Shown: one piece after another, positions 1 through 64,000 of the stretch
Position numbering within the stretch: the stretch's first letter is position 1
Layout of the letters: the number at the start of each line of letters is the position of its first letter
Source of the DNA: a virus
Virus record (IMG/VR): IMGVR_UViG_3300037493_005286
Span: 1 to 64,000 of that record
DNA length: 64,000 nucleotides
Strand: one strand, 5' to 3'
Position numbers and translations under genes: made by a program
The notes under the pieces: model-generated
The model's input: the letters and a program-made list of their open reading frames with translations, nothing else
The model's database searches: none
What the model was told of the DNA's origin: nothing

Positions 1-1002
1 AAATCCTGATACTACACCACTATATTTTGAGCTAATTGTGACAAAATTAGTTAGTATATTCGGATTACTAGAACTTAATAATACGTTAGTTGTGTAGTTA
101 AAGTTGTCACCTAATAAAATAAAATTATTACTACCTGTTAACTGCTTATTATATGTTACACTAAGATTGGACGGTATATCAATAATATTACCAGTTAGTG
201 GTGGTATATTATTCGAGGTTTGTAACTTATAATTATAGTATATGTTATCAATTTTAGGTATTGCTGATATTGCTACTGTCTCGGTAGAGCTTGCTATTTC
301 CGTTTTAAAATTCCTATATAATTCCGCGGATGATAGAGAGTCTATACTTGATATTAATGACGGAGCAGAGAAGTTTTGCTCAATAAAGTAAATTGGTGGT
401 CCTGCGTCCACGTTTCCATTTTTAAATATCCAGCCCTTTATAGTGAAGGTTGTATCTGCAATAATTCTAAATTTATCCGTGTAAGTAGTATCAGTAGGAG
501 TTGTCATACTAATATTACCATCCCATAATACCTCTGTCCGAATTTCAAATGCATCTTCCGTATACTCAGATGGCTCTTTCCATGCAATTATAATATACGG
601 ATTTGTATAAGCGACAAAATTGGATAATATCTGATCCATATCCTCCATGTATCTTGCAAGTATTGACATACTAACAGATATATTAATCGGTACAGGAGTT
701 AGTATTGCTCTGTTTGAATTTTCACTTACATAATTATAAATACTATCGTTTTTATTAAAAACACGTGATGGGTCTCTAGTTATAGAATTGACATTAATAG
801 CGACAACGGGCAAGGTAATGTTTTGCGCTTTGTTAACAATATCATACATTACACGTTGTTTAGGGGCGACAACATACCTTACATTAATAGATTCTCTCTC
901 TACACGGTCTTTATTATATCGCTTAATAACAACGTCGTCAAAGGCAGCTACAAACTGCGTTAGTAGATCTTTAATTTCGAAGTTGTATGTGTATTTCTTC
1001 AC
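1..1002 (-). CDS. gp15: Tail sheath terminator gp15-like with C-terminal extension (partial, runs off the window start)
   Basis: Not in the ORF track. Manual translation from GTG at 1002 gives (M)KKYTYNFEIKDLLTQFVAAFDDVVIKRYNKDR...VRYVVAPKQRVMYDIVNKAQNITLPVVAINVNSITRDPSR...PVPINISVSMSILARYMEDMDQILSNF, matching the gp15 pattern. Frame is open to position 1; TAAATA lies 6 nt upstream. Confidence 0.8.
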   Translation of the reverse strand, partial: MKKYTYNFEIKDLLTQFVAAFDDVVIKRYNKDRVERESINVRYVVAPKQRVMYDIVNKAQNITLPVVAINVNSITRDPSRVFNKNDSIYNYVSENSNRAILTPVPINISVSMSILARYMEDMDQILSNFVAYTNPYIIIAWKEPSEYTEDAFEIRTEVLWDGNISMTTPTDTTYTDKFRIIADTTFTIKGWIFKNGNVDAGPPIYFIEQNFSAPSLISSIDSLSSAELYRNFKTEIASSTETVAISAIPKIDNIYYNYKLQTSNNIPPLTGNIIDIPSNLSVTYNKQLTGSNNFILLGDNFNYTTNVLLSSSNPNILTNFVTISSKYSGVVSGF

Positions 1003-1015
1003 TATGTTTATTTAT

Positions 1016-2656
1016 TCAAACGAACCGTTCCAAGAAATACTTAGGTAGTTTATTCCGATTTTTAAGTACTTGCTCGATAATTGCACCGTCAAGAATGTAT
1101 GTAATACACTGATCATTTGTAGATCGTACACCACGGCCGCAAGATTGAATAAGACTGCATAGCATTTTATTCATATACCAGCTACTATCAACTTTCATTA
1201 GTCTTTCAATTCGCTTATCTTTCATTGGTAAGTATGGCGCTTTAATAATAATTTGAAATTTAGCTAAATCACCTTTTAAGTCAACGCCAAATGACATTGA
1301 CGGTGATACCAGTACTGTTGGTTCACTTGTATTAAAATGCTGAGTTAATATATCACTATTTTGAATGCCAGGCTCTCTATATAAAAATCGCTGATCGAAG
1401 ATATTTTTTTGTAGATACTGTGTAATAGTATTGGTATGAGTATGAATTAATCCTTTTTCGTTTTTATGAAAATCGCAAATTTCTTGGATTTGTTTTTTAA
1501 TCTTAGGTAAATTTTGCTGTAGGTTATTATAGCTTAATTTTACCTTTGTATTAACAAATATAGGTGCATTCTTTGGATCGAAAGACGAGTCTACCTCAAC
1601 ATATTTGTACTTGTCAATACCTAATGTCTTGCAAAAATTCTTATGATCAATAATCGTAGCTGACATTAAAATAATCTTTTGACCATGCTTAAATAGATAC
1701 TTTGCAAGATTATCAACTTTAAGAGGTACAAAGGAAATACAATTTCTATCTGTCTCAAACAAATACTCGCAATCTTCCCAGGTGTCAAGTAGAGTTGATA
1801 GTTTACTATGCAACCCACGTAGAGTCACCAATTCTTTTTTACGCTCATCAATATAACTCTTAGCTTTTTTAGCTTTATTATTTGTTACGATATCCTTAAG
1901 CTCTTCTAATTGTTCACTTACACCGCATAGTAAATTGTTGACCCATCGACTAGCTTTATCGTAATTCTTACTATCGAATGGTTGAATATTAATATTGCAT
2001 TTTTTGAGAATGTCAAAATTAACCGTACATGTAAATTGCTTTACTAACTGATCTTCTAGTTCCGAAGCTTCGTCACAAATTAAATATTCCTTTTGCTTGA
2101 CATGACTTGGTAAAGCAAAAAACATATTATAGTTTAAGGTTGCGAATGTTGCTAATAGAGCGTCATTACGTGCATTATAATATGGGCATGTATTTTTTTT
2201 CCAGCAGTCTTCTTTAAGACTTTTAAGAAACACACACGGTGCTGTTTCGACGCTAAACCTATCATCAACATTACATTGGTAGTTTGATTTACCCTTTAGT
2301 ACATTAACCTCAGAAAATAGCTCTTTGTATTGATCCTGTAGAGCCTTAGTAATAGTTAAAGCAACGGCACCAAAGGGCTTTTCATCACCGCATTCATCTT
2401 CATTTGCATAGCTGCCTGTATGTGTATGTTTAAATGCAGCGTATGATGTTATTAGATCAGTAAACTTTTCTGATGGAGATCTAGTAACATTACTTAAAGT
2501 TTTTGAAATAAACGATTTACCGGAACCGGTTGGCGCGCAACACACAACAAACTTATAACCTTCACTAAAAGCTTTTTCAATGTTATTAAGCAGCTTTACC
2601 TGCGACGAATTTGGAGTATATTTTTCTGGAAAACTTTGAAGTAAACTTATAGGCAT
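1016..2656 (-). CDS. DinG/XPD-family SF2 helicase with Fe-S cluster
   Basis: APTGSGKS Walker A, DEAS, SAT and QSCGRGVRS motif VI; four Cys in NYQC..APC..EDC..TCPYY. Confidence 0.85.
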   Translation of the reverse strand: MPISLLQSFPEKYTPNSSQVKLLNNIEKAFSEGYKFVVCCAPTGSGKSFISKTLSNVTRSPSEKFTDLITSYAAFKHTHTGSYANEDECGDEKPFGAVALTITKALQDQYKELFSEVNVLKGKSNYQCNVDDRFSVETAPCVFLKSLKEDCWKKNTCPYYNARNDALLATFATLNYNMFFALPSHVKQKEYLICDEASELEDQLVKQFTCTVNFDILKKCNINIQPFDSKNYDKASRWVNNLLCGVSEQLEELKDIVTNNKAKKAKSYIDERKKELVTLRGLHSKLSTLLDTWEDCEYLFETDRNCISFVPLKVDNLAKYLFKHGQKIILMSATIIDHKNFCKTLGIDKYKYVEVDSSFDPKNAPIFVNTKVKLSYNNLQQNLPKIKKQIQEICDFHKNEKGLIHTHTNTITQYLQKNIFDQRFLYREPGIQNSDILTQHFNTSEPTVLVSPSMSFGVDLKGDLAKFQIIIKAPYLPMKDKRIERLMKVDSSWYMNKMLCSLIQSCGRGVRSTNDQCITYILDGAIIEQVLKNRNKLPKYFLERFV

Positions 2657-2661
2657 ATACT

Positions 2662-3024
2662 CTATTGTAGAGTAGTTCCTTTCGAAGGCTCGGACACTAT
2701 TTGAATAATATTATCATAATGCTTACTAGCAGTTTTTCTGTTTAGTAATTTTAATTTTTGATAAATTTCTTTATTGTTTAAGCAAAATGTTGCTAGCTCG
2801 TAGTTTAAGCTAGTGCAGGTAGGTGTAAAATCTATTCTGTATGGGTATGGAAGCTCTAGGACTTTTATTACCTTTTTACTATTTTCTATATACAACTTAA
2901 TATGAAATTGTTTTATAGAGAAGTTTTTAATTTTACCTGTACGTATTGTCTTAGTTGCACTTTTAATAATTACATCTTTCAGTAAAAGTGTTTTAAAAAC
3001 CTCGCTATAGAATTCTAATTTCAT
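2662..3024 (-). CDS. Hypothetical protein
   Basis: 120-aa ORF tightly coupled in the operon. Confidence 0.6.
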   Translation of the reverse strand: MKLEFYSEVFKTLLLKDVIIKSATKTIRTGKIKNFSIKQFHIKLYIENSKKVIKVLELPYPYRIDFTPTCTSLNYELATFCLNNKEIYQKLKLLNRKTASKHYDNIIQIVSEPSKGTTLQ

Positions 3025-3398
3025 GAGTTTAAAAAGTTAAATTTTTGAGCTGCTGTCATTATGTAGATATTTTCATTAAAAAATTTCCAAAATGATTCAT
3101 CGGCAGGTACTTGTTGTATTAAATCGCAACTATCCATACTAACGTTTCTATAGTCTTGCATTAAAATATCCCATACAACTAGTATATTGTCTGCAGCTTC
3201 GTTTATCTTGATTGGACCTAGTGGCGGTCTAAAGTTTAATGTAACTCTACCGTTTGTAGAATTTAATAAATTATAGCTTTTCGTACACCACATTCGTCTA
3301 GTATTAGCTTTACCCGGCACTACAATACGCCTAGTAAATCTAATTTCGCAAACGTTATTTAGTAAGCTACTATTAAGCGATGACCTCTGAACTATCAT
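3021..3398 (-). CDS. WYL_2/Sm-like SH3 beta-barrel protein
   Basis: VCEIRFTRR...TRRMWCTK...LVVWDILMQDYRNVS resembles the phage DUF2693/WYL_2 pattern. Confidence 0.55.
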   Translation of the reverse strand: MIVQRSSLNSSLLNNVCEIRFTRRIVVPGKANTRRMWCTKSYNLLNSTNGRVTLNFRPPLGPIKINEAADNILVVWDILMQDYRNVSMDSCDLIQQVPADESFWKFFNENIYIMTAAQKFNFLNS

Positions 3399-3789
3399 TT
3401 TTAGATTTGCAAATTCCGAATAATCTATTCTCGTTTAAAAAGATACCTTGCTTAACTTTACCGTGACCATCAATACTGATATTTGAAATTGTAATACCTA
3501 GATTGTTAGGGAAGATGACAATATCACCCCTTTTAGTATACTTAGCATGAGGACCAGCAAGTATAACCTTAGCCTTTCTCCATGCTTTACTAACAGCATT
3601 AGTAGGAATATAAATTCCGTTACGCATAATATTGTCACCGTCACCAGTCATATCAATATACTCAACTAAAAGAATATCATCAAAAATAAACGATAGGTTA
3701 AAATCATCAAGTCCGAAATCACCTGATGAATGAGAGCTTAAATCAATAAGAGATTTTTGCGTTGGTAGTTGGTCAATATCTGCAGCCAT
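3373..3789 (-). CDS. GroES/Cpn10-like co-chaperonin (gp31 analogue)
   Basis: IFDDILLVE...RNGIYIP...KAKVILAGP...KRGDIVIF; late motif TAAATA 5 nt upstream. Confidence 0.75.
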   Translation of the reverse strand: MAADIDQLPTQKSLIDLSSHSSGDFGLDDFNLSFIFDDILLVEYIDMTGDGDNIMRNGIYIPTNAVSKAWRKAKVILAGPHAKYTKRGDIVIFPNNLGITISNISIDGHGKVKQGIFLNENRLFGICKSKNDSSEVIA

Positions 3790-3793
3790 ATAG

Positions 3794-4168
3794 CTATTTA
3801 CTCAAGTGATTGAAAAGGTCAATGTATTGTTCTAATTCTCTTTTAGAGATATTTTTATTTGTAGCTACAAGCTGTAGATGTTCGATTTCGTCTTCTTTTT
3901 TAGCTTTTATCTTTTTAATATAGCTAATCTTTTTAAACTTTAATCGAGGTATTAAATTTTGATAAAATTTAAACGTCTTATCCTTTTCGTTAAAAATAGC
4001 TCCAAATTTATTAAATGTCTCATTAACTAATACTGCTTGATCTTTATCGTAAAAGGTAAGCCATCTATTAATCATAAAAGGAGAAAAGCACTGAAGACTC
4101 TCATCGGTAATGTCTTCAGTGCTTTTTAACTTAAAGAATAAAATTCTAATTAAGTCGAATATAGTCAT
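3794..4168 (-). CDS. gp62: Clamp-loader small subunit gp62-like
   Basis: FSPFMINRWL...VNE...FYQNLIPRLKFKKISYIKK...ISKRELEQY pattern. Confidence 0.7.
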   Translation of the reverse strand: MTIFDLIRILFFKLKSTEDITDESLQCFSPFMINRWLTFYDKDQAVLVNETFNKFGAIFNEKDKTFKFYQNLIPRLKFKKISYIKKIKAKKEDEIEHLQLVATNKNISKRELEQYIDLFNHLSK

Positions 4169-4746
4169 ACAATAACTTTGGATGCGGCAATGCTAATATC
4201 TCTAACTTCACTATTAAAGAAATTACAAACAGCATTCATAAACTCTTCCACTTGCTCATCAGAGAGATTAGAAGAAAAGGCAAAACCTGGAGCTTTATTA
4301 CCTGCTTTGATATTAATACCGGTATGTCCAATTGCTGTGGTATTCTTCGAATAAGCAATCGACACACTGACTTTGCCTTGCTCTCTTTCCTTCTTATCAC
4401 TTCCAATAAACGTAGAGTTTACCATCAAGTCGTCGCCATCAATTAGAATCTTTAAGCCAGAAATTCTAGCCAAAATCATTGCAATATTAGCATTAAACCA
4501 GCGTTGAAAAGCAACAGCGCCAAATGCGTCAAGATTTGGAATCTCCCAGCAGAAGTTAATAGCGTCATCACTAAAGATATAATCCTTAGAAAGTGAATCC
4601 TCTAAATCAATTAGATGATCGCTTACATACATTGGTGCTCTAAATGCAACAATGTTACCACTAGCTGAGACTTCTTTCTTAAAGAAGCGATATGCAAATC
4701 GCTCGTGAATAAGATCGCCATTATACATCGGTTCGTCAATTATCAT
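4165..4746 (-). CDS. DUF366-like protein (BPL/LplA-like fold)
   Basis: YNGDLIHERFAY...IVAFRAP...LIDLED...IFSDD...GDDL...KVSVSIA...HTGINI matches my recollection of DUF366. Confidence 0.7.
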   Translation of the reverse strand: MIIDEPMYNGDLIHERFAYRFFKKEVSASGNIVAFRAPMYVSDHLIDLEDSLSKDYIFSDDAINFCWEIPNLDAFGAVAFQRWFNANIAMILARISGLKILIDGDDLMVNSTFIGSDKKEREQGKVSVSIAYSKNTTAIGHTGINIKAGNKAPGFAFSSNLSDEQVEEFMNAVCNFFNSEVRDISIAASKVIV

Positions 4747-4754
4747 ATAACTAA

Positions 4755-5723
4755 TTATAACGTATTTTGTTCTTTAATCCAGTAATAAACAGTTTCAAGT
4801 CCCTTCTTGAGTGGGTAGTTTGGAGCCCATCCGATTGACTGCTGTATAAGTTTATTGCAAGAGTTTCTACCTCTAACACCTAGAGGTGCATCTAATTTGT
4901 AATTACGTATTAAGTTTTTATTCTCGAAACTACAGGCAATATTAACAAGTTCATTTATTGTAACCATTTCTTCAGATCCAATATTAACCGGCTCACTAAA
5001 TTCTGATTCCATTAGCCTTCTTATACCATCTATACATTCATCAATATAAAGAAATGAGCGGGTTTGCTCACCGTCACCCCAAATTTCAATTTCAGATGTA
5101 GCTTCGATAACTTTCCTACAAATAGCTGCAGGTGCTTTTTCTTTACCACCGTGCCATGTTCCAAGCGGGCCAAAAATATTGTGAAATCTAGCAATACGTA
5201 CGTTTAAGTTATAATTACGCTTATATGCTAAAAATAAACGCTCACTAAAAAGTTTCTCCCAGCCGTATTCACTATCCGGGTTAGCAGGGTAAGCAGATTC
5301 TTCCGAGCAGTTAGGATTGCTAGGATCCTTTTGATTATGCTCTGGGTACATACAAGCAGATGAAGAATAAAACAGCTTTTTAACATTATACCTTACTGCC
5401 GCATCTGCAACGTTAAGATTAATAATCGCAGAGTTATGCATTACATTGGCGTCATTTTCACCAGAAAAAATGTAACCTGCGCCACCCATATCTGCAGCCA
5501 ATTGATATACCTCGTCAAAATTATTTGCGGATAGAAAAAACGTTTTATTTATAATGTCAATATCCTTTAAGTCGCCTTTAATAAACTCATCTGCGGTAGA
5601 TGCATTTTGATATTCTGGTATTTTTAAATCTACACCTCTTACCCAATAACCTTCACTTTTAAGACGGTTTACTAAGTGATTGCCTATAAATCCTCCTGCA
5701 CCTAAAACTAATGCTGTTTTCAT
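4755..5723 (-). CDS. GDP-mannose 3,5-epimerase-like SDR
   Basis: GAGGFIG, LAADMGGAG, YSSSACMYP, YGWEK, GGKEKAPAAICRK, GVRGRN. Confidence 0.9.
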   Translation of the reverse strand: MKTALVLGAGGFIGNHLVNRLKSEGYWVRGVDLKIPEYQNASTADEFIKGDLKDIDIINKTFFLSANNFDEVYQLAADMGGAGYIFSGENDANVMHNSAIINLNVADAAVRYNVKKLFYSSSACMYPEHNQKDPSNPNCSEESAYPANPDSEYGWEKLFSERLFLAYKRNYNLNVRIARFHNIFGPLGTWHGGKEKAPAAICRKVIEATSEIEIWGDGEQTRSFLYIDECIDGIRRLMESEFSEPVNIGSEEMVTINELVNIACSFENKNLIRNYKLDAPLGVRGRNSCNKLIQQSIGWAPNYPLKKGLETVYYWIKEQNTL

Positions 5724-5754
5724 TTAATAATAATTATCAATTTTAACCTATATA

Positions 5755-6561
5755 TCAAGTATATGTGACCCAGTTATCTGTTGTACTTCCTCTACTATTT
5801 AAATATTGATGTACATTCTTAACACTATTTCTATAGAGGATGCACCATATACCACAATTACCAGAGTGGGTTATTATGTGACTGCATTTTGAAATAATAT
5901 TAATAATAGCTACTAAATTTATACCGAATAGTACCCTATCTGCTATATTTAAAAAGGTATGTATAACTCTAGATGTATTTTTATGCATCATAGGTAACTC
6001 TTGCAATACTACACTATTATTAATATGCTTACTAAAATATTCATGAAATTCTATTTCATCTGTTTGAACTAAAAATGTAGCATTGTTATATTTACGTTGT
6101 AATTCTATAGCTTTTTGAACAAATATATCATAGGAGGCTATTTTTGTTTCTGTTTGCTTATCATTACCTCTATATAAAACAGCAATGGTATTATCATACT
6201 CTATGTTATATTTTTGTTCAATTTCCTTTATACGTGTTTGTACCTTTACACTAGGTGTAAAATACTTCTTAATAAAAGGATAAACACCGTTAAAATCTAA
6301 ATCACCGTATGGTAAGAACTGATAATCCCAGTGATGCCTTACACTGGTGTTACTTTTAATTGTAGTTATAAGGTCACTTTTAAAGAACTCTTGATCTATA
6401 TCATCACTAGAATTATTTTTATAGCTATAAAATTGAGCTGAGGTATCTATTTTTACCGGCAATCTCTTTTTATCGTTAAAAAAATCTACTATTTGGGTAA
6501 GTCTTACTGAACAGCATGAAAAAAATCCTGCGTTATGATCTATTACAAGTTCTGCTATCAT
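5755..6561 (-). CDS. NodZ/FucT-like (GT23-type) glycosyltransferase
   Basis: AGFFS N-terminus, AVLYRGNDK, VQTDE, SKCSHIITHSGN. Confidence 0.65.
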   Translation of the reverse strand: MIAELVIDHNAGFFSCCSVRLTQIVDFFNDKKRLPVKIDTSAQFYSYKNNSSDDIDQEFFKSDLITTIKSNTSVRHHWDYQFLPYGDLDFNGVYPFIKKYFTPSVKVQTRIKEIEQKYNIEYDNTIAVLYRGNDKQTETKIASYDIFVQKAIELQRKYNNATFLVQTDEIEFHEYFSKHINNSVVLQELPMMHKNTSRVIHTFLNIADRVLFGINLVAIINIISKCSHIITHSGNCGIWCILYRNSVKNVHQYLNSRGSTTDNWVTYT

Positions 6562-7316
6562 ACAGCTTTAAGCAGTATATGCGGCTTATTACATTTATTC
6601 GGTCTGAGCAAATAGTCATAATACCAGCTCTCTGTATCTCCTAATTTAATTTGCTCCCATATATTATGGATGCAGGTAAAGTATAGTGCGATTATACCTT
6701 GATCATTTGTTTTACTAAAGTTATATTTTTCAGCTAATGATAATAGATTATTAACGGTATCTTCTTTAATAATATCCGTATCAAACAACATAATAGTTGT
6801 CTGAGGATAGTCTATGTTCGTATTATATGTTTGATTAAGTTCATTAAATTGCTCTTCACTTTGAACAAATTGTGAATTTAATTTCCATTCGTATTGTGGA
6901 TAAGCATCAGAATGTGCAAGAAATTTGCCTACCTTCGTACTGCTTAATATAGGTGCTAGAGATCTAAAAACTGTAGTACCTGCATCAATATAAAAAATAT
7001 TTTTCCACTGCTTAAAAAAAATATCGAATACATGAAATTTATGATATTGAAATATTTTTTTTCTCCAGTGAGGATCTCTTTCTATACTAACAAATTTATT
7101 CATAAACTTTTCTGAAAAAATTATATCAGGAAAATGTTTAATTGTAATATTTTTTTGTTGTAGTATCGGTATGTTTAGTTTACTTGAATTAAGTAAATCA
7201 TCTCCAATAATAATACATATATCTTCGGTATTATTATATTGTAATATACCTGTTAAGGTATAAATCATCTTTTCAAAAAAAGAACTGTTAGTTAGCAATA
7301 CTATACAATTTTTCAT
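6558..7316 (-). CDS. GT8-like glycosyltransferase
   Basis: YHKFHVFD..FKQW..IFYIDAG, NDQGII. Confidence 0.7.
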   Translation of the reverse strand: MKNCIVLLTNSSFFEKMIYTLTGILQYNNTEDICIIIGDDLLNSSKLNIPILQQKNITIKHFPDIIFSEKFMNKFVSIERDPHWRKKIFQYHKFHVFDIFFKQWKNIFYIDAGTTVFRSLAPILSSTKVGKFLAHSDAYPQYEWKLNSQFVQSEEQFNELNQTYNTNIDYPQTTIMLFDTDIIKEDTVNNLLSLAEKYNFSKTNDQGIIALYFTCIHNIWEQIKLGDTESWYYDYLLRPNKCNKPHILLKAV

Positions 7317-7846
7317 GAGAGTAAACTACTATGAATATAATAATCGTCTTGAATTCCTTCTTGAACTAGTATGTATCCTTTAGATTTAAATAACTCCTGT
7401 GATGGAATTCTAAGTGATCCTGCGCCATATTGATCTTCTCGGTAATAATCCGTTTCATAAGTAACAATATTAAAAATATAATCACTTTCAAATAACCGTT
7501 GTAACGCTTTAAATGTAAGCGGAGGTGGTTCTAGATCTAAACTTAAATAATCTATGACTTTTGGCATATTATTGGCTGCCAGTAGTTGACTATAATCAAT
7601 TATTGTAGCATCGCCAGCTACAAATACGGATTGCTTTCTATTATCAATCCACCCTTGTTGATGCTTTTCCTCTATATCAACACCTACACCATGCCAATTA
7701 TGCTCCTTTTCTAAAAAATAAGTATTACTAATATATGAAAAGTCATGACACCCGATATCTAGAAACGTACCTTTCTTTCTACGTTTAAAATATTTTTTAA
7801 ATGTATTTAGAACGAACTCATCTTGGCCGATTTGGGAATAGAACAT
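7313..7846 (-). CDS. FkbM-family methyltransferase
   Basis: YSQIGQDEF, TFLDIG, SNTYFLE..W.GV.VD, IDYLSLDLE. Confidence 0.8.
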   Translation of the reverse strand: MFYSQIGQDEFVLNTFKKYFKRRKKGTFLDIGCHDFSYISNTYFLEKEHNWHGVGVDIEEKHQQGWIDNRKQSVFVAGDATIIDYSQLLAANNMPKVIDYLSLDLEPPPLTFKALQRLFESDYIFNIVTYETDYYREDQYGAGSLRIPSQELFKSKGYILVQEGIQDDYYIHSSLLS

Positions 7847-7880
7847 ATAATAGTTTATATTGGTATTTTAATAGTGCAAG

Positions 7881-8648
7881 TTAGTGATTCCATGATTCAT
7901 GCCATAAATGACAACAGAAACTTTCTGGAGCTATATATTGAGCGTGGTCATTATGAGCATCAAAATTTGGCAACGGGCATAAAAATGATACAGGTAGAGC
8001 TATTATATTAGTTTCATTTTTTAAATTAGTAAACACCTTTCTCGTAATGTGATATGGACCTGTTGTATCTATAACTGCCATTCCGTCATTCCACTTTACA
8101 TCCTTGTCGAGTGTTAGCATATCCTTAATAGTGCTGTTGTAAGGGCTGCTACCCATTATGCTATTAAGCAAGCTAGGCCAGTTATCAAAAGCAATACTAC
8201 AAAAAAAATCTAAATCTAAAAGTTCATCAAATGATTTTGTTATAACAACATCTGTATCTAAATAAACACCGCCTATATGATATAGTATCTCTAATCGCAA
8301 CAAGTCGGATTTTTGTCCATAATTAGGAGTACTATTAAAAGCCTCGAGGTTATGAAAAAAAGGTATATCTTTAATATCATTATCTAGCCATAATTTATAC
8401 TCCCAGTTTTTAGGTAATGCTTTTTTAATAGCATCGCAATACACCCTTTGCTTTTCAGGTAATGGTCCACCTAGCCATATTTGATGAATAATTTTAGGTA
8501 TCTTTGCTTCGTTACTGGCTTTATACTTTATGTAATTATATCTATCCTTTAATAGATTCCATTCATCGACATGCACAGGATTATCTATATAGTTACGAGA
8601 CTTACGCATTGAAGTCTCAAAATCTGGCCAGTGATGTCTCTTGTTCAT
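7881..8648 (-). CDS. GT32 (OCH1-like) DXD glycosyltransferase
   Basis: IPKIIHQIWLG, KSDLLRLEILY..GGVYLDTD, TGP, HLWHESW. Confidence 0.9.
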   Translation of the reverse strand: MNKRHHWPDFETSMRKSRNYIDNPVHVDEWNLLKDRYNYIKYKASNEAKIPKIIHQIWLGGPLPEKQRVYCDAIKKALPKNWEYKLWLDNDIKDIPFFHNLEAFNSTPNYGQKSDLLRLEILYHIGGVYLDTDVVITKSFDELLDLDFFCSIAFDNWPSLLNSIMGSSPYNSTIKDMLTLDKDVKWNDGMAVIDTTGPYHITRKVFTNLKNETNIIALPVSFLCPLPNFDAHNDHAQYIAPESFCCHLWHESWNH

Positions 8649-9421
8649 GCTACTATACAGGATTCATTATCACCTAAATATTTTTCATTAAGATTCAAGT
8701 ATGTGAGCTCGGGATTAATATAAAGTGATGTAACAGACACGTTAGATGATGATCTTATTAAATGCTTACATTTTGATAAGTATATAACATCAGTTAAGAC
8801 ATCGAGACCTTTTTTGTAGCCAGAAATATGTTTATAATCATTATGAATAGATTGTGTACCTGTTCCTCTATTACCATTTTGATTTGCAATGACCTTTTTA
8901 CCGTATAGATTTTTAATATACTGATACGCTTCATCGCAGTCTGTAGCTAAATAAATTGCATCATAATTATTAATAACTTCATCAATTTCCTTTTTAAATA
9001 AATGTAGATCGACGGGGGCTAGATTAGGCCCGGTACCTGAAAGAAACTTATCTGTACGTCTAATATGAACACCAAGTACGTTATTATTAGCAAAAAAGTC
9101 GTAATGCGTACTTAGAAGTTTTTCTGTTTTTTCATTTAAAATAAAAAAGTTACTGTATATAAAATACATGGTTTCTCTAAAACTGCCATTTCTCACTAAT
9201 TCCGTGTAATCACTTACTACGTTGTTAGGTTCTGTATACGTGTATGTTTGTTTAAAATAATATTCCCACACGTTAGAACCATGCGATGAATCGTAATATA
9301 ATGTTTCCTCTCCCCACCCTACAAACCACTCTTCGTTATTTTGAATACATTGCGAAATGTGTCTTGCGGTGTCGTTTGCGACTGCAAAGAAACCTTTTTC
9401 TGTACCTTTTATTATTTTCAT
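8645..9421 (-). CDS. NodZ/GT23-like fucosyltransferase
   Basis: GFFA, LGVHIRRTDK, IYLATD, DVIYLSKCKHLIRSSSNVS. Confidence 0.8.
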   Translation of the reverse strand: MKIIKGTEKGFFAVANDTARHISQCIQNNEEWFVGWGEETLYYDSSHGSNVWEYYFKQTYTYTEPNNVVSDYTELVRNGSFRETMYFIYSNFFILNEKTEKLLSTHYDFFANNNVLGVHIRRTDKFLSGTGPNLAPVDLHLFKKEIDEVINNYDAIYLATDCDEAYQYIKNLYGKKVIANQNGNRGTGTQSIHNDYKHISGYKKGLDVLTDVIYLSKCKHLIRSSSNVSVTSLYINPELTYLNLNEKYLGDNESCIVA

Positions 9422-10215
9422 AAAGTTATATATTTGTGATTAGAGCTCTGAATTAATAGATCGACGCCGTTTTGTGGATCAATGCGATTATTACCTTTAG
9501 TTGGTATTGCATTAATTATATTTTTACCATCGCTAAATAGACTAGCCCAAAAACTAAATGAACCAACACTCAATACTAGATTATTATGTGAAGCTAAAAA
9601 GCAGATTGTCTCTCTTTCGTCGCCTGTAAATATTTCTGCATTATATTTTTTAATAAGTGGTAGTATATACTCTCTATCAGTCGGTGTATCTGTACATATA
9701 GTAAGCTTGCTAAAAGTAAGCATATCTAATGCTCGTTGATAATATTCAACGGGTAAGAGATCTGGGTGATTTGTCTCTCGTAGGTCACCTAATCTTATAT
9801 GTATAGCAGCATGATCAGTTGGTGTTTCATACTTAATAAAATTATACCACTTTTTAATTTGCTCTTTGTATGGTATAAAATATTTCTTTCGTTGAAAAAA
9901 GCCTTCAAGAATAATCTTTCTAGGTGTTATATCGCTACAGATTGCATCGAGATCTATATCTGGATGAGCCCATTCATTGGTATCTGAGTAATCATAATTA
10001 GAGCTAGTACCGATTTGCTGAATAGGTGTTTCGTATGAATTATAGCCATGTTGATTATAATTTAAGTCGAATCCTTTTAGAGAAAATTCTCTATGGTTTT
10101 GATCTATACCAAATAGTTTAAATTTTAATTTCTCGGAAATAATTCTACCTATTATATATTGACATAGTTGATTACCATGTCTACAGCCAGAAATATGATT
10201 AACGACTACACTCAT
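9418..10215 (-). CDS. GT11 alpha-1,2-fucosyltransferase-like
   Basis: RHGNQLCQY, GFFQ, AIHIRLGD, YYQRA, SFSFWASL. Confidence 0.85.
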   Translation of the reverse strand: MSVVVNHISGCRHGNQLCQYIIGRIISEKLKFKLFGIDQNHREFSLKGFDLNYNQHGYNSYETPIQQIGTSSNYDYSDTNEWAHPDIDLDAICSDITPRKIILEGFFQRKKYFIPYKEQIKKWYNFIKYETPTDHAAIHIRLGDLRETNHPDLLPVEYYQRALDMLTFSKLTICTDTPTDREYILPLIKKYNAEIFTGDERETICFLASHNNLVLSVGSFSFWASLFSDGKNIINAIPTKGNNRIDPQNGVDLLIQSSNHKYITL

Positions 10216-10255
10216 ATTATGATTTAACGTTTAATTGCAACAATGCAATTTTATA

Positions 10256-11173
10256 TTATATGTCTTTATAAAAGTTTTTCATATAACCTTCCGGTGAAAG
10301 ATATTCTTCCCACATTCTTCTTATATCTACAGGTTTAATTTTACACTCTCTAATTAATGATGGTAATTGATCAAGTTTATTTTCATCAATTTTAATAATA
10401 TAGTTACTCCAATCTATTACCTTCTCAAAAGGTAATGAAGTATCTGTGTCAATTAAAATAGGAATTCTACCCATGCATAATGCTTCATAAAATCTATACG
10501 AAAAATTACCTGCGCCGCGTACACAAAGAGTGTATAAATTGTTTGCAATATTAGCGCAGTATTCGCGCCTTGTATTAATATTAACCTGGCCTGTATTATG
10601 ATAAAAGGTAGATCTTATAATAAAATTGCAGTTATCAGAACCAACAACGCTGTTAATTTTGGTTAAAATTCTTGATCTTATACCTTCTGAATGACCACAA
10701 AAACCTATACTTTGTTTAATATTAGAAGCGTTTAGAATGTTATTAATAGAGGAATGATCAGGTACAAATACAGGTAATATGCGTTCATTAACTCCAAGTT
10801 GAGATTTGAGAACTGACGTTCTAAAGAGAATAAGATTGGCAGGGAGATTAAAAGAATCTGTAAAATCATCATTATAAAATGCGACAACTTTTTTATTGTA
10901 TTTTTGAGCGTCACTACATATATTAATGACTCTTTCATCGGTAGGAGAATACTTAAATGGTATACCTACTATATCACATTCTTCGAGGGTTGTATTAGTT
11001 AGTATAGAACTATTAAAAAACAACTTTGTGAATAATCCCTCGTTCCACCAGTTAGCTCGTTGCTGAATTTCACTATATAGCGATTGATCAATAAAAGGTA
11101 TTATTAGAAAAATTTCTGTAAAGCATTGTAGATCATCTTTTCGAAGAACGTTAGGTATGTGTATTTTTGTCAT
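10256..11173 (-). CDS. Exostosin-family (GT47) glycosyltransferase
   Basis: IGFCG, YTLCVRGAGNFSYRFYEALCMGRIPI, LPFEKVIDW. Confidence 0.8.
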   Translation of the reverse strand: MTKIHIPNVLRKDDLQCFTEIFLIIPFIDQSLYSEIQQRANWWNEGLFTKLFFNSSILTNTTLEECDIVGIPFKYSPTDERVINICSDAQKYNKKVVAFYNDDFTDSFNLPANLILFRTSVLKSQLGVNERILPVFVPDHSSINNILNASNIKQSIGFCGHSEGIRSRILTKINSVVGSDNCNFIIRSTFYHNTGQVNINTRREYCANIANNLYTLCVRGAGNFSYRFYEALCMGRIPILIDTDTSLPFEKVIDWSNYIIKIDENKLDQLPSLIRECKIKPVDIRRMWEEYLSPEGYMKNFYKDI

Positions 11174-11177
11174 TAGA

Positions 11178-12026
11178 TTATATATTTTGTAATGTTTTAA
11201 GAATATTTTTTGACATACCTTCCATAGTAAAATATTCCTCGTAAATCTGCTTACCTATTTTAAGCATTTGTTCGTAGTGTTGATCTGTCACGTTAAGTAG
11301 TTTTTCTTTTAAAGTATCTATTTCACTTTCATGAACAAAAATACAAAAACTTTTCCAATCAATTGTATCTTTAAAAGGTAGCCATTCCTTATCATATACA
11401 ATAACAGGTACTGAATTTAATTGTAGAACTTCATATAATCTAAAACTCTGCGCTCCATAACCGCGTGGACATAGGGTGAATTTCGAATGTTTAGTTATAT
11501 TTATAAATGTACTAAAATCATCATCACTTACAGATGGAGTCCAATTCTTACCCCTTAAAACAAAATCTGTATCGTTGGAGTACTGATGATATATTTTGTT
11601 TCTTATATCGTGAGTTATAGAGCCTGTAAATGAACAAAATATTTCTTTTGGAAGAGGAGTTTTATGTTCTTCTGCTAGAGGTGAACAAATTAACGGTATA
11701 GGTATGCCGTTACCGTTACCTCCTGCTTCAAAACTCAGAGTGTTGATAGGTAGTATTTCCTTTACAGCGTCATCATGCTGTGATATAGTAAAGTAATTAC
11801 TAGGTGGTAATGCATTTAGGTATGGCTGTATTAGATTAATATTTGTGTTTGTTATATAGACGTTTGTCCAAAAAATAGGAATAAGGGTATACCCTGTTTC
11901 GTCGAACTTATCTTTATTTTCTTTATAAAATTTATAAAAATATTCTTCTAGATAATTACCGACGTGGTAAGGGGGATATACAGGGTAATCAGCAGGCGGT
12001 CTTAAGTTTTTAAAGTTAATACTCAT
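11178..12026 (-). CDS. Exostosin-family (GT47) glycosyltransferase
   Basis: FTGSITHDIR, SKFTLCPRGYGAQSFRLYEVLQLNSVPV, LPFKDTIDW. Confidence 0.85.
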   Translation of the reverse strand: MSINFKNLRPPADYPVYPPYHVGNYLEEYFYKFYKENKDKFDETGYTLIPIFWTNVYITNTNINLIQPYLNALPPSNYFTISQHDDAVKEILPINTLSFEAGGNGNGIPIPLICSPLAEEHKTPLPKEIFCSFTGSITHDIRNKIYHQYSNDTDFVLRGKNWTPSVSDDDFSTFINITKHSKFTLCPRGYGAQSFRLYEVLQLNSVPVIVYDKEWLPFKDTIDWKSFCIFVHESEIDTLKEKLLNVTDQHYEQMLKIGKQIYEEYFTMEGMSKNILKTLQNI

Positions 12027-12715
12027 TTAAGTTTGTCTCTTACAATATTCAGTAGGTTGATTTTATTAGTAATCCCTGCTGTCCAGTTAGCATGGTGTAT
12101 AACGATATCAGTAGGTACATTAAAATCATCTGCCTCGGGTGTCCAGCTACCCTTATATGTATTTGAGTCTTTACCTGGCTGTGCAGCTATATGACCATAC
12201 GTCCAATATTTTGCAGGTAAAAATGACCAGTCTATAGCAATTGATGGAAACTTACTACTATTAGTCAGTAGGTGATTTGCTAATACTTGTTCCTGACTAA
12301 ACGAGTCTAGATTACCTAAAATAGTTTTAAAGAACGATCGAACTTTCTTATTATTTTTAGCAGCAAAAAATCCTGTATTGACTCCGCCGAAAACATCGTT
12401 TTGAAAAACAGCGTCTTTATTTTTCAAACTATCAATAATATCATCATAGAAATCACCAAAGAATTGAATATCTGGATCTATAAACATAAAGATTTCATCC
12501 TCTTTACATTTTTCTATACCTTCAATAAAACAGTTAACTTTATCTCTCATTGTATCGTGCCAACCTTCTGTTTCGAAACTAGCCGTCTTACAGCGTTGAG
12601 GTCGGTATAATATAGTAAGTTCTACTTCTTCGTGGTATGGAAAAGTAGGTAGTAAATAGTCAGTTAAGAATATTTTATGAGAGTCAGTAAATAAGGTATA
12701 CGCTTTAATTTTCAT
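12023..12715 (-). CDS. Nucleotide-diphospho-sugar transferase (GT77-like)
   Basis: FIDPDIQFF, NTGFF, QEQ, HHANW..G..NK. Confidence 0.75.
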   Translation of the reverse strand: MKIKAYTLFTDSHKIFLTDYLLPTFPYHEEVELTILYRPQRCKTASFETEGWHDTMRDKVNCFIEGIEKCKEDEIFMFIDPDIQFFGDFYDDIIDSLKNKDAVFQNDVFGGVNTGFFAAKNNKKVRSFFKTILGNLDSFSQEQVLANHLLTNSSKFPSIAIDWSFLPAKYWTYGHIAAQPGKDSNTYKGSWTPEADDFNVPTDIVIHHANWTAGITNKINLLNIVRDKLK

Positions 12716-14133
12716 TGATTATTAATGTTGAAGTAATTTCTCTGTCTTGTCATATACGTAATTTTATCTACCTCTTCGTAGACTTCATTATGTAAATACG
12801 TTTCGTCGAAGCCATTATTTGTTACAGAATGGTGGTCGTGTTTTATAATTACTTGATCAAAATATTTCTGCTTATTAAGTATATTACCTACTTGCGTAAA
12901 TTCCATATCACACCATAGAGACTTATATTCAGGGTTGTATATATACTCAAATCTATTATAATAGTTTTTACCTAAAATGCAAAGTGTATTAAGTCTGTTT
13001 TGTTGTATACCGTCATTAAACCATACAATACCATCAAAATCAGGAAAGGTATTACACATAGCTTTAATAATAATCGAATCATAACCTCTAACTACAGGTA
13101 TCATATCATCAGATGCAAGTAGTACTATTTGAAAATCTTGCTGCATCACTCCTGCATTAATAGCTTCTATTTTACTTTTACTATTACCATACTCAACTTC
13201 CAGGTTAGTATAGTTTTTAAACCTATTTTTTACCTCTGAATTATTCATTACAATATCGTCATTATCACAGGTAATAAGAAACTTTACATTACACTTACCT
13301 GATAAAAATTCATAATATTTGTCTAAGGTACTAAAGAATTTTTCTACCCGTCCTCTAGTTGGAAATTTTATTAATAATTTAGGCTCTTCGTATATAAATG
13401 TATTTGATATTTTAGTGCTTTTATATTGCTGTTTTATATTTTGAAAAGCTTGATATTTTTGCTCATACGCATTTACAAAAGCAGGATTATTATGTGTACC
13501 ACCAAAATCAATACCTGTATCTTCTTTAGTGTTGTCGAATTTATTTTTATACCAACTCATACCTTCTAGATGACTGTAGTGTGTATTTTCAAGATTAACA
13601 TTACCTATTTTTAAATTACAGTTTTTAATATCTTCCAGGAACGTAGAGCCTATATCATATATTTTATTAGTGCTAAAGCTAGCTTTCATTCTTGCTTCGT
13701 CAAAAAAGGTAATATTGTGATGCTTAATTTTTTCTACATCAATAAAGCAATGCCATGGATTAACTCTATTGTATATAGATTTACCTCCACGGTCACCTTC
13801 AACCTTACCCATAACAGCTAGATCCATATCTTTAAACTGTTGGAAAATAACGCTATGATCTTTTAAGAAAATAACATCAGTATCGACAAGAAGAGCATAT
13901 TTAGTTTTACATAATTTTAGAGCTTCATTAACCCCATCTCCATGACTCATTCCTGGTCGTGATATGTATGGTACTTTATGTTCGTCTAATAATCTTTTTG
14001 TATCACTGTTTGTTGAATTATCACAAACAATAAGTCTTTGTGTTCTATTATGTATACTCATCCAGGATTTTAACATTGTTAATGTTATATCAGGCGTATT
14101 ATATGAACATGTAATTAGGGTAAGCTCGTCCAT
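12712..14133 (-). CDS. Two-domain GT2/GT-A glycosyltransferase
   Basis: N-domain ITCSYNT..DNS..VDTD; C-domain KFPTRGR..LASDDMIP..YKSLWCD. Confidence 0.8.
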   Translation of the reverse strand: MDELTLITCSYNTPDITLTMLKSWMSIHNRTQRLIVCDNSTNSDTKRLLDEHKVPYISRPGMSHGDGVNEALKLCKTKYALLVDTDVIFLKDHSVIFQQFKDMDLAVMGKVEGDRGGKSIYNRVNPWHCFIDVEKIKHHNITFFDEARMKASFSTNKIYDIGSTFLEDIKNCNLKIGNVNLENTHYSHLEGMSWYKNKFDNTKEDTGIDFGGTHNNPAFVNAYEQKYQAFQNIKQQYKSTKISNTFIYEEPKLLIKFPTRGRVEKFFSTLDKYYEFLSGKCNVKFLITCDNDDIVMNNSEVKNRFKNYTNLEVEYGNSKSKIEAINAGVMQQDFQIVLLASDDMIPVVRGYDSIIIKAMCNTFPDFDGIVWFNDGIQQNRLNTLCILGKNYYNRFEYIYNPEYKSLWCDMEFTQVGNILNKQKYFDQVIIKHDHHSVTNNGFDETYLHNEVYEEVDKITYMTRQRNYFNINNQ

Positions 14134-14966
14134 TTGCTTTTAATAATTTCTAACGACTTTATTACATTTTGCTTACTTTGAAATGGTGTTGTGTTTGGAT
14201 ACACACCATGCTTCTTAAGGTATATTTCTCTACCCTTATATGTATTTTCTACCCATTCTTTTTGATTTGTAGATGTTGTACTTTTTTCAATTGCATCTTC
14301 TTGAACCTTTAAATAGTTAACGCTATTTCTAATATCTGCAAACCACCAGAATGGAGGATGATCTCCTTTCAATATAATGCGGTAGGTATGATCAACATGT
14401 TCCCATGCGTTAATAAAAGCTTCGTCGTGTAGCCCAACTTTTTCTAAAACTTGTCGTGTAAAAAAGCTAAAGCTCCCTACAATATGTTCGTATAGATCAA
14501 TAGCTATATCTTTAGTATACTCTACAGTTAGTTTAGTTCTAGGTTCTGTACAATTATCTAATAGATGTCTATTATATAAATCGTAACTCTTAATAGATTG
14601 CTTACGATTAAAAGGTGAACCCGGTCCATAATTAAAATGCTGTATACCTGTTGCTTTGTGAGTGTTTATATAAACATTAAATACATTTGTATCTAATATA
14701 ATCATATCATCCTCAATAATAAAAATATAATCGCAACCTTTATCTAAAAGATGTTGCATAGCTTTATTTTTTGATTTACCTACGCCTAAGTTTACATCAT
14801 TATCAATCCATTGACCGAAAGAGAGGTCAAATTCTGTTATAGGCTTACCGTCATTTACTACTACTAAATGATCAATCTTACCTTCGTGTTCTGCAGGCAG
14901 TGAATTCATAAGTGATTGTAGGTATTCTGGTCTATTACATGTAATAATTCCTACGCCAATCTTCAT
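14115..14966 (-). CDS. GT2 glycosyltransferase (start revised to MKIGVG)
   Basis: GIITCNRPEYL, VVVNDG, NLGVGKSKN, IIEDD; sigma70-like promoter directly upstream of 14966. Confidence 0.85.
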   Translation of the reverse strand: MKIGVGIITCNRPEYLQSLMNSLPAEHEGKIDHLVVVNDGKPITEFDLSFGQWIDNDVNLGVGKSKNKAMQHLLDKGCDYIFIIEDDMIILDTNVFNVYINTHKATGIQHFNYGPGSPFNRKQSIKSYDLYNRHLLDNCTEPRTKLTVEYTKDIAIDLYEHIVGSFSFFTRQVLEKVGLHDEAFINAWEHVDHTYRIILKGDHPPFWWFADIRNSVNYLKVQEDAIEKSTTSTNQKEWVENTYKGREIYLKKHGVYPNTTPFQSKQNVIKSLEIIKSKWTSLP

Positions 14967-15021
14967 ACTTAAATTTATGAACATATCCGCACAAATCAAT
15001 CTTGAATAATTAAATATGTAT

Positions 15022-15636
15022 ATGGCCTGTACAGATGGAACAAAACTATACACTAATATTAAGGAACTTCCCGTAACTACAGATATTACAAACGGTGATT
15101 TTCTTATTGTAGAGACTCCTACCGGTACTAATATACTTGATTATACGGACTTATTAATAACGCTAGATAACACAACATTTGCAGGTGTAATCAGTGGTAA
15201 TACGACTGATATTTTATCACTCCAGACACAGTTTAACACGTTAAGCTCTACATTAACAACACAAGTCCAAGAAGTTAGCGCACAAACAGATCGCTCTTAT
15301 ACGTATGCTGTATTTTCTCTAACTACTTATAGTAGTGCAGGTGCAGACGTTAATTCTGGTGAACGTAATATACCTATACTAAATGGATCTAATATTGCAA
15401 GTATAACTCTAAATACTACTACGTCTTTTAATATAGGTACTAGTGCTGTTACTATTAACTTTTTAACAAACTTTGCTAGTAATAATTACTGTGTAACTTT
15501 TGGTGCACAGGACACTATTAATAGACCGCTTGTATCGGCAAAATCTTTTGGTACAAACAGTCTATCTTTAGAAGTTACAAATTCATCAAATGCATTTTGT
15601 ACAGCAAATAGAGTTTGTGTTCAAATTATTAATTAG
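15022..15636 (+). CDS. Late virion-associated protein (tail fibre/baseplate-like)
   Basis: TAAATA 5 nt before ATG; IKELPVTTDITNGDFLIVE N-terminus; Thr/Ser/Asn-rich beta-type C-terminus. Confidence 0.55.
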   Translation: MACTDGTKLYTNIKELPVTTDITNGDFLIVETPTGTNILDYTDLLITLDNTTFAGVISGNTTDILSLQTQFNTLSSTLTTQVQEVSAQTDRSYTYAVFSLTTYSSAGADVNSGERNIPILNGSNIASITLNTTTSFNIGTSAVTINFLTNFASNNYCVTFGAQDTINRPLVSAKSFGTNSLSLEVTNSSNAFCTANRVCVQIIN

Positions 15637-16367
15637 TATTTAATACCGAATTTTTTAAATAATTCTTTTTCAGCCTCTTCTTTACCGAGAGCAGTTTGCT
15701 GCTGCTTCATGAGAGTTTCAATTGCTGTTAAGTTTTCAGGAGTAAATAAAGATTGCTCATCTCCATATATATCTCCACTTGGTGAGATATATTCTGCAAT
15801 TGTATCAATACGTTGTTGCGGCTTAGTAGGCAGTACAATTATACCTGGTGAATCATCTTTTGGAAAGAAGATATCAGCATCGTAATTTTGCTCGTATTGC
15901 AAGAATAGCGAGTTAAATATGTTATCTATTTCCTCAATATACTCTTTATTAACTTCGCGTAGCTCATCATCCACAATTTTGATGCTTGGATCATATCTTA
16001 ATAAAAATATAATATCTAAGTGCCTCATAGACTCCTTTGTGAGGCTAATGCACTTATCTACATATTCTTTATCAAACCCCTCAATCTCTTTATTATGCGC
16101 CCATAAAGTATATACTAAGTTATCTAGAGGACATCTATCAAAAACGACATTGGAATCCTTATCATGCTCTTGAAGCTGATCGATCATAAAATTTAAGATA
16201 TCCCATTGAGTATCTGTCGTTGTTTTTGATGAATGTTCAAGATTTTTTTCTTTAATTAAATCTCTATATGTCTTTTCTGGAGTTTTGTAGTTTGACCAAA
16301 CTGCTAGAAAGTTTTTAACAAGAGTAGACTTACCTGTATTAGCTGTACCGGAGATTGCAATGCGCAT
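15633..16367 (-). CDS. P-loop nucleotide kinase-like (AAA_28/NadR-type)
   Basis: RIAISGTANTGKST, FDRCPLDNLVY. Confidence 0.75.
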   Translation of the reverse strand: MRIAISGTANTGKSTLVKNFLAVWSNYKTPEKTYRDLIKEKNLEHSSKTTTDTQWDILNFMIDQLQEHDKDSNVVFDRCPLDNLVYTLWAHNKEIEGFDKEYVDKCISLTKESMRHLDIIFLLRYDPSIKIVDDELREVNKEYIEEIDNIFNSLFLQYEQNYDADIFFPKDDSPGIIVLPTKPQQRIDTIAEYISPSGDIYGDEQSLFTPENLTAIETLMKQQQTALGKEEAEKELFKKFGIKY

Positions 16368-16385
16368 AATATTATATAGTTTAAC

Positions 16386-16985
16386 TTACATATTTTTCAA
16401 GAACGAAGCCCACTCTTCTTTATAAATTTCAAAAGATAATCCCTTATTAGGATTATATGGCTTGTACTTTAATTTTAGTCCAACCTGCTCCGGAGTAAAT
16501 GATGCTTTTTTGGAATTAGTCAGTCTATCGCAGCATACCATATTCTCCCATGTATCTGTACCACCTCTGCTTTTTGGTACAATATGATCTACACTAAGTT
16601 CATCTTTAGCTAATTTTTTACCTGTATATACACACGTAAAATTGTCGCGTTTAAGTATATTTTGTTTTGTAGGAAACGATACTCTATTATAGACAATTTT
16701 ATCGTAGCGTGAACACACTACTACGGATGGTATACGTACAGGGCCGCGCGCTGTTTGAATATACTCATCATAAGGCCTTATAGGTAACTGCAACCATTCA
16801 CTTACAGACGTTATAGGTACAAAGTATTCAATAACCTCCTGATTAACTACATTTTCATCTGTAGTTTCATAGCTAATATCAAGCGGTACTACGGATTTAG
16901 AGAAAATATTACCGAAGGTCTTTTCTAGGCTTTCAACAGCAATTGGAAAATAATATTTATTGAGAACTAAAATTTTAGCTTTCAT
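16386..16985 (-). CDS. HNH endonuclease (McrA/HNH_5-like, bacterial type)
   Basis: LVLNK.Y.P, NILKRDNFTCVYTG, VDHIVPKSRGG..TWENMV...N..K. Confidence 0.9.
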   Translation of the reverse strand: MKAKILVLNKYYFPIAVESLEKTFGNIFSKSVVPLDISYETTDENVVNQEVIEYFVPITSVSEWLQLPIRPYDEYIQTARGPVRIPSVVVCSRYDKIVYNRVSFPTKQNILKRDNFTCVYTGKKLAKDELSVDHIVPKSRGGTDTWENMVCCDRLTNSKKASFTPEQVGLKLKYKPYNPNKGLSFEIYKEEWASFLKNM

Positions 16986-17743
16986 TAAACTTTTAAAGCA
17001 AGATTCCAGAGAACCAAATGGAGTCTTGGACTAAAGTTAACATTCATAGCCTTAGCATACTCTGCTACCGCCGGAGCTTTTTCAAGATGCTCGTCACGAG
17101 ATCCGCAGCAAGGCATAAACCACACACGATTAAGAGGTACATTGATTCCATTGTCATGACTAATATATTTACGCCAAATCTCATCTATATCCTCGGAACG
17201 ACTAATAACAAATTTAAATCCCGAATGATTACTAACATGCCATTTAAGAACATCAGGTTTGTAAGTCTTTTCTTCTGGATCACCGTTTGTAGTTAGTTTA
17301 GGTGATGTAGTAAACGTCGCTTTAAATTCACTTACCCAGCGATCATCCGGTTTAAGTGTTGCATTAGTTTCAAAGTCAATACGTGGTAAAAATCCATACT
17401 TCTTATCGAACGCTTCTACTAATTTGAGTAACTGCTTTTGCTGAATCATAGGTTCACCTCCAGTAAGTTTCCAGATGGCACCTTTAAAGAGTTTAGCAGT
17501 GTAATTATTATCATCCATTAACTTAAAGATTTCATTAAATGTCATCTTATTTTTAACGGACCACGATACGTACGAGTCACATCCATTAGGAGAGTCTTCA
17601 GACGCAAATCCTACACAAGTAAGATTACACATGGACATTCTCATGAATACAGATGGCTGTCCAATATATTCTCCTTCTCCTTCAATAGTATAAAAAATAA
17701 GGTCGTCCGATAAAAATAGCGTTTCTGTATCACAGTCAATCAT
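16985..17743 (-). CDS. queE: 7-carboxy-7-deazaguanine synthase (radical SAM); start may be 17743 or 17770
   Basis: IFYTIEGEG..IGQPSVFMR, CNLTC..GCDS, LTGGEP, ETN, SPKL, SPRLH. Confidence 0.9.
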   Translation of the reverse strand: MIDCDTETLFLSDDLIFYTIEGEGEYIGQPSVFMRMSMCNLTCVGFASEDSPNGCDSYVSWSVKNKMTFNEIFKLMDDNNYTAKLFKGAIWKLTGGEPMIQQKQLLKLVEAFDKKYGFLPRIDFETNATLKPDDRWVSEFKATFTTSPKLTTNGDPEEKTYKPDVLKWHVSNHSGFKFVISRSEDIDEIWRKYISHDNGINVPLNRVWFMPCCGSRDEHLEKAPAVAEYAKAMNVNFSPRLHLVLWNLALKV

Positions 17744-17801
17744 ATTATTATTATTATATAACAGTTCCATATTTCAAGTGTTTTGATTAAATATTCTTAA
17801 C

Positions 17802-18551
17802 ATGACCCGTAAAGTGGCGCGCAAGCGCAAGACTGCTGGTTTGGAGGAAGCTGCGGATTTCGAAGCTTCTTTTCAAAAAAACTGGATACTTGATTTTAAA
17901 ATCAAGAGACCCTTCCACTTCAACACTAATCATCAACAGTTCTTTAATAGTATAAAGCATGATGATACAAACATGGCTTTTGTAGCAGGACCAGCTGGTA
18001 GCGCTAAGTCATATATTGCAGTGTTAGCGGGCCTTGAATTACTCAAGGAGAAGAAAATAACAAGTATTATATACATTAGATCTGTTATTGAATCTGCATC
18101 GCGTAGCATTGGGGCTCTACCGGGAGAGATAGATGACAAGTTCTCTCCGTATGCTATGCCCCTTATTGAAAAGATAACAGAAATTACAGATGCTAGTACA
18201 TGTAATAATCTTAAATCAAACGAAATTATTCGTGCAGTGCCTGTTAACTTTGTTAGAGGTCTTACCTTTAACGATTCGTTAGTTATAGTTGACGAAGCTC
18301 AAAATTTACAAAAATCCGAGTTAGTTACAATCTTAACACGCTTTGGTAAAAATACTAAGTATGTTATTTGCGGTGATTTAAATCAAAGCGATATTGGTAA
18401 ACAATCCGGATTTAAAGAAGTGTACGATCGCTTCGATACGGACGAATGCGTGGATCATAAAATCCACGCATTCGAATTTGGAGAATCTGAAATCGTTAGA
18501 AGTAAGATTCTTAAGTTTATTGTTAAGGTATTAGAAGCTAAGCAGCATTAA
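17802..18551 (+). CDS. phoH: PhoH-like ATPase
   Basis: GPAGSAKS, IGALPG, FVRGLTF, VDEAQN, TRFG, GDLNQSD. Confidence 0.92.
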   Translation: MTRKVARKRKTAGLEEAADFEASFQKNWILDFKIKRPFHFNTNHQQFFNSIKHDDTNMAFVAGPAGSAKSYIAVLAGLELLKEKKITSIIYIRSVIESASRSIGALPGEIDDKFSPYAMPLIEKITEITDASTCNNLKSNEIIRAVPVNFVRGLTFNDSLVIVDEAQNLQKSELVTILTRFGKNTKYVICGDLNQSDIGKQSGFKEVYDRFDTDECVDHKIHAFEFGESEIVRSKILKFIVKVLEAKQH

Positions 18552-19252
18552 TTACCCCACGATGTGCCGCCGAAGAGGTTGCCCATTCCTGATGTAACAG
18601 CATTACCTACAACTGCACCTCGTGACGTCATACGACCGGGTGCAGGAGTATCGTCTACTGGTTGTACCTTTGCGATATTTTCACCCGGTGTAGTTGATCC
18701 CATAGTAACTGTGTTTTGAGTCATGGACGACCCGATTTCAAAAGTACTATCTAAAATTGTAGGTTGTATATCTACTCTAAAGCTTTGCGTTTGTGTAGCT
18801 GCTTGTTCTTGTGAATAGGTAGCAGAGTTTTCTTCATGTTCAAACACTTCAACTTTATCTACCCAGCAACGGCCATTTGTAAGATTACGTACATATTTAT
18901 CAGCAATGGTAAATACATTTTCAGCTGCTCGTTCAATGCCAACACCACCTTCAAGAATCTGAAGCTGAATAATTCCCTTATCATTTAAAGCTTTAAACGT
19001 ATTAAGTTCTGGATCATCTGCAGCTACTGTGGTTGTATGATCGTAAATACTTTGTAGTAGGGCTTTGAGTTCTTTAAGACCTCCAAAATCTACAACCCAA
19101 TTTTTATCATCTAAGGATGATCCGTTAAACCATAGCTTAGCTTTAAGCTGATAACCATGTAGATACTTACAATGCGATTGTGATGCGCGCCATTGACGAA
19201 AAGCGCATGAACCGAGCTCGATTACTTTTGTTGATTGAAAAACAGGTTTCAT
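18548..19252 (-). CDS. queD: 6-carboxytetrahydropterin synthase with C-terminal extension
   Basis: HCKYLHGY, WVVDFGGLK, DHTT, EVFEHEENSA. Confidence 0.88.
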   Translation of the reverse strand: MKPVFQSTKVIELGSCAFRQWRASQSHCKYLHGYQLKAKLWFNGSSLDDKNWVVDFGGLKELKALLQSIYDHTTTVAADDPELNTFKALNDKGIIQLQILEGGVGIERAAENVFTIADKYVRNLTNGRCWVDKVEVFEHEENSATYSQEQAATQTQSFRVDIQPTILDSTFEIGSSMTQNTVTMGSTTPGENIAKVQPVDDTPAPGRMTSRGAVVGNAVTSGMGNLFGGTSWGN

Positions 19253-19333
19253 ATATCGTATATTGTATGATACCGACGAGTTATTATCAACTATAAAAAT
19301 GTTAAGTTAAAAGGAACTTATATACTATTAGGC

Positions 19334-19867
19334 ATGAATATATTTGTAACAGATGATGATCCAATACTAGCAGCTCACAATCTATGTGATCAGCACGTGA
19401 GGTCGAAAATGCAAATTGAAGGAGCTATTATGCTAGCTCATGCATTTCCTCAAGAATTACTTGACCATCCATCAACGCCTAAAACTCAAACAGGTAAATC
19501 TCGTAAATCTGGTAAAGGTTATGCTAAGCATCAATGTTCAATTTGGGCTCGTGAAACGCAATCAAATTTTGAATGGCTGGTAGATCATACTCTGGAAATG
19601 TTTAATGAGCGCATGTTTAGATGGCCTCAATCAAATGAACATTTTACAAAGACATTTATTATGTGGTGTAAGGAGAATATACATAACATTATAACCCTTC
19701 AAACCGAACTAACTCCGTATGCGGTTGCAATTAATACAGATTGTAACTGTCGTAAAGTTATCTGTAATTTTAATGATCTATCAACTATCGATAAATATCG
19801 TTCATATATTATACATGATAAAGAATTTGCTACCTGGACTAATAGATCAGCACCAAGTTGGTATTAG
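19334..19867 (+). CDS. Pyrimidine-dimer DNA glycosylase-like protein
   Basis: MNIFVTDDDP..AA..LCDQH..KM, H.CSIWARE..NF.WL, YRSY..DK..ATW..R..PSW. Confidence 0.8.
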   Translation: MNIFVTDDDPILAAHNLCDQHVRSKMQIEGAIMLAHAFPQELLDHPSTPKTQTGKSRKSGKGYAKHQCSIWARETQSNFEWLVDHTLEMFNERMFRWPQSNEHFTKTFIMWCKENIHNIITLQTELTPYAVAINTDCNCRKVICNFNDLSTIDKYRSYIIHDKEFATWTNRSAPSWY

Positions 19868-19893
19868 TAAAATTTAATATCAAACCTTAAAAT

Positions 19894-19928
19894 AAAAATC
19901 CCGAGCTGTTAACAGCTCGGGATTTTTT
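19894..19928. terminator. Bidirectional intrinsic terminator
   Basis: Perfect 34-bp palindrome AAAAATCCCGAGCTGTT/AACAGCTCGGGATTTTT between convergent genes. Confidence 0.85.
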
Positions 19929-19955
19929 AGTTATATAACTATATCTGGGAGATTA

Positions 19956-20621
19956 TTATTTAACAGAAGACATATCGATGAACTTATATAATTCAGTTCT
20001 CGTTTTTTCATCAGCAAGAAAATCACCGGTAAGTTTAGAAGTAATCATAAAACAACCGTCATGACGGACACCTCTATTACATGCACAGGTATGTTGAGCT
20101 TTAAGTACAACAGCAACACCTAGATTACCTTCGCACGCTGTATTGACTGCATCAGCAATTTGCTTAGTTAACATTTCCTGAATTTGAGGTCTTCTAGCGT
20201 AGAATTCTACAATTCTATTGAGCTTACTAAGACCAATCACCTTACCGTCTAGACTTGGAATATACGCAACATGAGCTACGCCTGTAAAAGCTAAATGGTG
20301 ATGAGAACAAAGAGATTTAACAGGAATATTACATTGAGCAACAATACCATCGTAACCATCATTAGGAAAAGCAGTTACATTAGGTTGATTATCATAACAA
20401 CCTGTCGCAATATCATTGACGAATGCTTTTGCGACGCGCATTGGTGTATTATCTGAGTTTGGATCATTTCGCCAATCGAAACCTAAAGCATCCATGTATT
20501 TCTCATATGCTTTTGCTGCGCGTTTAATAATCGCTTGTTTTTCTTTTTCAGTTCTAGGTGCATTTCCGTTAGCGTACGGAAGCTTAATAAGCTCGCCAAT
20601 ATCTGTATGATCTTCTTCCAT
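19956..20621 (-). CDS. folE: GTP cyclohydrolase I (start revised to MEEDH)
   Basis: [42 protein letters not shown]. Confidence 0.95.
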
Positions 20622-20660
20622 AATAAATATATTGTAACTGCTGAATTCTGGTAAATCAAC

Positions 20661-20668
20661 TATAAATA
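20661..20668 (+). promoter_or_regulatory. T4-type late promoter TATAAATA
   Basis: Exact consensus, 5 nt upstream of ATG 20674. Confidence 0.8.
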
Positions 20669-20673
20669 ACAAT

Positions 20674-21120
20674 ATGGCTAAGTTATCGCAAAAAGAACTA
20701 ATTAATGAAGGTGTTTTTAAAAATATATTAAGAGGTGTCGCGAAAACAGCATTGCAAGGTGCCAAGGGATTAGCGAAAGGCGTTGTTAAAACAATAACAC
20801 CCACGGGTTATAGTGTATTAGCTAGCGGTGCTAGTAAGGCAAAGCAAGTCGGTAAGAGTATTAAGCAAAATTTTGCAACTAAGGAAGATCAATTGACCGA
20901 TATATTATATCAACGTGGATACATACCAGTGGATAAGGTAAGAGGCGATATTAATAAGCAAGGTACAGTAACTGTTGCGGAACTAGAATATGATCCTCAA
21001 GGTAAACCTATACCGGGTCAAACTTTACCATCACCTGTCGTTTTTACTAATAAAAACGGTACTATTAACATAGTACGTGGACCGTATCGTCGTACAGCAT
21101 CAACTCGACCTACTAGTTAA
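20674..21120 (+). CDS. Late basic protein, putative internal head protein
   Basis: Late promoter; N-terminus [12 protein letters not shown]|G resembles a prohead-protease-cleaved leader. Confidence 0.55.
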
Positions 21121-21550
21121 CATTAACTTCGATATTTTTATCAGCTATATGCTTAGCGTCGATATCAATTAGCGCGTCTAATTGAGCTATAAAGTCTTTA
21201 CCTATCAATACTTTAAGTTCATTAGTAGACCGATCCCCTATACTAAACGGGACGTTGTCAAATTCTTTACTGCCAAACTTCATACGAAATCGTACGACAG
21301 GTCTTTCTTCAATATTACCAGCACCAACATTAATTGTAATAATGTTCTCTATATCCTTAATAATACGCTTATTATTAACAGTTGTAAATGTAACTTTATT
21401 ACCCTGTCTTATTATATCTTCGCCATGTAGTACATTATAGGCACCGTTACCTGAGTCTATTTTAGCGTCTAGTTTACCTACCCCTGCTAATTCGATATTC
21501 TCAATAAGACCGATAACTGTTTTTTCAAAAAATTGCTTAAAGTTTTTCAT
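21113..21550 (-). CDS. Retropepsin-like (RimB / putative ATP-dependent Zn protease family) protease; start revised to MKNFKQFFE
   Basis: DAKIDSGN...ERPVV...FSIGDRS...VLIGKDFI. Confidence 0.75.
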   Translation of the reverse strand: MKNFKQFFEKTVIGLIENIELAGVGKLDAKIDSGNGAYNVLHGEDIIRQGNKVTFTTVNNKRIIKDIENIITINVGAGNIEERPVVRFRMKFGSKEFDNVPFSIGDRSTNELKVLIGKDFIAQLDALIDIDAKHIADKNIEVNVN

Positions 21551-21551
21551 A

Positions 21552-22016
21552 TTATACGCATTCCGCACAACCACCGCAAGTACATCCTTCAGCTGCATAC
21601 GAGCAGTGAGTTTCAGCACCCTTATTATACATACCTTCATCGCCTTCGCAACCACACTCATCACCTGACTCGTGTTGCTTGTATTCCAGCCAATGATAAA
21701 CAGATGAGATGTAATCTGAAGCCTTGGTAATTTTTGCAGCTACCCACCCTTCCAGGGACGGCATACTAGCTACCATTTCCCTTAATTTAGGAGTATATTC
21801 CGAGAGCTTATGTAACTCAGATGATGCCATTTCTATTTCACTTGGATCATGTTCTTCTTCTTGTTCACTATGATCAGTCTCTGTTCCTGGCATATCTAAA
21901 CGTACCATTACCGGCATACCGGCGGGCTGTTCACCCATACCAGCAGGTCCGAGATTCATCTCGTTAACCTTACCGTATGCCTCAGCTAAAAGACTTTGAT
22001 CCTTTTTAGTATACAT
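21552..22016 (-). CDS. Late protein, putative internal head protein
   Basis: TAAATA 5 nt upstream; LAEAYGKVNE; LEGWVAAKITKASDYISSVYHWL motif; Cys-rich tail. Confidence 0.6.
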   Translation of the reverse strand: MYTKKDQSLLAEAYGKVNEMNLGPAGMGEQPAGMPVMVRLDMPGTETDHSEQEEEHDPSEIEMASSELHKLSEYTPKLREMVASMPSLEGWVAAKITKASDYISSVYHWLEYKQHESGDECGCEGDEGMYNKGAETHCSYAAEGCTCGGCAECV

Positions 22017-22020
22017 AATG

Positions 22021-22626
22021 TTATTTAATCCTCTCGCGTATTATTTTATATGCTTTTTCCTTAAGTGTGTCACTTAATTTATTTGACATTCCTTGTTTAA
22101 ATCCTTTAATATCTCCCTCTACAGCTAGCTGTCTTAACTTTGACGCGCTCATACCTTCAACGTTTTCTGAATCGGGGTCTCTATCACCTGCAGATTCGAA
22201 GCTATACGTTTTAAATTCAAACGGTACATTACCAGTCTTATCAGGCTTACCGTTATAAGCAGCAATTAGAGTTTTAAAATCTGGTATTCTATCACTGCCC
22301 GCAATATGAATAATATTGGTATATCCCTTAGCCTGTAAATCATGAAGCATCGACATTAACGTTTTACCAGAAGACAATATATTAACGTTATCACCAATCA
22401 TAGATTGTAGTAATAATACCTTTTCCTCATACGTTAGTGGATTTTTTTTATTATCTTGTGTATGAGTCGGTACTATAAAGCCATCAGCGTTATTTTTATT
22501 AGCAGTATCAATAAGCTTGTTAATTAGCTTTTCATGCCCAATTGTAGGTGGGTTATATCTACCGTATGCTATAACTGCAGTCTTACCACTATAGTTTTCA
22601 TAAAAGAATTTTCGAAAAATAACCAT
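22021..22626 (-). CDS. HIGH-superfamily nucleotidyltransferase (cytidyltransferase/NMNAT-like); start revised to MVIFRKFFYE
   Basis: YGRYNPPTIGHEKL, NPLTYEEK, AGSDR, MSASKLR. Confidence 0.85.
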   Translation of the reverse strand: MVIFRKFFYENYSGKTAVIAYGRYNPPTIGHEKLINKLIDTANKNNADGFIVPTHTQDNKKNPLTYEEKVLLLQSMIGDNVNILSSGKTLMSMLHDLQAKGYTNIIHIAGSDRIPDFKTLIAAYNGKPDKTGNVPFEFKTYSFESAGDRDPDSENVEGMSASKLRQLAVEGDIKGFKQGMSNKLSDTLKEKAYKIIRERIK

Positions 22627-22633
22627 ACATTTA

Positions 22634-22652
22634 TATTTATATGTTATAAATA
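22634..22652. promoter_or_regulatory. Back-to-back divergent late promoters
   Basis: TATAAATA on the minus strand (22634-22641) and plus strand (22645-22652), each 7 nt from an ATG. Confidence 0.8.
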
Positions 22653-22659
22653 TATTTAC

Positions 22660-23745
22660 ATGATTACCTTTAAGAGTTATTTGAGTAATGTCTTGCTTAA
22701 TGAGGGAGGTGCAGCTGGTCATATGGCTCATCCTTTTGATTTACCTAATATTAAGAACGGTAGAGAATTAATTTCCTTTTTCAATACAGCTGCACAAATA
22801 GCAACTGAGCAACCGGCTAGTTTAAAAATAGATGGCATTAATACAAGCTTTAAGCTCATTACAAACGCACATGGTGATAAGGAGTTCGCTATTGATAGAG
22901 GTTCTATGAAGCCCTTAGATGTAAGGGGCATAACTTTAGATAAATTAATTGAAAGATTCGGTGAAGGTCATGGTATGGTTGCAGCGGGTAAGAAATTACT
23001 TACAATCCTAAATACTGCACTTCCCATTATACAGCCGGAATTAAAAGCATTAGGTTTATGGTCTAATAGTAAAAAGTTTTTAAACACTGAATATGTATCT
23101 GCTAAGACAAACGTACAAGAGTATAATGAGAGCTTTCTAGCTATTCACGGGGTTAATATGTTTAAGCAAGTGACACCTAAAAGACGTGAGTCGGTTGAAG
23201 TTAAATATGATAAAAAGGCGATGGAGTCACTTATACAAAAGTTAAATCCTGTTGCAAAGGGATATGATTTTGTTGTTTATGGATCGGTACCAGCTAGTAT
23301 GGAGCGTCATGATGTACCTACTTTCGAAAAGACATTAAATGTAGTATTACCTTTAGCATATGAACCCGGTAAGATCGTACATAAAACTTTAGGTGAATGG
23401 TTACGAACGGTTGTAAATCCATTTGATACACGTGTTAAGACTTTGGACGGTAGGAAAATAGGTGTATTATCAAAACAAGTATATATGCATCTACTTAATG
23501 GACGTCCTGCTAGTGAAATCGTTGGTGATAATGTACATGATCAGCAATTATGTATTGATGGTGCTGTTATATATCATGCCACGCGTGTATTAGGTCGTGA
23601 ATTACTAGCTGCAATTAACACTCCTATGGGTAAAGGAAGTGAGCATGAGGGCATTGTGCTTAGAGATAAGAGACTAGGACCTAAACCTGTAAAAATTACT
23701 GGTGATTTTATTGTTAAGGGACTTGAGAGTGTTTTTCGTAAGTAA
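22660..23745 (+). CDS. Ligase-like covalent nucleotidyltransferase (DUF6267-like); start revised to MITFKSYL
   Basis: EGGAAGHMAHPFD; KIDG (motif I), NTEYV (III), HEGIVL (IV), VKITGDF (V). Confidence 0.6.
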   Translation: MITFKSYLSNVLLNEGGAAGHMAHPFDLPNIKNGRELISFFNTAAQIATEQPASLKIDGINTSFKLITNAHGDKEFAIDRGSMKPLDVRGITLDKLIERFGEGHGMVAAGKKLLTILNTALPIIQPELKALGLWSNSKKFLNTEYVSAKTNVQEYNESFLAIHGVNMFKQVTPKRRESVEVKYDKKAMESLIQKLNPVAKGYDFVVYGSVPASMERHDVPTFEKTLNVVLPLAYEPGKIVHKTLGEWLRTVVNPFDTRVKTLDGRKIGVLSKQVYMHLLNGRPASEIVGDNVHDQQLCIDGAVIYHATRVLGRELLAAINTPMGKGSEHEGIVLRDKRLGPKPVKITGDFIVKGLESVFRK

Positions 23746-24723
23746 TTACTTAGGTTTAACAGTGATCATAAAACCGTTACCGTCTTTGTGTCTGTTCGTT
23801 TTAACGTGTGATGGTAGACTGTTAACCATATGATACATCTCCACTAGGCTATTAATATTTTTAAAGTCTATAAACTGCAAATAAATATCATTACTAATTT
23901 TATTATTAAAGCAGATCATCGAATCAAAGCCTTGCTCCTGCTTATATACGAACATTTGAGCAATTCCTCCAATTTGCATTAATATATTACCGCTCCGAAG
24001 CTTACTTTTAACTTTAAAGTATTTATAGTCATCTTTTAAAGCGGTTAATACTACCGGGTCAGTTAACAGCTCAACAATATACTGCAGTGCCTTTTCGGTA
24101 CCAGAATTAACTGCGATTGTCTCGGCCATTTTATTAACAAATTCTTCATCAGTATTATAATCTAGCGACATGTTAGTCATATCATCAGCTATGACCGGAC
24201 TTTTGTAAAGTCTACCGCCTGCTCCTTTAAGCTCAATATTTCTATCGCCAATCGCGAGATCTCCTTTTTGTGGTTTATACCCATTACCAAAAAAAGCTAA
24301 AAATAGCTCACCTTGACCCGACGAGCCGTGAATGGGTGCTTTGGGTAAAGCGCTCCACGCATATTTAAGCATGTAGTTAGCTACGTTTGCTGTTGGATAT
24401 ATTTGATTAATAATATGTGAAATATAACCAGCTTTATTAGTTGTAAGCCACTCGAGAAGAAGCTCTTCGCCACGTATAAAATTAATATCAGTTAGCTCAA
24501 ACTCACCTTCTGTTATATAATTTTGAAAGCAGTTAACGTTATCGCCAATATCACCGTTAGCTATAGCTAACTTTGTCTTGACTATCTTTCTAATACCGGC
24601 AGATGATATAGAACCCAGTTTAATATATTGCTGCAGTGTTTCTTTAAAGAATTCAGCATCTACATCTTCAATATGGTTATAGGTATCACCCGTCTTAGTA
24701 TAAAGTCCTACACTCTCTGTCAT
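23746..24723 (-). CDS. PD-(D/E)xK nuclease-like protein (start revised to MTESVG)
   Basis: GQGELFL...KGDLAIGDRNIELKG. Confidence 0.55.
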   Translation of the reverse strand: MTESVGLYTKTGDTYNHIEDVDAEFFKETLQQYIKLGSISSAGIRKIVKTKLAIANGDIGDNVNCFQNYITEGEFELTDINFIRGEELLLEWLTTNKAGYISHIINQIYPTANVANYMLKYAWSALPKAPIHGSSGQGELFLAFFGNGYKPQKGDLAIGDRNIELKGAGGRLYKSPVIADDMTNMSLDYNTDEEFVNKMAETIAVNSGTEKALQYIVELLTDPVVLTALKDDYKYFKVKSKLRSGNILMQIGGIAQMFVYKQEQGFDSMICFNNKISNDIYLQFIDFKNINSLVEMYHMVNSLPSHVKTNRHKDGNGFMITVKPK

Positions 24724-24754
24724 AATAACATTGTTATAACAAAGTTCCTTAAGT

Positions 24755-25300
24755 CTACTCGTATTTATTAAGAGTATCCGTAAAGTCCTCAGTGCCGCCA
24801 TCCATTAACTTTAAAATACTATCGGAAATTTCCGTTGGGCTAATATTACCAAATTCCTGAATTAGAGAATTGACAATATTAAGTTCTGACTCTGTAGGTG
24901 CATGAGAAAACGCCTTAACTAAGAGATCTACTAACAACCTTTCACGTTCTGGAGTAAGTGGAATTGTTTTTTGACCTACAGGTCCTTGTGAGATTGTACT
25001 GGAGTTTACATTAGGTAAATATCTCGCAATTACTTTTGCAACACGTTTAGGATTTTCATTACGATACTGCTTATTAATAGCGTCTACTGTCCACAACTCG
25101 CTACGTTTTGGCGTATAAGCGAAAGCTTTCGCAACAAGATTTATTAGATATATTTCGCCTTGTGACGGTAGATCTGCTGACTCCTGTGGCTCTTGAGCCG
25201 GTGTAGCTGTAGCATCAGCTGGCTGCTCCAATGAATTAGGATTTAAGTTATCTTGTTCTAATAATTTAAAGTACTTGCTAATTAAGCTTAAAGTTTTCAT
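24755..25300 (-). CDS. Hypothetical late protein with internal duplication
   Basis: Repeat LINLVAKAFAYTPKRSEL / LVDLLVKAFSHAPTESEL; N-terminus KYFKLLE|Q. Confidence 0.6.
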   Translation of the reverse strand: MKTLSLISKYFKLLEQDNLNPNSLEQPADATATPAQEPQESADLPSQGEIYLINLVAKAFAYTPKRSELWTVDAINKQYRNENPKRVAKVIARYLPNVNSSTISQGPVGQKTIPLTPERERLLVDLLVKAFSHAPTESELNIVNSLIQEFGNISPTEISDSILKLMDGGTEDFTDTLNKYE

Positions 25301-25303
25301 ATT

Positions 25304-25681
25304 TTAGATAGGAGTATTAGCTGCAGCTACAGCGTTTTTTGCTATCTTAACAATAGTATTTGTGAGCTGCTTTTTTGCATTAAGAGCTGCTGGGTTTCTT
25401 TTAAGGTGATCGTCATTAGTATTGAGTAGACCAGCGATTAAATCGTCCTCGCCATCCTCTTCTATATCCGCGGCCGAATTATCTATTTTTTGAACCGCTT
25501 TAATTGCTATAGTTACAATACTACCATCTAAATGTATTACAATTTCATCTCTAAATGTCTTTGCAACGGATTGTATACCCTTTGCAGCAAAAAATTGTTG
25601 CAAATCACGCTTTGCTTTCATTGTAGCGTCAATATCGCTATCGGGCATGCTGCTTTCAACTATATCTAAAAACTTACTCAT
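25304..25681 (-). CDS. Hypothetical late protein
   Basis: TAAATA 5 nt upstream; MSKFLDIVE|S. Confidence 0.6.
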   Translation of the reverse strand: MSKFLDIVESSMPDSDIDATMKAKRDLQQFFAAKGIQSVAKTFRDEIVIHLDGSIVTIAIKAVQKIDNSAADIEEDGEDDLIAGLLNTNDDHLKRNPAALNAKKQLTNTIVKIAKNAVAAANTPI

Positions 25682-25689
25682 ATACTTAT

Positions 25690-26274
25690 TTATGTTAATA
25701 GGGCAAGTTTAGTTTGAAGCTGGTTAAAATATGTATTATTGAGATAAACCAAATTATTACTCTTTAAAAACTTTTTAAGATTACTATATGTAAACTTTAA
25801 AACATCAATTTGCTGACTTTTATTAATCGACTGTATTAATATTGATGTATATTCTGCATCCTTAAGCTTAATTAGTCTATCAAATTCATTAATATTTAAA
25901 TTAACGTTTAAAAATCCTAAGGGTAACAATGTTTTTAACTTTCGTACTATATAGTTACTTATTTTACTAAAATTTAAATCAACTGGTAATTCGGAATAAT
26001 TTTCAAATTCATTAAAAAACAATACCGGCTTAAGCTTAACACTGTCAGTCTTAATGTAGTCACATAATTCTAAAATATAAAAATTATAAAATAACTTTTT
26101 AATATCTGCTTTTTTGTAATCATCAACAATACCGAGTTGATAGGCGTAGTTATTGACTTTATAAAATGCATTTTTTGCAAATACACTATGATTTAAAAGC
26201 TTAACACCATAATTAGCTAGCGCCAGCTGGCTTATTTCCGATTCTAAGATTGATGATTCCATTATAATACTCAT
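25690..26274 (-). CDS. Hypothetical protein (start uncertain)
   Basis: Long ORF within the minus-strand block. Confidence 0.55.
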   Translation of the reverse strand: MSIIMESSILESEISQLALANYGVKLLNHSVFAKNAFYKVNNYAYQLGIVDDYKKADIKKLFYNFYILELCDYIKTDSVKLKPVLFFNEFENYSELPVDLNFSKISNYIVRKLKTLLPLGFLNVNLNINEFDRLIKLKDAEYTSILIQSINKSQQIDVLKFTYSNLKKFLKSNNLVYLNNTYFNQLQTKLALLT

Positions 26275-26629
26275 TTGTCAGTAATACCTCTCTTTCGAAT
26301 TGTATTTTAGCTTCATGATACGAAAGTTCCCACTTACTATTGCAATATTTTACAATTTTAAAGGTAAAGTTATGTTTACCAATAGATTCAATATCTTTAT
26401 TAACGTCATTTGATGAGGAAGTATAGGACTTCCAGTCCGTTTCAACCTTTTCATGACGTTTATTTTTTTTGCCTTTTAAAGGAGGCCTTTTTTTAGTGGT
26501 AATGCATTGTTTTTTGCCAATATACTTACGATTACTAATATTATTTGTAATTATGTATACAAATCCAAAAGGTAACTCACCTAACTGAGTCAATTTTTCA
26601 TCAAGCAACCAATGGCCCAGGTCCTGCAT
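26213..26629 (-). CDS. GIY-YIG endonuclease (Seg-like, single domain)
   Basis: GFVYIITN..SNRKYIGKK, DWKSYTSSS, E.KIQF, YYNG. Confidence 0.85.
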   Translation of the reverse strand: MQDLGHWLLDEKLTQLGELPFGFVYIITNNISNRKYIGKKQCITTKKRPPLKGKKNKRHEKVETDWKSYTSSSNDVNKDIESIGKHNFTFKIVKYCNSKWELSYHEAKIQFEREVLLTNEYYNGIINLRIGNKPAGAS

Positions 26630-26882
26630 TAGATTTCTTTCGTTTTAACTTAGTTTTTTTACCTTTTATTACAATAGCTCCAGATCGCTTTTGTATAACA
26701 CCTGAACCTTTAGGTACACGTGCATCGTTAGGAGCATAAACATCATCATTTGACGATATTCGACCAGCTTCAGGATTATAAATGCCATTTGCAACTGCAG
26801 TGCCAAACGATCCCGACGCCGTCATATCCTCTACCACAATTTTTAAAAAAGCTCGAGCAAACTTACACGTTGATTCTATCAC
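26601..26882 (-). CDS. Small late protein
   Basis: GTG start 5 nt after TATAAATA (26888-26895); YAPNDARVPK motif; basic tail. Confidence 0.55.
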   Translation of the reverse strand: MIESTCKFARAFLKIVVEDMTASGSFGTAVANGIYNPEAGRISSNDDVYAPNDARVPKGSGVIQKRSGAIVIKGKKTKLKRKKSNAGPGPLVA

Positions 26883-26903
26883 ATTTATATTTATACTTAA
26901 GTT

Positions 26904-27299
26904 GTGGAACTTCTTAAAAGATATATTGATGAGATTAATAAAGACTTAATAGTCAATGACTTTAACATTAAAGAAGTTCAACTAAGACTGCCATCACGAA
27001 AGCATTTTTGGGTAGCACGGTTAATTGATGCTAAGATTGATCGTAATAAACTAATAGGTAAAAAGAAAGACCTTAAAAAGGAGCTAACGCAGCGAATTAT
27101 AGCTGAAAGCCCTGTTAAGATTACAATTCAAACTGCAGAATTTGCTGCGGAAAACACAAATGAAATCGAACTTATTAATAATAAGGTCAAGGAGTATGAT
27201 TATATTATTGAATACTTAGAAAAAGTAGAAAAGATATTCAGTACGATGCACTGGGAGATAAAAAATATCGTACAACTTAACCAAATGGAGCAACTTTAA
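26904..27299 (+). CDS. uvsY: Recombination mediator UvsY-like
   Basis: KDL..., IEYLEKVEKIF..MHWEIKNIV; immediately upstream of uvsW. Confidence 0.75.
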   Translation: MELLKRYIDEINKDLIVNDFNIKEVQLRLPSRKHFWVARLIDAKIDRNKLIGKKKDLKKELTQRIIAESPVKITIQTAEFAAENTNEIELINNKVKEYDYIIEYLEKVEKIFSTMHWEIKNIVQLNQMEQL

Positions 27300-28735
27300 T
27301 GAGTATTACCTTTGACTATAACAATTCAACCACGAAGCTTCTTATACGTACAGAAGATAAAGATTTATTTTCACGAATTCGTGAACACTTTAGTGTAGAA
27401 AAACAGGGCGCTAAATTTGCTAAGAGGTTCAGTCGGTTTGCGCCGACGAGGCAATACATGATTACCCCTACAGGTATATGTGAGTTAGGATTATTTTGGG
27501 AAATTAAAAATTTTTTAATAGAAAAACAAATTTTAGTACCTGTAGAGATAACACCTAAGCTTAAAAGTATATTAAGTGACGATAAGGTAATAGAATTTTA
27601 CAATAACTTTAAATTTGAGTTAAGAGATTACCAGAAAGACGTTATTAAAAATGCACTCAGTCTCGGTAGAGGTACATGTGTACTAGGAACTGGTGCTGGT
27701 AAAACGTTTGTTACAGCAGCATTAATTGAGAATTACTTTCAAAGTGCTAATAATAAAAATACTTTTAAATGTTTAGTAATTGTTCCAGATTTAGGCCTTG
27801 TAACACAGACCTATGATGAGTTTTTAAACTGTGGATCAACATTTAAACTGACCAAATGGTCGGGCAAATGCAAGCCAGACCTTACTGCTAATGTAATTAT
27901 TTGTAATATAGGCATATTACAGAGTCAATTTGATAAAAATGAATGGGTAAAATTTGTAGATCTGTTAATTGTTGATGAATGTCATAAAATAAAACTAGAC
28001 AATAAGATTAGTAAGATGATTACGAAGCTTAAAACGTATCATAAATACGGGTTTACAGGCACTTTGCCCGAAGAGCAGATAGATAAATGGTCGATAATTG
28101 GTAAGTTCGGACCAGTTATCTATGAAAAATCGAGTTTTGAGCTAAGAAATGAAGACTTTCTCGTAAATGTCGCAGTAAAAGTACTAGATATTACATATTC
28201 TCAACGTATTCCGCGTATATCCGACAATGAATACAGGGACGAACTCGCTTTTTTACAGGAAAACTCGTTTAGAAATGAAATAATATGCAAAATATGTAAT
28301 AAACTCACAAATAATACACTTATTCTTGTAAATCACATACAACATGGTGAAATTCTGCATGAAATCATGTCAAAACTACAAGACAAGCGTGTTTTCTTTA
28401 TAAAAGGTGAGGTGGATGTGGTAGAACGTGATAAAATTAAGGTTATTATGGAAAATAGTGATAATATTATATGTATTGCTATAAGCGCCATATTTTCCAC
28501 GGGTGTAAACATCAAAAACCTACACAATATCGTGTTTGCAGCAGGTGGTAAGTCGTTTGTGCGTACGGTTCAGTCAATTGGACGTGGATTACGTAAGCAT
28601 GACACAAAAAGCAGCTTAGTTATTATTGATATTGCAGACAATCTTAAGTACGGCAACGCACATAGTATCAAAAGACAGTCAATATATACAACCGAAAAAA
28701 TAAAATACACTAAAAAAGTAATTTTACAACCTTGA
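27299..28735 (+). CDS. uvsW: UvsW SF2 helicase
   Basis: LRDYQ, GTGAGKT, DECH, GFTGT, STGVNIKNLHN, QSIGRGLR. Confidence 0.92.
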   Translation: MSITFDYNNSTTKLLIRTEDKDLFSRIREHFSVEKQGAKFAKRFSRFAPTRQYMITPTGICELGLFWEIKNFLIEKQILVPVEITPKLKSILSDDKVIEFYNNFKFELRDYQKDVIKNALSLGRGTCVLGTGAGKTFVTAALIENYFQSANNKNTFKCLVIVPDLGLVTQTYDEFLNCGSTFKLTKWSGKCKPDLTANVIICNIGILQSQFDKNEWVKFVDLLIVDECHKIKLDNKISKMITKLKTYHKYGFTGTLPEEQIDKWSIIGKFGPVIYEKSSFELRNEDFLVNVAVKVLDITYSQRIPRISDNEYRDELAFLQENSFRNEIICKICNKLTNNTLILVNHIQHGEILHEIMSKLQDKRVFFIKGEVDVVERDKIKVIMENSDNIICIAISAIFSTGVNIKNLHNIVFAAGGKSFVRTVQSIGRGLRKHDTKSSLVIIDIADNLKYGNAHSIKRQSIYTTEKIKYTKKVILQP

Positions 28736-28759
28736 TTTAATATTAAATCACAATACAAT
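28732..28759 (+). promoter_or_regulatory. Sigma70-like promoter for gp55
   Basis: TTGATT-N16-TACAAT, 8 nt before the ATG. Confidence 0.6.
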
Positions 28760-28767
28760 TACGTAAC

Positions 28768-29217
28768 ATGTCGAGTAAAGATGGTAAAGTAAATTACGTA
28801 GATCCAAAAGAGTTTAAAGACTCTATGCTTAGATTCTATGAATCGGATATTATGACGGATGACCTTGCTGAAACTATTAAAAAAATAGCATATGGTCTAA
28901 GTTACAATCCTTCGTTTATTAACTATACATATAAGGATGACATGATTGGAGATGCATTAATTAAAATGTATTCTGCCTTGTCAAGAAAGAAATATAACTT
29001 CGAAACGGGTTCGAACCCGTTTTCATACTTTACAACTATTTCGTATCACGCCTTTATTAATAGAATTAAACGTGAAAAACGACAGCATGAAGCTGTTAGC
29101 AACTACAAGGATAAGATATATGAAGATATAATGTCAGATCCTGAAGCAAGTGGTTCATATATTTACATTAAACCTAATAAAGACTACGACGATAACGATG
29201 ACTGTTACTCTGAATAA
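28768..29217 (+). CDS. gp55: Late transcription sigma factor gp55
   Basis: NYVDPKEF, KIAYGLS..PSFINYTYKDDMIGDA, NPFSYFTTISYHAFINRIKREK. Confidence 0.92.
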   Translation: MSSKDGKVNYVDPKEFKDSMLRFYESDIMTDDLAETIKKIAYGLSYNPSFINYTYKDDMIGDALIKMYSALSRKKYNFETGSNPFSYFTTISYHAFINRIKREKRQHEAVSNYKDKIYEDIMSDPEASGSYIYIKPNKDYDDNDDCYSE

Positions 29218-30253
29218 GCCAAAAATCGCTATTATTTCAGATTTACACCTTGGTGTTCATTCTAATGCATCTTTTTGGCATACTATTGCTTTAAAATGGG
29301 CGAAATGGCTGCGAGATGACCTTACTAGTAAGAATATTAAGGATATTGTATTTTGCGGCGACTGGCACCATAATAGAAGCGAGATATCTGTAGATACATT
29401 ACAAATATCAGCTGATATATTGGATATCTTTAAAGATTTTAATCTAATCGCCGTAACTGGTAACCATGATGTGTATTTCAAGCATAGAACCGATGTTAAT
29501 TCCCTATCTATCTTTAAGAATAGGAGTAATGTTACTATCTTAGATAAGATACACACGATAGAGCGGTTTGATCGTACTATATCCTTCTGTCCATGGTATA
29601 CGGACGTTGATAGTATACCAAAAAGTGATGTAATTTTTGGTCACTTTGAAATCGAGACGTTTAAAATGAATACCTTTAAGCTATGCGAAGAGGGTATTAA
29701 GGTAAAAGATCTACTATCCAAGAGTTCTTTAGTTATTTCAGGTCACTTTCATAATAGACATGAAAAAACATACGGAGCAGGTACTATTTTATATGTTGGT
29801 AACCCGTTTCAAATGGATTTTGGTGATTCTGGCAACACCAAAGGGTACCATATACTGGATTTAGATACTTTAGAGTATGATTTTTATGAGAATCCAATCT
29901 CTCCACTATATGAAAAAATTTCTCTAAGCGAATTAGTAGAAGAAGGTAAATTTACACCAAAGATTAAAAAACTATTTAGTAATAACATTGTTAAACTTAA
30001 GGTAGATAAGAATATCTCACAAGAAGAGATGGACGTATTGCTTTCTAAGCTAAAAAAGCTTAAACCTGAAACTATAACAGTAGACTACGACATTAATTTT
30101 AACCGGATTCACAATAAAACTGATATAAAGGAAGACTTATCAGGTATTGACATTAAGCAAGCAATTATTGAATTTATAAATCTACTTGATATTAAAAATA
30201 AGAAGGATATTATCGATTATACTATTGATCTATATACTAAGTGTACAGTATGA
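29198..30253 (+). CDS. gp47: gp47 Mre11-like nuclease (start revised)
   Basis: SDLHLG, GD, GNHD, GHFE, SGHFH, YVGNP. Confidence 0.92.
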   Translation: MTVTLNKPKIAIISDLHLGVHSNASFWHTIALKWAKWLRDDLTSKNIKDIVFCGDWHHNRSEISVDTLQISADILDIFKDFNLIAVTGNHDVYFKHRTDVNSLSIFKNRSNVTILDKIHTIERFDRTISFCPWYTDVDSIPKSDVIFGHFEIETFKMNTFKLCEEGIKVKDLLSKSSLVISGHFHNRHEKTYGAGTILYVGNPFQMDFGDSGNTKGYHILDLDTLEYDFYENPISPLYEKISLSELVEEGKFTPKIKKLFSNNIVKLKVDKNISQEEMDVLLSKLKKLKPETITVDYDINFNRIHNKTDIKEDLSGIDIKQAIIEFINLLDIKNKKDIIDYTIDLYTKCTV

Positions 30254-32058
30254 AACGTATTAATTTTAAAAAGGTAATTGTAAAAAACTTTCTTTCTGTA
30301 GGCGAAGAGCCTGTTCAGGTTGAATTTACAAACGGTCTACATGTTATTACTGGTAATAACAAGGATAAACCCGATAGACGCAATGCAATCGGTAAATCTA
30401 CTATAGCAGATTCTATTTATTTTGCTATTTTTGGTGAAACATTACGCGAAATTAAAAAAGATCTTATACCTAATAATATAACAGGTGGTAAAACACATGT
30501 AGAACTTGATTTCGATGTAGTTACACCCAACGGTACCAATACATATAGTATTGTACGTAATCTTTCACCTACAAAAGTACAGATTTACGAAAACGGCGTT
30601 GATAAAACACGTGATAGTACCAATAATACAACAAAATACATATGTGACGTACTAAGTGCATCGCCATCCATCTTTCAAAACTGTGTTATCATGACAGTTA
30701 ACAACGCTATTCCCTTTATGGCGAAATCTAAAATTGATAAACGTAAGTTTATTGAGGATATATTCGGATTAGAGGTGTTTAGCACCATGGTATCTCAAAT
30801 TCGATCAGAATATAATGATATTAAGCGTGATTTTGATAATCAGCAGACAAAGCTAACAGAGATTGAAAGATACTACAGTGGATATGTGGATCAAAAACAA
30901 AAAATACTAGATAGACGTGCAGAAAAAAGGCAATTATATGCTGAACGTAAAAAGAATAATACTATAGAGTGTGAACAGCTACTAATAGAGATTAATAATA
31001 TAGATGATGTTAGTATTGACGATATTAACGTTAAAATTACCGAATACGAAGCTGGATTAGAAAAATGCGATGGTATTATTAACGAAACTACTGCAGAAAT
31101 TGCAGTAGGTAAGCAAAAAATTAGCGATTATAAGGATTTGTACCTAAAAATAGGTACAAGTGAAGAGCAATGCCCGGTTTGCCTTCGAAGTATTGAAGAG
31201 CATGATATATCTTATATAAAACAAGAAAAAGATAAGATAAAACATGATATTGAGCAAGCAGCTGCCGATATTAAATTAAAAATAGCTCAAGTTGATAAAT
31301 TTGCTCAAAAACGCACTCTTATTAAGAAGAAGATTACCGAATTAAATCATGAAATTAAGCAATTAAGCTTAATGCAGTTAGATAAAGCTAATAAACATGA
31401 AAGAGTACGTCAATTAGTGCAGTGGCTTGAGGAATTAGAGGTGGATTTAAATGCTGAGGACAATTCCGAAACAGATATCGACGAAATTATTAAACAAACA
31501 TCAGATAGAATTGCTGAAATTACAACAGATACAGAAAAATACCGAGCTCAGTTAGCTAAACTTGATATTGTTAAGTATATTGCTAGTGAAGAAGGTGTTA
31601 AATCTTATATTGTCAATAAACTACTAGATCTACTTAATAGTCGACTACTACACTACCTTCAACGCCTAGATTCTAACTCTATTTGCATTTTTAATGAATA
31701 TTTTGAAGAGGAAATACTAAACGAAAAGAACAAGGTATGCTCTTACTTTAACTTTTCCGGAGCTGAGAGAAAGGCTATAGATTTAGCATGCCTATTTACG
31801 TTTTCCGACCTAAGACGGATGCAAGGTGGTGTGCAATATAATATTGCAATCTATGATGAGCTTTTCGATTCATCTTTTGATGAAAAAGGTATAGATCTAA
31901 TTACAACTATCCTTAAAGATAGAGTTGTAGAGTTAGAAGAATGTGCTATTGTAATATCACATCGAAAAGAATCTATTAAAGCCGTTACTGGCGACGTTAT
32001 TTTCCTAGAAAAGGAAAACGGCATAACAAGACGATTGGATTACACTGAAATGTGTTGA
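30250..32058 (+). CDS. gp46: gp46 Rad50-like ATPase
   Basis: KNFLSVG, NAIGKST, CPVC hook, FSGAE, YDELFDS, ISH. Confidence 0.93.
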   Translation: MKRINFKKVIVKNFLSVGEEPVQVEFTNGLHVITGNNKDKPDRRNAIGKSTIADSIYFAIFGETLREIKKDLIPNNITGGKTHVELDFDVVTPNGTNTYSIVRNLSPTKVQIYENGVDKTRDSTNNTTKYICDVLSASPSIFQNCVIMTVNNAIPFMAKSKIDKRKFIEDIFGLEVFSTMVSQIRSEYNDIKRDFDNQQTKLTEIERYYSGYVDQKQKILDRRAEKRQLYAERKKNNTIECEQLLIEINNIDDVSIDDINVKITEYEAGLEKCDGIINETTAEIAVGKQKISDYKDLYLKIGTSEEQCPVCLRSIEEHDISYIKQEKDKIKHDIEQAAADIKLKIAQVDKFAQKRTLIKKKITELNHEIKQLSLMQLDKANKHERVRQLVQWLEELEVDLNAEDNSETDIDEIIKQTSDRIAEITTDTEKYRAQLAKLDIVKYIASEEGVKSYIVNKLLDLLNSRLLHYLQRLDSNSICIFNEYFEEEILNEKNKVCSYFNFSGAERKAIDLACLFTFSDLRRMQGGVQYNIAIYDELFDSSFDEKGIDLITTILKDRVVELEECAIVISHRKESIKAVTGDVIFLEKENGITRRLDYTEMC

Positions 32059-32092
32059 TTTATTCTATATTGTGTATTAAATTGTTGTAGAG

Positions 32093-33307
32093 ATGTATAA
32101 TCCGAGCCCCTTCCCACAGCCAATTGTATCGCCTTTTCCTCAGATGATGAGGGAGCCTGCACCTCAAGTTACACCTCCCTCGCAACCTGCGGAATTAGGT
32201 CTACCTAGATATATTAACTACCTAGCTGACTATAGCGGCTGTGGTCATTGGCGTATATTATGGCCGGAACAAATAATTAACGCTACGGGTGTTGGCTGCT
32301 CAAGCTCTTTAACAGCTATGGTATTTGATCCTAGATGGTATCAGGGTGTTAAATCTATTAAACTTCAAAGACAAGCAAGTTCACAGCAAAAACAATTCGT
32401 TCAATTCTTAAAAGAAATACAACCTCAAATTGGCTTTAAGTTAATCTATGAAGTTGACGATGTTGTCTTTAGAGAAGATATTCCCGACTATAATAAGTTT
32501 AAGTTTGCGTTTGATAACGATGAAATTAGACAAAACTGTATCGATATTATTAATATGTGTGATGAAGTTACAGTAACATGTGACTTTATGCGCAAGTTAT
32601 ATCAAGAACGTACAGGTAAAAAGGAGATTACCGTTATACCTAACTTTGTACCGCATACCTGGCTAGGCTACCTATACGATAAAAAGCGCGTTTATGAATC
32701 TTACGAGAAAAATAAGAAACGCCCTCGTATTTTATATACCGGATCCGGAGCTCATTACGATGTTGATAATAAAGTAGGAGGCAAGGATGATTTCGAGCAA
32801 ATTGTTCAGTTTGTTGTAGAAACAAGAAACAAGTATCAATGGATCTTTGTTGGTTCCTTCCCACCTCCGTTACTCCCTTATATTCAAAGTAAAGAAATTG
32901 AGTTTCATCAATGGCAGTCACTAGTAGACTATCCACGTTTGTTAGCTGCGTTAGATGCCCAGTTAATGGTTGCACCACTTCAAGTCAATAATTTTAACAA
33001 TGCAAAATCTGATATTAAATTTATCGAAGCAGCTATCCTCGGTATACCATGCTTGTGTCAAAATATGGAAACATACGCTGTGGCTCCAGCTGCACTTAAG
33101 TTTGATAATGTAGAAGAATTCGGTCAAAAAATCGAAAATATTCTAAGTTATAAAAACAGACAAGCCTACTTTAAAAATGTTGACGTCTTACATGAAATAG
33201 GCGCTGCAAGAACTCTGGAAATTCCAGAAAATATTGGCTGTCACATTGAGGCTCTCAACACTCCATATGGCTCACCTGAGAGAAAATATCTTAAGAAGTG
33301 GAATTAA
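32093..33307 (+). CDS. GT-B fold glycosyltransferase with Pro-rich N-terminus
   Basis: DYSGCGHWRI.WP, YEVDDVVF, VIPNF, APLQVNNFNNAKSDIKFIEA..LGIP. Confidence 0.8.
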   Translation: MYNPSPFPQPIVSPFPQMMREPAPQVTPPSQPAELGLPRYINYLADYSGCGHWRILWPEQIINATGVGCSSSLTAMVFDPRWYQGVKSIKLQRQASSQQKQFVQFLKEIQPQIGFKLIYEVDDVVFREDIPDYNKFKFAFDNDEIRQNCIDIINMCDEVTVTCDFMRKLYQERTGKKEITVIPNFVPHTWLGYLYDKKRVYESYEKNKKRPRILYTGSGAHYDVDNKVGGKDDFEQIVQFVVETRNKYQWIFVGSFPPPLLPYIQSKEIEFHQWQSLVDYPRLLAALDAQLMVAPLQVNNFNNAKSDIKFIEAAILGIPCLCQNMETYAVAPAALKFDNVEEFGQKIENILSYKNRQAYFKNVDVLHEIGAARTLEIPENIGCHIEALNTPYGSPERKYLKKWN

Positions 33308-33309
33308 GG

Positions 33310-33349
33310 TTGAAATCTCATCTATACCCACTATACTAGGGTATAGATG
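33310..33349 (+). promoter_or_regulatory. gp43 promoter within a start-codon-sequestering hairpin
   Basis: TTGAAA-N16-TATACT; 11-bp stem CATCTATACCC/GGGTATAGATG. Confidence 0.6.
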
Positions 33350-35914
33350 TATAGAAACGCAGTTTATAACGGCCGAGATCAGTCAATAAATCTTTTTACC
33401 TGGGATACAGAGGGTAAACGAATAATGAATAGTGTTTCGTTTAACCCTTACCTATATGTAGAGGATGCTAGAGGTGATAAAACTACTCTATACGGTACAA
33501 AGGCTAAAAAACGTATTTTTAGTACATCCTACGAACGTAATAAGTTTGTAAGGGAGTCAGGTGTCAAGAGAATATACGAAAATATTCCCGCTTCGCAGCA
33601 ATATTTACTTGATACATTTTGGACCGAAAACGAAAAGCCAGAATTTACCCAGCAACCGCTTAAAGTAACATTTATAGACATCGAAACATATAGCCCGGAT
33701 ACATTTCCGGATATCGATAATCCAACACATACAGTAAATGTTATAACCTGTTATGATAGCTTTAGTAAAAAGTTTCATACATTTGGATTAAAGCCGTATA
33801 CCGGATCAAATACCGATATAGCCTATCATTATTGTAAAAATGAACAAGAACTATTTATAAAGTTTTTAGATTATATTGCAGATGATTATCCTGATGTTCT
33901 AAGTGGTTGGAACTCTGAGTTTTTCGATATACCGTATATTATTGCGCGTTGTGAACGCATTCTAGGATCAGAATACGTAGCTAAACTCTCACCTCTTAAA
34001 AACGTACATTTTAGAGTTGTTAAAGGTAAGTTTGGAAGAGATCAAAAAAGATATTATATAGATGGTATGTCTAGTATCGACTATCTAGATATCTATAGAC
34101 GATTTTGTCTCAAGCTAAGAGAGTCCTATAAGCTAGATGCTATTGCTGAAGTGGAGCTAGGTCAACGAAAGATAGATTACGGTGATATGAATCTAGTAAC
34201 GTTAGCTGATACAGATTGGAACCTATTTGTAGACTATAACATTCAAGACGTTAACCTACTTGTTATGATGGAAGAGAAATTACAATATATATCTCTTCTT
34301 CGTATGTTATCTTATGTAGGTCTTACAACGCTTGAGGGTGCAATGGGCACTATTTCAGTTATTAACGGTGCACTAGTTAATAGAGCTAGAAAGCGAGGTG
34401 AACTTATGTCGACGTTTGTACGGCCAGAAGCAGCAGGTAAGAATCCAGGTGCCTATGTATCCGAACCTAAAGGAGGGTTTCAAACTAACATTGTTTCTTT
34501 TGACGCTAATTCCCTATACCCTAACGTTATGATTGCCTTAAACCTATCACCGGAAACAAAGATAGGTCGAATTGAGAAAGTTAGTGATGATAAAATTAAC
34601 ATCTACCATGTTTCAGGTAAATTATTCGAACTTACTCCAGCTAAGTTTGCTGCGTACATAAAAGCAGAACAATGCTCAGTTACTAAGGCGGGATTTTTAT
34701 TCTCTCAAAAGAAGCAAGGCATTATACCAGAATTCCTAGACTATTATTACAATGAACGTGTATTAGTTAGAAAAGAACTACACGCTGCTAAGTTGAGATT
34801 ATCAAAACTTAATAAATCAGATGAAAAATATAGAAATCTGCAGTTTGAAGTTGAAAGACTTAATACTAAGCAAATGGTTATTAAGATTTTGGTTAACTCG
34901 TGTTATGGTTATATGGGTAACAAGCAAGCTCCAATTGGAGATGATGATATTGCGTCATCTGTTACTCTAACTGGTCAAGCCGTTATTAAACAGGCAGGTA
35001 AATTACTACAGGAATATCTCACTACAAATTTTAACGTTGTAGATAAGCATATTTTGGATAATAGCTGGGTATACTCAGATACAGATAGTTGTTACTTTTC
35101 ATTAGCGTGTATTGAAGATAGAGTTCCAATTAAAAAAGACGGTGAGGTTAACCCTGACTTTTATTCTGAGGTTGAAAAAATTGAATCTCATCTTAATACA
35201 GAAATTACATCTTGGGCTATTAAGGCTTTAAGAACTCAGGATAGTCGATTTGTATTTAAACGGGAATGTATTGCAGATGTTGGAGTATTTCTACAAAAAA
35301 AGCGATATGTAATGCATATCCTAGATGACGAAGGTATTAAAGTCGATAAATTTAAATATACAGGCGTGGAAGTAGTTAGAACTACAATGCCTAATGCTAT
35401 TAAGCCGTACGCGAAGAAGATAATTGAGACAATGCTTATACACAAGTCGTTAAGTAAGACTAATGATATATTAAGCGAAACATACGACACTTTTAAGACA
35501 TTACTACCAGAAGATATTGCGTTTGTGATGGGTGTTAAGGGCTATGATAAGTATGCTCCTAAATGCAGAGATTTAAATATCGTTAAAGGTATGCCTATTC
35601 ACGTTAAAGCTGCATACTTACATAACTACATTAACAGAAAGCTTGAAATAGAAAATAAATACGAAGACATTACATCAGGAGATAAGACACGTTATCTTTA
35701 TGTACAAACACCAAACAAATACGGTATTGAAGTTATAGGATTTAAGAATAACTTTCCTGATGAGTATAGAGATATATTTAAAGTAGATTATGAGTTAATG
35801 TTTGAAAAGATTCTGTTTAATTCTATAGAACGCTTCTATCAAGGAGTTAATTGGCAGATTAGAAAGCCTTCAGAAAATGTAACGTGTGAGCTTTTTGATT
35901 TATTTGCACTTTAA
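33347..35914 (+). CDS. gp43: Family B DNA polymerase gp43
   Basis: DIET, GWNSEFFD, YNIQD, SFDANSLYP, KILVNSCYG, YSDTDS, KKRY; C-terminal LFDLF clamp-binding-like motif. Confidence 0.96.
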   Translation: MYRNAVYNGRDQSINLFTWDTEGKRIMNSVSFNPYLYVEDARGDKTTLYGTKAKKRIFSTSYERNKFVRESGVKRIYENIPASQQYLLDTFWTENEKPEFTQQPLKVTFIDIETYSPDTFPDIDNPTHTVNVITCYDSFSKKFHTFGLKPYTGSNTDIAYHYCKNEQELFIKFLDYIADDYPDVLSGWNSEFFDIPYIIARCERILGSEYVAKLSPLKNVHFRVVKGKFGRDQKRYYIDGMSSIDYLDIYRRFCLKLRESYKLDAIAEVELGQRKIDYGDMNLVTLADTDWNLFVDYNIQDVNLLVMMEEKLQYISLLRMLSYVGLTTLEGAMGTISVINGALVNRARKRGELMSTFVRPEAAGKNPGAYVSEPKGGFQTNIVSFDANSLYPNVMIALNLSPETKIGRIEKVSDDKINIYHVSGKLFELTPAKFAAYIKAEQCSVTKAGFLFSQKKQGIIPEFLDYYYNERVLVRKELHAAKLRLSKLNKSDEKYRNLQFEVERLNTKQMVIKILVNSCYGYMGNKQAPIGDDDIASSVTLTGQAVIKQAGKLLQEYLTTNFNVVDKHILDNSWVYSDTDSCYFSLACIEDRVPIKKDGEVNPDFYSEVEKIESHLNTEITSWAIKALRTQDSRFVFKRECIADVGVFLQKKRYVMHILDDEGIKVDKFKYTGVEVVRTTMPNAIKPYAKKIIETMLIHKSLSKTNDILSETYDTFKTLLPEDIAFVMGVKGYDKYAPKCRDLNIVKGMPIHVKAAYLHNYINRKLEIENKYEDITSGDKTRYLYVQTPNKYGIEVIGFKNNFPDEYRDIFKVDYELMFEKILFNSIERFYQGVNWQIRKPSENVTCELFDLFAL

Positions 35915-35953
35915 TTATTGATTTTAATTTTTAATATATTAATATACATATAT

Positions 35954-36292
35954 ATGATTACATTCGTAGATCAAATCGGCAGAACAGTTATCGGTGAACA
36001 AGTTTCAGAAACAGAAACCACCCTCGTTGTTAAAAACCCTGTTATTATTCACGTTCAACCTAACCCACAAAACGGTCAACTACAAGTACAGTCCTTTCCA
36101 TACCTGTTTGTAGAGTTTATCGACCCAGCACATCGCGATACCAACAATTGGACCTTCTATAAGAGCAATATTGTCATGTCAGATGTTGTATTGGAAGAGC
36201 GTATTAAGCAGCAATACCACGGTATTAATACCGTACAGCCTTCAACTCCTACAGGAGATGCAGAAGTAATTCGTCTCTTTGATGAGGATTGA
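35954..36292 (+). CDS. Hypothetical Sm-like protein (start revised)
   Basis: IGRTVIGE...LVVKNP; lies between gp43 and uvsX; promoter TTGATT-N16-TAATAT upstream. Confidence 0.6.
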   Translation: MITFVDQIGRTVIGEQVSETETTLVVKNPVIIHVQPNPQNGQLQVQSFPYLFVEFIDPAHRDTNNWTFYKSNIVMSDVVLEERIKQQYHGINTVQPSTPTGDAEVIRLFDED

Positions 36293-36309
36293 TTAAATAA
36301 ATTCAGCAA

Positions 36310-36355
36310 ACCCTCGGCGCCTCTGATGCAAGCGTAATTCCGAGGGTATTTTTTT
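36310..36355 (+). terminator. Intrinsic terminator with an unusually large loop
   Basis: ACCCTCGG/CCGAGGGT stem, 22-nt loop, then ATTTTTTT. Confidence 0.65.
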
Positions 36356-36392
36356 GTCTTGATTTTTAGAGCTAAGTATCCATAATATCTAT

Positions 36393-37490
36393 ATGGATAA
36401 AGATGTTAAAAGTGCACTAGACAGTATTGATGAAGTAAATCCTTTCGCGACCTATCTTTCAGATAGTACCTTAAGCAGAGTAGATAGCTGGATTGATACC
36501 GGCAGCTACGTTCTAAATGCAATTATTTCAGGATCCGTTTTTGGTGGTATACCAAAAGGTAGAGTAGTCATGCTAGCAGGCGAATCAATGACAGGTAAGT
36601 CGTTGTTCGTTCAAAAAATTCTCGCTAATGCTCAAAAAGAAGGACTTATTCCTGTTATTTTTGATACAGAAAACGCTATTGATGCAGAAGGAGCTACTCG
36701 CATTGGTTTAGATGTATCTAAGGTCAAATACGTACCATGTGTTAGCATCGAACAGACACGTAATGCTCTTTATAAGTTTTTAACAGCCGTGCAAGAGAAG
36801 AAGTTGCAAGGTAAGTTTATCGTAGCCATTGATTCCCTTGGTAATCTTCAATCTGAGCTCGAACATTCACGTATGGGTAAAGAGAGTACAAGTTCTGATA
36901 TGGGATCTAAGGCTCGTGCAATGAAAACACTATTACAAACGTGTACTAACCTAGGATCGATAACACAAACAACAATTTTACTTACTAACCACGTTTACGA
37001 TGACCCAACAGCAATGTTTCCATCAATTGAAAAAAATATGCCCGGTGGTAAAGCGTGCGTCTATCTTCCATCGGTCACAGTACAATTAGCTCGTAAACCT
37101 GTTAAGGATGATGGTGGTAAGACTACTGATGCATCTCTTGCAGTTGGTCAGAAAAACTATTCTGGTATTATTATTAGAGCTCTAACACGTAAAAATCGCT
37201 TTATTAAGCAGTATCTTGAAGGTGAAATGTTCTTATCATTCTCAACAGGCTTAGATCGATACTACGGATTACTTGATCTTGCAGTGGGTCACGGTATTGT
37301 TGTTCAAGGCGGAGCTACTTATACACTTGAAGATGGAACTAAGCTAGGATATTATCGTAATTTTAGAAAAGACATTAATTTATGGGAAAAGACTATTATA
37401 CCTCTCTTAGAAGTAAAAATTAAGAAAAACTGGTCTTACTCTAATGACGAAGTAACAGTACCTGATGAAGTATTAGAGGATATTAATTAA
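36393..37490 (+). CDS. uvsX: UvsX RecA-like recombinase
   Basis: IDTGSYVLNAIISGS, AGESMTGKS, FDTENA, IDSLGNL, NHVY. Confidence 0.93.
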   Translation: MDKDVKSALDSIDEVNPFATYLSDSTLSRVDSWIDTGSYVLNAIISGSVFGGIPKGRVVMLAGESMTGKSLFVQKILANAQKEGLIPVIFDTENAIDAEGATRIGLDVSKVKYVPCVSIEQTRNALYKFLTAVQEKKLQGKFIVAIDSLGNLQSELEHSRMGKESTSSDMGSKARAMKTLLQTCTNLGSITQTTILLTNHVYDDPTAMFPSIEKNMPGGKACVYLPSVTVQLARKPVKDDGGKTTDASLAVGQKNYSGIIIRALTRKNRFIKQYLEGEMFLSFSTGLDRYYGLLDLAVGHGIVVQGGATYTLEDGTKLGYYRNFRKDINLWEKTIIPLLEVKIKKNWSYSNDEVTVPDEVLEDIN

Positions 37491-38099
37491 TTTCTTTATA
37501 TCTCTAAACTTAACAGTGTTATAAGTTAAAAGAGCACGATCTCTAAAGATATCATAGGTAATGTTCATCATATCTATGATATCTTTTAATTTATAATTAG
37601 ATAATACATATTGCTCAAACACTATTTGATCAAACACTGCTTTTCGTTTACCAGCAGATATTTTAGCGCACCAATCTGCTGTTCGCTCAATCATTTTAAA
37701 TTTAATACTATTTTTTTCTCTACGCTCCGGAGTCCAACTAGCTTTCATATTAATAATAGATTGCTCAGATAACTTCCAGGTTTTACCTTTTTGCGATGGT
37801 GGTTGTACTCCTCCATCATTAATATTAAACAAAATACCCCCATCCATTTTTTTACCATACTGCTCAATAAGTAATTTTTCCTGTTCAAAAGCTTCAGCTT
37901 CAAGCAAATTATCATCCATAATAATAACAAAATCTTTACTTTTATAACCTTTATCACGTATTGTATTGATTTTTATAGTTAGCCATTTATTATGGTTATG
38001 ACCGGTAAATGACCAGGCTCTAGAAGCTGTACCTTTACCGATATAAAACGGTTTACGAGTTTCAGGATCAATATACATATAAACATAATACTTATTCAT
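37473..38099 (-). mobile_element. Free-standing GIY-YIG homing endonuclease (NUMOD3-like tail)
   Basis: YYVYMYIDP..KPFYIGKGT..RA, E..LI..YG, LFNINDGG, KISAGKR; antisense insertion with its own TATAAATA. Confidence 0.8.
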
Positions 38100-38104
38100 A
38101 CTAG

Positions 38105-38148
38105 TATTTATAGTAACCGACTTTATTATTTATAATAACCAACTTTAT
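38105..38148 (-). repeat. 22-bp tandem duplication, each copy carrying TATAAATA on the minus strand
   Basis: TATTTATAGTAACCGACTTTAT / TATTTATAATAACCAACTTTAT (2 mismatches). Confidence 0.75.
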
Positions 38149-38154
38149 AAGATC

Positions 38155-38904
38155 ATGAGGAAACAAAAATTAGTTTTAGCGTTTAGTGGTGGTGCGGATA
38201 GCACATTACTATTATACATGGCAGCTCAACAAGGATATGAAGAGATTCATACTGTGTCTTTTGACTATGGCCAGAGACATCATAGAGAACTAAAGTGTGT
38301 TAATAAGCAGCTGCTAAACATTAATAAAAAATATCCTGATATAACAGTAACTAATAAAGTATTAGATGTAAGATATCTCAAAGATATATCACCTACCTCT
38401 TCTCTCACGAACGACGATATTGATAATCCGGATATTAGTAAAATTGCTGGTGACGCTCAACCTGTATCGTACGTACCGTTTCGAAACCAAATGTTTATTA
38501 CAATTTGCTGTGCATACGCTGAGAGTTTAAAAGCTGATACAGTATGGTATGGTGCAGCTCAAGTAGATTCATTAGCCGGTTACTGGGATGGGAGCTATGA
38601 GTTTGTTGATAGTGTTAACAGCTTAGTATCACTTAACAGACAACATAGGATTACCGTAGGAGCTCCATTGCTCTCCATGTCAAAGGCTGATATTGTAAGA
38701 CAGGGTGTAGAATTAGGCGTAAACTTCGGAGATACATGGACATGTTATTCTAACCGCGAAGATGGACTAGCTGATGCAACTACACCTTCAAGTAGTTTGA
38801 GGTTGCAAGGGTTTATTGATGCTGGATACAAAGATCCCATCAAGTACCTTCAACAGGAAAAACTTGATGGGATTTATGAAGTTAAAAATTGTAAAGAATT
38901 ATAA
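38155..38904 (+). CDS. queC: 7-cyano-7-deazaguanine synthase QueC-like (atypical)
   Basis: FSGGADS, FDYGQRH, SSLT, YVPFRN, PLLSMSKADIV..G, TWTCY. Confidence 0.9.
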   Translation: MRKQKLVLAFSGGADSTLLLYMAAQQGYEEIHTVSFDYGQRHHRELKCVNKQLLNINKKYPDITVTNKVLDVRYLKDISPTSSLTNDDIDNPDISKIAGDAQPVSYVPFRNQMFITICCAYAESLKADTVWYGAAQVDSLAGYWDGSYEFVDSVNSLVSLNRQHRITVGAPLLSMSKADIVRQGVELGVNFGDTWTCYSNREDGLADATTPSSSLRLQGFIDAGYKDPIKYLQQEKLDGIYEVKNCKEL

Positions 38905-40281
38905 GCCGTAGCGTCTAAGCTCCTCTAACTGAAAACTAGTTTTTGGAGCAAATTTTTGTTTAAAGCTTACCGATTCTGTAATTGGCTTCGGAGTAGAATA
39001 CACTACTTGCTCCGACATATAAGTTGCAGTATAACTTTCACCTACAACCTTAGAGTCATCGAATCCTCTTTTCTTGGCGATTGCCTTTTCCCACGGCTCA
39101 ACCTTACCACTTTTATTAAGGTCAGCTTTTTTAGGATTAAACTCTTCGTCCTCACCGCCTATATCTTGACCAATGTATAGTTCATCTACTTGAGCTGATT
39201 CTTCTGGTGTAAGATCTCTACCCATTATATGCTGCATATACGCTATTGCTTGCTTTTCATCTGCAAACTCACCTTCTGAAGCCTTATTATTCATAAATTC
39301 AAAAGCACCGTCGAAATCATCTGTAAAGTCAGGCTCTGCTTCATATTCCGCTTCCCATGGATTAACAGGTCCTGGACGCATTCCCTTTTCACGAGCTATA
39401 CGTGCAGCATGTAGTTCCTGACCATAATCATCATCATAACCATCTTCTGCTTCTTCTTCTTTAGAACCCATAACTTCATCATATTCCTTCTCACCGACTC
39501 CGGCTCTACCACTAGGATCGTAGTATGACTCAGGATCTGTTTCTTCATCTTCTACCATTTCTTCATCTTCTTTTCCTTGAACAATAGGCTTTACTGCTGC
39601 AGAAAGGTACGCTGCAATTTTCTCATAACCAGGTAAGCTTCCTATTTGATTGACAAACGATTTAAGCTTTTCTACGCTGTTAATTTTAGGTGCAAAATCC
39701 ATTACCTCTGCTAAAGCTGTATCATCAATATCAAATCCTGGTTCACCTAAATTAGTTTGAATTTCTGAGAGTATTTTAGCAACAGAAGCACGCACAATAA
39801 GAGAATCATCTGCAATAAGATCAGTAAGAGCGTCGTCCATTTCCTTACCAGTACGTGTTTGTCTTACTTGCTTGGCCATTTCTTGCGCTACAGCACGAGC
39901 AGCATATTTTTCTTCTCTACCTCTATTTACACCGACACCGCCTATAAAATCATCAAGGGTATCAGATATTCTTGCTGCAATTTCATCACTCTTAGCGTTA
40001 ATTAATTCTTGCTTTTGTTTTAACACATTAAGCATAGCTTGCTTTTTACCTGTAAATCCAGCTCCGTTTTTAATTGCATTAAGTTCGCCATCGTCTATAA
40101 TGTCTAAGAAGTAAAGAACTTCACGAATAAATTTAATTGTATCTAACGGAGCAGAACTTAAACCGCCTGCTTTCATTTTGGAAGTAATACCTCCAAAAGA
40201 AGGATGCGAAGCTGTATAAGGCGAAACCTTTGCTTCTGTTAATATTGATACTCGTGTTAAAAGATCTTGAAAGGAACTCAT
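38899..40281 (-). CDS. Acidic late protein, putative internal head protein
   Basis: TATAAATA 6 nt upstream; MSSFQDLL..ILTE|A; EF-hand-like ADLNKSGKVEPWE. Confidence 0.65.
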   Translation of the reverse strand: MSSFQDLLTRVSILTEAKVSPYTASHPSFGGITSKMKAGGLSSAPLDTIKFIREVLYFLDIIDDGELNAIKNGAGFTGKKQAMLNVLKQKQELINAKSDEIAARISDTLDDFIGGVGVNRGREEKYAARAVAQEMAKQVRQTRTGKEMDDALTDLIADDSLIVRASVAKILSEIQTNLGEPGFDIDDTALAEVMDFAPKINSVEKLKSFVNQIGSLPGYEKIAAYLSAAVKPIVQGKEDEEMVEDEETDPESYYDPSGRAGVGEKEYDEVMGSKEEEAEDGYDDDYGQELHAARIAREKGMRPGPVNPWEAEYEAEPDFTDDFDGAFEFMNNKASEGEFADEKQAIAYMQHIMGRDLTPEESAQVDELYIGQDIGGEDEEFNPKKADLNKSGKVEPWEKAIAKKRGFDDSKVVGESYTATYMSEQVVYSTPKPITESVSFKQKFAPKTSFQLEELRRYGL

Positions 40282-40299
40282 ATATTATATTTATACCAT

Positions 40300-40617
40300 A
40301 TGCAATTAAATTGGACGGATTTTAACGAAATGTCACATAAAAAAATGTGTGAGCTACCCGGAATAGGTAAAAAGGTAGTGGAGCGTATTATTAGTATGCG
40401 TCCTTTTAGATCAAACGATGATCTTTTTAAGATTAAGGGTCTAGGCAAACATACACTAAACAACCTCGGCATTGAAAAAACTAAGAAAGAACGTAAATCA
40501 TGGCATCTTATGCCAGATGGTATTGAATATCCATCATACGCTCTAGCTAAAAATAATTTAACAGGTCAAATTGATTTTTTCTGGAGAATGCCAAAGGAGA
40601 GACGAGAATACCTATAA
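40300..40617 (+). CDS. Helix-hairpin-helix DNA-binding protein (ComEA-like)
   Basis: LPGIGKK..ERII..RPF.S.DDL.KIKGLG. Confidence 0.8.
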   Translation: MQLNWTDFNEMSHKKMCELPGIGKKVVERIISMRPFRSNDDLFKIKGLGKHTLNNLGIEKTKKERKSWHLMPDGIEYPSYALAKNNLTGQIDFFWRMPKERREYL

Positions 40618-40621
40618 CGTT

Positions 40622-41287
40622 ATGTGTGCTATTATAGGATCTAACAATGTATCTAAATTTGAGGTACTATACGAAGGTAATTTACCTAGAGGTAACTTCT
40701 CTAGTGGCGTCGTCTGCTTGTATAACGGTAATGAGCAACAAACAATTAAAAAGCAAGGTACCTTAGATTTTAATCAAATAGAACTAGATGATAGATGCAA
40801 CTACTACATCGGTCACGTACAAGCTCCTACATCAGCAGCTCGTGAGTGGTCGTATGATACATCACACCCCTTTGAATCATTATCATGGTCGGTAGTTCAT
40901 AATGGAGTATTGACTAACTGGAAGGAATTAGTAAGAGAATTCGTTGATTGGGATGTAAATCCTGTTGATACAGCTGTAATTCCTAATTTATTACAGCAAT
41001 TTACAGAAGAATGCATTAATGAGTGTTTAGCTACATCAACCATAAAGAGTGTCTTAGGTAAGCTAGAAGGAACATTTGCATTATGTGTTATAGATACTGA
41101 CTGTAATGAAGTTTATATTGCTAGGCAAGGATCTATTTTACACTACAATGACAACGGTGATATTTCGACTCTTGAAGGTGAAGGCTTTAAATTGCTACCT
41201 GAAGGTGTAATTATGGTATTAAAAGACTTTAAAACATGGGAGATTGCTGATTTCTTTGAAATTAAATCACCATTCTTATTTTTATAA
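40622..41287 (+). CDS. Stand-alone class II (Ntn) glutamine amidotransferase (start revised to MCAIIG)
   Basis: N-terminal Cys; RGNFSSG, IGHVQAPT, SHPF, VHNGVLTN, VDTAVI, GTFA. Confidence 0.8.
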   Translation: MCAIIGSNNVSKFEVLYEGNLPRGNFSSGVVCLYNGNEQQTIKKQGTLDFNQIELDDRCNYYIGHVQAPTSAAREWSYDTSHPFESLSWSVVHNGVLTNWKELVREFVDWDVNPVDTAVIPNLLQQFTEECINECLATSTIKSVLGKLEGTFALCVIDTDCNEVYIARQGSILHYNDNGDISTLEGEGFKLLPEGVIMVLKDFKTWEIADFFEIKSPFLFL

Positions 41288-41291
41288 AATT

Positions 41292-41963
41292 ATGTCAATA
41301 AACAAAACACTATATTTCTCTGCAACAAAGGGAAGCCGTAAAGATACTTTGTTATTTAAAAATAGTTCTACTTATAATAAGTTTATTTTTAAAGAAAACA
41401 ATACTTTACCTTTGCCGCAAATTTATAATAAAGCCATCGATTTGGCTATTGAAGGTAAAAAGGACTATCTTGTACTATGTCATGACGATGTAATTATTGA
41501 ATCTGACGTAGCGTATAAATTACCTGATATTCTTCGTACAGAATTTGATATGGTAGGCGTCGCAGGCACCACAGAGTGTAAATTACAAGAACCAGCGCTA
41601 TGGCATATCATGGGAGGTGGATTTGAGAACGGTAAACTACATGGCGCTGTCGGACATGGTAACGATCAACGTAAAAGTATGACATCATTCGGAACATACC
41701 CTCAACGCGTTATACTTATCGACGGTGTGTTTATGGCAATTCACCGCAGAGTATTTGAAAAAATTAGATTTGATGAAACTAACCCGGCAGGCTTTCATTT
41801 TTACGATTTAGATTATTCTATGCAGTGTTATAAAGCTGGCTTTAAAATCGGTGTATCAGACATTATGATTACTCACGCATCTCCTGGACTCAGAGAATTT
41901 ACCGAAGAGTTTAATAAGGGACAAAAGTGGTTTTTAGATAAGTGGCAAAATAAACCTGCTTAA
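41292..41963 (+). CDS. GT-A glycosyltransferase (GT2-like)
   Basis: IYNKAI, LCHDDV, GVAG, IDGVFMA, FHFYDLDYS, H.SPG. Confidence 0.8.
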   Translation: MSINKTLYFSATKGSRKDTLLFKNSSTYNKFIFKENNTLPLPQIYNKAIDLAIEGKKDYLVLCHDDVIIESDVAYKLPDILRTEFDMVGVAGTTECKLQEPALWHIMGGGFENGKLHGAVGHGNDQRKSMTSFGTYPQRVILIDGVFMAIHRRVFEKIRFDETNPAGFHFYDLDYSMQCYKAGFKIGVSDIMITHASPGLREFTEEFNKGQKWFLDKWQNKPA

Positions 41964-42014
41964 ACAAATTTTATCGATAGTAGAAAAATTACCAAGTAAC
42001 GTTATATTATACAA

Positions 42015-43331
42015 GTGAGTAAGTTAGATTTAGAATTCTTTGAAAATGTCGTCATATATAAATCACTTACAGACTCAACCTATTTAGCATCGATAGTTGA
42101 CTTTGTAAAACCGGAATATTTTAAAACGAAAAATATTGCGACAATCTTTAATATAATTAAAGAGTTTCATGATAAAAGGCAAAAGCTACCTACAATAACT
42201 GAAATTAAATCGTATCTGGTAACAGATGAACTAAGACAAATTTTTAAAACGCTTGTTCATTCATTTAACGATATTGATAAAAATATTGATAAAGATGAAT
42301 TGTATGAAAATACTGAACGCTTTCTTAAAGAGAAAGCTGTATTCCATACTATGCTCTCAATTGCTGAAGATGTAGCTAAAGGAAATGTAGATACGTCGGC
42401 TGCATTAGATAAGTTTGAAAAATCATGTAATATTAGTTTAGTTACTGACCTAGGACTAGAACTATACGGTGATATTGATACAGTTATTGATGATTTGACT
42501 AACGTACAGAAAACTATTCCAAGTAAATGGGAATGGCTTGATAGTGCATTAGGAGGAGGATTCCTAGAAAATGGTCGAGCATTGTATGTATTTGCAGGTG
42601 AGACAAATATTGGTAAATCTATCTTCTTAGGTAACCTTGCTACTAATATATCGGAGCAAGGTAAAAACGTACTGCTAGTTTCGCTTGAAATGTCTGAAGT
42701 ATTGTATGCTAAACGTCTATGTTCAAACGTATCTAAAATACCTCTGAAGGATCTTGCAACTAATACACATGCACTTAAACAAGCTCTTACAGAGCAAAAA
42801 GCAGCTGGTAAGGGTAGCTTATTTATCAAAGAATTTCCACCATCGACAATTACACCTAATCAACTAAAGGCGTTTGTTAAAAAAATTACAGATACAGGAA
42901 TTAAAATTGATGCTATTGTACTAGATTATCTCAACCTTATGCATTCAACGATAGGTTCAAATTCATATGAACGTATTAAAAATGTTACAGAGCAAGTTAG
43001 AGCTATGAGTTATATTTTTAACTGTCCTATTATTAGTGCTACTCAGTTAAATCGTTCAGGCTTCGATACAGAAAATCCCGACCTTGCAACTATTTCTGAA
43101 TCTATAGGATTAGCAGCAACAGCAGACGTAATTGTATCGATTTATCAAAACGTTGAAGATAGAGAACTTGGTATTATTAGACTGGGTATGATGAAAAACC
43201 GGTACGGTCCTAGAGGACATACACAGCCAATGCGCATTGATTATTCTACCCTTACTATTACACAAGCTGACGATGTAGAAGAATTTGCAGCAGATGACTC
43301 TTACAATTCACTAGCGGCATTTGCTGGTTGA
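42015..43331 (+). CDS. gp41: Replicative helicase gp41 (DnaB-like)
   Basis: AGETNIGKS, SLEMSE, IKEFPP, DYLNL, SATQLNRSG, SESIG, KNRYG. Confidence 0.93.
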   Translation: MSKLDLEFFENVVIYKSLTDSTYLASIVDFVKPEYFKTKNIATIFNIIKEFHDKRQKLPTITEIKSYLVTDELRQIFKTLVHSFNDIDKNIDKDELYENTERFLKEKAVFHTMLSIAEDVAKGNVDTSAALDKFEKSCNISLVTDLGLELYGDIDTVIDDLTNVQKTIPSKWEWLDSALGGGFLENGRALYVFAGETNIGKSIFLGNLATNISEQGKNVLLVSLEMSEVLYAKRLCSNVSKIPLKDLATNTHALKQALTEQKAAGKGSLFIKEFPPSTITPNQLKAFVKKITDTGIKIDAIVLDYLNLMHSTIGSNSYERIKNVTEQVRAMSYIFNCPIISATQLNRSGFDTENPDLATISESIGLAATADVIVSIYQNVEDRELGIIRLGMMKNRYGPRGHTQPMRIDYSTLTITQADDVEEFAADDSYNSLAAFAG

Positions 43332-43366
43332 TAAAATCTATATAACGCATAAATACAAGTAGTTAA

Positions 43367-43783
43367 ATGACTACTTGTAATAATATTACTATAAACGTTA
43401 AGGCTTACCGTGAAGGTAAGCGAGATTTTAACGTCCAAGAATTAAATGAAATTAAATTATACTTCCTAAAGTATAAGGACCAATTACAAAGCACAGAATT
43501 CTTTGAAGGTGTATTAAAGGGATATAAGGTCGTAAGTTGCGTTGCAACCGAGTACTATTCGGAGTTTATTTCATATATGGTACAACAACATGCAGCCTCT
43601 ATTGCTGTTATTGTCGATCCACAAGCAAAACATGTACTTTTTCAAAAAAACAGTACATGTAGTGTTGATATAAACAAACTAACAGACATACTGTGTGGAG
43701 GTCATACAATACTAGACAATATAGTAGTGGGTAAGCTGACAAAACCATTTTTAACCTTTACAAAAACTTTAAAACCATGTTAA
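43367..43783 (+). CDS. Hypothetical protein (possible degenerate DHHA1-like domain)
   Basis: IAVIVD...VDINKL..LCGGH. Confidence 0.45.
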   Translation: MTTCNNITINVKAYREGKRDFNVQELNEIKLYFLKYKDQLQSTEFFEGVLKGYKVVSCVATEYYSEFISYMVQQHAASIAVIVDPQAKHVLFQKNSTCSVDINKLTDILCGGHTILDNIVVGKLTKPFLTFTKTLKPC

Positions 43784-44073
43784 ATTTCGACGTCGTAGAG
43801 CAACCTTCACATAATATTGTAAAGGAAGAAACAGAACACTTATTATTATCCTTTTGTACCTTATGTACATTGCTTAAGGGTAAGAAGCTAAGTATTCAAA
43901 ATGTATTTATCCTTGTATTGCAAGAAGAACGTCTACGAAATATATTAAAAGAGCTTTTAAGTGTTGATACTAACTTTGAAGTAGTTAAACTATTTATAAA
44001 TTACGATCCACTTATATCAGTCAGTAAGTACGTAACTAAATTTCTAAATTCAAATTCCAGTCTTAAACTATGA
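43777..44073 (+). CDS. Hypothetical protein
   Basis: Translationally coupled ORF. Confidence 0.6.
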   Translation: MLNFDVVEQPSHNIVKEETEHLLLSFCTLCTLLKGKKLSIQNVFILVLQEERLRNILKELLSVDTNFEVVKLFINYDPLISVSKYVTKFLNSNSSLKL

Positions 44074-44717
44074 TAAACGAAAAGCAGAAATATATTTATA
44101 ACACATTCTTATATACTGCTCGTAACATAAAAAATAAGCCAGTTAAACACAGGCAAGACTTTACTAAATTAGATTCAACATCTGAAGTAATACTTAAAAA
44201 GTTAGACAACTTCTTTACAACTAATAGTAGTGTAAATTACAGCGACTTTTTTGTAGCTCCGTATCATGTATATAGTAAGGATGAATACTTTGATTTACAA
44301 TTTTATATAACTCGTAGAGCTATTAAGTGCTATACTGAATTTATTAAAAAGAAAGAACGTGACAATCCTGACGATATTGAAGTTATAGACTCGTGTAAAA
44401 AATGCTGCGTGTTTATATATAACTACTGCAAAGAAAATAAACTTACATTAGATCAATATAAGCATAGCATTGTTGGTAGTACTCCTATTACGTTACAGCA
44501 TCTTAAAGAGCATAAAATTAACTTTTATACTCTACATGCGTTAAATGTTGAAAACAGTGTTATGAAATTTGATTCGAGTATTATCGGATTTATGATTGAC
44601 AACTTTTTTAACACGTATAATGCAACTAGAGCTAAGTTTATACGATCTGTAAAACTTAAACCGACCATCCGAAAAGCTTTTGATATAGTAAATGAAAAGC
44701 TGTTGATTTATGGATAA
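44070..44717 (+). CDS. Hypothetical protein, possible gp59 helicase loader by size and synteny
   Basis: 215-aa basic helical protein directly upstream of gp32, as gp59 is in T4; no clear motif. Confidence 0.4.
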   Translation: MINEKQKYIYNTFLYTARNIKNKPVKHRQDFTKLDSTSEVILKKLDNFFTTNSSVNYSDFFVAPYHVYSKDEYFDLQFYITRRAIKCYTEFIKKKERDNPDDIEVIDSCKKCCVFIYNYCKENKLTLDQYKHSIVGSTPITLQHLKEHKINFYTLHALNVENSVMKFDSSIIGFMIDNFFNTYNATRAKFIRSVKLKPTIRKAFDIVNEKLLIYG

Positions 44718-44792
44718 ATCACATTAAAATAATTTTATCAGAGCAGTATATCTGATACTAACTAAACACAACTAAGACAACCAAATAAAAAT
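44703..44792 (+). promoter_or_regulatory. gp32 promoter and structured-then-unstructured leader
   Basis: TTGATT-N16-TAAAAT; TATCAGA/TCTGATA hairpin followed by an A/C-rich tract. Confidence 0.55.
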
Positions 44793-45647
44793 ATGTTCAA
44801 CTCATCAATGTTTCAATCAATTAAAGCAGCTCTCTCTAAAGACGAAGAAAAAGGCGCAGCATCCGGCCTATATAACGAAATTCTTAAAACACCCTCGGGT
44901 AATACATTTACTGTACGTCTTCTACCGTTTGCAAAAGACCCATCGAAGACATTTTTTCATTACTTTGTACAAGGCTGGACTTCGTTCGCTACTGGTCAGT
45001 ACGTTCAAGCTATTTCTCCACAAACGTTCAATGAACGCGATCCTATTTCCGAAGAGCGATTTAGAGTACTACGTACAGGCTCACCTGAAGAGAAGGAAAA
45101 AATGCAAGCAGTTCGTCGCTCTGAAAAATGGCTCCTCAACGTCTACGTAGTTGAAGATCCAACCAATCCTGCCAATAACGGTACTGTAAAGATCTTGCGT
45201 TACGGTAAACAACTTCATAAAATTATTATGGAAGGTATCGAAGGTGAAGATGCAGAAGAGTTTGGCGCACGTATCTTTGATCTCGGTGCAAATGGAGTTA
45301 ACTTTAAAATTAAGGTCGAACAGCAAGGTGATTATCCTACATATGTAAGCTCACGCTTTACCGGAGCAGGTAAACTAAATCTTACTGAAGATGAACAACA
45401 GAAAATTTATAATAGTACGTTTAATCTTGAAGAAGTGTTCTCGGTTAAGTCATATGACGAGCTTAAGCAAATGATTGACGAGCATATCTACGTTAACGCA
45501 GATGCAAAATCTACTCAAGTAGCTACTCCTCACTTCGAAACTAAGCCAACTGTAACATCGCAACCCGAAACTTCTCCATTCCGTGAACAAGCATCTACTA
45601 CTGTTAGTATGGAAGACGATATCGACGAACTTCTTAAGGATCTGTAA
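44793..45647 (+). CDS. gp32: Single-stranded DNA-binding protein gp32
   Basis: VRLLP, NVYVVEDPTNPANNGTVKILRYGKQL, FDL..G.NFKIKV, Y..S.F, acidic tail DDIDELLKDL. Confidence 0.9.
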   Translation: MFNSSMFQSIKAALSKDEEKGAASGLYNEILKTPSGNTFTVRLLPFAKDPSKTFFHYFVQGWTSFATGQYVQAISPQTFNERDPISEERFRVLRTGSPEEKEKMQAVRRSEKWLLNVYVVEDPTNPANNGTVKILRYGKQLHKIIMEGIEGEDAEEFGARIFDLGANGVNFKIKVEQQGDYPTYVSSRFTGAGKLNLTEDEQQKIYNSTFNLEEVFSVKSYDELKQMIDEHIYVNADAKSTQVATPHFETKPTVTSQPETSPFREQASTTVSMEDDIDELLKDL

Positions 45648-45651
45648 ATTT

Positions 45652-46098
45652 ATGACATTAGAAGAAAAACAAGCACTGCTACAATTTGTTGGACAAACAT
45701 ACGGACAAGCTACTAAGACTGATAACTTTATCGTAGGCGGATCTAATTCACTACGACCAGTAGGTCAAGACTTTAAAAGTCACTTCGAGCAAATCCTACA
45801 TGCACCAGTGGTTGATAGTATTGAAAATCAACCAGCTCCTGTTTACGAACAGCAAGTTCATGCACAACCAGCAATTGCTCAAGTAACGCATGAACAAGCT
45901 ATTCAAGAGCTAGCGCAAACTAATACTGTAACACCTCAAATTCAACATGTAACGCAGGCACCAGTAGCTAATACTGACTTAATACAAGTACTACAAGATA
46001 TAAACTTGACTTTAGGTAGAATCGCTAATACACTTGAAAAGAAGAAAGTAACACCAAATGTCACAACAAAGAAAACTAAAGCTAAAGTCCCGGACTGA
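45652..46098 (+). CDS. Hypothetical protein (start revised to MTLEEK)
   Basis: Gln/Pro-rich ORF between gp32 and gp45. Confidence 0.6.
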   Translation: MTLEEKQALLQFVGQTYGQATKTDNFIVGGSNSLRPVGQDFKSHFEQILHAPVVDSIENQPAPVYEQQVHAQPAIAQVTHEQAIQELAQTNTVTPQIQHVTQAPVANTDLIQVLQDINLTLGRIANTLEKKKVTPNVTTKKTKAKVPD

Positions 46099-46783
46099 AT
46101 TCGTACGATTTTTAGACTCTTTCTCAAAGGTAAATGATTCGTTTATTGCAGAAGTAAAGCTTGATAGTATAACAGCAATTACAACATCACCAGATAATAC
46201 GCTAGTAGTATACGGTGAACATAATAGTACTTCGGATTATAATACTAACCTAAACATACCTGATAGTAAAAAACTAGTACGTGTACTAGATACTATTAAT
46301 AGCGATTCGTTAGAATTTACTATTAATAGTAATAACTTAGAGTATAAGGATTCAAATGTAAAATTTAAATATCATTTATTTGAAGACGGATTTTTAAGTA
46401 AGCCTGCTTTAAGTATCGAAAAGATTAAAAACTTTAAGTTTGATATTACTTTTAATCTTACTAAGCCACAACTACAAAGTATTTTAAAGGGCAGTACATT
46501 TGCTACAGATACAAACAAATTATATCTGTATACAGATAACGGGTCATTAATGTCTGAGTTAACAGATAGAGTGAGACACAATACAGATTCTTACTCTATG
46601 GCGTTAGGGCCTGCTGATTTTGATCTACAGCCTATTGCAATTAACTTTGATAATATTAGACTTTTGACGTTGTTAGATAATACATTCGAAGTAAATATTA
46701 ACACTCAATTCGGAGTAATTGTTGTAACAACGTCAAATACTACAACTAAACTATCATATATTATATCATCACTTACACAATGA
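46058..46783 (+). CDS. gp45: Sliding clamp gp45
   Basis: FSKVNDS..., LNIPDSKKLVRVL, KFKYHLFEDG..SKP; size and context fit. Confidence 0.75.
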   Translation: MSQQRKLKLKSRTEFVRFLDSFSKVNDSFIAEVKLDSITAITTSPDNTLVVYGEHNSTSDYNTNLNIPDSKKLVRVLDTINSDSLEFTINSNNLEYKDSNVKFKYHLFEDGFLSKPALSIEKIKNFKFDITFNLTKPQLQSILKGSTFATDTNKLYLYTDNGSLMSELTDRVRHNTDSYSMALGPADFDLQPIAINFDNIRLLTLLDNTFEVNINTQFGVIVVTTSNTTTKLSYIISSLTQ

Positions 46784-47112
46784 ACAGGCACACTAAAAAT
46801 AAACTATCAACACCGAGCTACTTTATTAAAAGACTTAAAGATAACGGATTCGTTACTTTTAAAATTTTTAAAAACTACGCTGAAAGCGATCCACGTAGAT
46901 GGACCATTCTCGTTGATCCAGGTATTGCCTCTATCTATGTAACATGTTACGAAAATAAGGCATTTAAGGGAGACGTTTTATTTGAATTTAGCGATGGTGG
47001 GCAGTTACTACCTAAGAATTTCTCAATTAAGACAAATTCAATTGAAGTAATTGTTACGAAGCTACTGCAATTAGGTATTCAGCAAGTAGAAACGTCAGCA
47101 GCTAACGCTTAA
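46780..47112 (+). CDS. Hypothetical protein
   Basis: Translationally coupled ORF. Confidence 0.6.
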   Translation: MNRHTKNKLSTPSYFIKRLKDNGFVTFKIFKNYAESDPRRWTILVDPGIASIYVTCYENKAFKGDVLFEFSDGGQLLPKNFSIKTNSIEVIVTKLLQLGIQQVETSAANA

Positions 47113-47114
47113 AG

Positions 47115-47369
47115 ATGCATCCACAGTTACGCAATATTTACGCTATTACTACAGGTGATTTTGTTGGTGAAATGTTCATTTATATAAATGAAACACTAGA
47201 TACGTACAACTTCCTATCTGTACCAAAGATGATAAATCGTGCAGTTCCAAAAGATAAGTTTGAAATCGGATGGAACTCCAATATAATTGAGTTAGTAGAG
47301 ACAGCGCCGACAGAAGTATACGAAGTTGCTGTAGCTCAATTTAATTATAATGAAGACTCTAATAATTGA
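47115..47369 (+). CDS. Hypothetical protein
   Basis: Translationally coupled ORF. Confidence 0.55.
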   Translation: MHPQLRNIYAITTGDFVGEMFIYINETLDTYNFLSVPKMINRAVPKDKFEIGWNSNIIELVETAPTEVYEVAVAQFNYNEDSNN

Positions 47370-48222
47370 TGGTAATAATTTAATACATCGTACGTTCTGG
47401 ACTGCAAAAACTCAGTCAGAGCGTACGGGTATTAATAGTGTTGAACAAGTTAACGATTTTCATATCTATTTTACGCTTAATGCTATTCACTCTTATGTGA
47501 GTAAGTATAACCCAGACGCAGTAATAACCGTGTGGGATGAAAAACCAGAATACGAGGCTAATATTCGTAAAGCGTTACTAACAGAATATAAGGGCAATCG
47601 ACTAAATGACGCTACTCCGCATCGAAATAACGATATTATTAAGCAACTACTCAGCTATCTCGGAATTAATTCTATCTTTCCTCGTGAACTAGAAGCTGAC
47701 GATATTATTTCGTATATTGTTAAAGAACATATCGGTAATAAGGTTATTGTATCTGTAGATAAAGATTTTCTACAACTTGTAAGTAATACTATTACATTAT
47801 TTGATCCAATACGTAAGCAAGAATACACTGCTTATAATTTTGAAGAGTTAACAGGCTATAAAGCCGATACAGAATGGTTAGCAGCTAAGTGTTTAGGTGG
47901 AGATAAATCAGATAACGTTCCAGGTATACCAAAATTTGGTAAGGTTAAGATCAAGAAGTATCTAGATGGTGAGGTAACACTTAATACAGAGCAACAAGCT
48001 ACATTTGATTTAAATCACTCTATATTTACATTAGATAAGTATAAGGAATATCCACGCGAGCAGCAATACTATAAAACTCAACTCGATATTGAGTCTACTA
48101 CCAACTGGAAATTATTTTTAGCAGCGTGCGAAGAGCGTAATTTTCAAAATATTTTAAAGAAGAAAGAGAGTTGGTATAACTTGTTTTTCCTTAAACATAA
48201 ACTAACATCATTATTTAAATGA
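47350..48222 (+). CDS. rnh: 5'-3' exonuclease / T4 RNase H (FEN-like)
   Basis: LIIDGNNL, EYKGNR, EADD, SVDKDFLQL, GDKSDNVPGI. Confidence 0.9.
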   Translation: MKTLIIDGNNLIHRTFWTAKTQSERTGINSVEQVNDFHIYFTLNAIHSYVSKYNPDAVITVWDEKPEYEANIRKALLTEYKGNRLNDATPHRNNDIIKQLLSYLGINSIFPRELEADDIISYIVKEHIGNKVIVSVDKDFLQLVSNTITLFDPIRKQEYTAYNFEELTGYKADTEWLAAKCLGGDKSDNVPGIPKFGKVKIKKYLDGEVTLNTEQQATFDLNHSIFTLDKYKEYPREQQYYKTQLDIESTTNWKLFLAACEERNFQNILKKKESWYNLFFLKHKLTSLFK

Positions 48223-49253
48223 TTATACCGGAAGATTATGTTATTATTAAGTTCTTTGAATTAGGTTACTACCCTAAGCGAAATAAGTTTAATAATACCT
48301 TTCAGTGCGGGTGCCCTATTTGTAAGGAAGGTCACTCATTAGGAAAAAAGCGTAGATGTTACTATATACCTGAAAAAGAGGTAATTTTCTGCCATAATTG
48401 CGGATGGTCAAGTAAACCAGCAAAATGGATCTGTGAAGTATCAGGATTATCAAATATAGAGCTAATTGAAGAGTTACGCGAGTATGTACCAGAATTAGTA
48501 ATACCTGAGGATAAGAATATTATAAAGAAAATTGTTAGCAGTACTTTACCTGTAGACAGTATTAATCTTTCCGACGAAAGTCAATTAGCATACTATAAAA
48601 ATAACGATGTATTACGTTCGTGCATGCACTTAATTAAACATAGAAGGTTAGATACAGCTATAAACAGACCTACAAATTTATATTTAACGTTAACCGATAA
48701 AGTACACAAGAACAGATTAATTATACCGTTTATAACAGAGCGGAATGATATCGAATTCTACCAATCACGTACGATATTAAAATTTGATAATAAAAAACCA
48801 AAATACCTATCAAAAATTAACGCTGAAAAGACATTATTCAATATAAACAAAATAGATACTGCAAACGAATTTGTTTACATTTTCGAAGGCCCTGTAAACG
48901 CGTTTTTTACAAAAAATAGTGTAGCTGTTGCAGGTATTACAGAGGGTAACAATACATTTACACCTAGACAGCGTGAACAGCTCAATACTACGTTAAAGTT
49001 TCATACAAAGATATGGGTATTAGATTCTCAGTGGATAGATACCGCATCGTTAGTAAAATCGCAAAATCTTTTAGAGCAAGGCGAGAAAGTTTTTATATGG
49101 CCTGAAAAATTTGGTACGAGATTTAAAGACTTTAACGATATTGCAATGCATTGCAAAATAGACGAAATTACAGGAGAATTTATACAAAAAAATACCTGTG
49201 AAGGACTCACAGGTATAATTAAGTTAGCTGAGATTAAAAGATTTAGACATTAA
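48219..49253 (+). CDS. gp61: DNA primase gp61
   Basis: CPIC..CHNCG Zn finger, RLIIPF, FEGP, WVLD, KDFND. Confidence 0.88.
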   Translation: MIIPEDYVIIKFFELGYYPKRNKFNNTFQCGCPICKEGHSLGKKRRCYYIPEKEVIFCHNCGWSSKPAKWICEVSGLSNIELIEELREYVPELVIPEDKNIIKKIVSSTLPVDSINLSDESQLAYYKNNDVLRSCMHLIKHRRLDTAINRPTNLYLTLTDKVHKNRLIIPFITERNDIEFYQSRTILKFDNKKPKYLSKINAEKTLFNINKIDTANEFVYIFEGPVNAFFTKNSVAVAGITEGNNTFTPRQREQLNTTLKFHTKIWVLDSQWIDTASLVKSQNLLEQGEKVFIWPEKFGTRFKDFNDIAMHCKIDEITGEFIQKNTCEGLTGIIKLAEIKRFRH

Positions 49254-50086
49254 ACGGTAACTATTGTATCTACCAGGTTCACGCCTTTATTATCAAAGAT
49301 TAATGTTATATGTTTATATCCTATTGCAGCTGTTGCTTTTGCTTTAGCAATATTTTTGCTCTTTTGTTGAGAATACGTCCATGCACTTTTAACCTCATAA
49401 ACCACATTACTTTCTTCATGAAAAAAATCTGGAAAGTACTTTTTATTTCCTCCCTTATACATATACGATATAGTAGGTACATCAATACCGACACTAATAT
49501 TATTAACGTTAATACCCTCTCCTACCAAGTATTCTAGAGCCTGCGGCTCAAACCCTTGAACCGTAAATAACCTTCCATTCACTTTCACGTGTTTAAGCCT
49601 ATAACCACTCTTCATTGCTTTAAGGTGTATATCTATTAACTGCATTGGATTATCTACACCGTATTTTTCACGCATGTTATCTGCTCTTCTTACTTTTGTA
49701 GATAAGAGACTATTAGATTCTTTAATTGTTCTGAGCTCAACACCTAGCCTAATAAGCCAATTTTTAATTGTAACGTGTGATACATTAAAATGCTTACCCA
49801 GTTCAATCAAGGATAAGCCATTGCTATATAGTGCTTTTAATTCACTACAGGTTTTTGGTTTATCGTCTAAAAAATGAAGCTTGCAGCTTTTTTTGTAGTC
49901 TGCAAGCTTGTTATTATCTGACGTGGTTCGCTTTTTAATATTATTAATTACTAAAACCCTATTAACGCGATTATACATTACGTTGTATTTTTTAGATATA
50001 GATCTTATTGTGAGCTCATTATTATAATCTTCAATGATTTTTTGTGCTAATGTTGATTCTATACTACGAGTCTCTTTAACCTCCAT
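49250..50086 (-). mobile_element. Putative free-standing endonuclease (HTH repeats plus PD-(D/E)xK domain)
   Basis: Two HTH-like repeats, EKYGVDNPMQ, QGFE, YFPDFF..VYEVKS.WT; own TAAATA; antisense to the primase. Confidence 0.7.
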
Positions 50087-50118
50087 ATGTATATTTAGTC
50101 AAGAGACAAGTTTTACAT

Positions 50119-50559
50119 CTATACGTATTTGAAAGCGGGATTCTCAGTTTGAGAAATATAACCTCTAAAAGATTCTGTAAGTGCTGCTAATTCAGTTGCT
50201 ACGCGTGAAATTTTACGTTGCTCTGATTGTTTCATTCTATCGAAAATTGTATCAGCTTCTGCGTTAGCTAACTTAACTTGAATAGAGTCGCCGTGGGTAC
50301 CATTAAGAAAGTCAAGAAACTCATCACATCTACCAACCCATGATTCAAGCTCTTGTTGCATTGCTTGTGCTTGAGCTGATCTAATCTTAGCAGCTTGTGC
50401 AACAAGATCACCATCAGGTGATTCAGGCGTCTCTGTCGAAGTATCAAAAGCTGATGGATCAGTTCCCTTATCTAATGAAGCTTCCATTGCTGCACGGTCA
50501 CCACTAACACCATCTTGCTCATTTAAATATTTTAAAAATCTCTTCTCGAACTTTGTCAT
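50119..50559 (-). CDS. Late protein, putative internal head protein
   Basis: TAAATA 5 nt upstream; MTKFEKRFLKYLNE|Q. Confidence 0.65.
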   Translation of the reverse strand: MTKFEKRFLKYLNEQDGVSGDRAAMEASLDKGTDPSAFDTSTETPESPDGDLVAQAAKIRSAQAQAMQQELESWVGRCDEFLDFLNGTHGDSIQVKLANAEADTIFDRMKQSEQRKISRVATELAALTESFRGYISQTENPAFKYV

Positions 50560-50591
50560 ATGATTATTTATTCCTTACACTAAATAATTAT

Positions 50592-50918
50592 GTGAATATT
50601 TCAACAAATCCACATCAAATAGGTCGTGCTGATGCACCAATTAACGCTCAAGGTGGAATCGACACTCAATTAGATAAAAGAGATCAAGAAGAAGCTCTGA
50701 GTAAAGCACCAGCTATACTACCTACTCCTCTTGACGCATTACCAGTACTATTAGGCGATTTATTTGTAGCTCTTAATAGAATTAAAGAAACATTTTCCCG
50801 AGCATGTGATAGTCCGACTATTAATAAGGAACATTTAGTAGAACTACAGCATGATATTGATGATATTTCGCAGAATGTACTTGATTTAACACAGACATTA
50901 GCTAAAATGATACTGTAA
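50592..50918 (+). CDS. Hypothetical late protein (start revised to GTG 50592)
   Basis: TAAATA at 50581-50586, 5 nt before an in-frame GTG. Confidence 0.55.
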   Translation: MNISTNPHQIGRADAPINAQGGIDTQLDKRDQEEALSKAPAILPTPLDALPVLLGDLFVALNRIKETFSRACDSPTINKEHLVELQHDIDDISQNVLDLTQTLAKMIL

Positions 50919-50920
50919 CA

Positions 50921-51328
50921 ATGTTCAATATATTAAAGTCGATCGCTATAACAGTACTTATTAGTTTAGGTATCGCATTTTCATTAAAATCAGTCTTTGG
51001 ATTTTGGGAAACATTTGTTTTATTTTCCATTATACAGCTCGGTGTAAGCTATATGTGGAATACAGCTAAACTTAATAAGGCGGACATTATAATGAGTGAA
51101 GTTGAACAGACTATTGACGAACTAATTAAAAAGCAAGAAGTTGAAGTAGAATGTCCATGTGGTAAAAGTAAAATTAATACAATTATTTTCGTAAATGACG
51201 ACGTTGTACTGCAATGCGAAAAATGTAATAATTCCTTTAGAGTTCTTACAGAAGTAAAAACACAACTACTTACTGAAACGGTAAATATGGAACAAGTCTA
51301 TGATAAGTTAAAAGGAACTACCTTATAA
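50921..51328 (+). CDS. Membrane protein with Zn-ribbon
   Basis: Two N-terminal hydrophobic helices; CPCG...CEKC. Confidence 0.65.
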   Translation: MFNILKSIAITVLISLGIAFSLKSVFGFWETFVLFSIIQLGVSYMWNTAKLNKADIIMSEVEQTIDELIKKQEVEVECPCGKSKINTIIFVNDDVVLQCEKCNNSFRVLTEVKTQLLTETVNMEQVYDKLKGTTL

Positions 51329-51344
51329 TAATGTTATAGAATAT

Positions 51345-51587
51345 ATGAAACAGTTTAAATTTAACTTAAAAAACGGATCGAAGATTAAAATGGAGTTTGA
51401 CGAATTTGTTCGTTGGGCGTGCTTACTTGAGGGTGTTGAATATATTTCGACAGCGTGTGAAGAACGAGGAATGAATATTAATGACGATAGCTGGATCAAG
51501 CCCTTAGCCTTGCAAAAGTATATCGAAGAACGTTTTCCTGCTATGCAACACGATCTCAAGGTTGAAGCAATTATGGGCAATATTTAA
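51345..51587 (+). CDS. Hypothetical protein
   Basis: 80-aa ORF after an AT-rich spacer. Confidence 0.55.
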   Translation: MKQFKFNLKNGSKIKMEFDEFVRWACLLEGVEYISTACEERGMNINDDSWIKPLALQKYIEERFPAMQHDLKVEAIMGNI

Positions 51588-52603
51588 GCTTCGCGCCAGG
51601 TATAATTATAATTAAAATTATATCGATTACGTAGGAATGTACCTGCAAATGGCGAAGTAGTGTCATTTGATATACCTGTCAAATTATAATATAAATTTGA
51701 TATATTATAAAACACAAACGGAACTGCAAAGCGCGTAGCTGTAAATCTATGATCTAGTTCTAAACTATTATCAGGTATAATTAGGAAAGTACTAATATCT
51801 CTGTATATACCTGTTACATTAGACTGTACACCGGTATATACAGTAGATACTGTTACTGATTTAGTAGAGTGGTTTATACTATAACCTATCTCTGTAGGAG
51901 GAAAGGAAGATTTTGAGGGTGTACTGATACCCACCTTTAGTTGATCAGGCCATGGTGCACCGACTGCTGTAATAGGACCATTATTTGTTGTTAAAACAAG
52001 GTAATTATTACTATAGTAAGGTCTATCATATACAGGTGTATTATACGTGTAAGTAGTTAACGGTATACTATATGTATAACCGTCACCAGTATTTATTTTT
52101 GCTGTAGATGCTGTAGTATTGTACCAGTTTAACTTTATCTTATAGGTAAACTCGAGAATATCACCCATTAATACGTCAATAGCGCTGCCAAAGGTATTTC
52201 TAGCAAAAGCATTACTCGATAATGCAGGCTTTATAGCGAATTCTTGCAAACTAATATCCTGTGAAGCAGAGATAGTACTAAATGTCGCTTTGTATACCTT
52301 AGAACTTAGTCCTTCTATATAGCTTTCCTTATTATCGCAAAGTATATTAATAAAAGAACTTAAAGGAGGTGCTGCTAAGATGCCATTTAAGTAATACCCA
52401 GCTGATCCGCCAAGGCTACCACTTACCCCTAAGTCTAAGTAATTAATCAAATCAGGTACATCGGTATTATATAAAGCCATCAACCCACCTGATAATATAG
52501 TATTACTACACCAATCACTATTATACGCGATTTCATTATTACGTATAATTTTAACGTTATATGTACCTTTAAGGTCAACTGTACAGTTTAAAGTATTATT
52601 CAT
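51584..52603 (-). CDS. Baseplate/tail-fibre-associated structural protein (start revised to MNNTLN)
   Basis: LKGTYNVKII...NTILSGG...YLDLG...LQEFAI...AFARNTF..I....D.LEFTYKI fibre/baseplate-type N-domain. Confidence 0.55.
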   Translation of the reverse strand: MNNTLNCTVDLKGTYNVKIIRNNEIAYNSDWCSNTILSGGLMALYNTDVPDLINYLDLGVSGSLGGSAGYYLNGILAAPPLSSFINILCDNKESYIEGLSSKVYKATFSTISASQDISLQEFAIKPALSSNAFARNTFGSAIDVLMGDILEFTYKIKLNWYNTTASTAKINTGDGYTYSIPLTTYTYNTPVYDRPYYSNNYLVLTTNNGPITAVGAPWPDQLKVGISTPSKSSFPPTEIGYSINHSTKSVTVSTVYTGVQSNVTGIYRDISTFLIIPDNSLELDHRFTATRFAVPFVFYNISNLYYNLTGISNDTTSPFAGTFLRNRYNFNYNYTWREA

Positions 52604-52604
52604 T

Positions 52605-53783
52605 TTAAAAATATGATAGAGATGTACTGCTAGTATACGACCCCACTGGTCGAGTATAGCCACCGTTATTTAAATACGTAGTGCCACCGTTAATTAACTT
52701 CCACGTATCTCCCATACTCGAAAGACTTAAAGTATACGCACCATTTTTATATGTAAAGTAATCAGTTCTTGTTAATATTACTCGAGTTGTACCGTTTACT
52801 AAGGCATCTATATAATGCCCGAAATTATAATAATCAGGAGCTGTATCATTATTACCTCCTAAATTTGAATCGGCACAGTAATTTCTACCAGAAAGTAAAC
52901 ATGCCTTAGAGGTAGCAGCATCGCTATTATCAGTATATTTAAATGTACATAGCTCATTTAAAAATGGAGGATACGCTGGGGATATTACAGGAATTGCGGT
53001 AATTGTACTTGACTGAGTATTATAGCAAGATAGGGTGGATATTGTAGTTACATTGGTACTGTTCTGTACCAATGTAGGCGCTACACGAACACCTTCAATA
53101 TGTACGTTATCAATAACAATCCTACCTGCAGATGTTGTTGTTGTAAAAGAACTAACAGGCTTTGTAAAAGATACACCTGGTCTAAATCGACTATTAGCTG
53201 AAGCACTTAAATTAACATTTAATGTTAATAAGTTAGTAAACTCATTATCCGGTGAATACCTATAATCAACAATAAGAAGACTACCTAAATCAGCCAGTCT
53301 AGCTCTTATTGTCTTTTTAGATGAATCTACGACATTAAATCCTGTAATTGCAAAATTTGTAGAATATTTGTTATAAGAAAATGTAGGAAATTCAGCACGG
53401 ATCGAGATAGAGTTAGGTATTACGGAAGCCTCAGTAATACCATCTCTAATTAACCTAGTATTTGTACTATCATTTGCTGATACTGCAAAACCACCTGTTG
53501 AGTCAAAACCAACGCCAATTAAAGCACCGTATAATCCAAACTCCAAGCCGGTATAACCTGTGATGTTCTCAAACGAAGATAATCCCGAGTAACCTAAATC
53601 TATACCTGAACTACCGCCATAAAATTCATAATCTGCATTTTGTAAAAATACACAAAACCCAAACTCCGTACTAGGTAAAGCACCACTCAAGTAATAATCA
53701 AAAGACCACACGATATCATAATATGGTGAATAACATGCCTCGCCTATACTTAAAGCTTTTACACCGGTTGGAGTTAGATACAT
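52605..53783 (-). CDS. L-type (legume) lectin-like virion protein
   Basis: WSFDY..., GFCVFL, GG..G..LGY.G, IGVGFDS, NSISIR. Confidence 0.6.
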   Translation of the reverse strand: MYLTPTGVKALSIGEACYSPYYDIVWSFDYYLSGALPSTEFGFCVFLQNADYEFYGGSSGIDLGYSGLSSFENITGYTGLEFGLYGALIGVGFDSTGGFAVSANDSTNTRLIRDGITEASVIPNSISIRAEFPTFSYNKYSTNFAITGFNVVDSSKKTIRARLADLGSLLIVDYRYSPDNEFTNLLTLNVNLSASANSRFRPGVSFTKPVSSFTTTTSAGRIVIDNVHIEGVRVAPTLVQNSTNVTTISTLSCYNTQSSTITAIPVISPAYPPFLNELCTFKYTDNSDAATSKACLLSGRNYCADSNLGGNNDTAPDYYNFGHYIDALVNGTTRVILTRTDYFTYKNGAYTLSLSSMGDTWKLINGGTTYLNNGGYTRPVGSYTSSTSLSYF

Positions 53784-53799
53784 ATATTATATATTTAGT

Positions 53800-54012
53800 T
53801 TACGACCGCTTAATAAAAACGCAAGTAAGAGTTTTACTACCCTTAAATGATGAGGAATGAATTAATTCAAAATTAAGTCTCTTCAACTCTTGAAATATAA
53901 TTGAAAAGTACTCCTTATCTAAGTTCATTACTATACTACCTCTTTGCTCGTCTACTAATATAAAGTCAGTAAACTCTTCGGCAAGAGCATATGCTTTATC
54001 TGGAACGGTCAC
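53800..54012 (-). CDS. Small late protein
   Basis: GTG start 5 nt after TAAATA. Confidence 0.5.
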   Translation of the reverse strand: MTVPDKAYALAEEFTDFILVDEQRGSIVMNLDKEYFSIIFQELKRLNFELIHSSSFKGSKTLTCVFIKRS

Positions 54013-54039
54013 AGTAGTATTTAATCACATACTACGCGA

Positions 54040-54909
54040 TTACTTTGTATAGCCTATAATTCTAAGATTAATAGATACTTCACTACTCCATGGCGATATA
54101 CGCAGTCCAAAAAATGAATTATTACCAATACTTGATAAGGGTATAGTCGCATGACCCTGTATAAGAGCTGCAAGGCTATTAGGTAGTTCTGCTATTTGAT
54201 ACTCGTAATCCCCAACCTCGGTTAAATTAGTTGTAGCAAGTTTTGTAATTGCTGGAGCTCCAGCAATTACAATAGGATTTAACGGAGTAGTAGTAGCTAA
54301 CATCCTATACTCTATAATAACACTTTTAGCAACTAAAGGTAATCTACGACCTGTAGACACACCGGTAATATTAGATATAGTAGGATACGTATTCATTTTT
54401 ATACCGGTAAGTACATTAGAATAAGTTGTAAAATTAGTACATATTGCCACCGGCGCAGCTAAAAATACTGTACCTGCTTCTCCATTATAAACATCAGAAT
54501 CATTAATGGTTGTAACTGTACCGGGGTATATAGGAGCTGCAGTGAGAGCGACAGCTCGTATTTGATTAAATTCGTCAATACTAATAGTATTGTCACCAGC
54601 AGTATACTTACCTCCTATTGACTGCCATCCCGCATTAGCCCACTGGTATAATGTACTATTACCGGTATCAAACGCCAAATCACCAGTGACTGATGTTACT
54701 AGGGTACCTATACTACCTGTTCTGTATACAAGGTTACCTACAACACTACCACCGTACGTCATACCATCACCTACAAAAAGTCTTTCTGTATCAGCTGTAT
54801 ATCCTAACTCACCTTGTGCTAGTACTATACCCTTCCTATCAACATCAGACCCTCTTCTAACAAGAAGTTTGAGAAGTGTATTTTCAAGTATTTCGATTTT
54901 TTTCGCCAT
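54040..54909 (-). CDS. Tail fibre with Mtd-N-like domain
   Basis: LLVRRG..RK.IVLAQGELGYTADTERLFVGDG..GG. Confidence 0.75.
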   Translation of the reverse strand: MAKKIEILENTLLKLLVRRGSDVDRKGIVLAQGELGYTADTERLFVGDGMTYGGSVVGNLVYRTGSIGTLVTSVTGDLAFDTGNSTLYQWANAGWQSIGGKYTAGDNTISIDEFNQIRAVALTAAPIYPGTVTTINDSDVYNGEAGTVFLAAPVAICTNFTTYSNVLTGIKMNTYPTISNITGVSTGRRLPLVAKSVIIEYRMLATTTPLNPIVIAGAPAITKLATTNLTEVGDYEYQIAELPNSLAALIQGHATIPLSSIGNNSFFGLRISPWSSEVSINLRIIGYTK

Positions 54910-54934
54910 ATTAATTATTTAAGGTTATACAATA

Positions 54935-56938
54935 TTAAATTTCCGCGTCAGCCGTCCATTGCATTGAACCATCGAAAAACCCGGTAGTAGATGTTGTATT
55001 TGTATGAAATTGATTTGTGTTTACATCTGCTACAGTTACGTTGTAAGAGCTTAAATAGGTACCAACTCGTATTAAGTCAGCTCTACCTTGAGTTCCTGTT
55101 TGTGGTGAGTATGTAATTATAGTGGGTGTGACTGCTTTTGTCACTTTAAACGGTACCCTATGGCTAATATACATTGCACTTAATCCATTAACTCCAAGAC
55201 CTGCAGGTATGTATGTTGTATACTCGTGGTTCTGTATATCATTAGCTAAGAATGTTGTACCTGGAGATACATTTACATTATACCCCTTTTCGTAGTATCG
55301 CTGACATAATACTAATTCCGTACCTACTGGCTTGTATTCAAACGGAGTAGGTACATTTCCTCTCTCTAGTTGAATTTGTGCAATATCATACCAACCAGTT
55401 TTATTAGCAGCAAACCCTGCAGTTAGCAAACTAAAATCAGAATTCGTCATGGCAGGCCCAGGGAACACAGGCCACCCGGGTCTGCTACTAGCAAAGGCAT
55501 CGCCAGGGTTACCATGTCTAATCTTTGAACTGTTTGTCCAGAATGTTTTAAGGTCAACTTGAAATACCCAACTTGATAGTGGCGGTGGCGCTGCCCAAGT
55601 GTAAGACGGTGGACTAAGTATTGTGGCACTGGGATCAAACGAAGCTGCAACAACTTGCGCTGATGTTGGCATTAAAAATGTATGGTAAAAATATTGCCAT
55701 ACATTAGAAAGTTGAAACACCTTATTTGCTATAGTTGGTGTCCATAGACCTGTAGGTGTTGAATGTATCTGAGATTCAGATACAATATACGTTGGGTTTT
55801 GTGAACGTGCCCAAAACGACAGGGTTACCTCTCTACCTAGCACCTCATAGGCGTTTTCTAAACTGCATATAGCAAGGGCACCTTCTCCATCAGTATTTAT
55901 AGTTCCTAGATTAGTTGTTCCGGTAACATTTGATGATAACCGTAAAAAATAATTCGAGTTGAAAAAAGCTTGAGATGCAGCATCAGATGTCATACGTATT
56001 ACGCTATACGTGCCAGTATACCCTGAATTAGGTAAATTAATATACGTATTCCATCTATCAGCAGCCTTATACGGTGCAGGTACAGGCCATGCAGCCGGAT
56101 TAATGGATAAGCTAGTATATATAGATGGGTTATACCTTTGCCAGAAATCAAAATTACTATTAATGACCTTATTTTTAAATCCATAGGCTCCACTATCTGT
56201 ACTTAAAGCACTAAGGCTTAAATCAGTTATTGCTGGCCAGCCACTAGTTAATGAGCTGGTAAATGCTGAATATACATCATCTCCGAGATAAGTTAAAGTT
56301 ATTGATTTTGGCAGTAAAGTTATGTTACCAGCAGCAAAAACTAACGGTTCAGCTATTTTAACGCCTATCTGGACACCATTACCCCCGCTAAGCCCTCGCT
56401 CATTATTAAAAGCCGATGTATTAAGTTTCGCAGCATCAATACCACCATCTTTTACTATTAGTTTGTTAATAGATGTGTTAATCGCGATACTACTCTCATC
56501 CGAGTTAATTTTGATACCATCAATAGTATTAATTATAGCACCTTCAGGATTAACCACAGTTCCTGTCGCTGTACTTATTAAAGAAGATGTAACTGTAAGT
56601 CTATTACTAGCATCATATGTTATATAAGTATTATCAGGTTTAGCGTTAATATTCGCCCAGTTTGAAAGGTTAGTAAAATCAGCAGCTGTAAGCTGGTATA
56701 GTATGTTATTAGAATAAATAGTATCTCCAACCAAAGCGGTAGTTTGATTTGTTAGTACTGGTGATGGTGGTAATGTATTGTTACCAACCGAATTACCACC
56801 TAGAGATACACCGTCACCTATAAACACCCTGCGAGTATCAATAGTATAACCTAATTCACCTTGCTCGAGCGTAACCGACTTACGCTGAAGATCGGTACCA
56901 CGTCTTATTTTAAGTTTAATAGTTGAAATGTCAGGCAT
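54935..56938 (-). CDS. Tail fibre with Mtd-N-like and carbohydrate-binding-like domains
   Basis: LKIRRGT..LEQGELGYTIDTRRVFIGDG; KNKVINSNFDFWQR..ADRW..QLERG.VPTPFE...ELVLCQRYY. Confidence 0.78.
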   Translation of the reverse strand: MPDISTIKLKIRRGTDLQRKSVTLEQGELGYTIDTRRVFIGDGVSLGGNSVGNNTLPPSPVLTNQTTALVGDTIYSNNILYQLTAADFTNLSNWANINAKPDNTYITYDASNRLTVTSSLISTATGTVVNPEGAIINTIDGIKINSDESSIAINTSINKLIVKDGGIDAAKLNTSAFNNERGLSGGNGVQIGVKIAEPLVFAAGNITLLPKSITLTYLGDDVYSAFTSSLTSGWPAITDLSLSALSTDSGAYGFKNKVINSNFDFWQRYNPSIYTSLSINPAAWPVPAPYKAADRWNTYINLPNSGYTGTYSVIRMTSDAASQAFFNSNYFLRLSSNVTGTTNLGTINTDGEGALAICSLENAYEVLGREVTLSFWARSQNPTYIVSESQIHSTPTGLWTPTIANKVFQLSNVWQYFYHTFLMPTSAQVVAASFDPSATILSPPSYTWAAPPPLSSWVFQVDLKTFWTNSSKIRHGNPGDAFASSRPGWPVFPGPAMTNSDFSLLTAGFAANKTGWYDIAQIQLERGNVPTPFEYKPVGTELVLCQRYYEKGYNVNVSPGTTFLANDIQNHEYTTYIPAGLGVNGLSAMYISHRVPFKVTKAVTPTIITYSPQTGTQGRADLIRVGTYLSSYNVTVADVNTNQFHTNTTSTTGFFDGSMQWTADAEI

Positions 56939-57018
56939 ATATAGTTCACTTGGTTATATAAAAGTGTCTATGATTATTTATGTTACCACTCTGTATTTCA
57001 ACTCGATAGATTTTAAAC

Positions 57019-57939
57019 TTATACGTCTATGCTATTCTCAAAAATACCCTTATCCGTAAGAGTTACTCTAAAGTAATCACGATCTACAATCTTATACTTA
57101 CACCACGAAAAGGCATCTTTAAATGTTATTGGTATACAAGCATAATTACCGCAACTCTCAGAAGTTAAATTTAATCTTAATAAGAAATCTTTCGCATCTT
57201 TCATTCTACTAACATGATTTGAAGTCTCATTAATAAAATTACGTAGTAGGAATGTACTCATCGAACATGAAACGTAATTCATACGTACATCCTGTAACAT
57301 GTAAATAAAACCAGTATTTGCAAATACAAATCCACATCGCATGCCAGCAAATCCTAGACTCTTACTAAACGTTCTTATGATGCAACAGTTACTATACTTT
57401 AATGCTAATTGATGAACTGACTCATAGTTAGAATATTCAATGTACGCCTCATCGATAATAACAAAATTATTATTGCATACAAGATACTCTACTTCGTCAG
57501 GTGTAAATGAATGACCATTATTACCGTTAGGATTAGCAATGTACAATACATCATGATTGGTCAAGCAATCAATGTTTATTTGATTAAAATCACTATAGAA
57601 TATTTCATTAAAAGCAGTACCGTATATTTTACAGTAAACACTAACCATTTCAAATGTAGGTGATAGAATAGTAAATTTACTGGTACGTAACATACGTACT
57701 ATTCTATCAATTAGTTCTGTTGACCCGTAACCTATAGCTAAATTGTTGATATCAAAATTATAATAGCAACTAATTATTTCATATAGTTCACGTTCATTAT
57801 TATAGTTTAATATATCCTTATGATCCACATCACCCAACTTAACTTTTACTTGATCAAAGAGTACACTATCGTAGCATACATTATTACTCAAGTCAATCAA
57901 AGAAGATGATTTATTTATATGCCAATCCGGTCGTCTCAT
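57019..57939 (-). CDS. PLP-dependent HisC/CobD-like aminotransferase or decarboxylase
   Basis: GYGSTELI, PTF.M, ANPNGNNG, IDEAY.EY, RTFSKSLGFAGMRCG. Confidence 0.85.
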   Translation of the reverse strand: MRRPDWHINKSSSLIDLSNNVCYDSVLFDQVKVKLGDVDHKDILNYNNERELYEIISCYYNFDINNLAIGYGSTELIDRIVRMLRTSKFTILSPTFEMVSVYCKIYGTAFNEIFYSDFNQINIDCLTNHDVLYIANPNGNNGHSFTPDEVEYLVCNNNFVIIDEAYIEYSNYESVHQLALKYSNCCIIRTFSKSLGFAGMRCGFVFANTGFIYMLQDVRMNYVSCSMSTFLLRNFINETSNHVSRMKDAKDFLLRLNLTSESCGNYACIPITFKDAFSWCKYKIVDRDYFRVTLTDKGIFENSIDV

Positions 57940-58759
57940 TGAATAGGTTATATTCGGTTTCCCCTCTTAACGTTCCACACGCATTGCACTTATTACACGG
58001 TGAATGATTACGACCATTTAATAATTTAGCTTTAAATTCATTATATGCTTTTCCTAGCCAGACGTCTCGTATAGATTGTTCGCTTACATTCCCAAGAGTT
58101 AACGTTCTTGCCCAGTCATTATCACATGTAAGTACATCGCCATTCCAGTCAATAAACAATTTATAGAATGGTCTATAGCATGGTTTTTGTATATTCAGTA
58201 AATTGTTATCAAAAGCAATTTCTTTTCGATTTACTATGTTAAGACCGTAATCAATAGACGCATCATAATGATGGCGATATATCATTTGAATTGGTATATC
58301 GCCTTTAAGATTGTTAAAGTAAGCTGTAGCATCATGATCGTACATACTTACAGCTATAACATTACAACCAGCTTCATATAAAGAAGCTATTCGCTCAGCC
58401 GTTAGCAAATCACCATTTGTATTTATTTCAAGATACTTTAAATTAGTATTACACACTCGTATTGCAGCTATACACTGTTCTAATTGTTGGTGCAATAACG
58501 GTTCACCAAATCCTACGAACCCTACATGATTGGTAAACTTAATATCAGCCAGGTCCCTTCCTATTTTTTCGCACAACTCAACAGATATTCTTGTATGTGT
58601 TGATGGATACAATTTAGAATTGCTACGTGGACAGAAACTACATTTACGTGTACACGATTCACTTGGATTTATTTCAACACTCTTAAGTGAGCTCAACAAG
58701 TCATACGGTGTATGTGTATTGTATTGACTGTTTCTTATATCTGTTATTGTTAAACTCAT
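57911..58759 (-). CDS. Radical SAM/SPASM protein
   Basis: CTRKCSFC, GFGEPLL, NTNG, PC..PF..L.IDWNGDV..C, C..C. Confidence 0.88.
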   Translation of the reverse strand: MSLTITDIRNSQYNTHTPYDLLSSLKSVEINPSESCTRKCSFCPRSNSKLYPSTHTRISVELCEKIGRDLADIKFTNHVGFVGFGEPLLHQQLEQCIAAIRVCNTNLKYLEINTNGDLLTAERIASLYEAGCNVIAVSMYDHDATAYFNNLKGDIPIQMIYRHHYDASIDYGLNIVNRKEIAFDNNLLNIQKPCYRPFYKLFIDWNGDVLTCDNDWARTLTLGNVSEQSIRDVWLGKAYNEFKAKLLNGRNHSPCNKCNACGTLRGETEYNLFNETTGLAYK

Positions 58760-58980
58760 ACTAGATTATACTTATATTATATATTACTATACTCACAATT
58801 CTCGTATATTCTCGTAATTTTTAACTCAGTAACTACCTCTTTCAAAGTGGAGAGCCTTAGGAGAATCATCTTGAAACTTTTAATACTACAGTACTAACTA
58901 ATATTATTCAATAGGGAGAGACACAATCTCTGAATCAATTAACCATATAAATTGACGTAAGCCCTGACTTAATGTAAATG

Positions 58981-59622
58981 TTATTCATAAATTTTGTATA
59001 GGCTTATGTATGCTTCTGCATAAGCTTTATTACATTCCATGCCACGAAAACGTGCATATGTTTCTATACCAGTTTGGCTTCGAGGATTAGGATATGTCTT
59101 TACTTCACTTTGATACATATTCATCATATGCCACTTGGACTTTACATCAGCTTCACTTAACGCTAGATATGTATTAGGAAAAAACGGTTTATAGCCCTGC
59201 GTAGTAGATGAAGGTACTTCATAACACAAACATTCAGCTGCCTGTGTATGTTGTATTCTACGAAAAGCAATTGCTGCTGATTTATGAACCGCAGTATGAT
59301 CACTACTAATATCACCGTCAAACGGTATAAACACAACATCGGGGGTCACCTCTAAGTAAACCTTTTCAATATCTTTAATAAGATCAGACGATGATACTTG
59401 ATCAAGTCGCTCATCCATATAATTCAACAAATGATATGTTATACCTGTTAGCTTATGTAGCTGTTGCGTATCGTGTATATTAGTAGTATACGATGAACTT
59501 CTATGCGCAACAATAATAACATGAATGTCTTTATCTAAATTTTGAGATATACAACCACCACATCCGAGTATTTCGTCATCTGCATGTGGTGCAACTATAA
59601 GCATCTTATTGTAATTTTTCAT
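58981..59622 (-). CDS. PIG-L/LmbE family deacetylase
   Basis: VAPHADDEILGCGG, D.SSDH, YQSE..YPNPRS. Confidence 0.88.
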   Translation of the reverse strand: MKNYNKMLIVAPHADDEILGCGGCISQNLDKDIHVIIVAHRSSSYTTNIHDTQQLHKLTGITYHLLNYMDERLDQVSSSDLIKDIEKVYLEVTPDVVFIPFDGDISSDHTAVHKSAAIAFRRIQHTQAAECLCYEVPSSTTQGYKPFFPNTYLALSEADVKSKWHMMNMYQSEVKTYPNPRSQTGIETYARFRGMECNKAYAEAYISLYKIYE

Positions 59623-60496
59623 CTATTTGCCTCCATATCCACTCTTGTAAATCTATACGTTGTTTAAAGTTTAGTATATTCATCGCTTTATTCAACTTAA
59701 TACTTTTACCTTTATACTCAATAGTACCTGTATCATTATAGGTAACTTGTAAATTCTTAACCTTAGATTGTATTATATCAATAATATCACGTAATGTATA
59801 GGAACGTATACCGTCAACACTGATAGTTTCATTACATGTACTATCGTAATACTCTACTACTGATGTAACAGTACGTGCTATATCATCTACATGTATAAAG
59901 TTTCTATAACCATCGCTAGAAATAGAGATAGTATTATTATTTTTAGCATTTCTTATAAACGTGGATATCGCAGTTCGTGGATTAGCATGCTCACCGTAGA
60001 TTGTACCATACCGTAATATAGTATAATCTAGTCCAAAACATTGCTGATAACTTCTAATAAGCATTTCTCCGCAAATTTTAGTAGTTGTATACATACTAGT
60101 ACCTACATTTACATTTAATAGCGTATCTTCATCCACTACATTACCTAAACATTCACCATAAACCCAGCATGTGCTTGAAAATACTATACGTTTAACATTA
60201 TTTTTAACGCACGCATTCAATACATTGTGTAAACCTACAATGTTAGTTGATATAGACAGCTCTGGATCGTCATTATTTTTAGTCGCTTCAGAAATTGCAG
60301 CAAACATATAAACTACATCTACATTTTTAAGTAATTCACTGAGCTTATCTGCCTCTACTGTAATATCACAGTGATCATACGGGTAATTGCCAATAGAACT
60401 ACTAATATCTATAATTTGCGTGTCGTGATTATCTCTTAACATATCAAATACACGAGACCCGATAAATCCATTACCGCCAATTAACTTAATGTTCAT
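59606..60496 (-). CDS. NAD-dependent sugar epimerase/dehydratase
   Basis: GGNGFIGS, FSST.WVYG, YTTTK, RNFIHVDD. Confidence 0.88.
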   Translation of the reverse strand: MNIKLIGGNGFIGSRVFDMLRDNHDTQIIDISSSIGNYPYDHCDITVEADKLSELLKNVDVVYMFAAISEATKNNDDPELSISTNIVGLHNVLNACVKNNVKRIVFSSTCWVYGECLGNVVDEDTLLNVNVGTSMYTTTKICGEMLIRSYQQCFGLDYTILRYGTIYGEHANPRTAISTFIRNAKNNNTISISSDGYRNFIHVDDIARTVTSVVEYYDSTCNETISVDGIRSYTLRDIIDIIQSKVKNLQVTYNDTGTIEYKGKSIKLNKAMNILNFKQRIDLQEWIWRQIDEKLQ

Positions 60497-61307
60497 ATAT
60501 AAATCTTTTTTGTTCGTTTATCATACATTGTAGTGTAGGTACCGATACGACAGGGTGAATAGTAGTTAAACTTCTATCTAAAGTATTGTTTATTATTGTA
60601 TTACTAATAGTATTAGCACTTGTAGGTATTACAGTCATATTAAGACCGTATACCTCATTTAACAAGCAAATTAATTCATACTTACTGACTATAGTTCGTG
60701 AATATACATGACGTATACCGCTCCAAAGCGTTATACCATCATTTCTTACCATTCGTTCAATTAGCTTAGCTACTTCCAACCCAGTTATACCATTCCAAAG
60801 ACAATTAGTATAGCCAGTAACTTGTTTATTTGCATTTTTAAGAGCAAATTCAAGTAATCCGATTTTGTTATATCGTTCTTCACCAATAAAACTAACTCTC
60901 ATTACTGTACTCCTTATATCGTCGTGACGTTTTGTCTGGCCATACCAGTCATAAGCATCATAAGTATCAGTTTCGTTATAATTACCACGATTCCCGCTAT
61001 ATACACAATCTGATGAAAAGTTAACCAGTCTACAATCAACTTTACTACAAATTTTATCAAGTCTTAACGGAAAATTATAGTTAACATCTAAAGCATGCTG
61101 ATATGATTGTATATTAGGCTTAAGTAACCCAATACAATTAACTACAACATCACCTTTACTTAAAGTTGAAGCAAACTTTCCTGAGTTAAAGTTATATACA
61201 TTACACCGCGAACGATCATAATCTTCTACTGTATAACCGCATTGTTTAAAATACTTTGAAACATATGTTCCAAGCATTCCATTACATCCTAATACGCGTA
61301 TTTTCAT
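60486..61307 (-). CDS. RmlD-like NDP-4-keto-sugar reductase
   Basis: VLGCNGMLG, VVNCIG, SSDCVYSG..G.Y.E, YGQTK. Confidence 0.85.
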   Translation of the reverse strand: MKIRVLGCNGMLGTYVSKYFKQCGYTVEDYDRSRCNVYNFNSGKFASTLSKGDVVVNCIGLLKPNIQSYQHALDVNYNFPLRLDKICSKVDCRLVNFSSDCVYSGNRGNYNETDTYDAYDWYGQTKRHDDIRSTVMRVSFIGEERYNKIGLLEFALKNANKQVTGYTNCLWNGITGLEVAKLIERMVRNDGITLWSGIRHVYSRTIVSKYELICLLNEVYGLNMTVIPTSANTISNTIINNTLDRSLTTIHPVVSVPTLQCMINEQKRFIYEH

Positions 61308-61915
61308 TTTTTAAATACTTTAAGTTGGCTAAGATCAACAGCATATTCTGCAGCAGCGCCGCATACTGTTTGCATACTACTCTTTGCTCTATAAAATTGT
61401 TCTATACCGCGCGCGGCTTGTTCAGGAGTCATATACATGTGATAGCCTAACATATCAACGTCAGTTTTTAAGATTTCATTGTAATAATAACTTGCTCGGC
61501 CATCATATCGTGCTTTGCGTAACCATTCAACTGCTGCAGCATCATCTGTTAATATCATACCTCCTTTTCCGATAGGTATGATTTTCTTAAAGTGAAATGA
61601 TAGACAAACAAACCCACCATTATACATATCCTTTTCAAAACGGCATGCGCTATCAACTACTGGATATGGAGATAATTGATAGTCACCAACCCAATCACTA
61701 TCAACAAATTCAACATCATACCCAGCATGTATGATTGACATTGGAACCGATAAGTATGTTTTCTTGGGTACCTGTACTGGCTGATCTCCGTTCAAATACT
61801 TAAATGCTAAAAACAATGCATTAGAACAAGAATCAACGGCAACTGCATATTTACTTCCGCAATATGCTGCAACCTCTTTTTCAAAAAATTCTACAGTATC
61901 CCAAACACCGTTCAT
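61304..61915 (-). CDS. Short DegT/DnrJ-like sugar aminotransferase
   Basis: FEKEVAAYCGSKYAVAVDSCSNAL, VVDSA, LSFHFKK..IGKGGMILTDD. Confidence 0.8.
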   Translation of the reverse strand: MNGVWDTVEFFEKEVAAYCGSKYAVAVDSCSNALFLAFKYLNGDQPVQVPKKTYLSVPMSIIHAGYDVEFVDSDWVGDYQLSPYPVVDSACRFEKDMYNGGFVCLSFHFKKIIPIGKGGMILTDDAAAVEWLRKARYDGRASYYYNEILKTDVDMLGYHMYMTPEQAARGIEQFYRAKSSMQTVCGAAAEYAVDLSQLKVFKK

Positions 61916-61946
61916 ATTACAATGTTATAATAATATACTTAAAAAT

Positions 61947-62618
61947 CTACACGTTAAGTTTTTTTGGATCGCCGTAGTAATGAACAATATAGGGTCGGTT
62001 AGCTGTATTTACCTCGTGATTATTATAATTCCAACGCACATCTAAAAATTTACAATGATCACGTCCAAGTAGTAAGTTGAATGCAACTTCATCACTATAG
62101 GAATATCTAGCACTTTCATATAAATTGAAAATATCTAAAAATTTTTGAGTGTATTTATTTTGATTCCACTTCTTACAGTCAACTAGCATTACACCTGCAT
62201 TAAAAAACGGCCATTCATCACGAATAACTATGGACTTTAATTGTAGAGTTGGAGGATACACTTCAAATGCACCCGCATGAGTTCTTAATCTGCTACACTC
62301 TACTACACCTAAAGTAGAATCACCTAAATCTGTATCATATAACTTTTTTATATTAGTTTGACACACCGTGTCACTATCAAGAAATATTATTTTCTCGTTA
62401 AAATGTTCAAATATAAAAGGTCGATTTAAAAAAAACTGCTGAATCTTTCGCTCAATCTTAACAAATGTAAGATTTGAATTATTAATACTGTCTAAATCGC
62501 CAAAATGAAATATAAAAAATTCTATAGGACTATCGCCTTTGTAAAATTGCTTTACAAAGGCGATAGACGTACATGTCAACTCATAGTAATCTTTACTTAT
62601 TAAATAACAAATCTTCAT
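61947..62618 (-). CDS. GT8 glycosyltransferase
   Basis: KIIFLDSD, LYDTDL, FNAGVMLVD..KW, DE..FN, WNY, IVHYYG..K. Confidence 0.88.
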   Translation of the reverse strand: MKICYLISKDYYELTCTSIAFVKQFYKGDSPIEFFIFHFGDLDSINNSNLTFVKIERKIQQFFLNRPFIFEHFNEKIIFLDSDTVCQTNIKKLYDTDLGDSTLGVVECSRLRTHAGAFEVYPPTLQLKSIVIRDEWPFFNAGVMLVDCKKWNQNKYTQKFLDIFNLYESARYSYSDEVAFNLLLGRDHCKFLDVRWNYNNHEVNTANRPYIVHYYGDPKKLNV

Positions 62619-63409
62619 TTATACTTACTTTGTTCGTCAAGATAGGGTTTAGTGAACTTTGCTTCGCCAGAACCAGGCCATATATAATTATCTTGATTAT
62701 AATTATATTGTATTGTATTCCAATTTTCAACCGTAACGTCACGCCAATTTAAATCCTCAACATGACTTATATCTTCACACAGACGTATTGCAGATTGATC
62801 TAAATTATAAACATTCTCAATAGCAAACTGATCACTATCCCAGTCAGTCATACTTTCTTCGGTCATCTTTTGTACGCGTTTAAAGAAGTTAATTGTTTTA
62901 ACATTGTTAACACCTACTATACAACTACATTCCCAGCAGCGCTGTCGCGGATACCTATCAGCATCAGTAGCTACATTACATAATACATCATACTGCTTAA
63001 AGAAGTCTGTTAACTGTGTAAGGTCTTTACGTACAATAGTATCAGCATCTAGTAATATTACTACATCTTCTTTTAACGCTTCTAAACAATACAATATATT
63101 TCTGTACCGTGTATTGCTTACAAAGCATTGCTTGTGTGATAGTAAATGCGCACCATGAGGTCCTCTTTTATCTAAATCTGTACTTAATACAGTACCTGCT
63201 CTAAAATATTGACGCTTTGTTGATAGATTTAATTGCTCATTAACTATAATAGCACCTGGATGTGAGTTTTGCAATAATTGAATTTCAGAAGCCGTACAAT
63301 CGATTGCACGGCAGTGTACACGCAGGCACGGACTATTAACCGCGATGCTCTTTAAAAGATGTGACGAATGTTTAACGTAATTACTATCAGTTGAAAGTGT
63401 TATAATCAT
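62615..63409 (-). CDS. GT-A glycosyltransferase (GT8-like)
   Basis: STDSNY, LLDADTIVRKDL, WDSDQFA. Confidence 0.7.
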   Translation of the reverse strand: MIITLSTDSNYVKHSSHLLKSIAVNSPCLRVHCRAIDCTASEIQLLQNSHPGAIIVNEQLNLSTKRQYFRAGTVLSTDLDKRGPHGAHLLSHKQCFVSNTRYRNILYCLEALKEDVVILLDADTIVRKDLTQLTDFFKQYDVLCNVATDADRYPRQRCWECSCIVGVNNVKTINFFKRVQKMTEESMTDWDSDQFAIENVYNLDQSAIRLCEDISHVEDLNWRDVTVENWNTIQYNYNQDNYIWPGSGEAKFTKPYLDEQSKYK

Positions 63410-63439
63410 ACTAAAGATGTATTACTCATAATATACCAT

Positions 63440-63922
63440 CTATACTATAAAATCTACTATTAAAACAACTCTCTCCTCGCAACTGAGATTCCGTGCGCTG
63501 TGAGTAATGCTATCATTAAAAACAAGCATCTCTCCTGCGATCCACCTCTTAATACTGTCACCCACGGTAATAGTTGCACCCTTAGGGCAAATAATACCTA
63601 AATGAGATCTTAATATATTTGGAGTTTTAGCACCAGAATGTGGATAAATAATACATCCTGGCTTCATTACAGAGAAAAAGCATCTAGCTAAATTAGGTAC
63701 ATTCTTAATTAAAGAACTAATTAACGGACATTGTTGTAAATTTTCTTTATAGTATTCACCCTTGTATAAAAAAAACACAGTAGACCATCCGTGGTTATGT
63801 ATATGATCTTCACCAATAACTACTTGTTGATTTTTTTGAATTAGTTCAAATTCACGTTTAATGCCTTCCCAGTTTTCCTTGAAGGGCTCTAAAAATGGAT
63901 AATCTTCAATATTACTAAACAT
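63440..63922 (-). CDS. Aspartyl/asparaginyl beta-hydroxylase-like 2OG-Fe(II) oxygenase
   Basis: CP.....I, FFSVMKPG..I.PH.G, LRSHLG, W..GE.LVFNDS..HSA.N...RVVLIVD. Confidence 0.88.
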   Translation of the reverse strand: MFSNIEDYPFLEPFKENWEGIKREFELIQKNQQVVIGEDHIHNHGWSTVFFLYKGEYYKENLQQCPLISSLIKNVPNLARCFFSVMKPGCIIYPHSGAKTPNILRSHLGIICPKGATITVGDSIKRWIAGEMLVFNDSITHSARNLSCEERVVLIVDFIV

Positions 63923-63927
63923 AATAA

Positions 63928-63999
63928 TTAAAAGGGTTCAATACTATCTGTATTTCTAATAAATTCTGTAATAGCTATACGAAAACAACCAGGTAAGGT
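63928..63999 (-). CDS. C-terminal end of an upstream gene (partial; possibly another HisC-like enzyme)
   Basis: Frame reads TLPGCFRIAITEFIRNTDSIEPF*, resembling HisC-family C-termini. Confidence 0.35.
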   Translation of the reverse strand, partial: TLPGCFRIAITEFIRNTDSIEPF

Positions 64000-64000
64000 T

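Follow-up and report, generated by a model that had tools for sequence, protein, structure and literature searches.

Most likely the precursor-making half of a DpdA3-type 7-deazaguanine gene set on a contig of an uncultured T4-like phage

The DNA of Flavobacterium phage immuto_2-6A is reported to contain 345,000 residues of 7-(formylamino)methyl-7-deazaguanine (fdPreQ1) per 10^6 nt, with no dG peak, and gp204 of this phage is the protein named DpdN (PMC10516641). The authors of that work did not succeed in demonstrating activity of DpdA3 in E. coli, so the insertion step itself is unproven (PMC10516641). Campylobacter phage CP220 (dADG, DpdA3) and Cellulophaga phage phiST (dDG, DpdA3, DpdL) are described as stopping at CDG or ADG, or as decarboxylating (PMC10516641). 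KVP40-like vibriophages (Schizotequatrovirus; nt-1, phi-Grn1, phi-ST2, VH7D) encode FolE, QueF, QueC, a stand-alone PF00310 amidotransferase and DpdA2, and well under 1% of their G is given as modified (PMC10516641 Table 1; Nat Commun 2019). Enterobacteria phage 9g uses DpdA1 together with a fused Gat-QueC for dG+ synthesis.

The window analysed here is a stretch of 64,000 nucleotides (positions 1 to 64,000 of IMG/VR record IMGVR_UViG_3300037493_005286) within an 87,453-bp contig (G000), a fragment of an uncultured T4-like phage with a CheckV completeness of 41%. On this contig, 82 ORFs in the window and 18 ORFs elsewhere were scanned. An earlier note on this DNA had proposed a candidate undescribed 7-deazaguanine DNA modification system, which might make a new base or work without DpdA. 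Phage 7-deazaguanine DNA modification is supported as the role of the gene set; the window is most likely the precursor-making half of a DpdA3-type set of an already described kind, and the phage most probably adds one more member to the known DpdA3/DpdN type. The preQ0 pathway is complete in the window, with FolE, QueD, QueE and QueC all encoded (Pfam, PHROGs, NCBIfam), and the genes discussed first are as follows.

15633..16367, minus strand: AAA_28 (NadR ribosylnicotinamide-kinase-like) P-loop kinase (PF13521 E 5.8e-13; dNK E 3e-4)
16386..16985, minus strand: HNH endonuclease, between QueE and the kinase (HNH_4 E 1.1e-10)
16985..17770, minus strand: QueE, radical-SAM 7-carboxy-7-deazaguanine synthase (phrog_2076 E 4.7e-42)
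18548..19252, minus strand: QueD, 6-carboxytetrahydropterin synthase (PF01242 E 6.8e-15; phrog_2389 E 1.9e-36)
19956..20804, minus strand: FolE, GTP cyclohydrolase I (PF01227 E 1.5e-47; phrog_2197 E 7e-60; NF006824 E 1.4e-47)
38155..38904, plus strand: QueC variant (PF06508 E 6.8e-51; TIGR00364 147.4 bits, under its cut-off of 150.3)
40622..41287, plus strand (ORF 40571-41287): Gat, stand-alone class-II (Ntn) glutamine amidotransferase (GATase_6/7 E 5.7e-9)

The earlier readings of folE (19956), queD (18548) and queE (16985) were confirmed by PF01227, PF01242 and phrog_2076, and the P-loop kinase noted near queE (15633) is present. FolE is 52% identical to its counterpart in immuto_2-6A and 69% and 89% identical to homologs in two related records, G001 and G003; G003 is the closest relative found (polB 84% identical to that of the window phage). 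The true start of FolE is probably downstream of the ORF start, because the match to the family does not start until residue 85-97 and the relatives' proteins are 215-231 aa long. QueD carries a C-terminal extension of ~85 aa and is 40% identical to immuto QueD; across G000, G001 and G003, identity to immuto_2-6A is 51-61% for FolE and 38-40% for QueD. QueE matches TIGR03963 under the cut-off (E 8.7e-13), has haloarchaeal virus QueE as its best named relatives (33-35%) and is only 21% identical to the immuto_2-6A protein. The HNH gene, which has a homolog in G003 (77%) and none in G001, is probably a homing element outside the pathway. Comparison with relatives found the pathway ORFs of the window all intact and conserved, and FolE, QueD and QueE together convert GTP to 7-carboxy-7-deazaguanine. 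The genes of the clade are scattered over three places of a T4-like genome whose polymerase belongs to family B, whereas those of immuto_2-6A, a phage with a family-A polymerase, lie in one region.

Canonical QueC (preQ0 synthase) has a C-terminal four-cysteine zinc site (CxxCxxC ligands) in QueC structures, and this site is seen in the KVP40, CP220 and 9g sequences. The window QueC, correctly called atypical from the letters alone, keeps the PP-loop motif SGGxDS as SGGADS, and in alignments three of the four zinc-ligand cysteines are missing, the first alone being kept ('WTCYSNREDGLADATTPSSSLRL'). The loss is common to all 23 clade sequences (consensus). QueC of immuto_2-6A shares it, so a zinc-less QueC is compatible with preQ0 synthesis. 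QueC lies downstream of UvsX in all 26 relatives with enough sequence. Its closest named relative is the QueC of the KVP40-like phages, themselves T4-like (36-37%), which unlike the window protein retains the zinc cysteines; phiST differs from the window in having no QueC.

The likely start of Gat is the ATG at 40622, giving 'MCAIIGS', and the conserved Met-Cys start reads 'MCAI' in 15 of 17 distinct relatives. Gat thus has its Ntn catalytic Cys directly behind the start Met, and QueC has its PP-loop. Gat matches GlmS/PurF glutaminase domains in the PDB (E 3.7e-9) and occurs in 19 of 19 relatives, in each of which Gat and QueC are split, not fused. In alignments with 9g Gat-QueC, the window Gat covers the N-terminal half (E 2e-7) and the window QueC the C-terminal half (E 2e-16), Gat being 27% identical to the Gat domain, and both match phrog_10428, one PHROG of 476 positions. 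Whereas the 9g enzyme is fused, Gat and QueC of the window are separate genes, with 1.7 kb and two other genes lying between them; 9g differs further in that DpdA1 is used, while the window QueC is without the zinc motif and the relatives add QueF and DpdN. In KVP40-like phages a Gat homolog, only ~23% identical to that of the window, directly follows QueC and QueF, and by analogy Gat is probably a glutaminase partner or helper of QueC. It would hydrolyse glutamine and feed ammonia to QueC in a split, AsnB-like arrangement. The stand-alone amidotransferase is real and belongs near QueC, but the pairing is not new, as it exists unnamed in KVP40-like phages.

No TGT/DpdA or QueF was found on the 87,453-bp contig (82 window and 18 other ORFs; contig 41% complete), and a profile scan found no DpdN formyltransferase on it. 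The earlier observation that TGT/DpdA, QueF and ArcS are missing from the window holds for the scanned ORFs, ArcS having been judged without an ArcS-specific model. The proposed search beyond the window gave no DpdA, TGT or QueF in the rest of the contig, but DpdA3 was found in the records of three of the four relatives searched, which are the three longest. The phiST DpdA3 prototype matched G002 (E 1.9e-13), G003 (E 1.2e-11) and G001 (E 4.4e-7), with no match on the incomplete G000 contig or in the G004 record, which is 39% complete. DpdA3 of G003 is 46.7% identical (E 3e-67) to the annotated DNA guanine transglycosylase of immuto_2-6A, ~45% to CP220 gp056 and 28% to phiST DpdA3, and 26 phage records match it in all. 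Its AF2 model (pLDDT 94.4) has a TGT fold, the top structural matches being tRNA-guanine transglycosylases (E 3e-8, probability 1.0).

In G001 and G003, DpdA3 stands in a row with a DpdN-like (PurN-like) formyltransferase, a NadR-type P-loop kinase and QueF (blastp). The genes next after DpdA3 in G003 match Formyl_trans_N, AAA_28 and QueF_N+QueF (bimodular; TIGR03138 E 2e-75), and G001 and G003 share the order DpdA3, DpdN, kinase, QueF with immuto_2-6A (gp206, gp204, gp203, gp202). G003 and immuto_2-6A are 41% identical in DpdN (E 4e-41), 37% in the kinase (E 3e-29) and 48% in QueF (E 2e-93), and G001 is alike; over both relatives the values are 47% for DpdA3, 41-44% for DpdN, 32-37% for the adjacent kinase, 46-48% for QueF and 29-32% for a small PRTase. 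The alignment of G003 QueF contains the stretch ESKSHKLY and the cysteine of NCRVT..QPDW, which we take to be QueF motifs. Among 15 IMG/VR DpdA3 loci with downstream sequence, kinase and QueF follow DpdA3 in 12, and DpdN was detected in only nine. The small PRTase, XPRT/HGPRT-like, lies beside ribonucleotide reductase in G001 and G003; immuto_2-6A has it between its QueE and FolE genes, and phiST has it too.

Synteny places the DpdA3 row ~18-21 kb past the left end of the window, off the contig, which in this differs from immuto_2-6A; we infer the block in this phage from relatives at 60-84% protein identity. Because the relatives carry the DpdA3, DpdN-like, kinase and QueF row, off-contig by synteny, a DpdA-less, undescribed system is unsupported: three of four relatives' records hold a DpdA3 homolog, and the order and sequence of the row match the published fdPreQ1 system of immuto_2-6A. 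We thus consider it probable that a DpdA3-type system replaces guanine in the virion DNA with a 7-deazaguanine (fdPreQ1, as in immuto_2-6A), the window holding the precursor half. The second block (DpdA3, DpdN-like, kinase, QueF) would be carried on the ~59% of the genome that the contig misses. QueC would make preQ0, QueF would reduce it to preQ1, DpdN would formylate preQ1, and DpdA3 would put the resulting base in place of G, giving DNA in which fdPreQ1 takes most or all of the G positions, the state measured in immuto_2-6A.

To the immuto_2-6A gene set the clade adds a Gat that stands alone, another kinase (its second) and glycosyltransferases that are conserved. Over 98 aa the window kinase shares 38% identity with the DpdA3-adjacent kinase of G003, of which it is a paralog; identity is 29% to CP220 gp057 (E 4e-9) and 26% to immuto gp203. 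The other conserved neighbours are listed below.

4165..4746, minus strand: DUF366 protein (PF04017 E 1.8e-22; PDB 2DDZ, hypothetical protein, E 7e-4)
14115..15053, minus strand: GT-A type glycosyltransferase, conserved beside the kinase (phrog_2456 E 1.5e-25)
32093..33307, plus strand: GT-B (GT4-like) glycosyltransferase, between gp46 and DNA polymerase (phrog_7162 E 3.1e-24)
38899..40281, minus strand: fast-evolving 460-aa ORF between QueC and the HhH protein
40267..40617, plus strand: ComEA-like helix-hairpin-helix (HhH) protein (PF12836 E 2.6e-9; TIGR01259 E 9e-5)
41244..41963, plus strand: GT2-like glycosyltransferase, overlapping the Gat end (PF13712 E 4.9e-14)

The HhH gene (40300 in the earlier note) and two glycosyltransferase genes (32093, 41292) are real and lie at or near those positions. 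GT-A homologs adjoin the kinase in G001 (51%) and G003 (61%), with no match in other DpdA3 loci; the window protein matches Glycos_transf_2 (E 3e-4) and TAGT (E 1.9e-3, 18.6 bits vs 27.5) in Pfam, both under cut-off. The GT-B gene is kept in 45 of 45 relatives, and its AF2 model (pLDDT 85.9, GT-B fold) has SenB, WaaG, BshA and MshA as best Foldseek matches (E ~1e-10), with no DNA glucosyltransferase among the matches listed. GT2 is kept in 19/19 relatives and had no match in the phage collection; HhH is kept in 18/19. The 460-aa ORF has a homolog in 19/19 relatives (24-71% identity) and gave no match in Pfam, PHROG, NCBIfam, PDB or the phage collection, with Atlas scores <=0.85. DUF366 homologs in G001 and G003 are 61-68% identical, with nothing above cut-off in immuto_2-6A, CP220, phiST, KVP40 or 9g; the gene is genuine and the clade conserves it, but no result links it to the base. 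Nor does any result connect the glycosyltransferases to the base, which the earlier note had thought possibly glycosylated. Glycosyltransferases, HhH, 460-aa ORF and DUF366 are conserved neighbours without a demonstrated part in the pathway. T4 alpha/beta-GT or TET-associated TAGT DNA glycosyltransferases were rejected as identities for the window enzymes: GT-A has only the sub-cut-off TAGT match, the listed matches of the GT-B model are GT4-like cellular enzymes, and of the enzymes that generate an acceptor for such proteins (ThyA homolog or TET/JBP), a ThyA homolog is absent from G000-G004.

The same genes might instead make the modified base as a free nucleotide before replication, for incorporation by the polymerase, which we judge rather unlikely. 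Either DpdA3 would act on a nucleoside or nucleotide and swap its base, or ribose would be attached to the base by the small PRTase, and NadR-type kinases and ribonucleotide reductase would yield the dNTP; such a nucleotide, made before replication, would explain complete replacement. The P-loop kinase beside DpdA3 in CP220 (gp057), immuto_2-6A (gp203) and G001/G003, the 12 of 15 loci with kinase and QueF, the paralogous kinase beside QueE in the window, and the PRTase, which the clade shares with phiST and immuto_2-6A, are consistent with this order of events. However, CP220 has no PRTase, and PRTase and kinase equally fit salvage of guanine freed by exchange to GTP, the pathway substrate. 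No dGTP-destroying candidate was seen, Pfam detecting neither an HD nor a MazG family in either G000 or G001, and no homolog of CP220 gp055, the CP220 HD+P-loop protein, phiST MazG or immuto gp208 was found in the clade. Insertion after replication is also the published view (PMC10516641). The nucleotide-level idea of the earlier note survives in a changed form, with DpdA3; the version without DpdA is not supported. Toyocamycin-like, DpdA-independent routes use a PRTase, GMP reductase and PurA/PurB homologs (adenylosuccinate synthetase and lyase). This candidate was rejected, as the window has no such genes, the PRTase is in G001 and G003, GuaC is in G001 only, and no PurA/PurB family was found among 199 G001 ORFs scanned.

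Gat was not detectable in immuto_2-6A, and no Flavobacterium record is among the 58 Gat-search matches; on this point the clade departs from the reference system, so its product could be a different one. This might be dG+ (archaeosine base) via the split Gat/QueC, which correspond to the halves of the 9g enzyme, or a tailored (e.g. glycosylated) derivative formed by GT2, GT-B or GT-A. Retention of Gat, GT2 and HhH in 18-19 of 19 relatives, of the GT-B gene in every relative and of the kinase/GT-A pair in G001 and G003 would suit such a product, but we hold it improbable. G001 and G003 have QueF and DpdN, users of preQ0 and preQ1, and phi-Grn1 and phi-ST2 (KVP40-like, QueC+Gat+QueF) carry dPreQ1/mdPreQ1 (PMC10516641, Table 1). 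GT2 lacks a phage-collection homolog, the GT-B model looks like GT4 enzymes that act on small molecules, LPS and proteins, no such gene occurs in other DpdA3 loci, no ThyA homolog would supply a hydroxylated pyrimidine acceptor, and fdPreQ1 would offer no obvious sugar acceptor. Least likely is a phage without DpdA, whose preQ0 genes would either serve queuosine synthesis for host tRNA, as auxiliary metabolic genes, or be a decaying remnant. The 87-kb contig without DpdA, TGT or QueF agrees with this, but it is 41% complete, DpdA3 is present in the three longest of the relatives' records searched, and the pathway ORFs of the window are all intact and conserved.

We see a small chance that this widespread T4-like clade does more than swap fdPreQ1 into finished DNA: that it builds modified dGTP before replication (DpdA3, two NadR-type kinases, purine PRTase, ribonucleotide reductase), or that clade-specific conserved genes (the QueC/460-aa ORF/HhH/Gat/GT2 block, the kinase/GT-A pair, the GT-B gene by the polymerase) tailor the base into an undescribed derivative, or both; the product of tailoring could then be an amidino or sugar-bearing 7-deazaguanine. 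If the DpdA3/DpdN-type reading that we prefer is true, fdPreQ1 would protect the DNA of this phage from restriction.

The genes named in the earlier note are present in the window. With a further glycosyltransferase at 14115-15053, Pfam, PHROGs and NCBIfam identify the following set.

4165-4746: DUF366 protein
14115-15053: glycosyltransferase
15633-16367: AAA_28/NadR-kinase-like P-loop protein
16985-17770: QueE
18548-19252: QueD
19956-20804, minus strand: FolE
32093-33307: glycosyltransferase
38155-38904: QueC
40267-40617: ComEA-like HhH protein
40622 (ATG start, giving Met-Cys): class-II amidotransferase (Gat)
41244-41963: glycosyltransferase

QueC had rightly been called atypical, as it keeps the PP-loop and has lost three of the four C-terminal zinc cysteines, all of which are retained in KVP40, CP220 and 9g. 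The zinc ligands are also missing from the QueC of immuto_2-6A, a Flavobacterium phage with formyl-preQ1 (fdPreQ1) in place of G in its DNA, so at least one phage with the zinc-less variant demonstrably reaches preQ1. QueC is encoded in all five of the relatives' long records. The absence of TGT and QueF from the window extends to the whole contig, which likewise has no formyltransferase. The FolE ORF as listed begins with GTG and has some 85-96 N-terminal residues outside the family match; since FolE in the relatives is only 215-231 aa long, the true start probably lies downstream. A plus-strand ORF overlapping it (20674-21120) is probably spurious. Just past FolE, on the minus strand, lie a homolog of retropepsin-like (RimB/RloA-type) aspartic peptidases (21113-21664) and a cytidylyltransferase-like gene (22021-22731; phrog_3041, E 1.8e-49). 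No Rfam family, hence no preQ1 riboswitch, and no tRNA gene was found in the window.

The contig is 87,453 bp long, the window being its first 64 kb, with a G+C content of 33.6% (31-37% along the window). Its replication and structural genes are of the T4 type, with gp43 family-B polymerase (polB), UvsX, gp41, gp32, gp46/47, UvsW, gp15 and a gp55-like protein. A megablast search of the phage collection with 24.9 kb gave no match, and polB matched cyanophage, pelagiphage and other T4-like polymerases at no more than about 31% identity to any named phage; judged from these comparisons, no named phage is close to the window phage. In IMG/VR, 256 polB relatives were confirmed, and 80 loci with identities of 64-84% were kept for comparison. 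In five of them (L019-L022 and L072) the polB match extends over about 3.8 kb rather than 2.57 kb, which suggests that the polymerase gene is interrupted by an intein, an intron or an endonuclease. Among the related IMG/VR records (G001-G004), G001 is 196,877 bp long and 93% complete, and the ribonucleotide reductase genes at each of its ends point to an essentially complete assembly with terminal redundancy. Its unusual auxiliary genes encode PSCyt2, PSD1 and DUF1501 proteins, families typical of Planctomycetes, together with CsgF/CsgG, a FecR and CHASE2-cyclase pair, GMP reductase (NF003470, E 1e-150), Fe/Mn superoxide dismutase, transaldolase, an RpiB-cytidylyltransferase and a full-length sigma-70.

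The paper that defines the DpdA3 and DpdA4 subfamilies reports that both escaped earlier searches and concludes that DpdA was encoded by every 7-deazaguanine phage then known (PMC10516641), and the relatives were therefore examined for DpdA. The Pfam TGT model matched nothing in the contig and none of five relatives at E values up to 10. Matches to DUF6610 (DpdA4) in G001 and G002 were all sub-threshold, and these led to a DpdA3 gene. The phiST DpdA3 prototype (CGPG_00065) matches one ORF each in G002 (E 1.9e-13), G003 (E 1.2e-11) and G001 (E 4.4e-7), and none in the window contig or G004. The G003 protein is about 45% identical to those of CP220-type Campylobacter phages, and all 26 records that it matches are from Campylobacter, Cellulophaga, Flavobacterium, Chryseobacterium or Weizmannia phages. 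An AlphaFold2 model built from 11 sequences (pLDDT 94.4) retrieved tRNA-guanine transglycosylases first in Foldseek (E 3e-8, probability 1.0, query TM about 0.6). The relatives' protein is a DpdA3. The proposal in the earlier note of a system that dispenses with DpdA is thus not supported: the signature enzyme is found in three relatives, and it would have been overlooked in the window phage because the contig is a fragment (CheckV completeness 41%) and the Pfam TGT model is blind to DpdA3.

In G003, the closest relative found, DpdA3 is followed by a PurN-like Formyl_trans_N protein, an AAA_28 kinase and a bimodular QueF (TIGR03138, E 2e-75). The same order is seen in immuto_2-6A, with DpdA (gp206), formyltransferase (gp204), a 'thymidylate kinase' (gp203) and QueF (gp202); the formyltransferases are 41%, the kinases 37% and the QueF proteins 48% identical, and the picture for G001 is the same. 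PMC10516641 identifies gp204 (YP_010114479.1) as DpdN and gives, for immuto DNA, 345,000 fdPreQ1 (nucleoside [M+H]+ 324.1) per 10^6 nucleotides with loss of the dG peak. Uncultured phages that encode DpdN are listed in its Supplementary Data S1, and some may be members of the clade studied here. The contig, G001 and G003 are mutually syntenic. The leftmost genes of the window, gp15 and a helicase, correspond to 50.3-53.0 kb of G003, whose DpdA3 block occupies 29.8-32.8 kb, on the far side of the genes for portal, protease and capsid; synteny would thus place the block of the window phage about 18-21 kb outside the contig end. An exact 32-base search of IMG/VR found no overlapping contig by which to extend the sequence, and it is from the relatives that we infer, though strongly, that the window phage itself carries the block. 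The deazaguanine gene set recognised in the earlier note stands, while its independence from DpdA and its status as an undescribed system are not supported, because the relatives' gene row matches that of immuto_2-6A. It is most likely the known DpdA3/DpdN deazaguanine system, now in a large clade of uncultured T4-like phages and accompanied by a few putative accessory genes.

How the base enters the DNA can be considered from the genes that accompany DpdA3. A NadR-type kinase adjoins it in CP220, immuto_2-6A and this clade, and where downstream sequence is available the kinase and QueF come next in 12 of 15 DpdA3 loci, with DpdN detected in nine of the 15. A small XPRT/HGPRT-like phosphoribosyltransferase (PRTase) is found in G001, G003, immuto_2-6A and phiST, and not in CP220, KVP40 or 9g, and the window has a second, paralogous kinase beside QueE. 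The kinase has no match among PDB sequences. This pattern fits a pre-replicative route in which the modified base is supplied as a nucleotide, but it fits recycling of the released guanine into GTP equally well, and a candidate dGTPase was found neither with Pfam in the contig and G001 nor by homolog search. Literature searches returned no paper on a nucleotide-level route. A toyocamycin-like reading, prompted by the PRTase and the GMP reductase of G001, was rejected once DpdA3 had come to light and neither the window nor the 199 G001 ORFs scanned had shown a homolog of PurA or PurB. That a kinase, and often a PRTase, travels with DpdA3 bears on pre- versus post-replicative replacement and lies outside the literature passages covered.

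Gat is an Ntn glutaminase of the GlmS/PurF type, and its Met-Cys start is conserved, being seen in 15 of 17 distinct relatives. Gat and QueC match one half each of the Gat-QueC fusion of phage 9g, and both window proteins match a single PHROG of 476 positions. KVP40-like vibriophages have the gene order QueF, QueC and, directly behind, a stand-alone Gat homolog; for phi-Grn1 and phi-ST2, Table 1 of PMC10516641 gives dPreQ1 and mdPreQ1, not dG+. We infer that Gat is a glutamine-hydrolysing helper of QueC. Co-folding of the two scored 0.06 against a mark of 0.32, which is evidence neither way. A stand-alone glutaminase travelling with QueC is a testable detail outside the passages of the literature covered.

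The genes around QueC occur in an invariant order in the relatives: gp47, gp46, glycosyltransferase, polB, UvsX, QueC, a 460-aa ORF, HhH, Gat, GT2 and gp41. Gat and GT2 are conserved in 19 of 19 relatives, HhH in 18 of 19, and the GT-B gene beside the polymerase in 45 of 45; the clade has no member without QueC, and conservation cannot tell function from synteny. The GT-B model (pLDDT 85.9) resembles cellular enzymes of GT4 type such as SenB, WaaG, BshA and MshA, with no DNA glucosyltransferase among the matches listed, and the GT2-like gene has no homolog in the phage collection. DUF366 is conserved in G001 and G003 and has no match over the cut-off in immuto_2-6A, CP220, phiST, KVP40 or 9g. 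Its only match in the phage collection, in MaAM05, is set among bacterial-type genes and is uninformative, the only related structure is that of an archaeal protein itself uncharacterised, and a whole-word search of the literature found nothing on it. None of the DUF366, GT-B and GT2-like genes occurs in the other DpdA3 loci fetched, and the 460-aa ORF has no match in PDB sequences, the phage collection, Pfam, PHROGs, NCBIfam or the Atlas. Glycosylation of 5-hydroxycytosine or hmC, a reading of the glycosyltransferases taken from PMC13326640, was rejected because the contig and G001-G004 have no homolog of ThyA, which could create a hydroxylated pyrimidine acceptor.

About ten consecutive glycosyltransferase-like genes (GT47/exostosin-like, GT11, GT8, GT2 and Gly_transf_sug) lie with an epimerase at 5755-15053 (minus strand), a stretch whose sequence is largely unrelated to that of the corresponding islands in G001 and G003 and which is therefore a hypervariable sugar island; the TcdA_TcdB match of the 7881-8648 protein covers only the GT-A catalytic domain common to both. 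A sugar-tailoring island, among tail-fibre genes from 57019 through 64000 to about 70000 of the contig, encodes radical SAM/SPASM proteins, aminotransferases, epimerases, a PIG-L deacetylase, GT8 and an Asp/Arg hydroxylase. Within the pathway and replication blocks, three minus-strand genes probably encode homing endonucleases: a GIY-YIG gene between UvsX and QueC (37473-38099; homologs in three of 80 related loci, L018, L021 and L022), an HNH gene between QueE and the kinase (16386-16985; common to G003, not G001) and a SegE-like GIY-YIG gene (26213-26629).

The analysis corrects an apparently DpdA-less system. Complete replacement of the fdPreQ1 type, measured in one cultured Flavobacterium phage, would on this reading extend to a large clade of T4-like phages that are uncultured.
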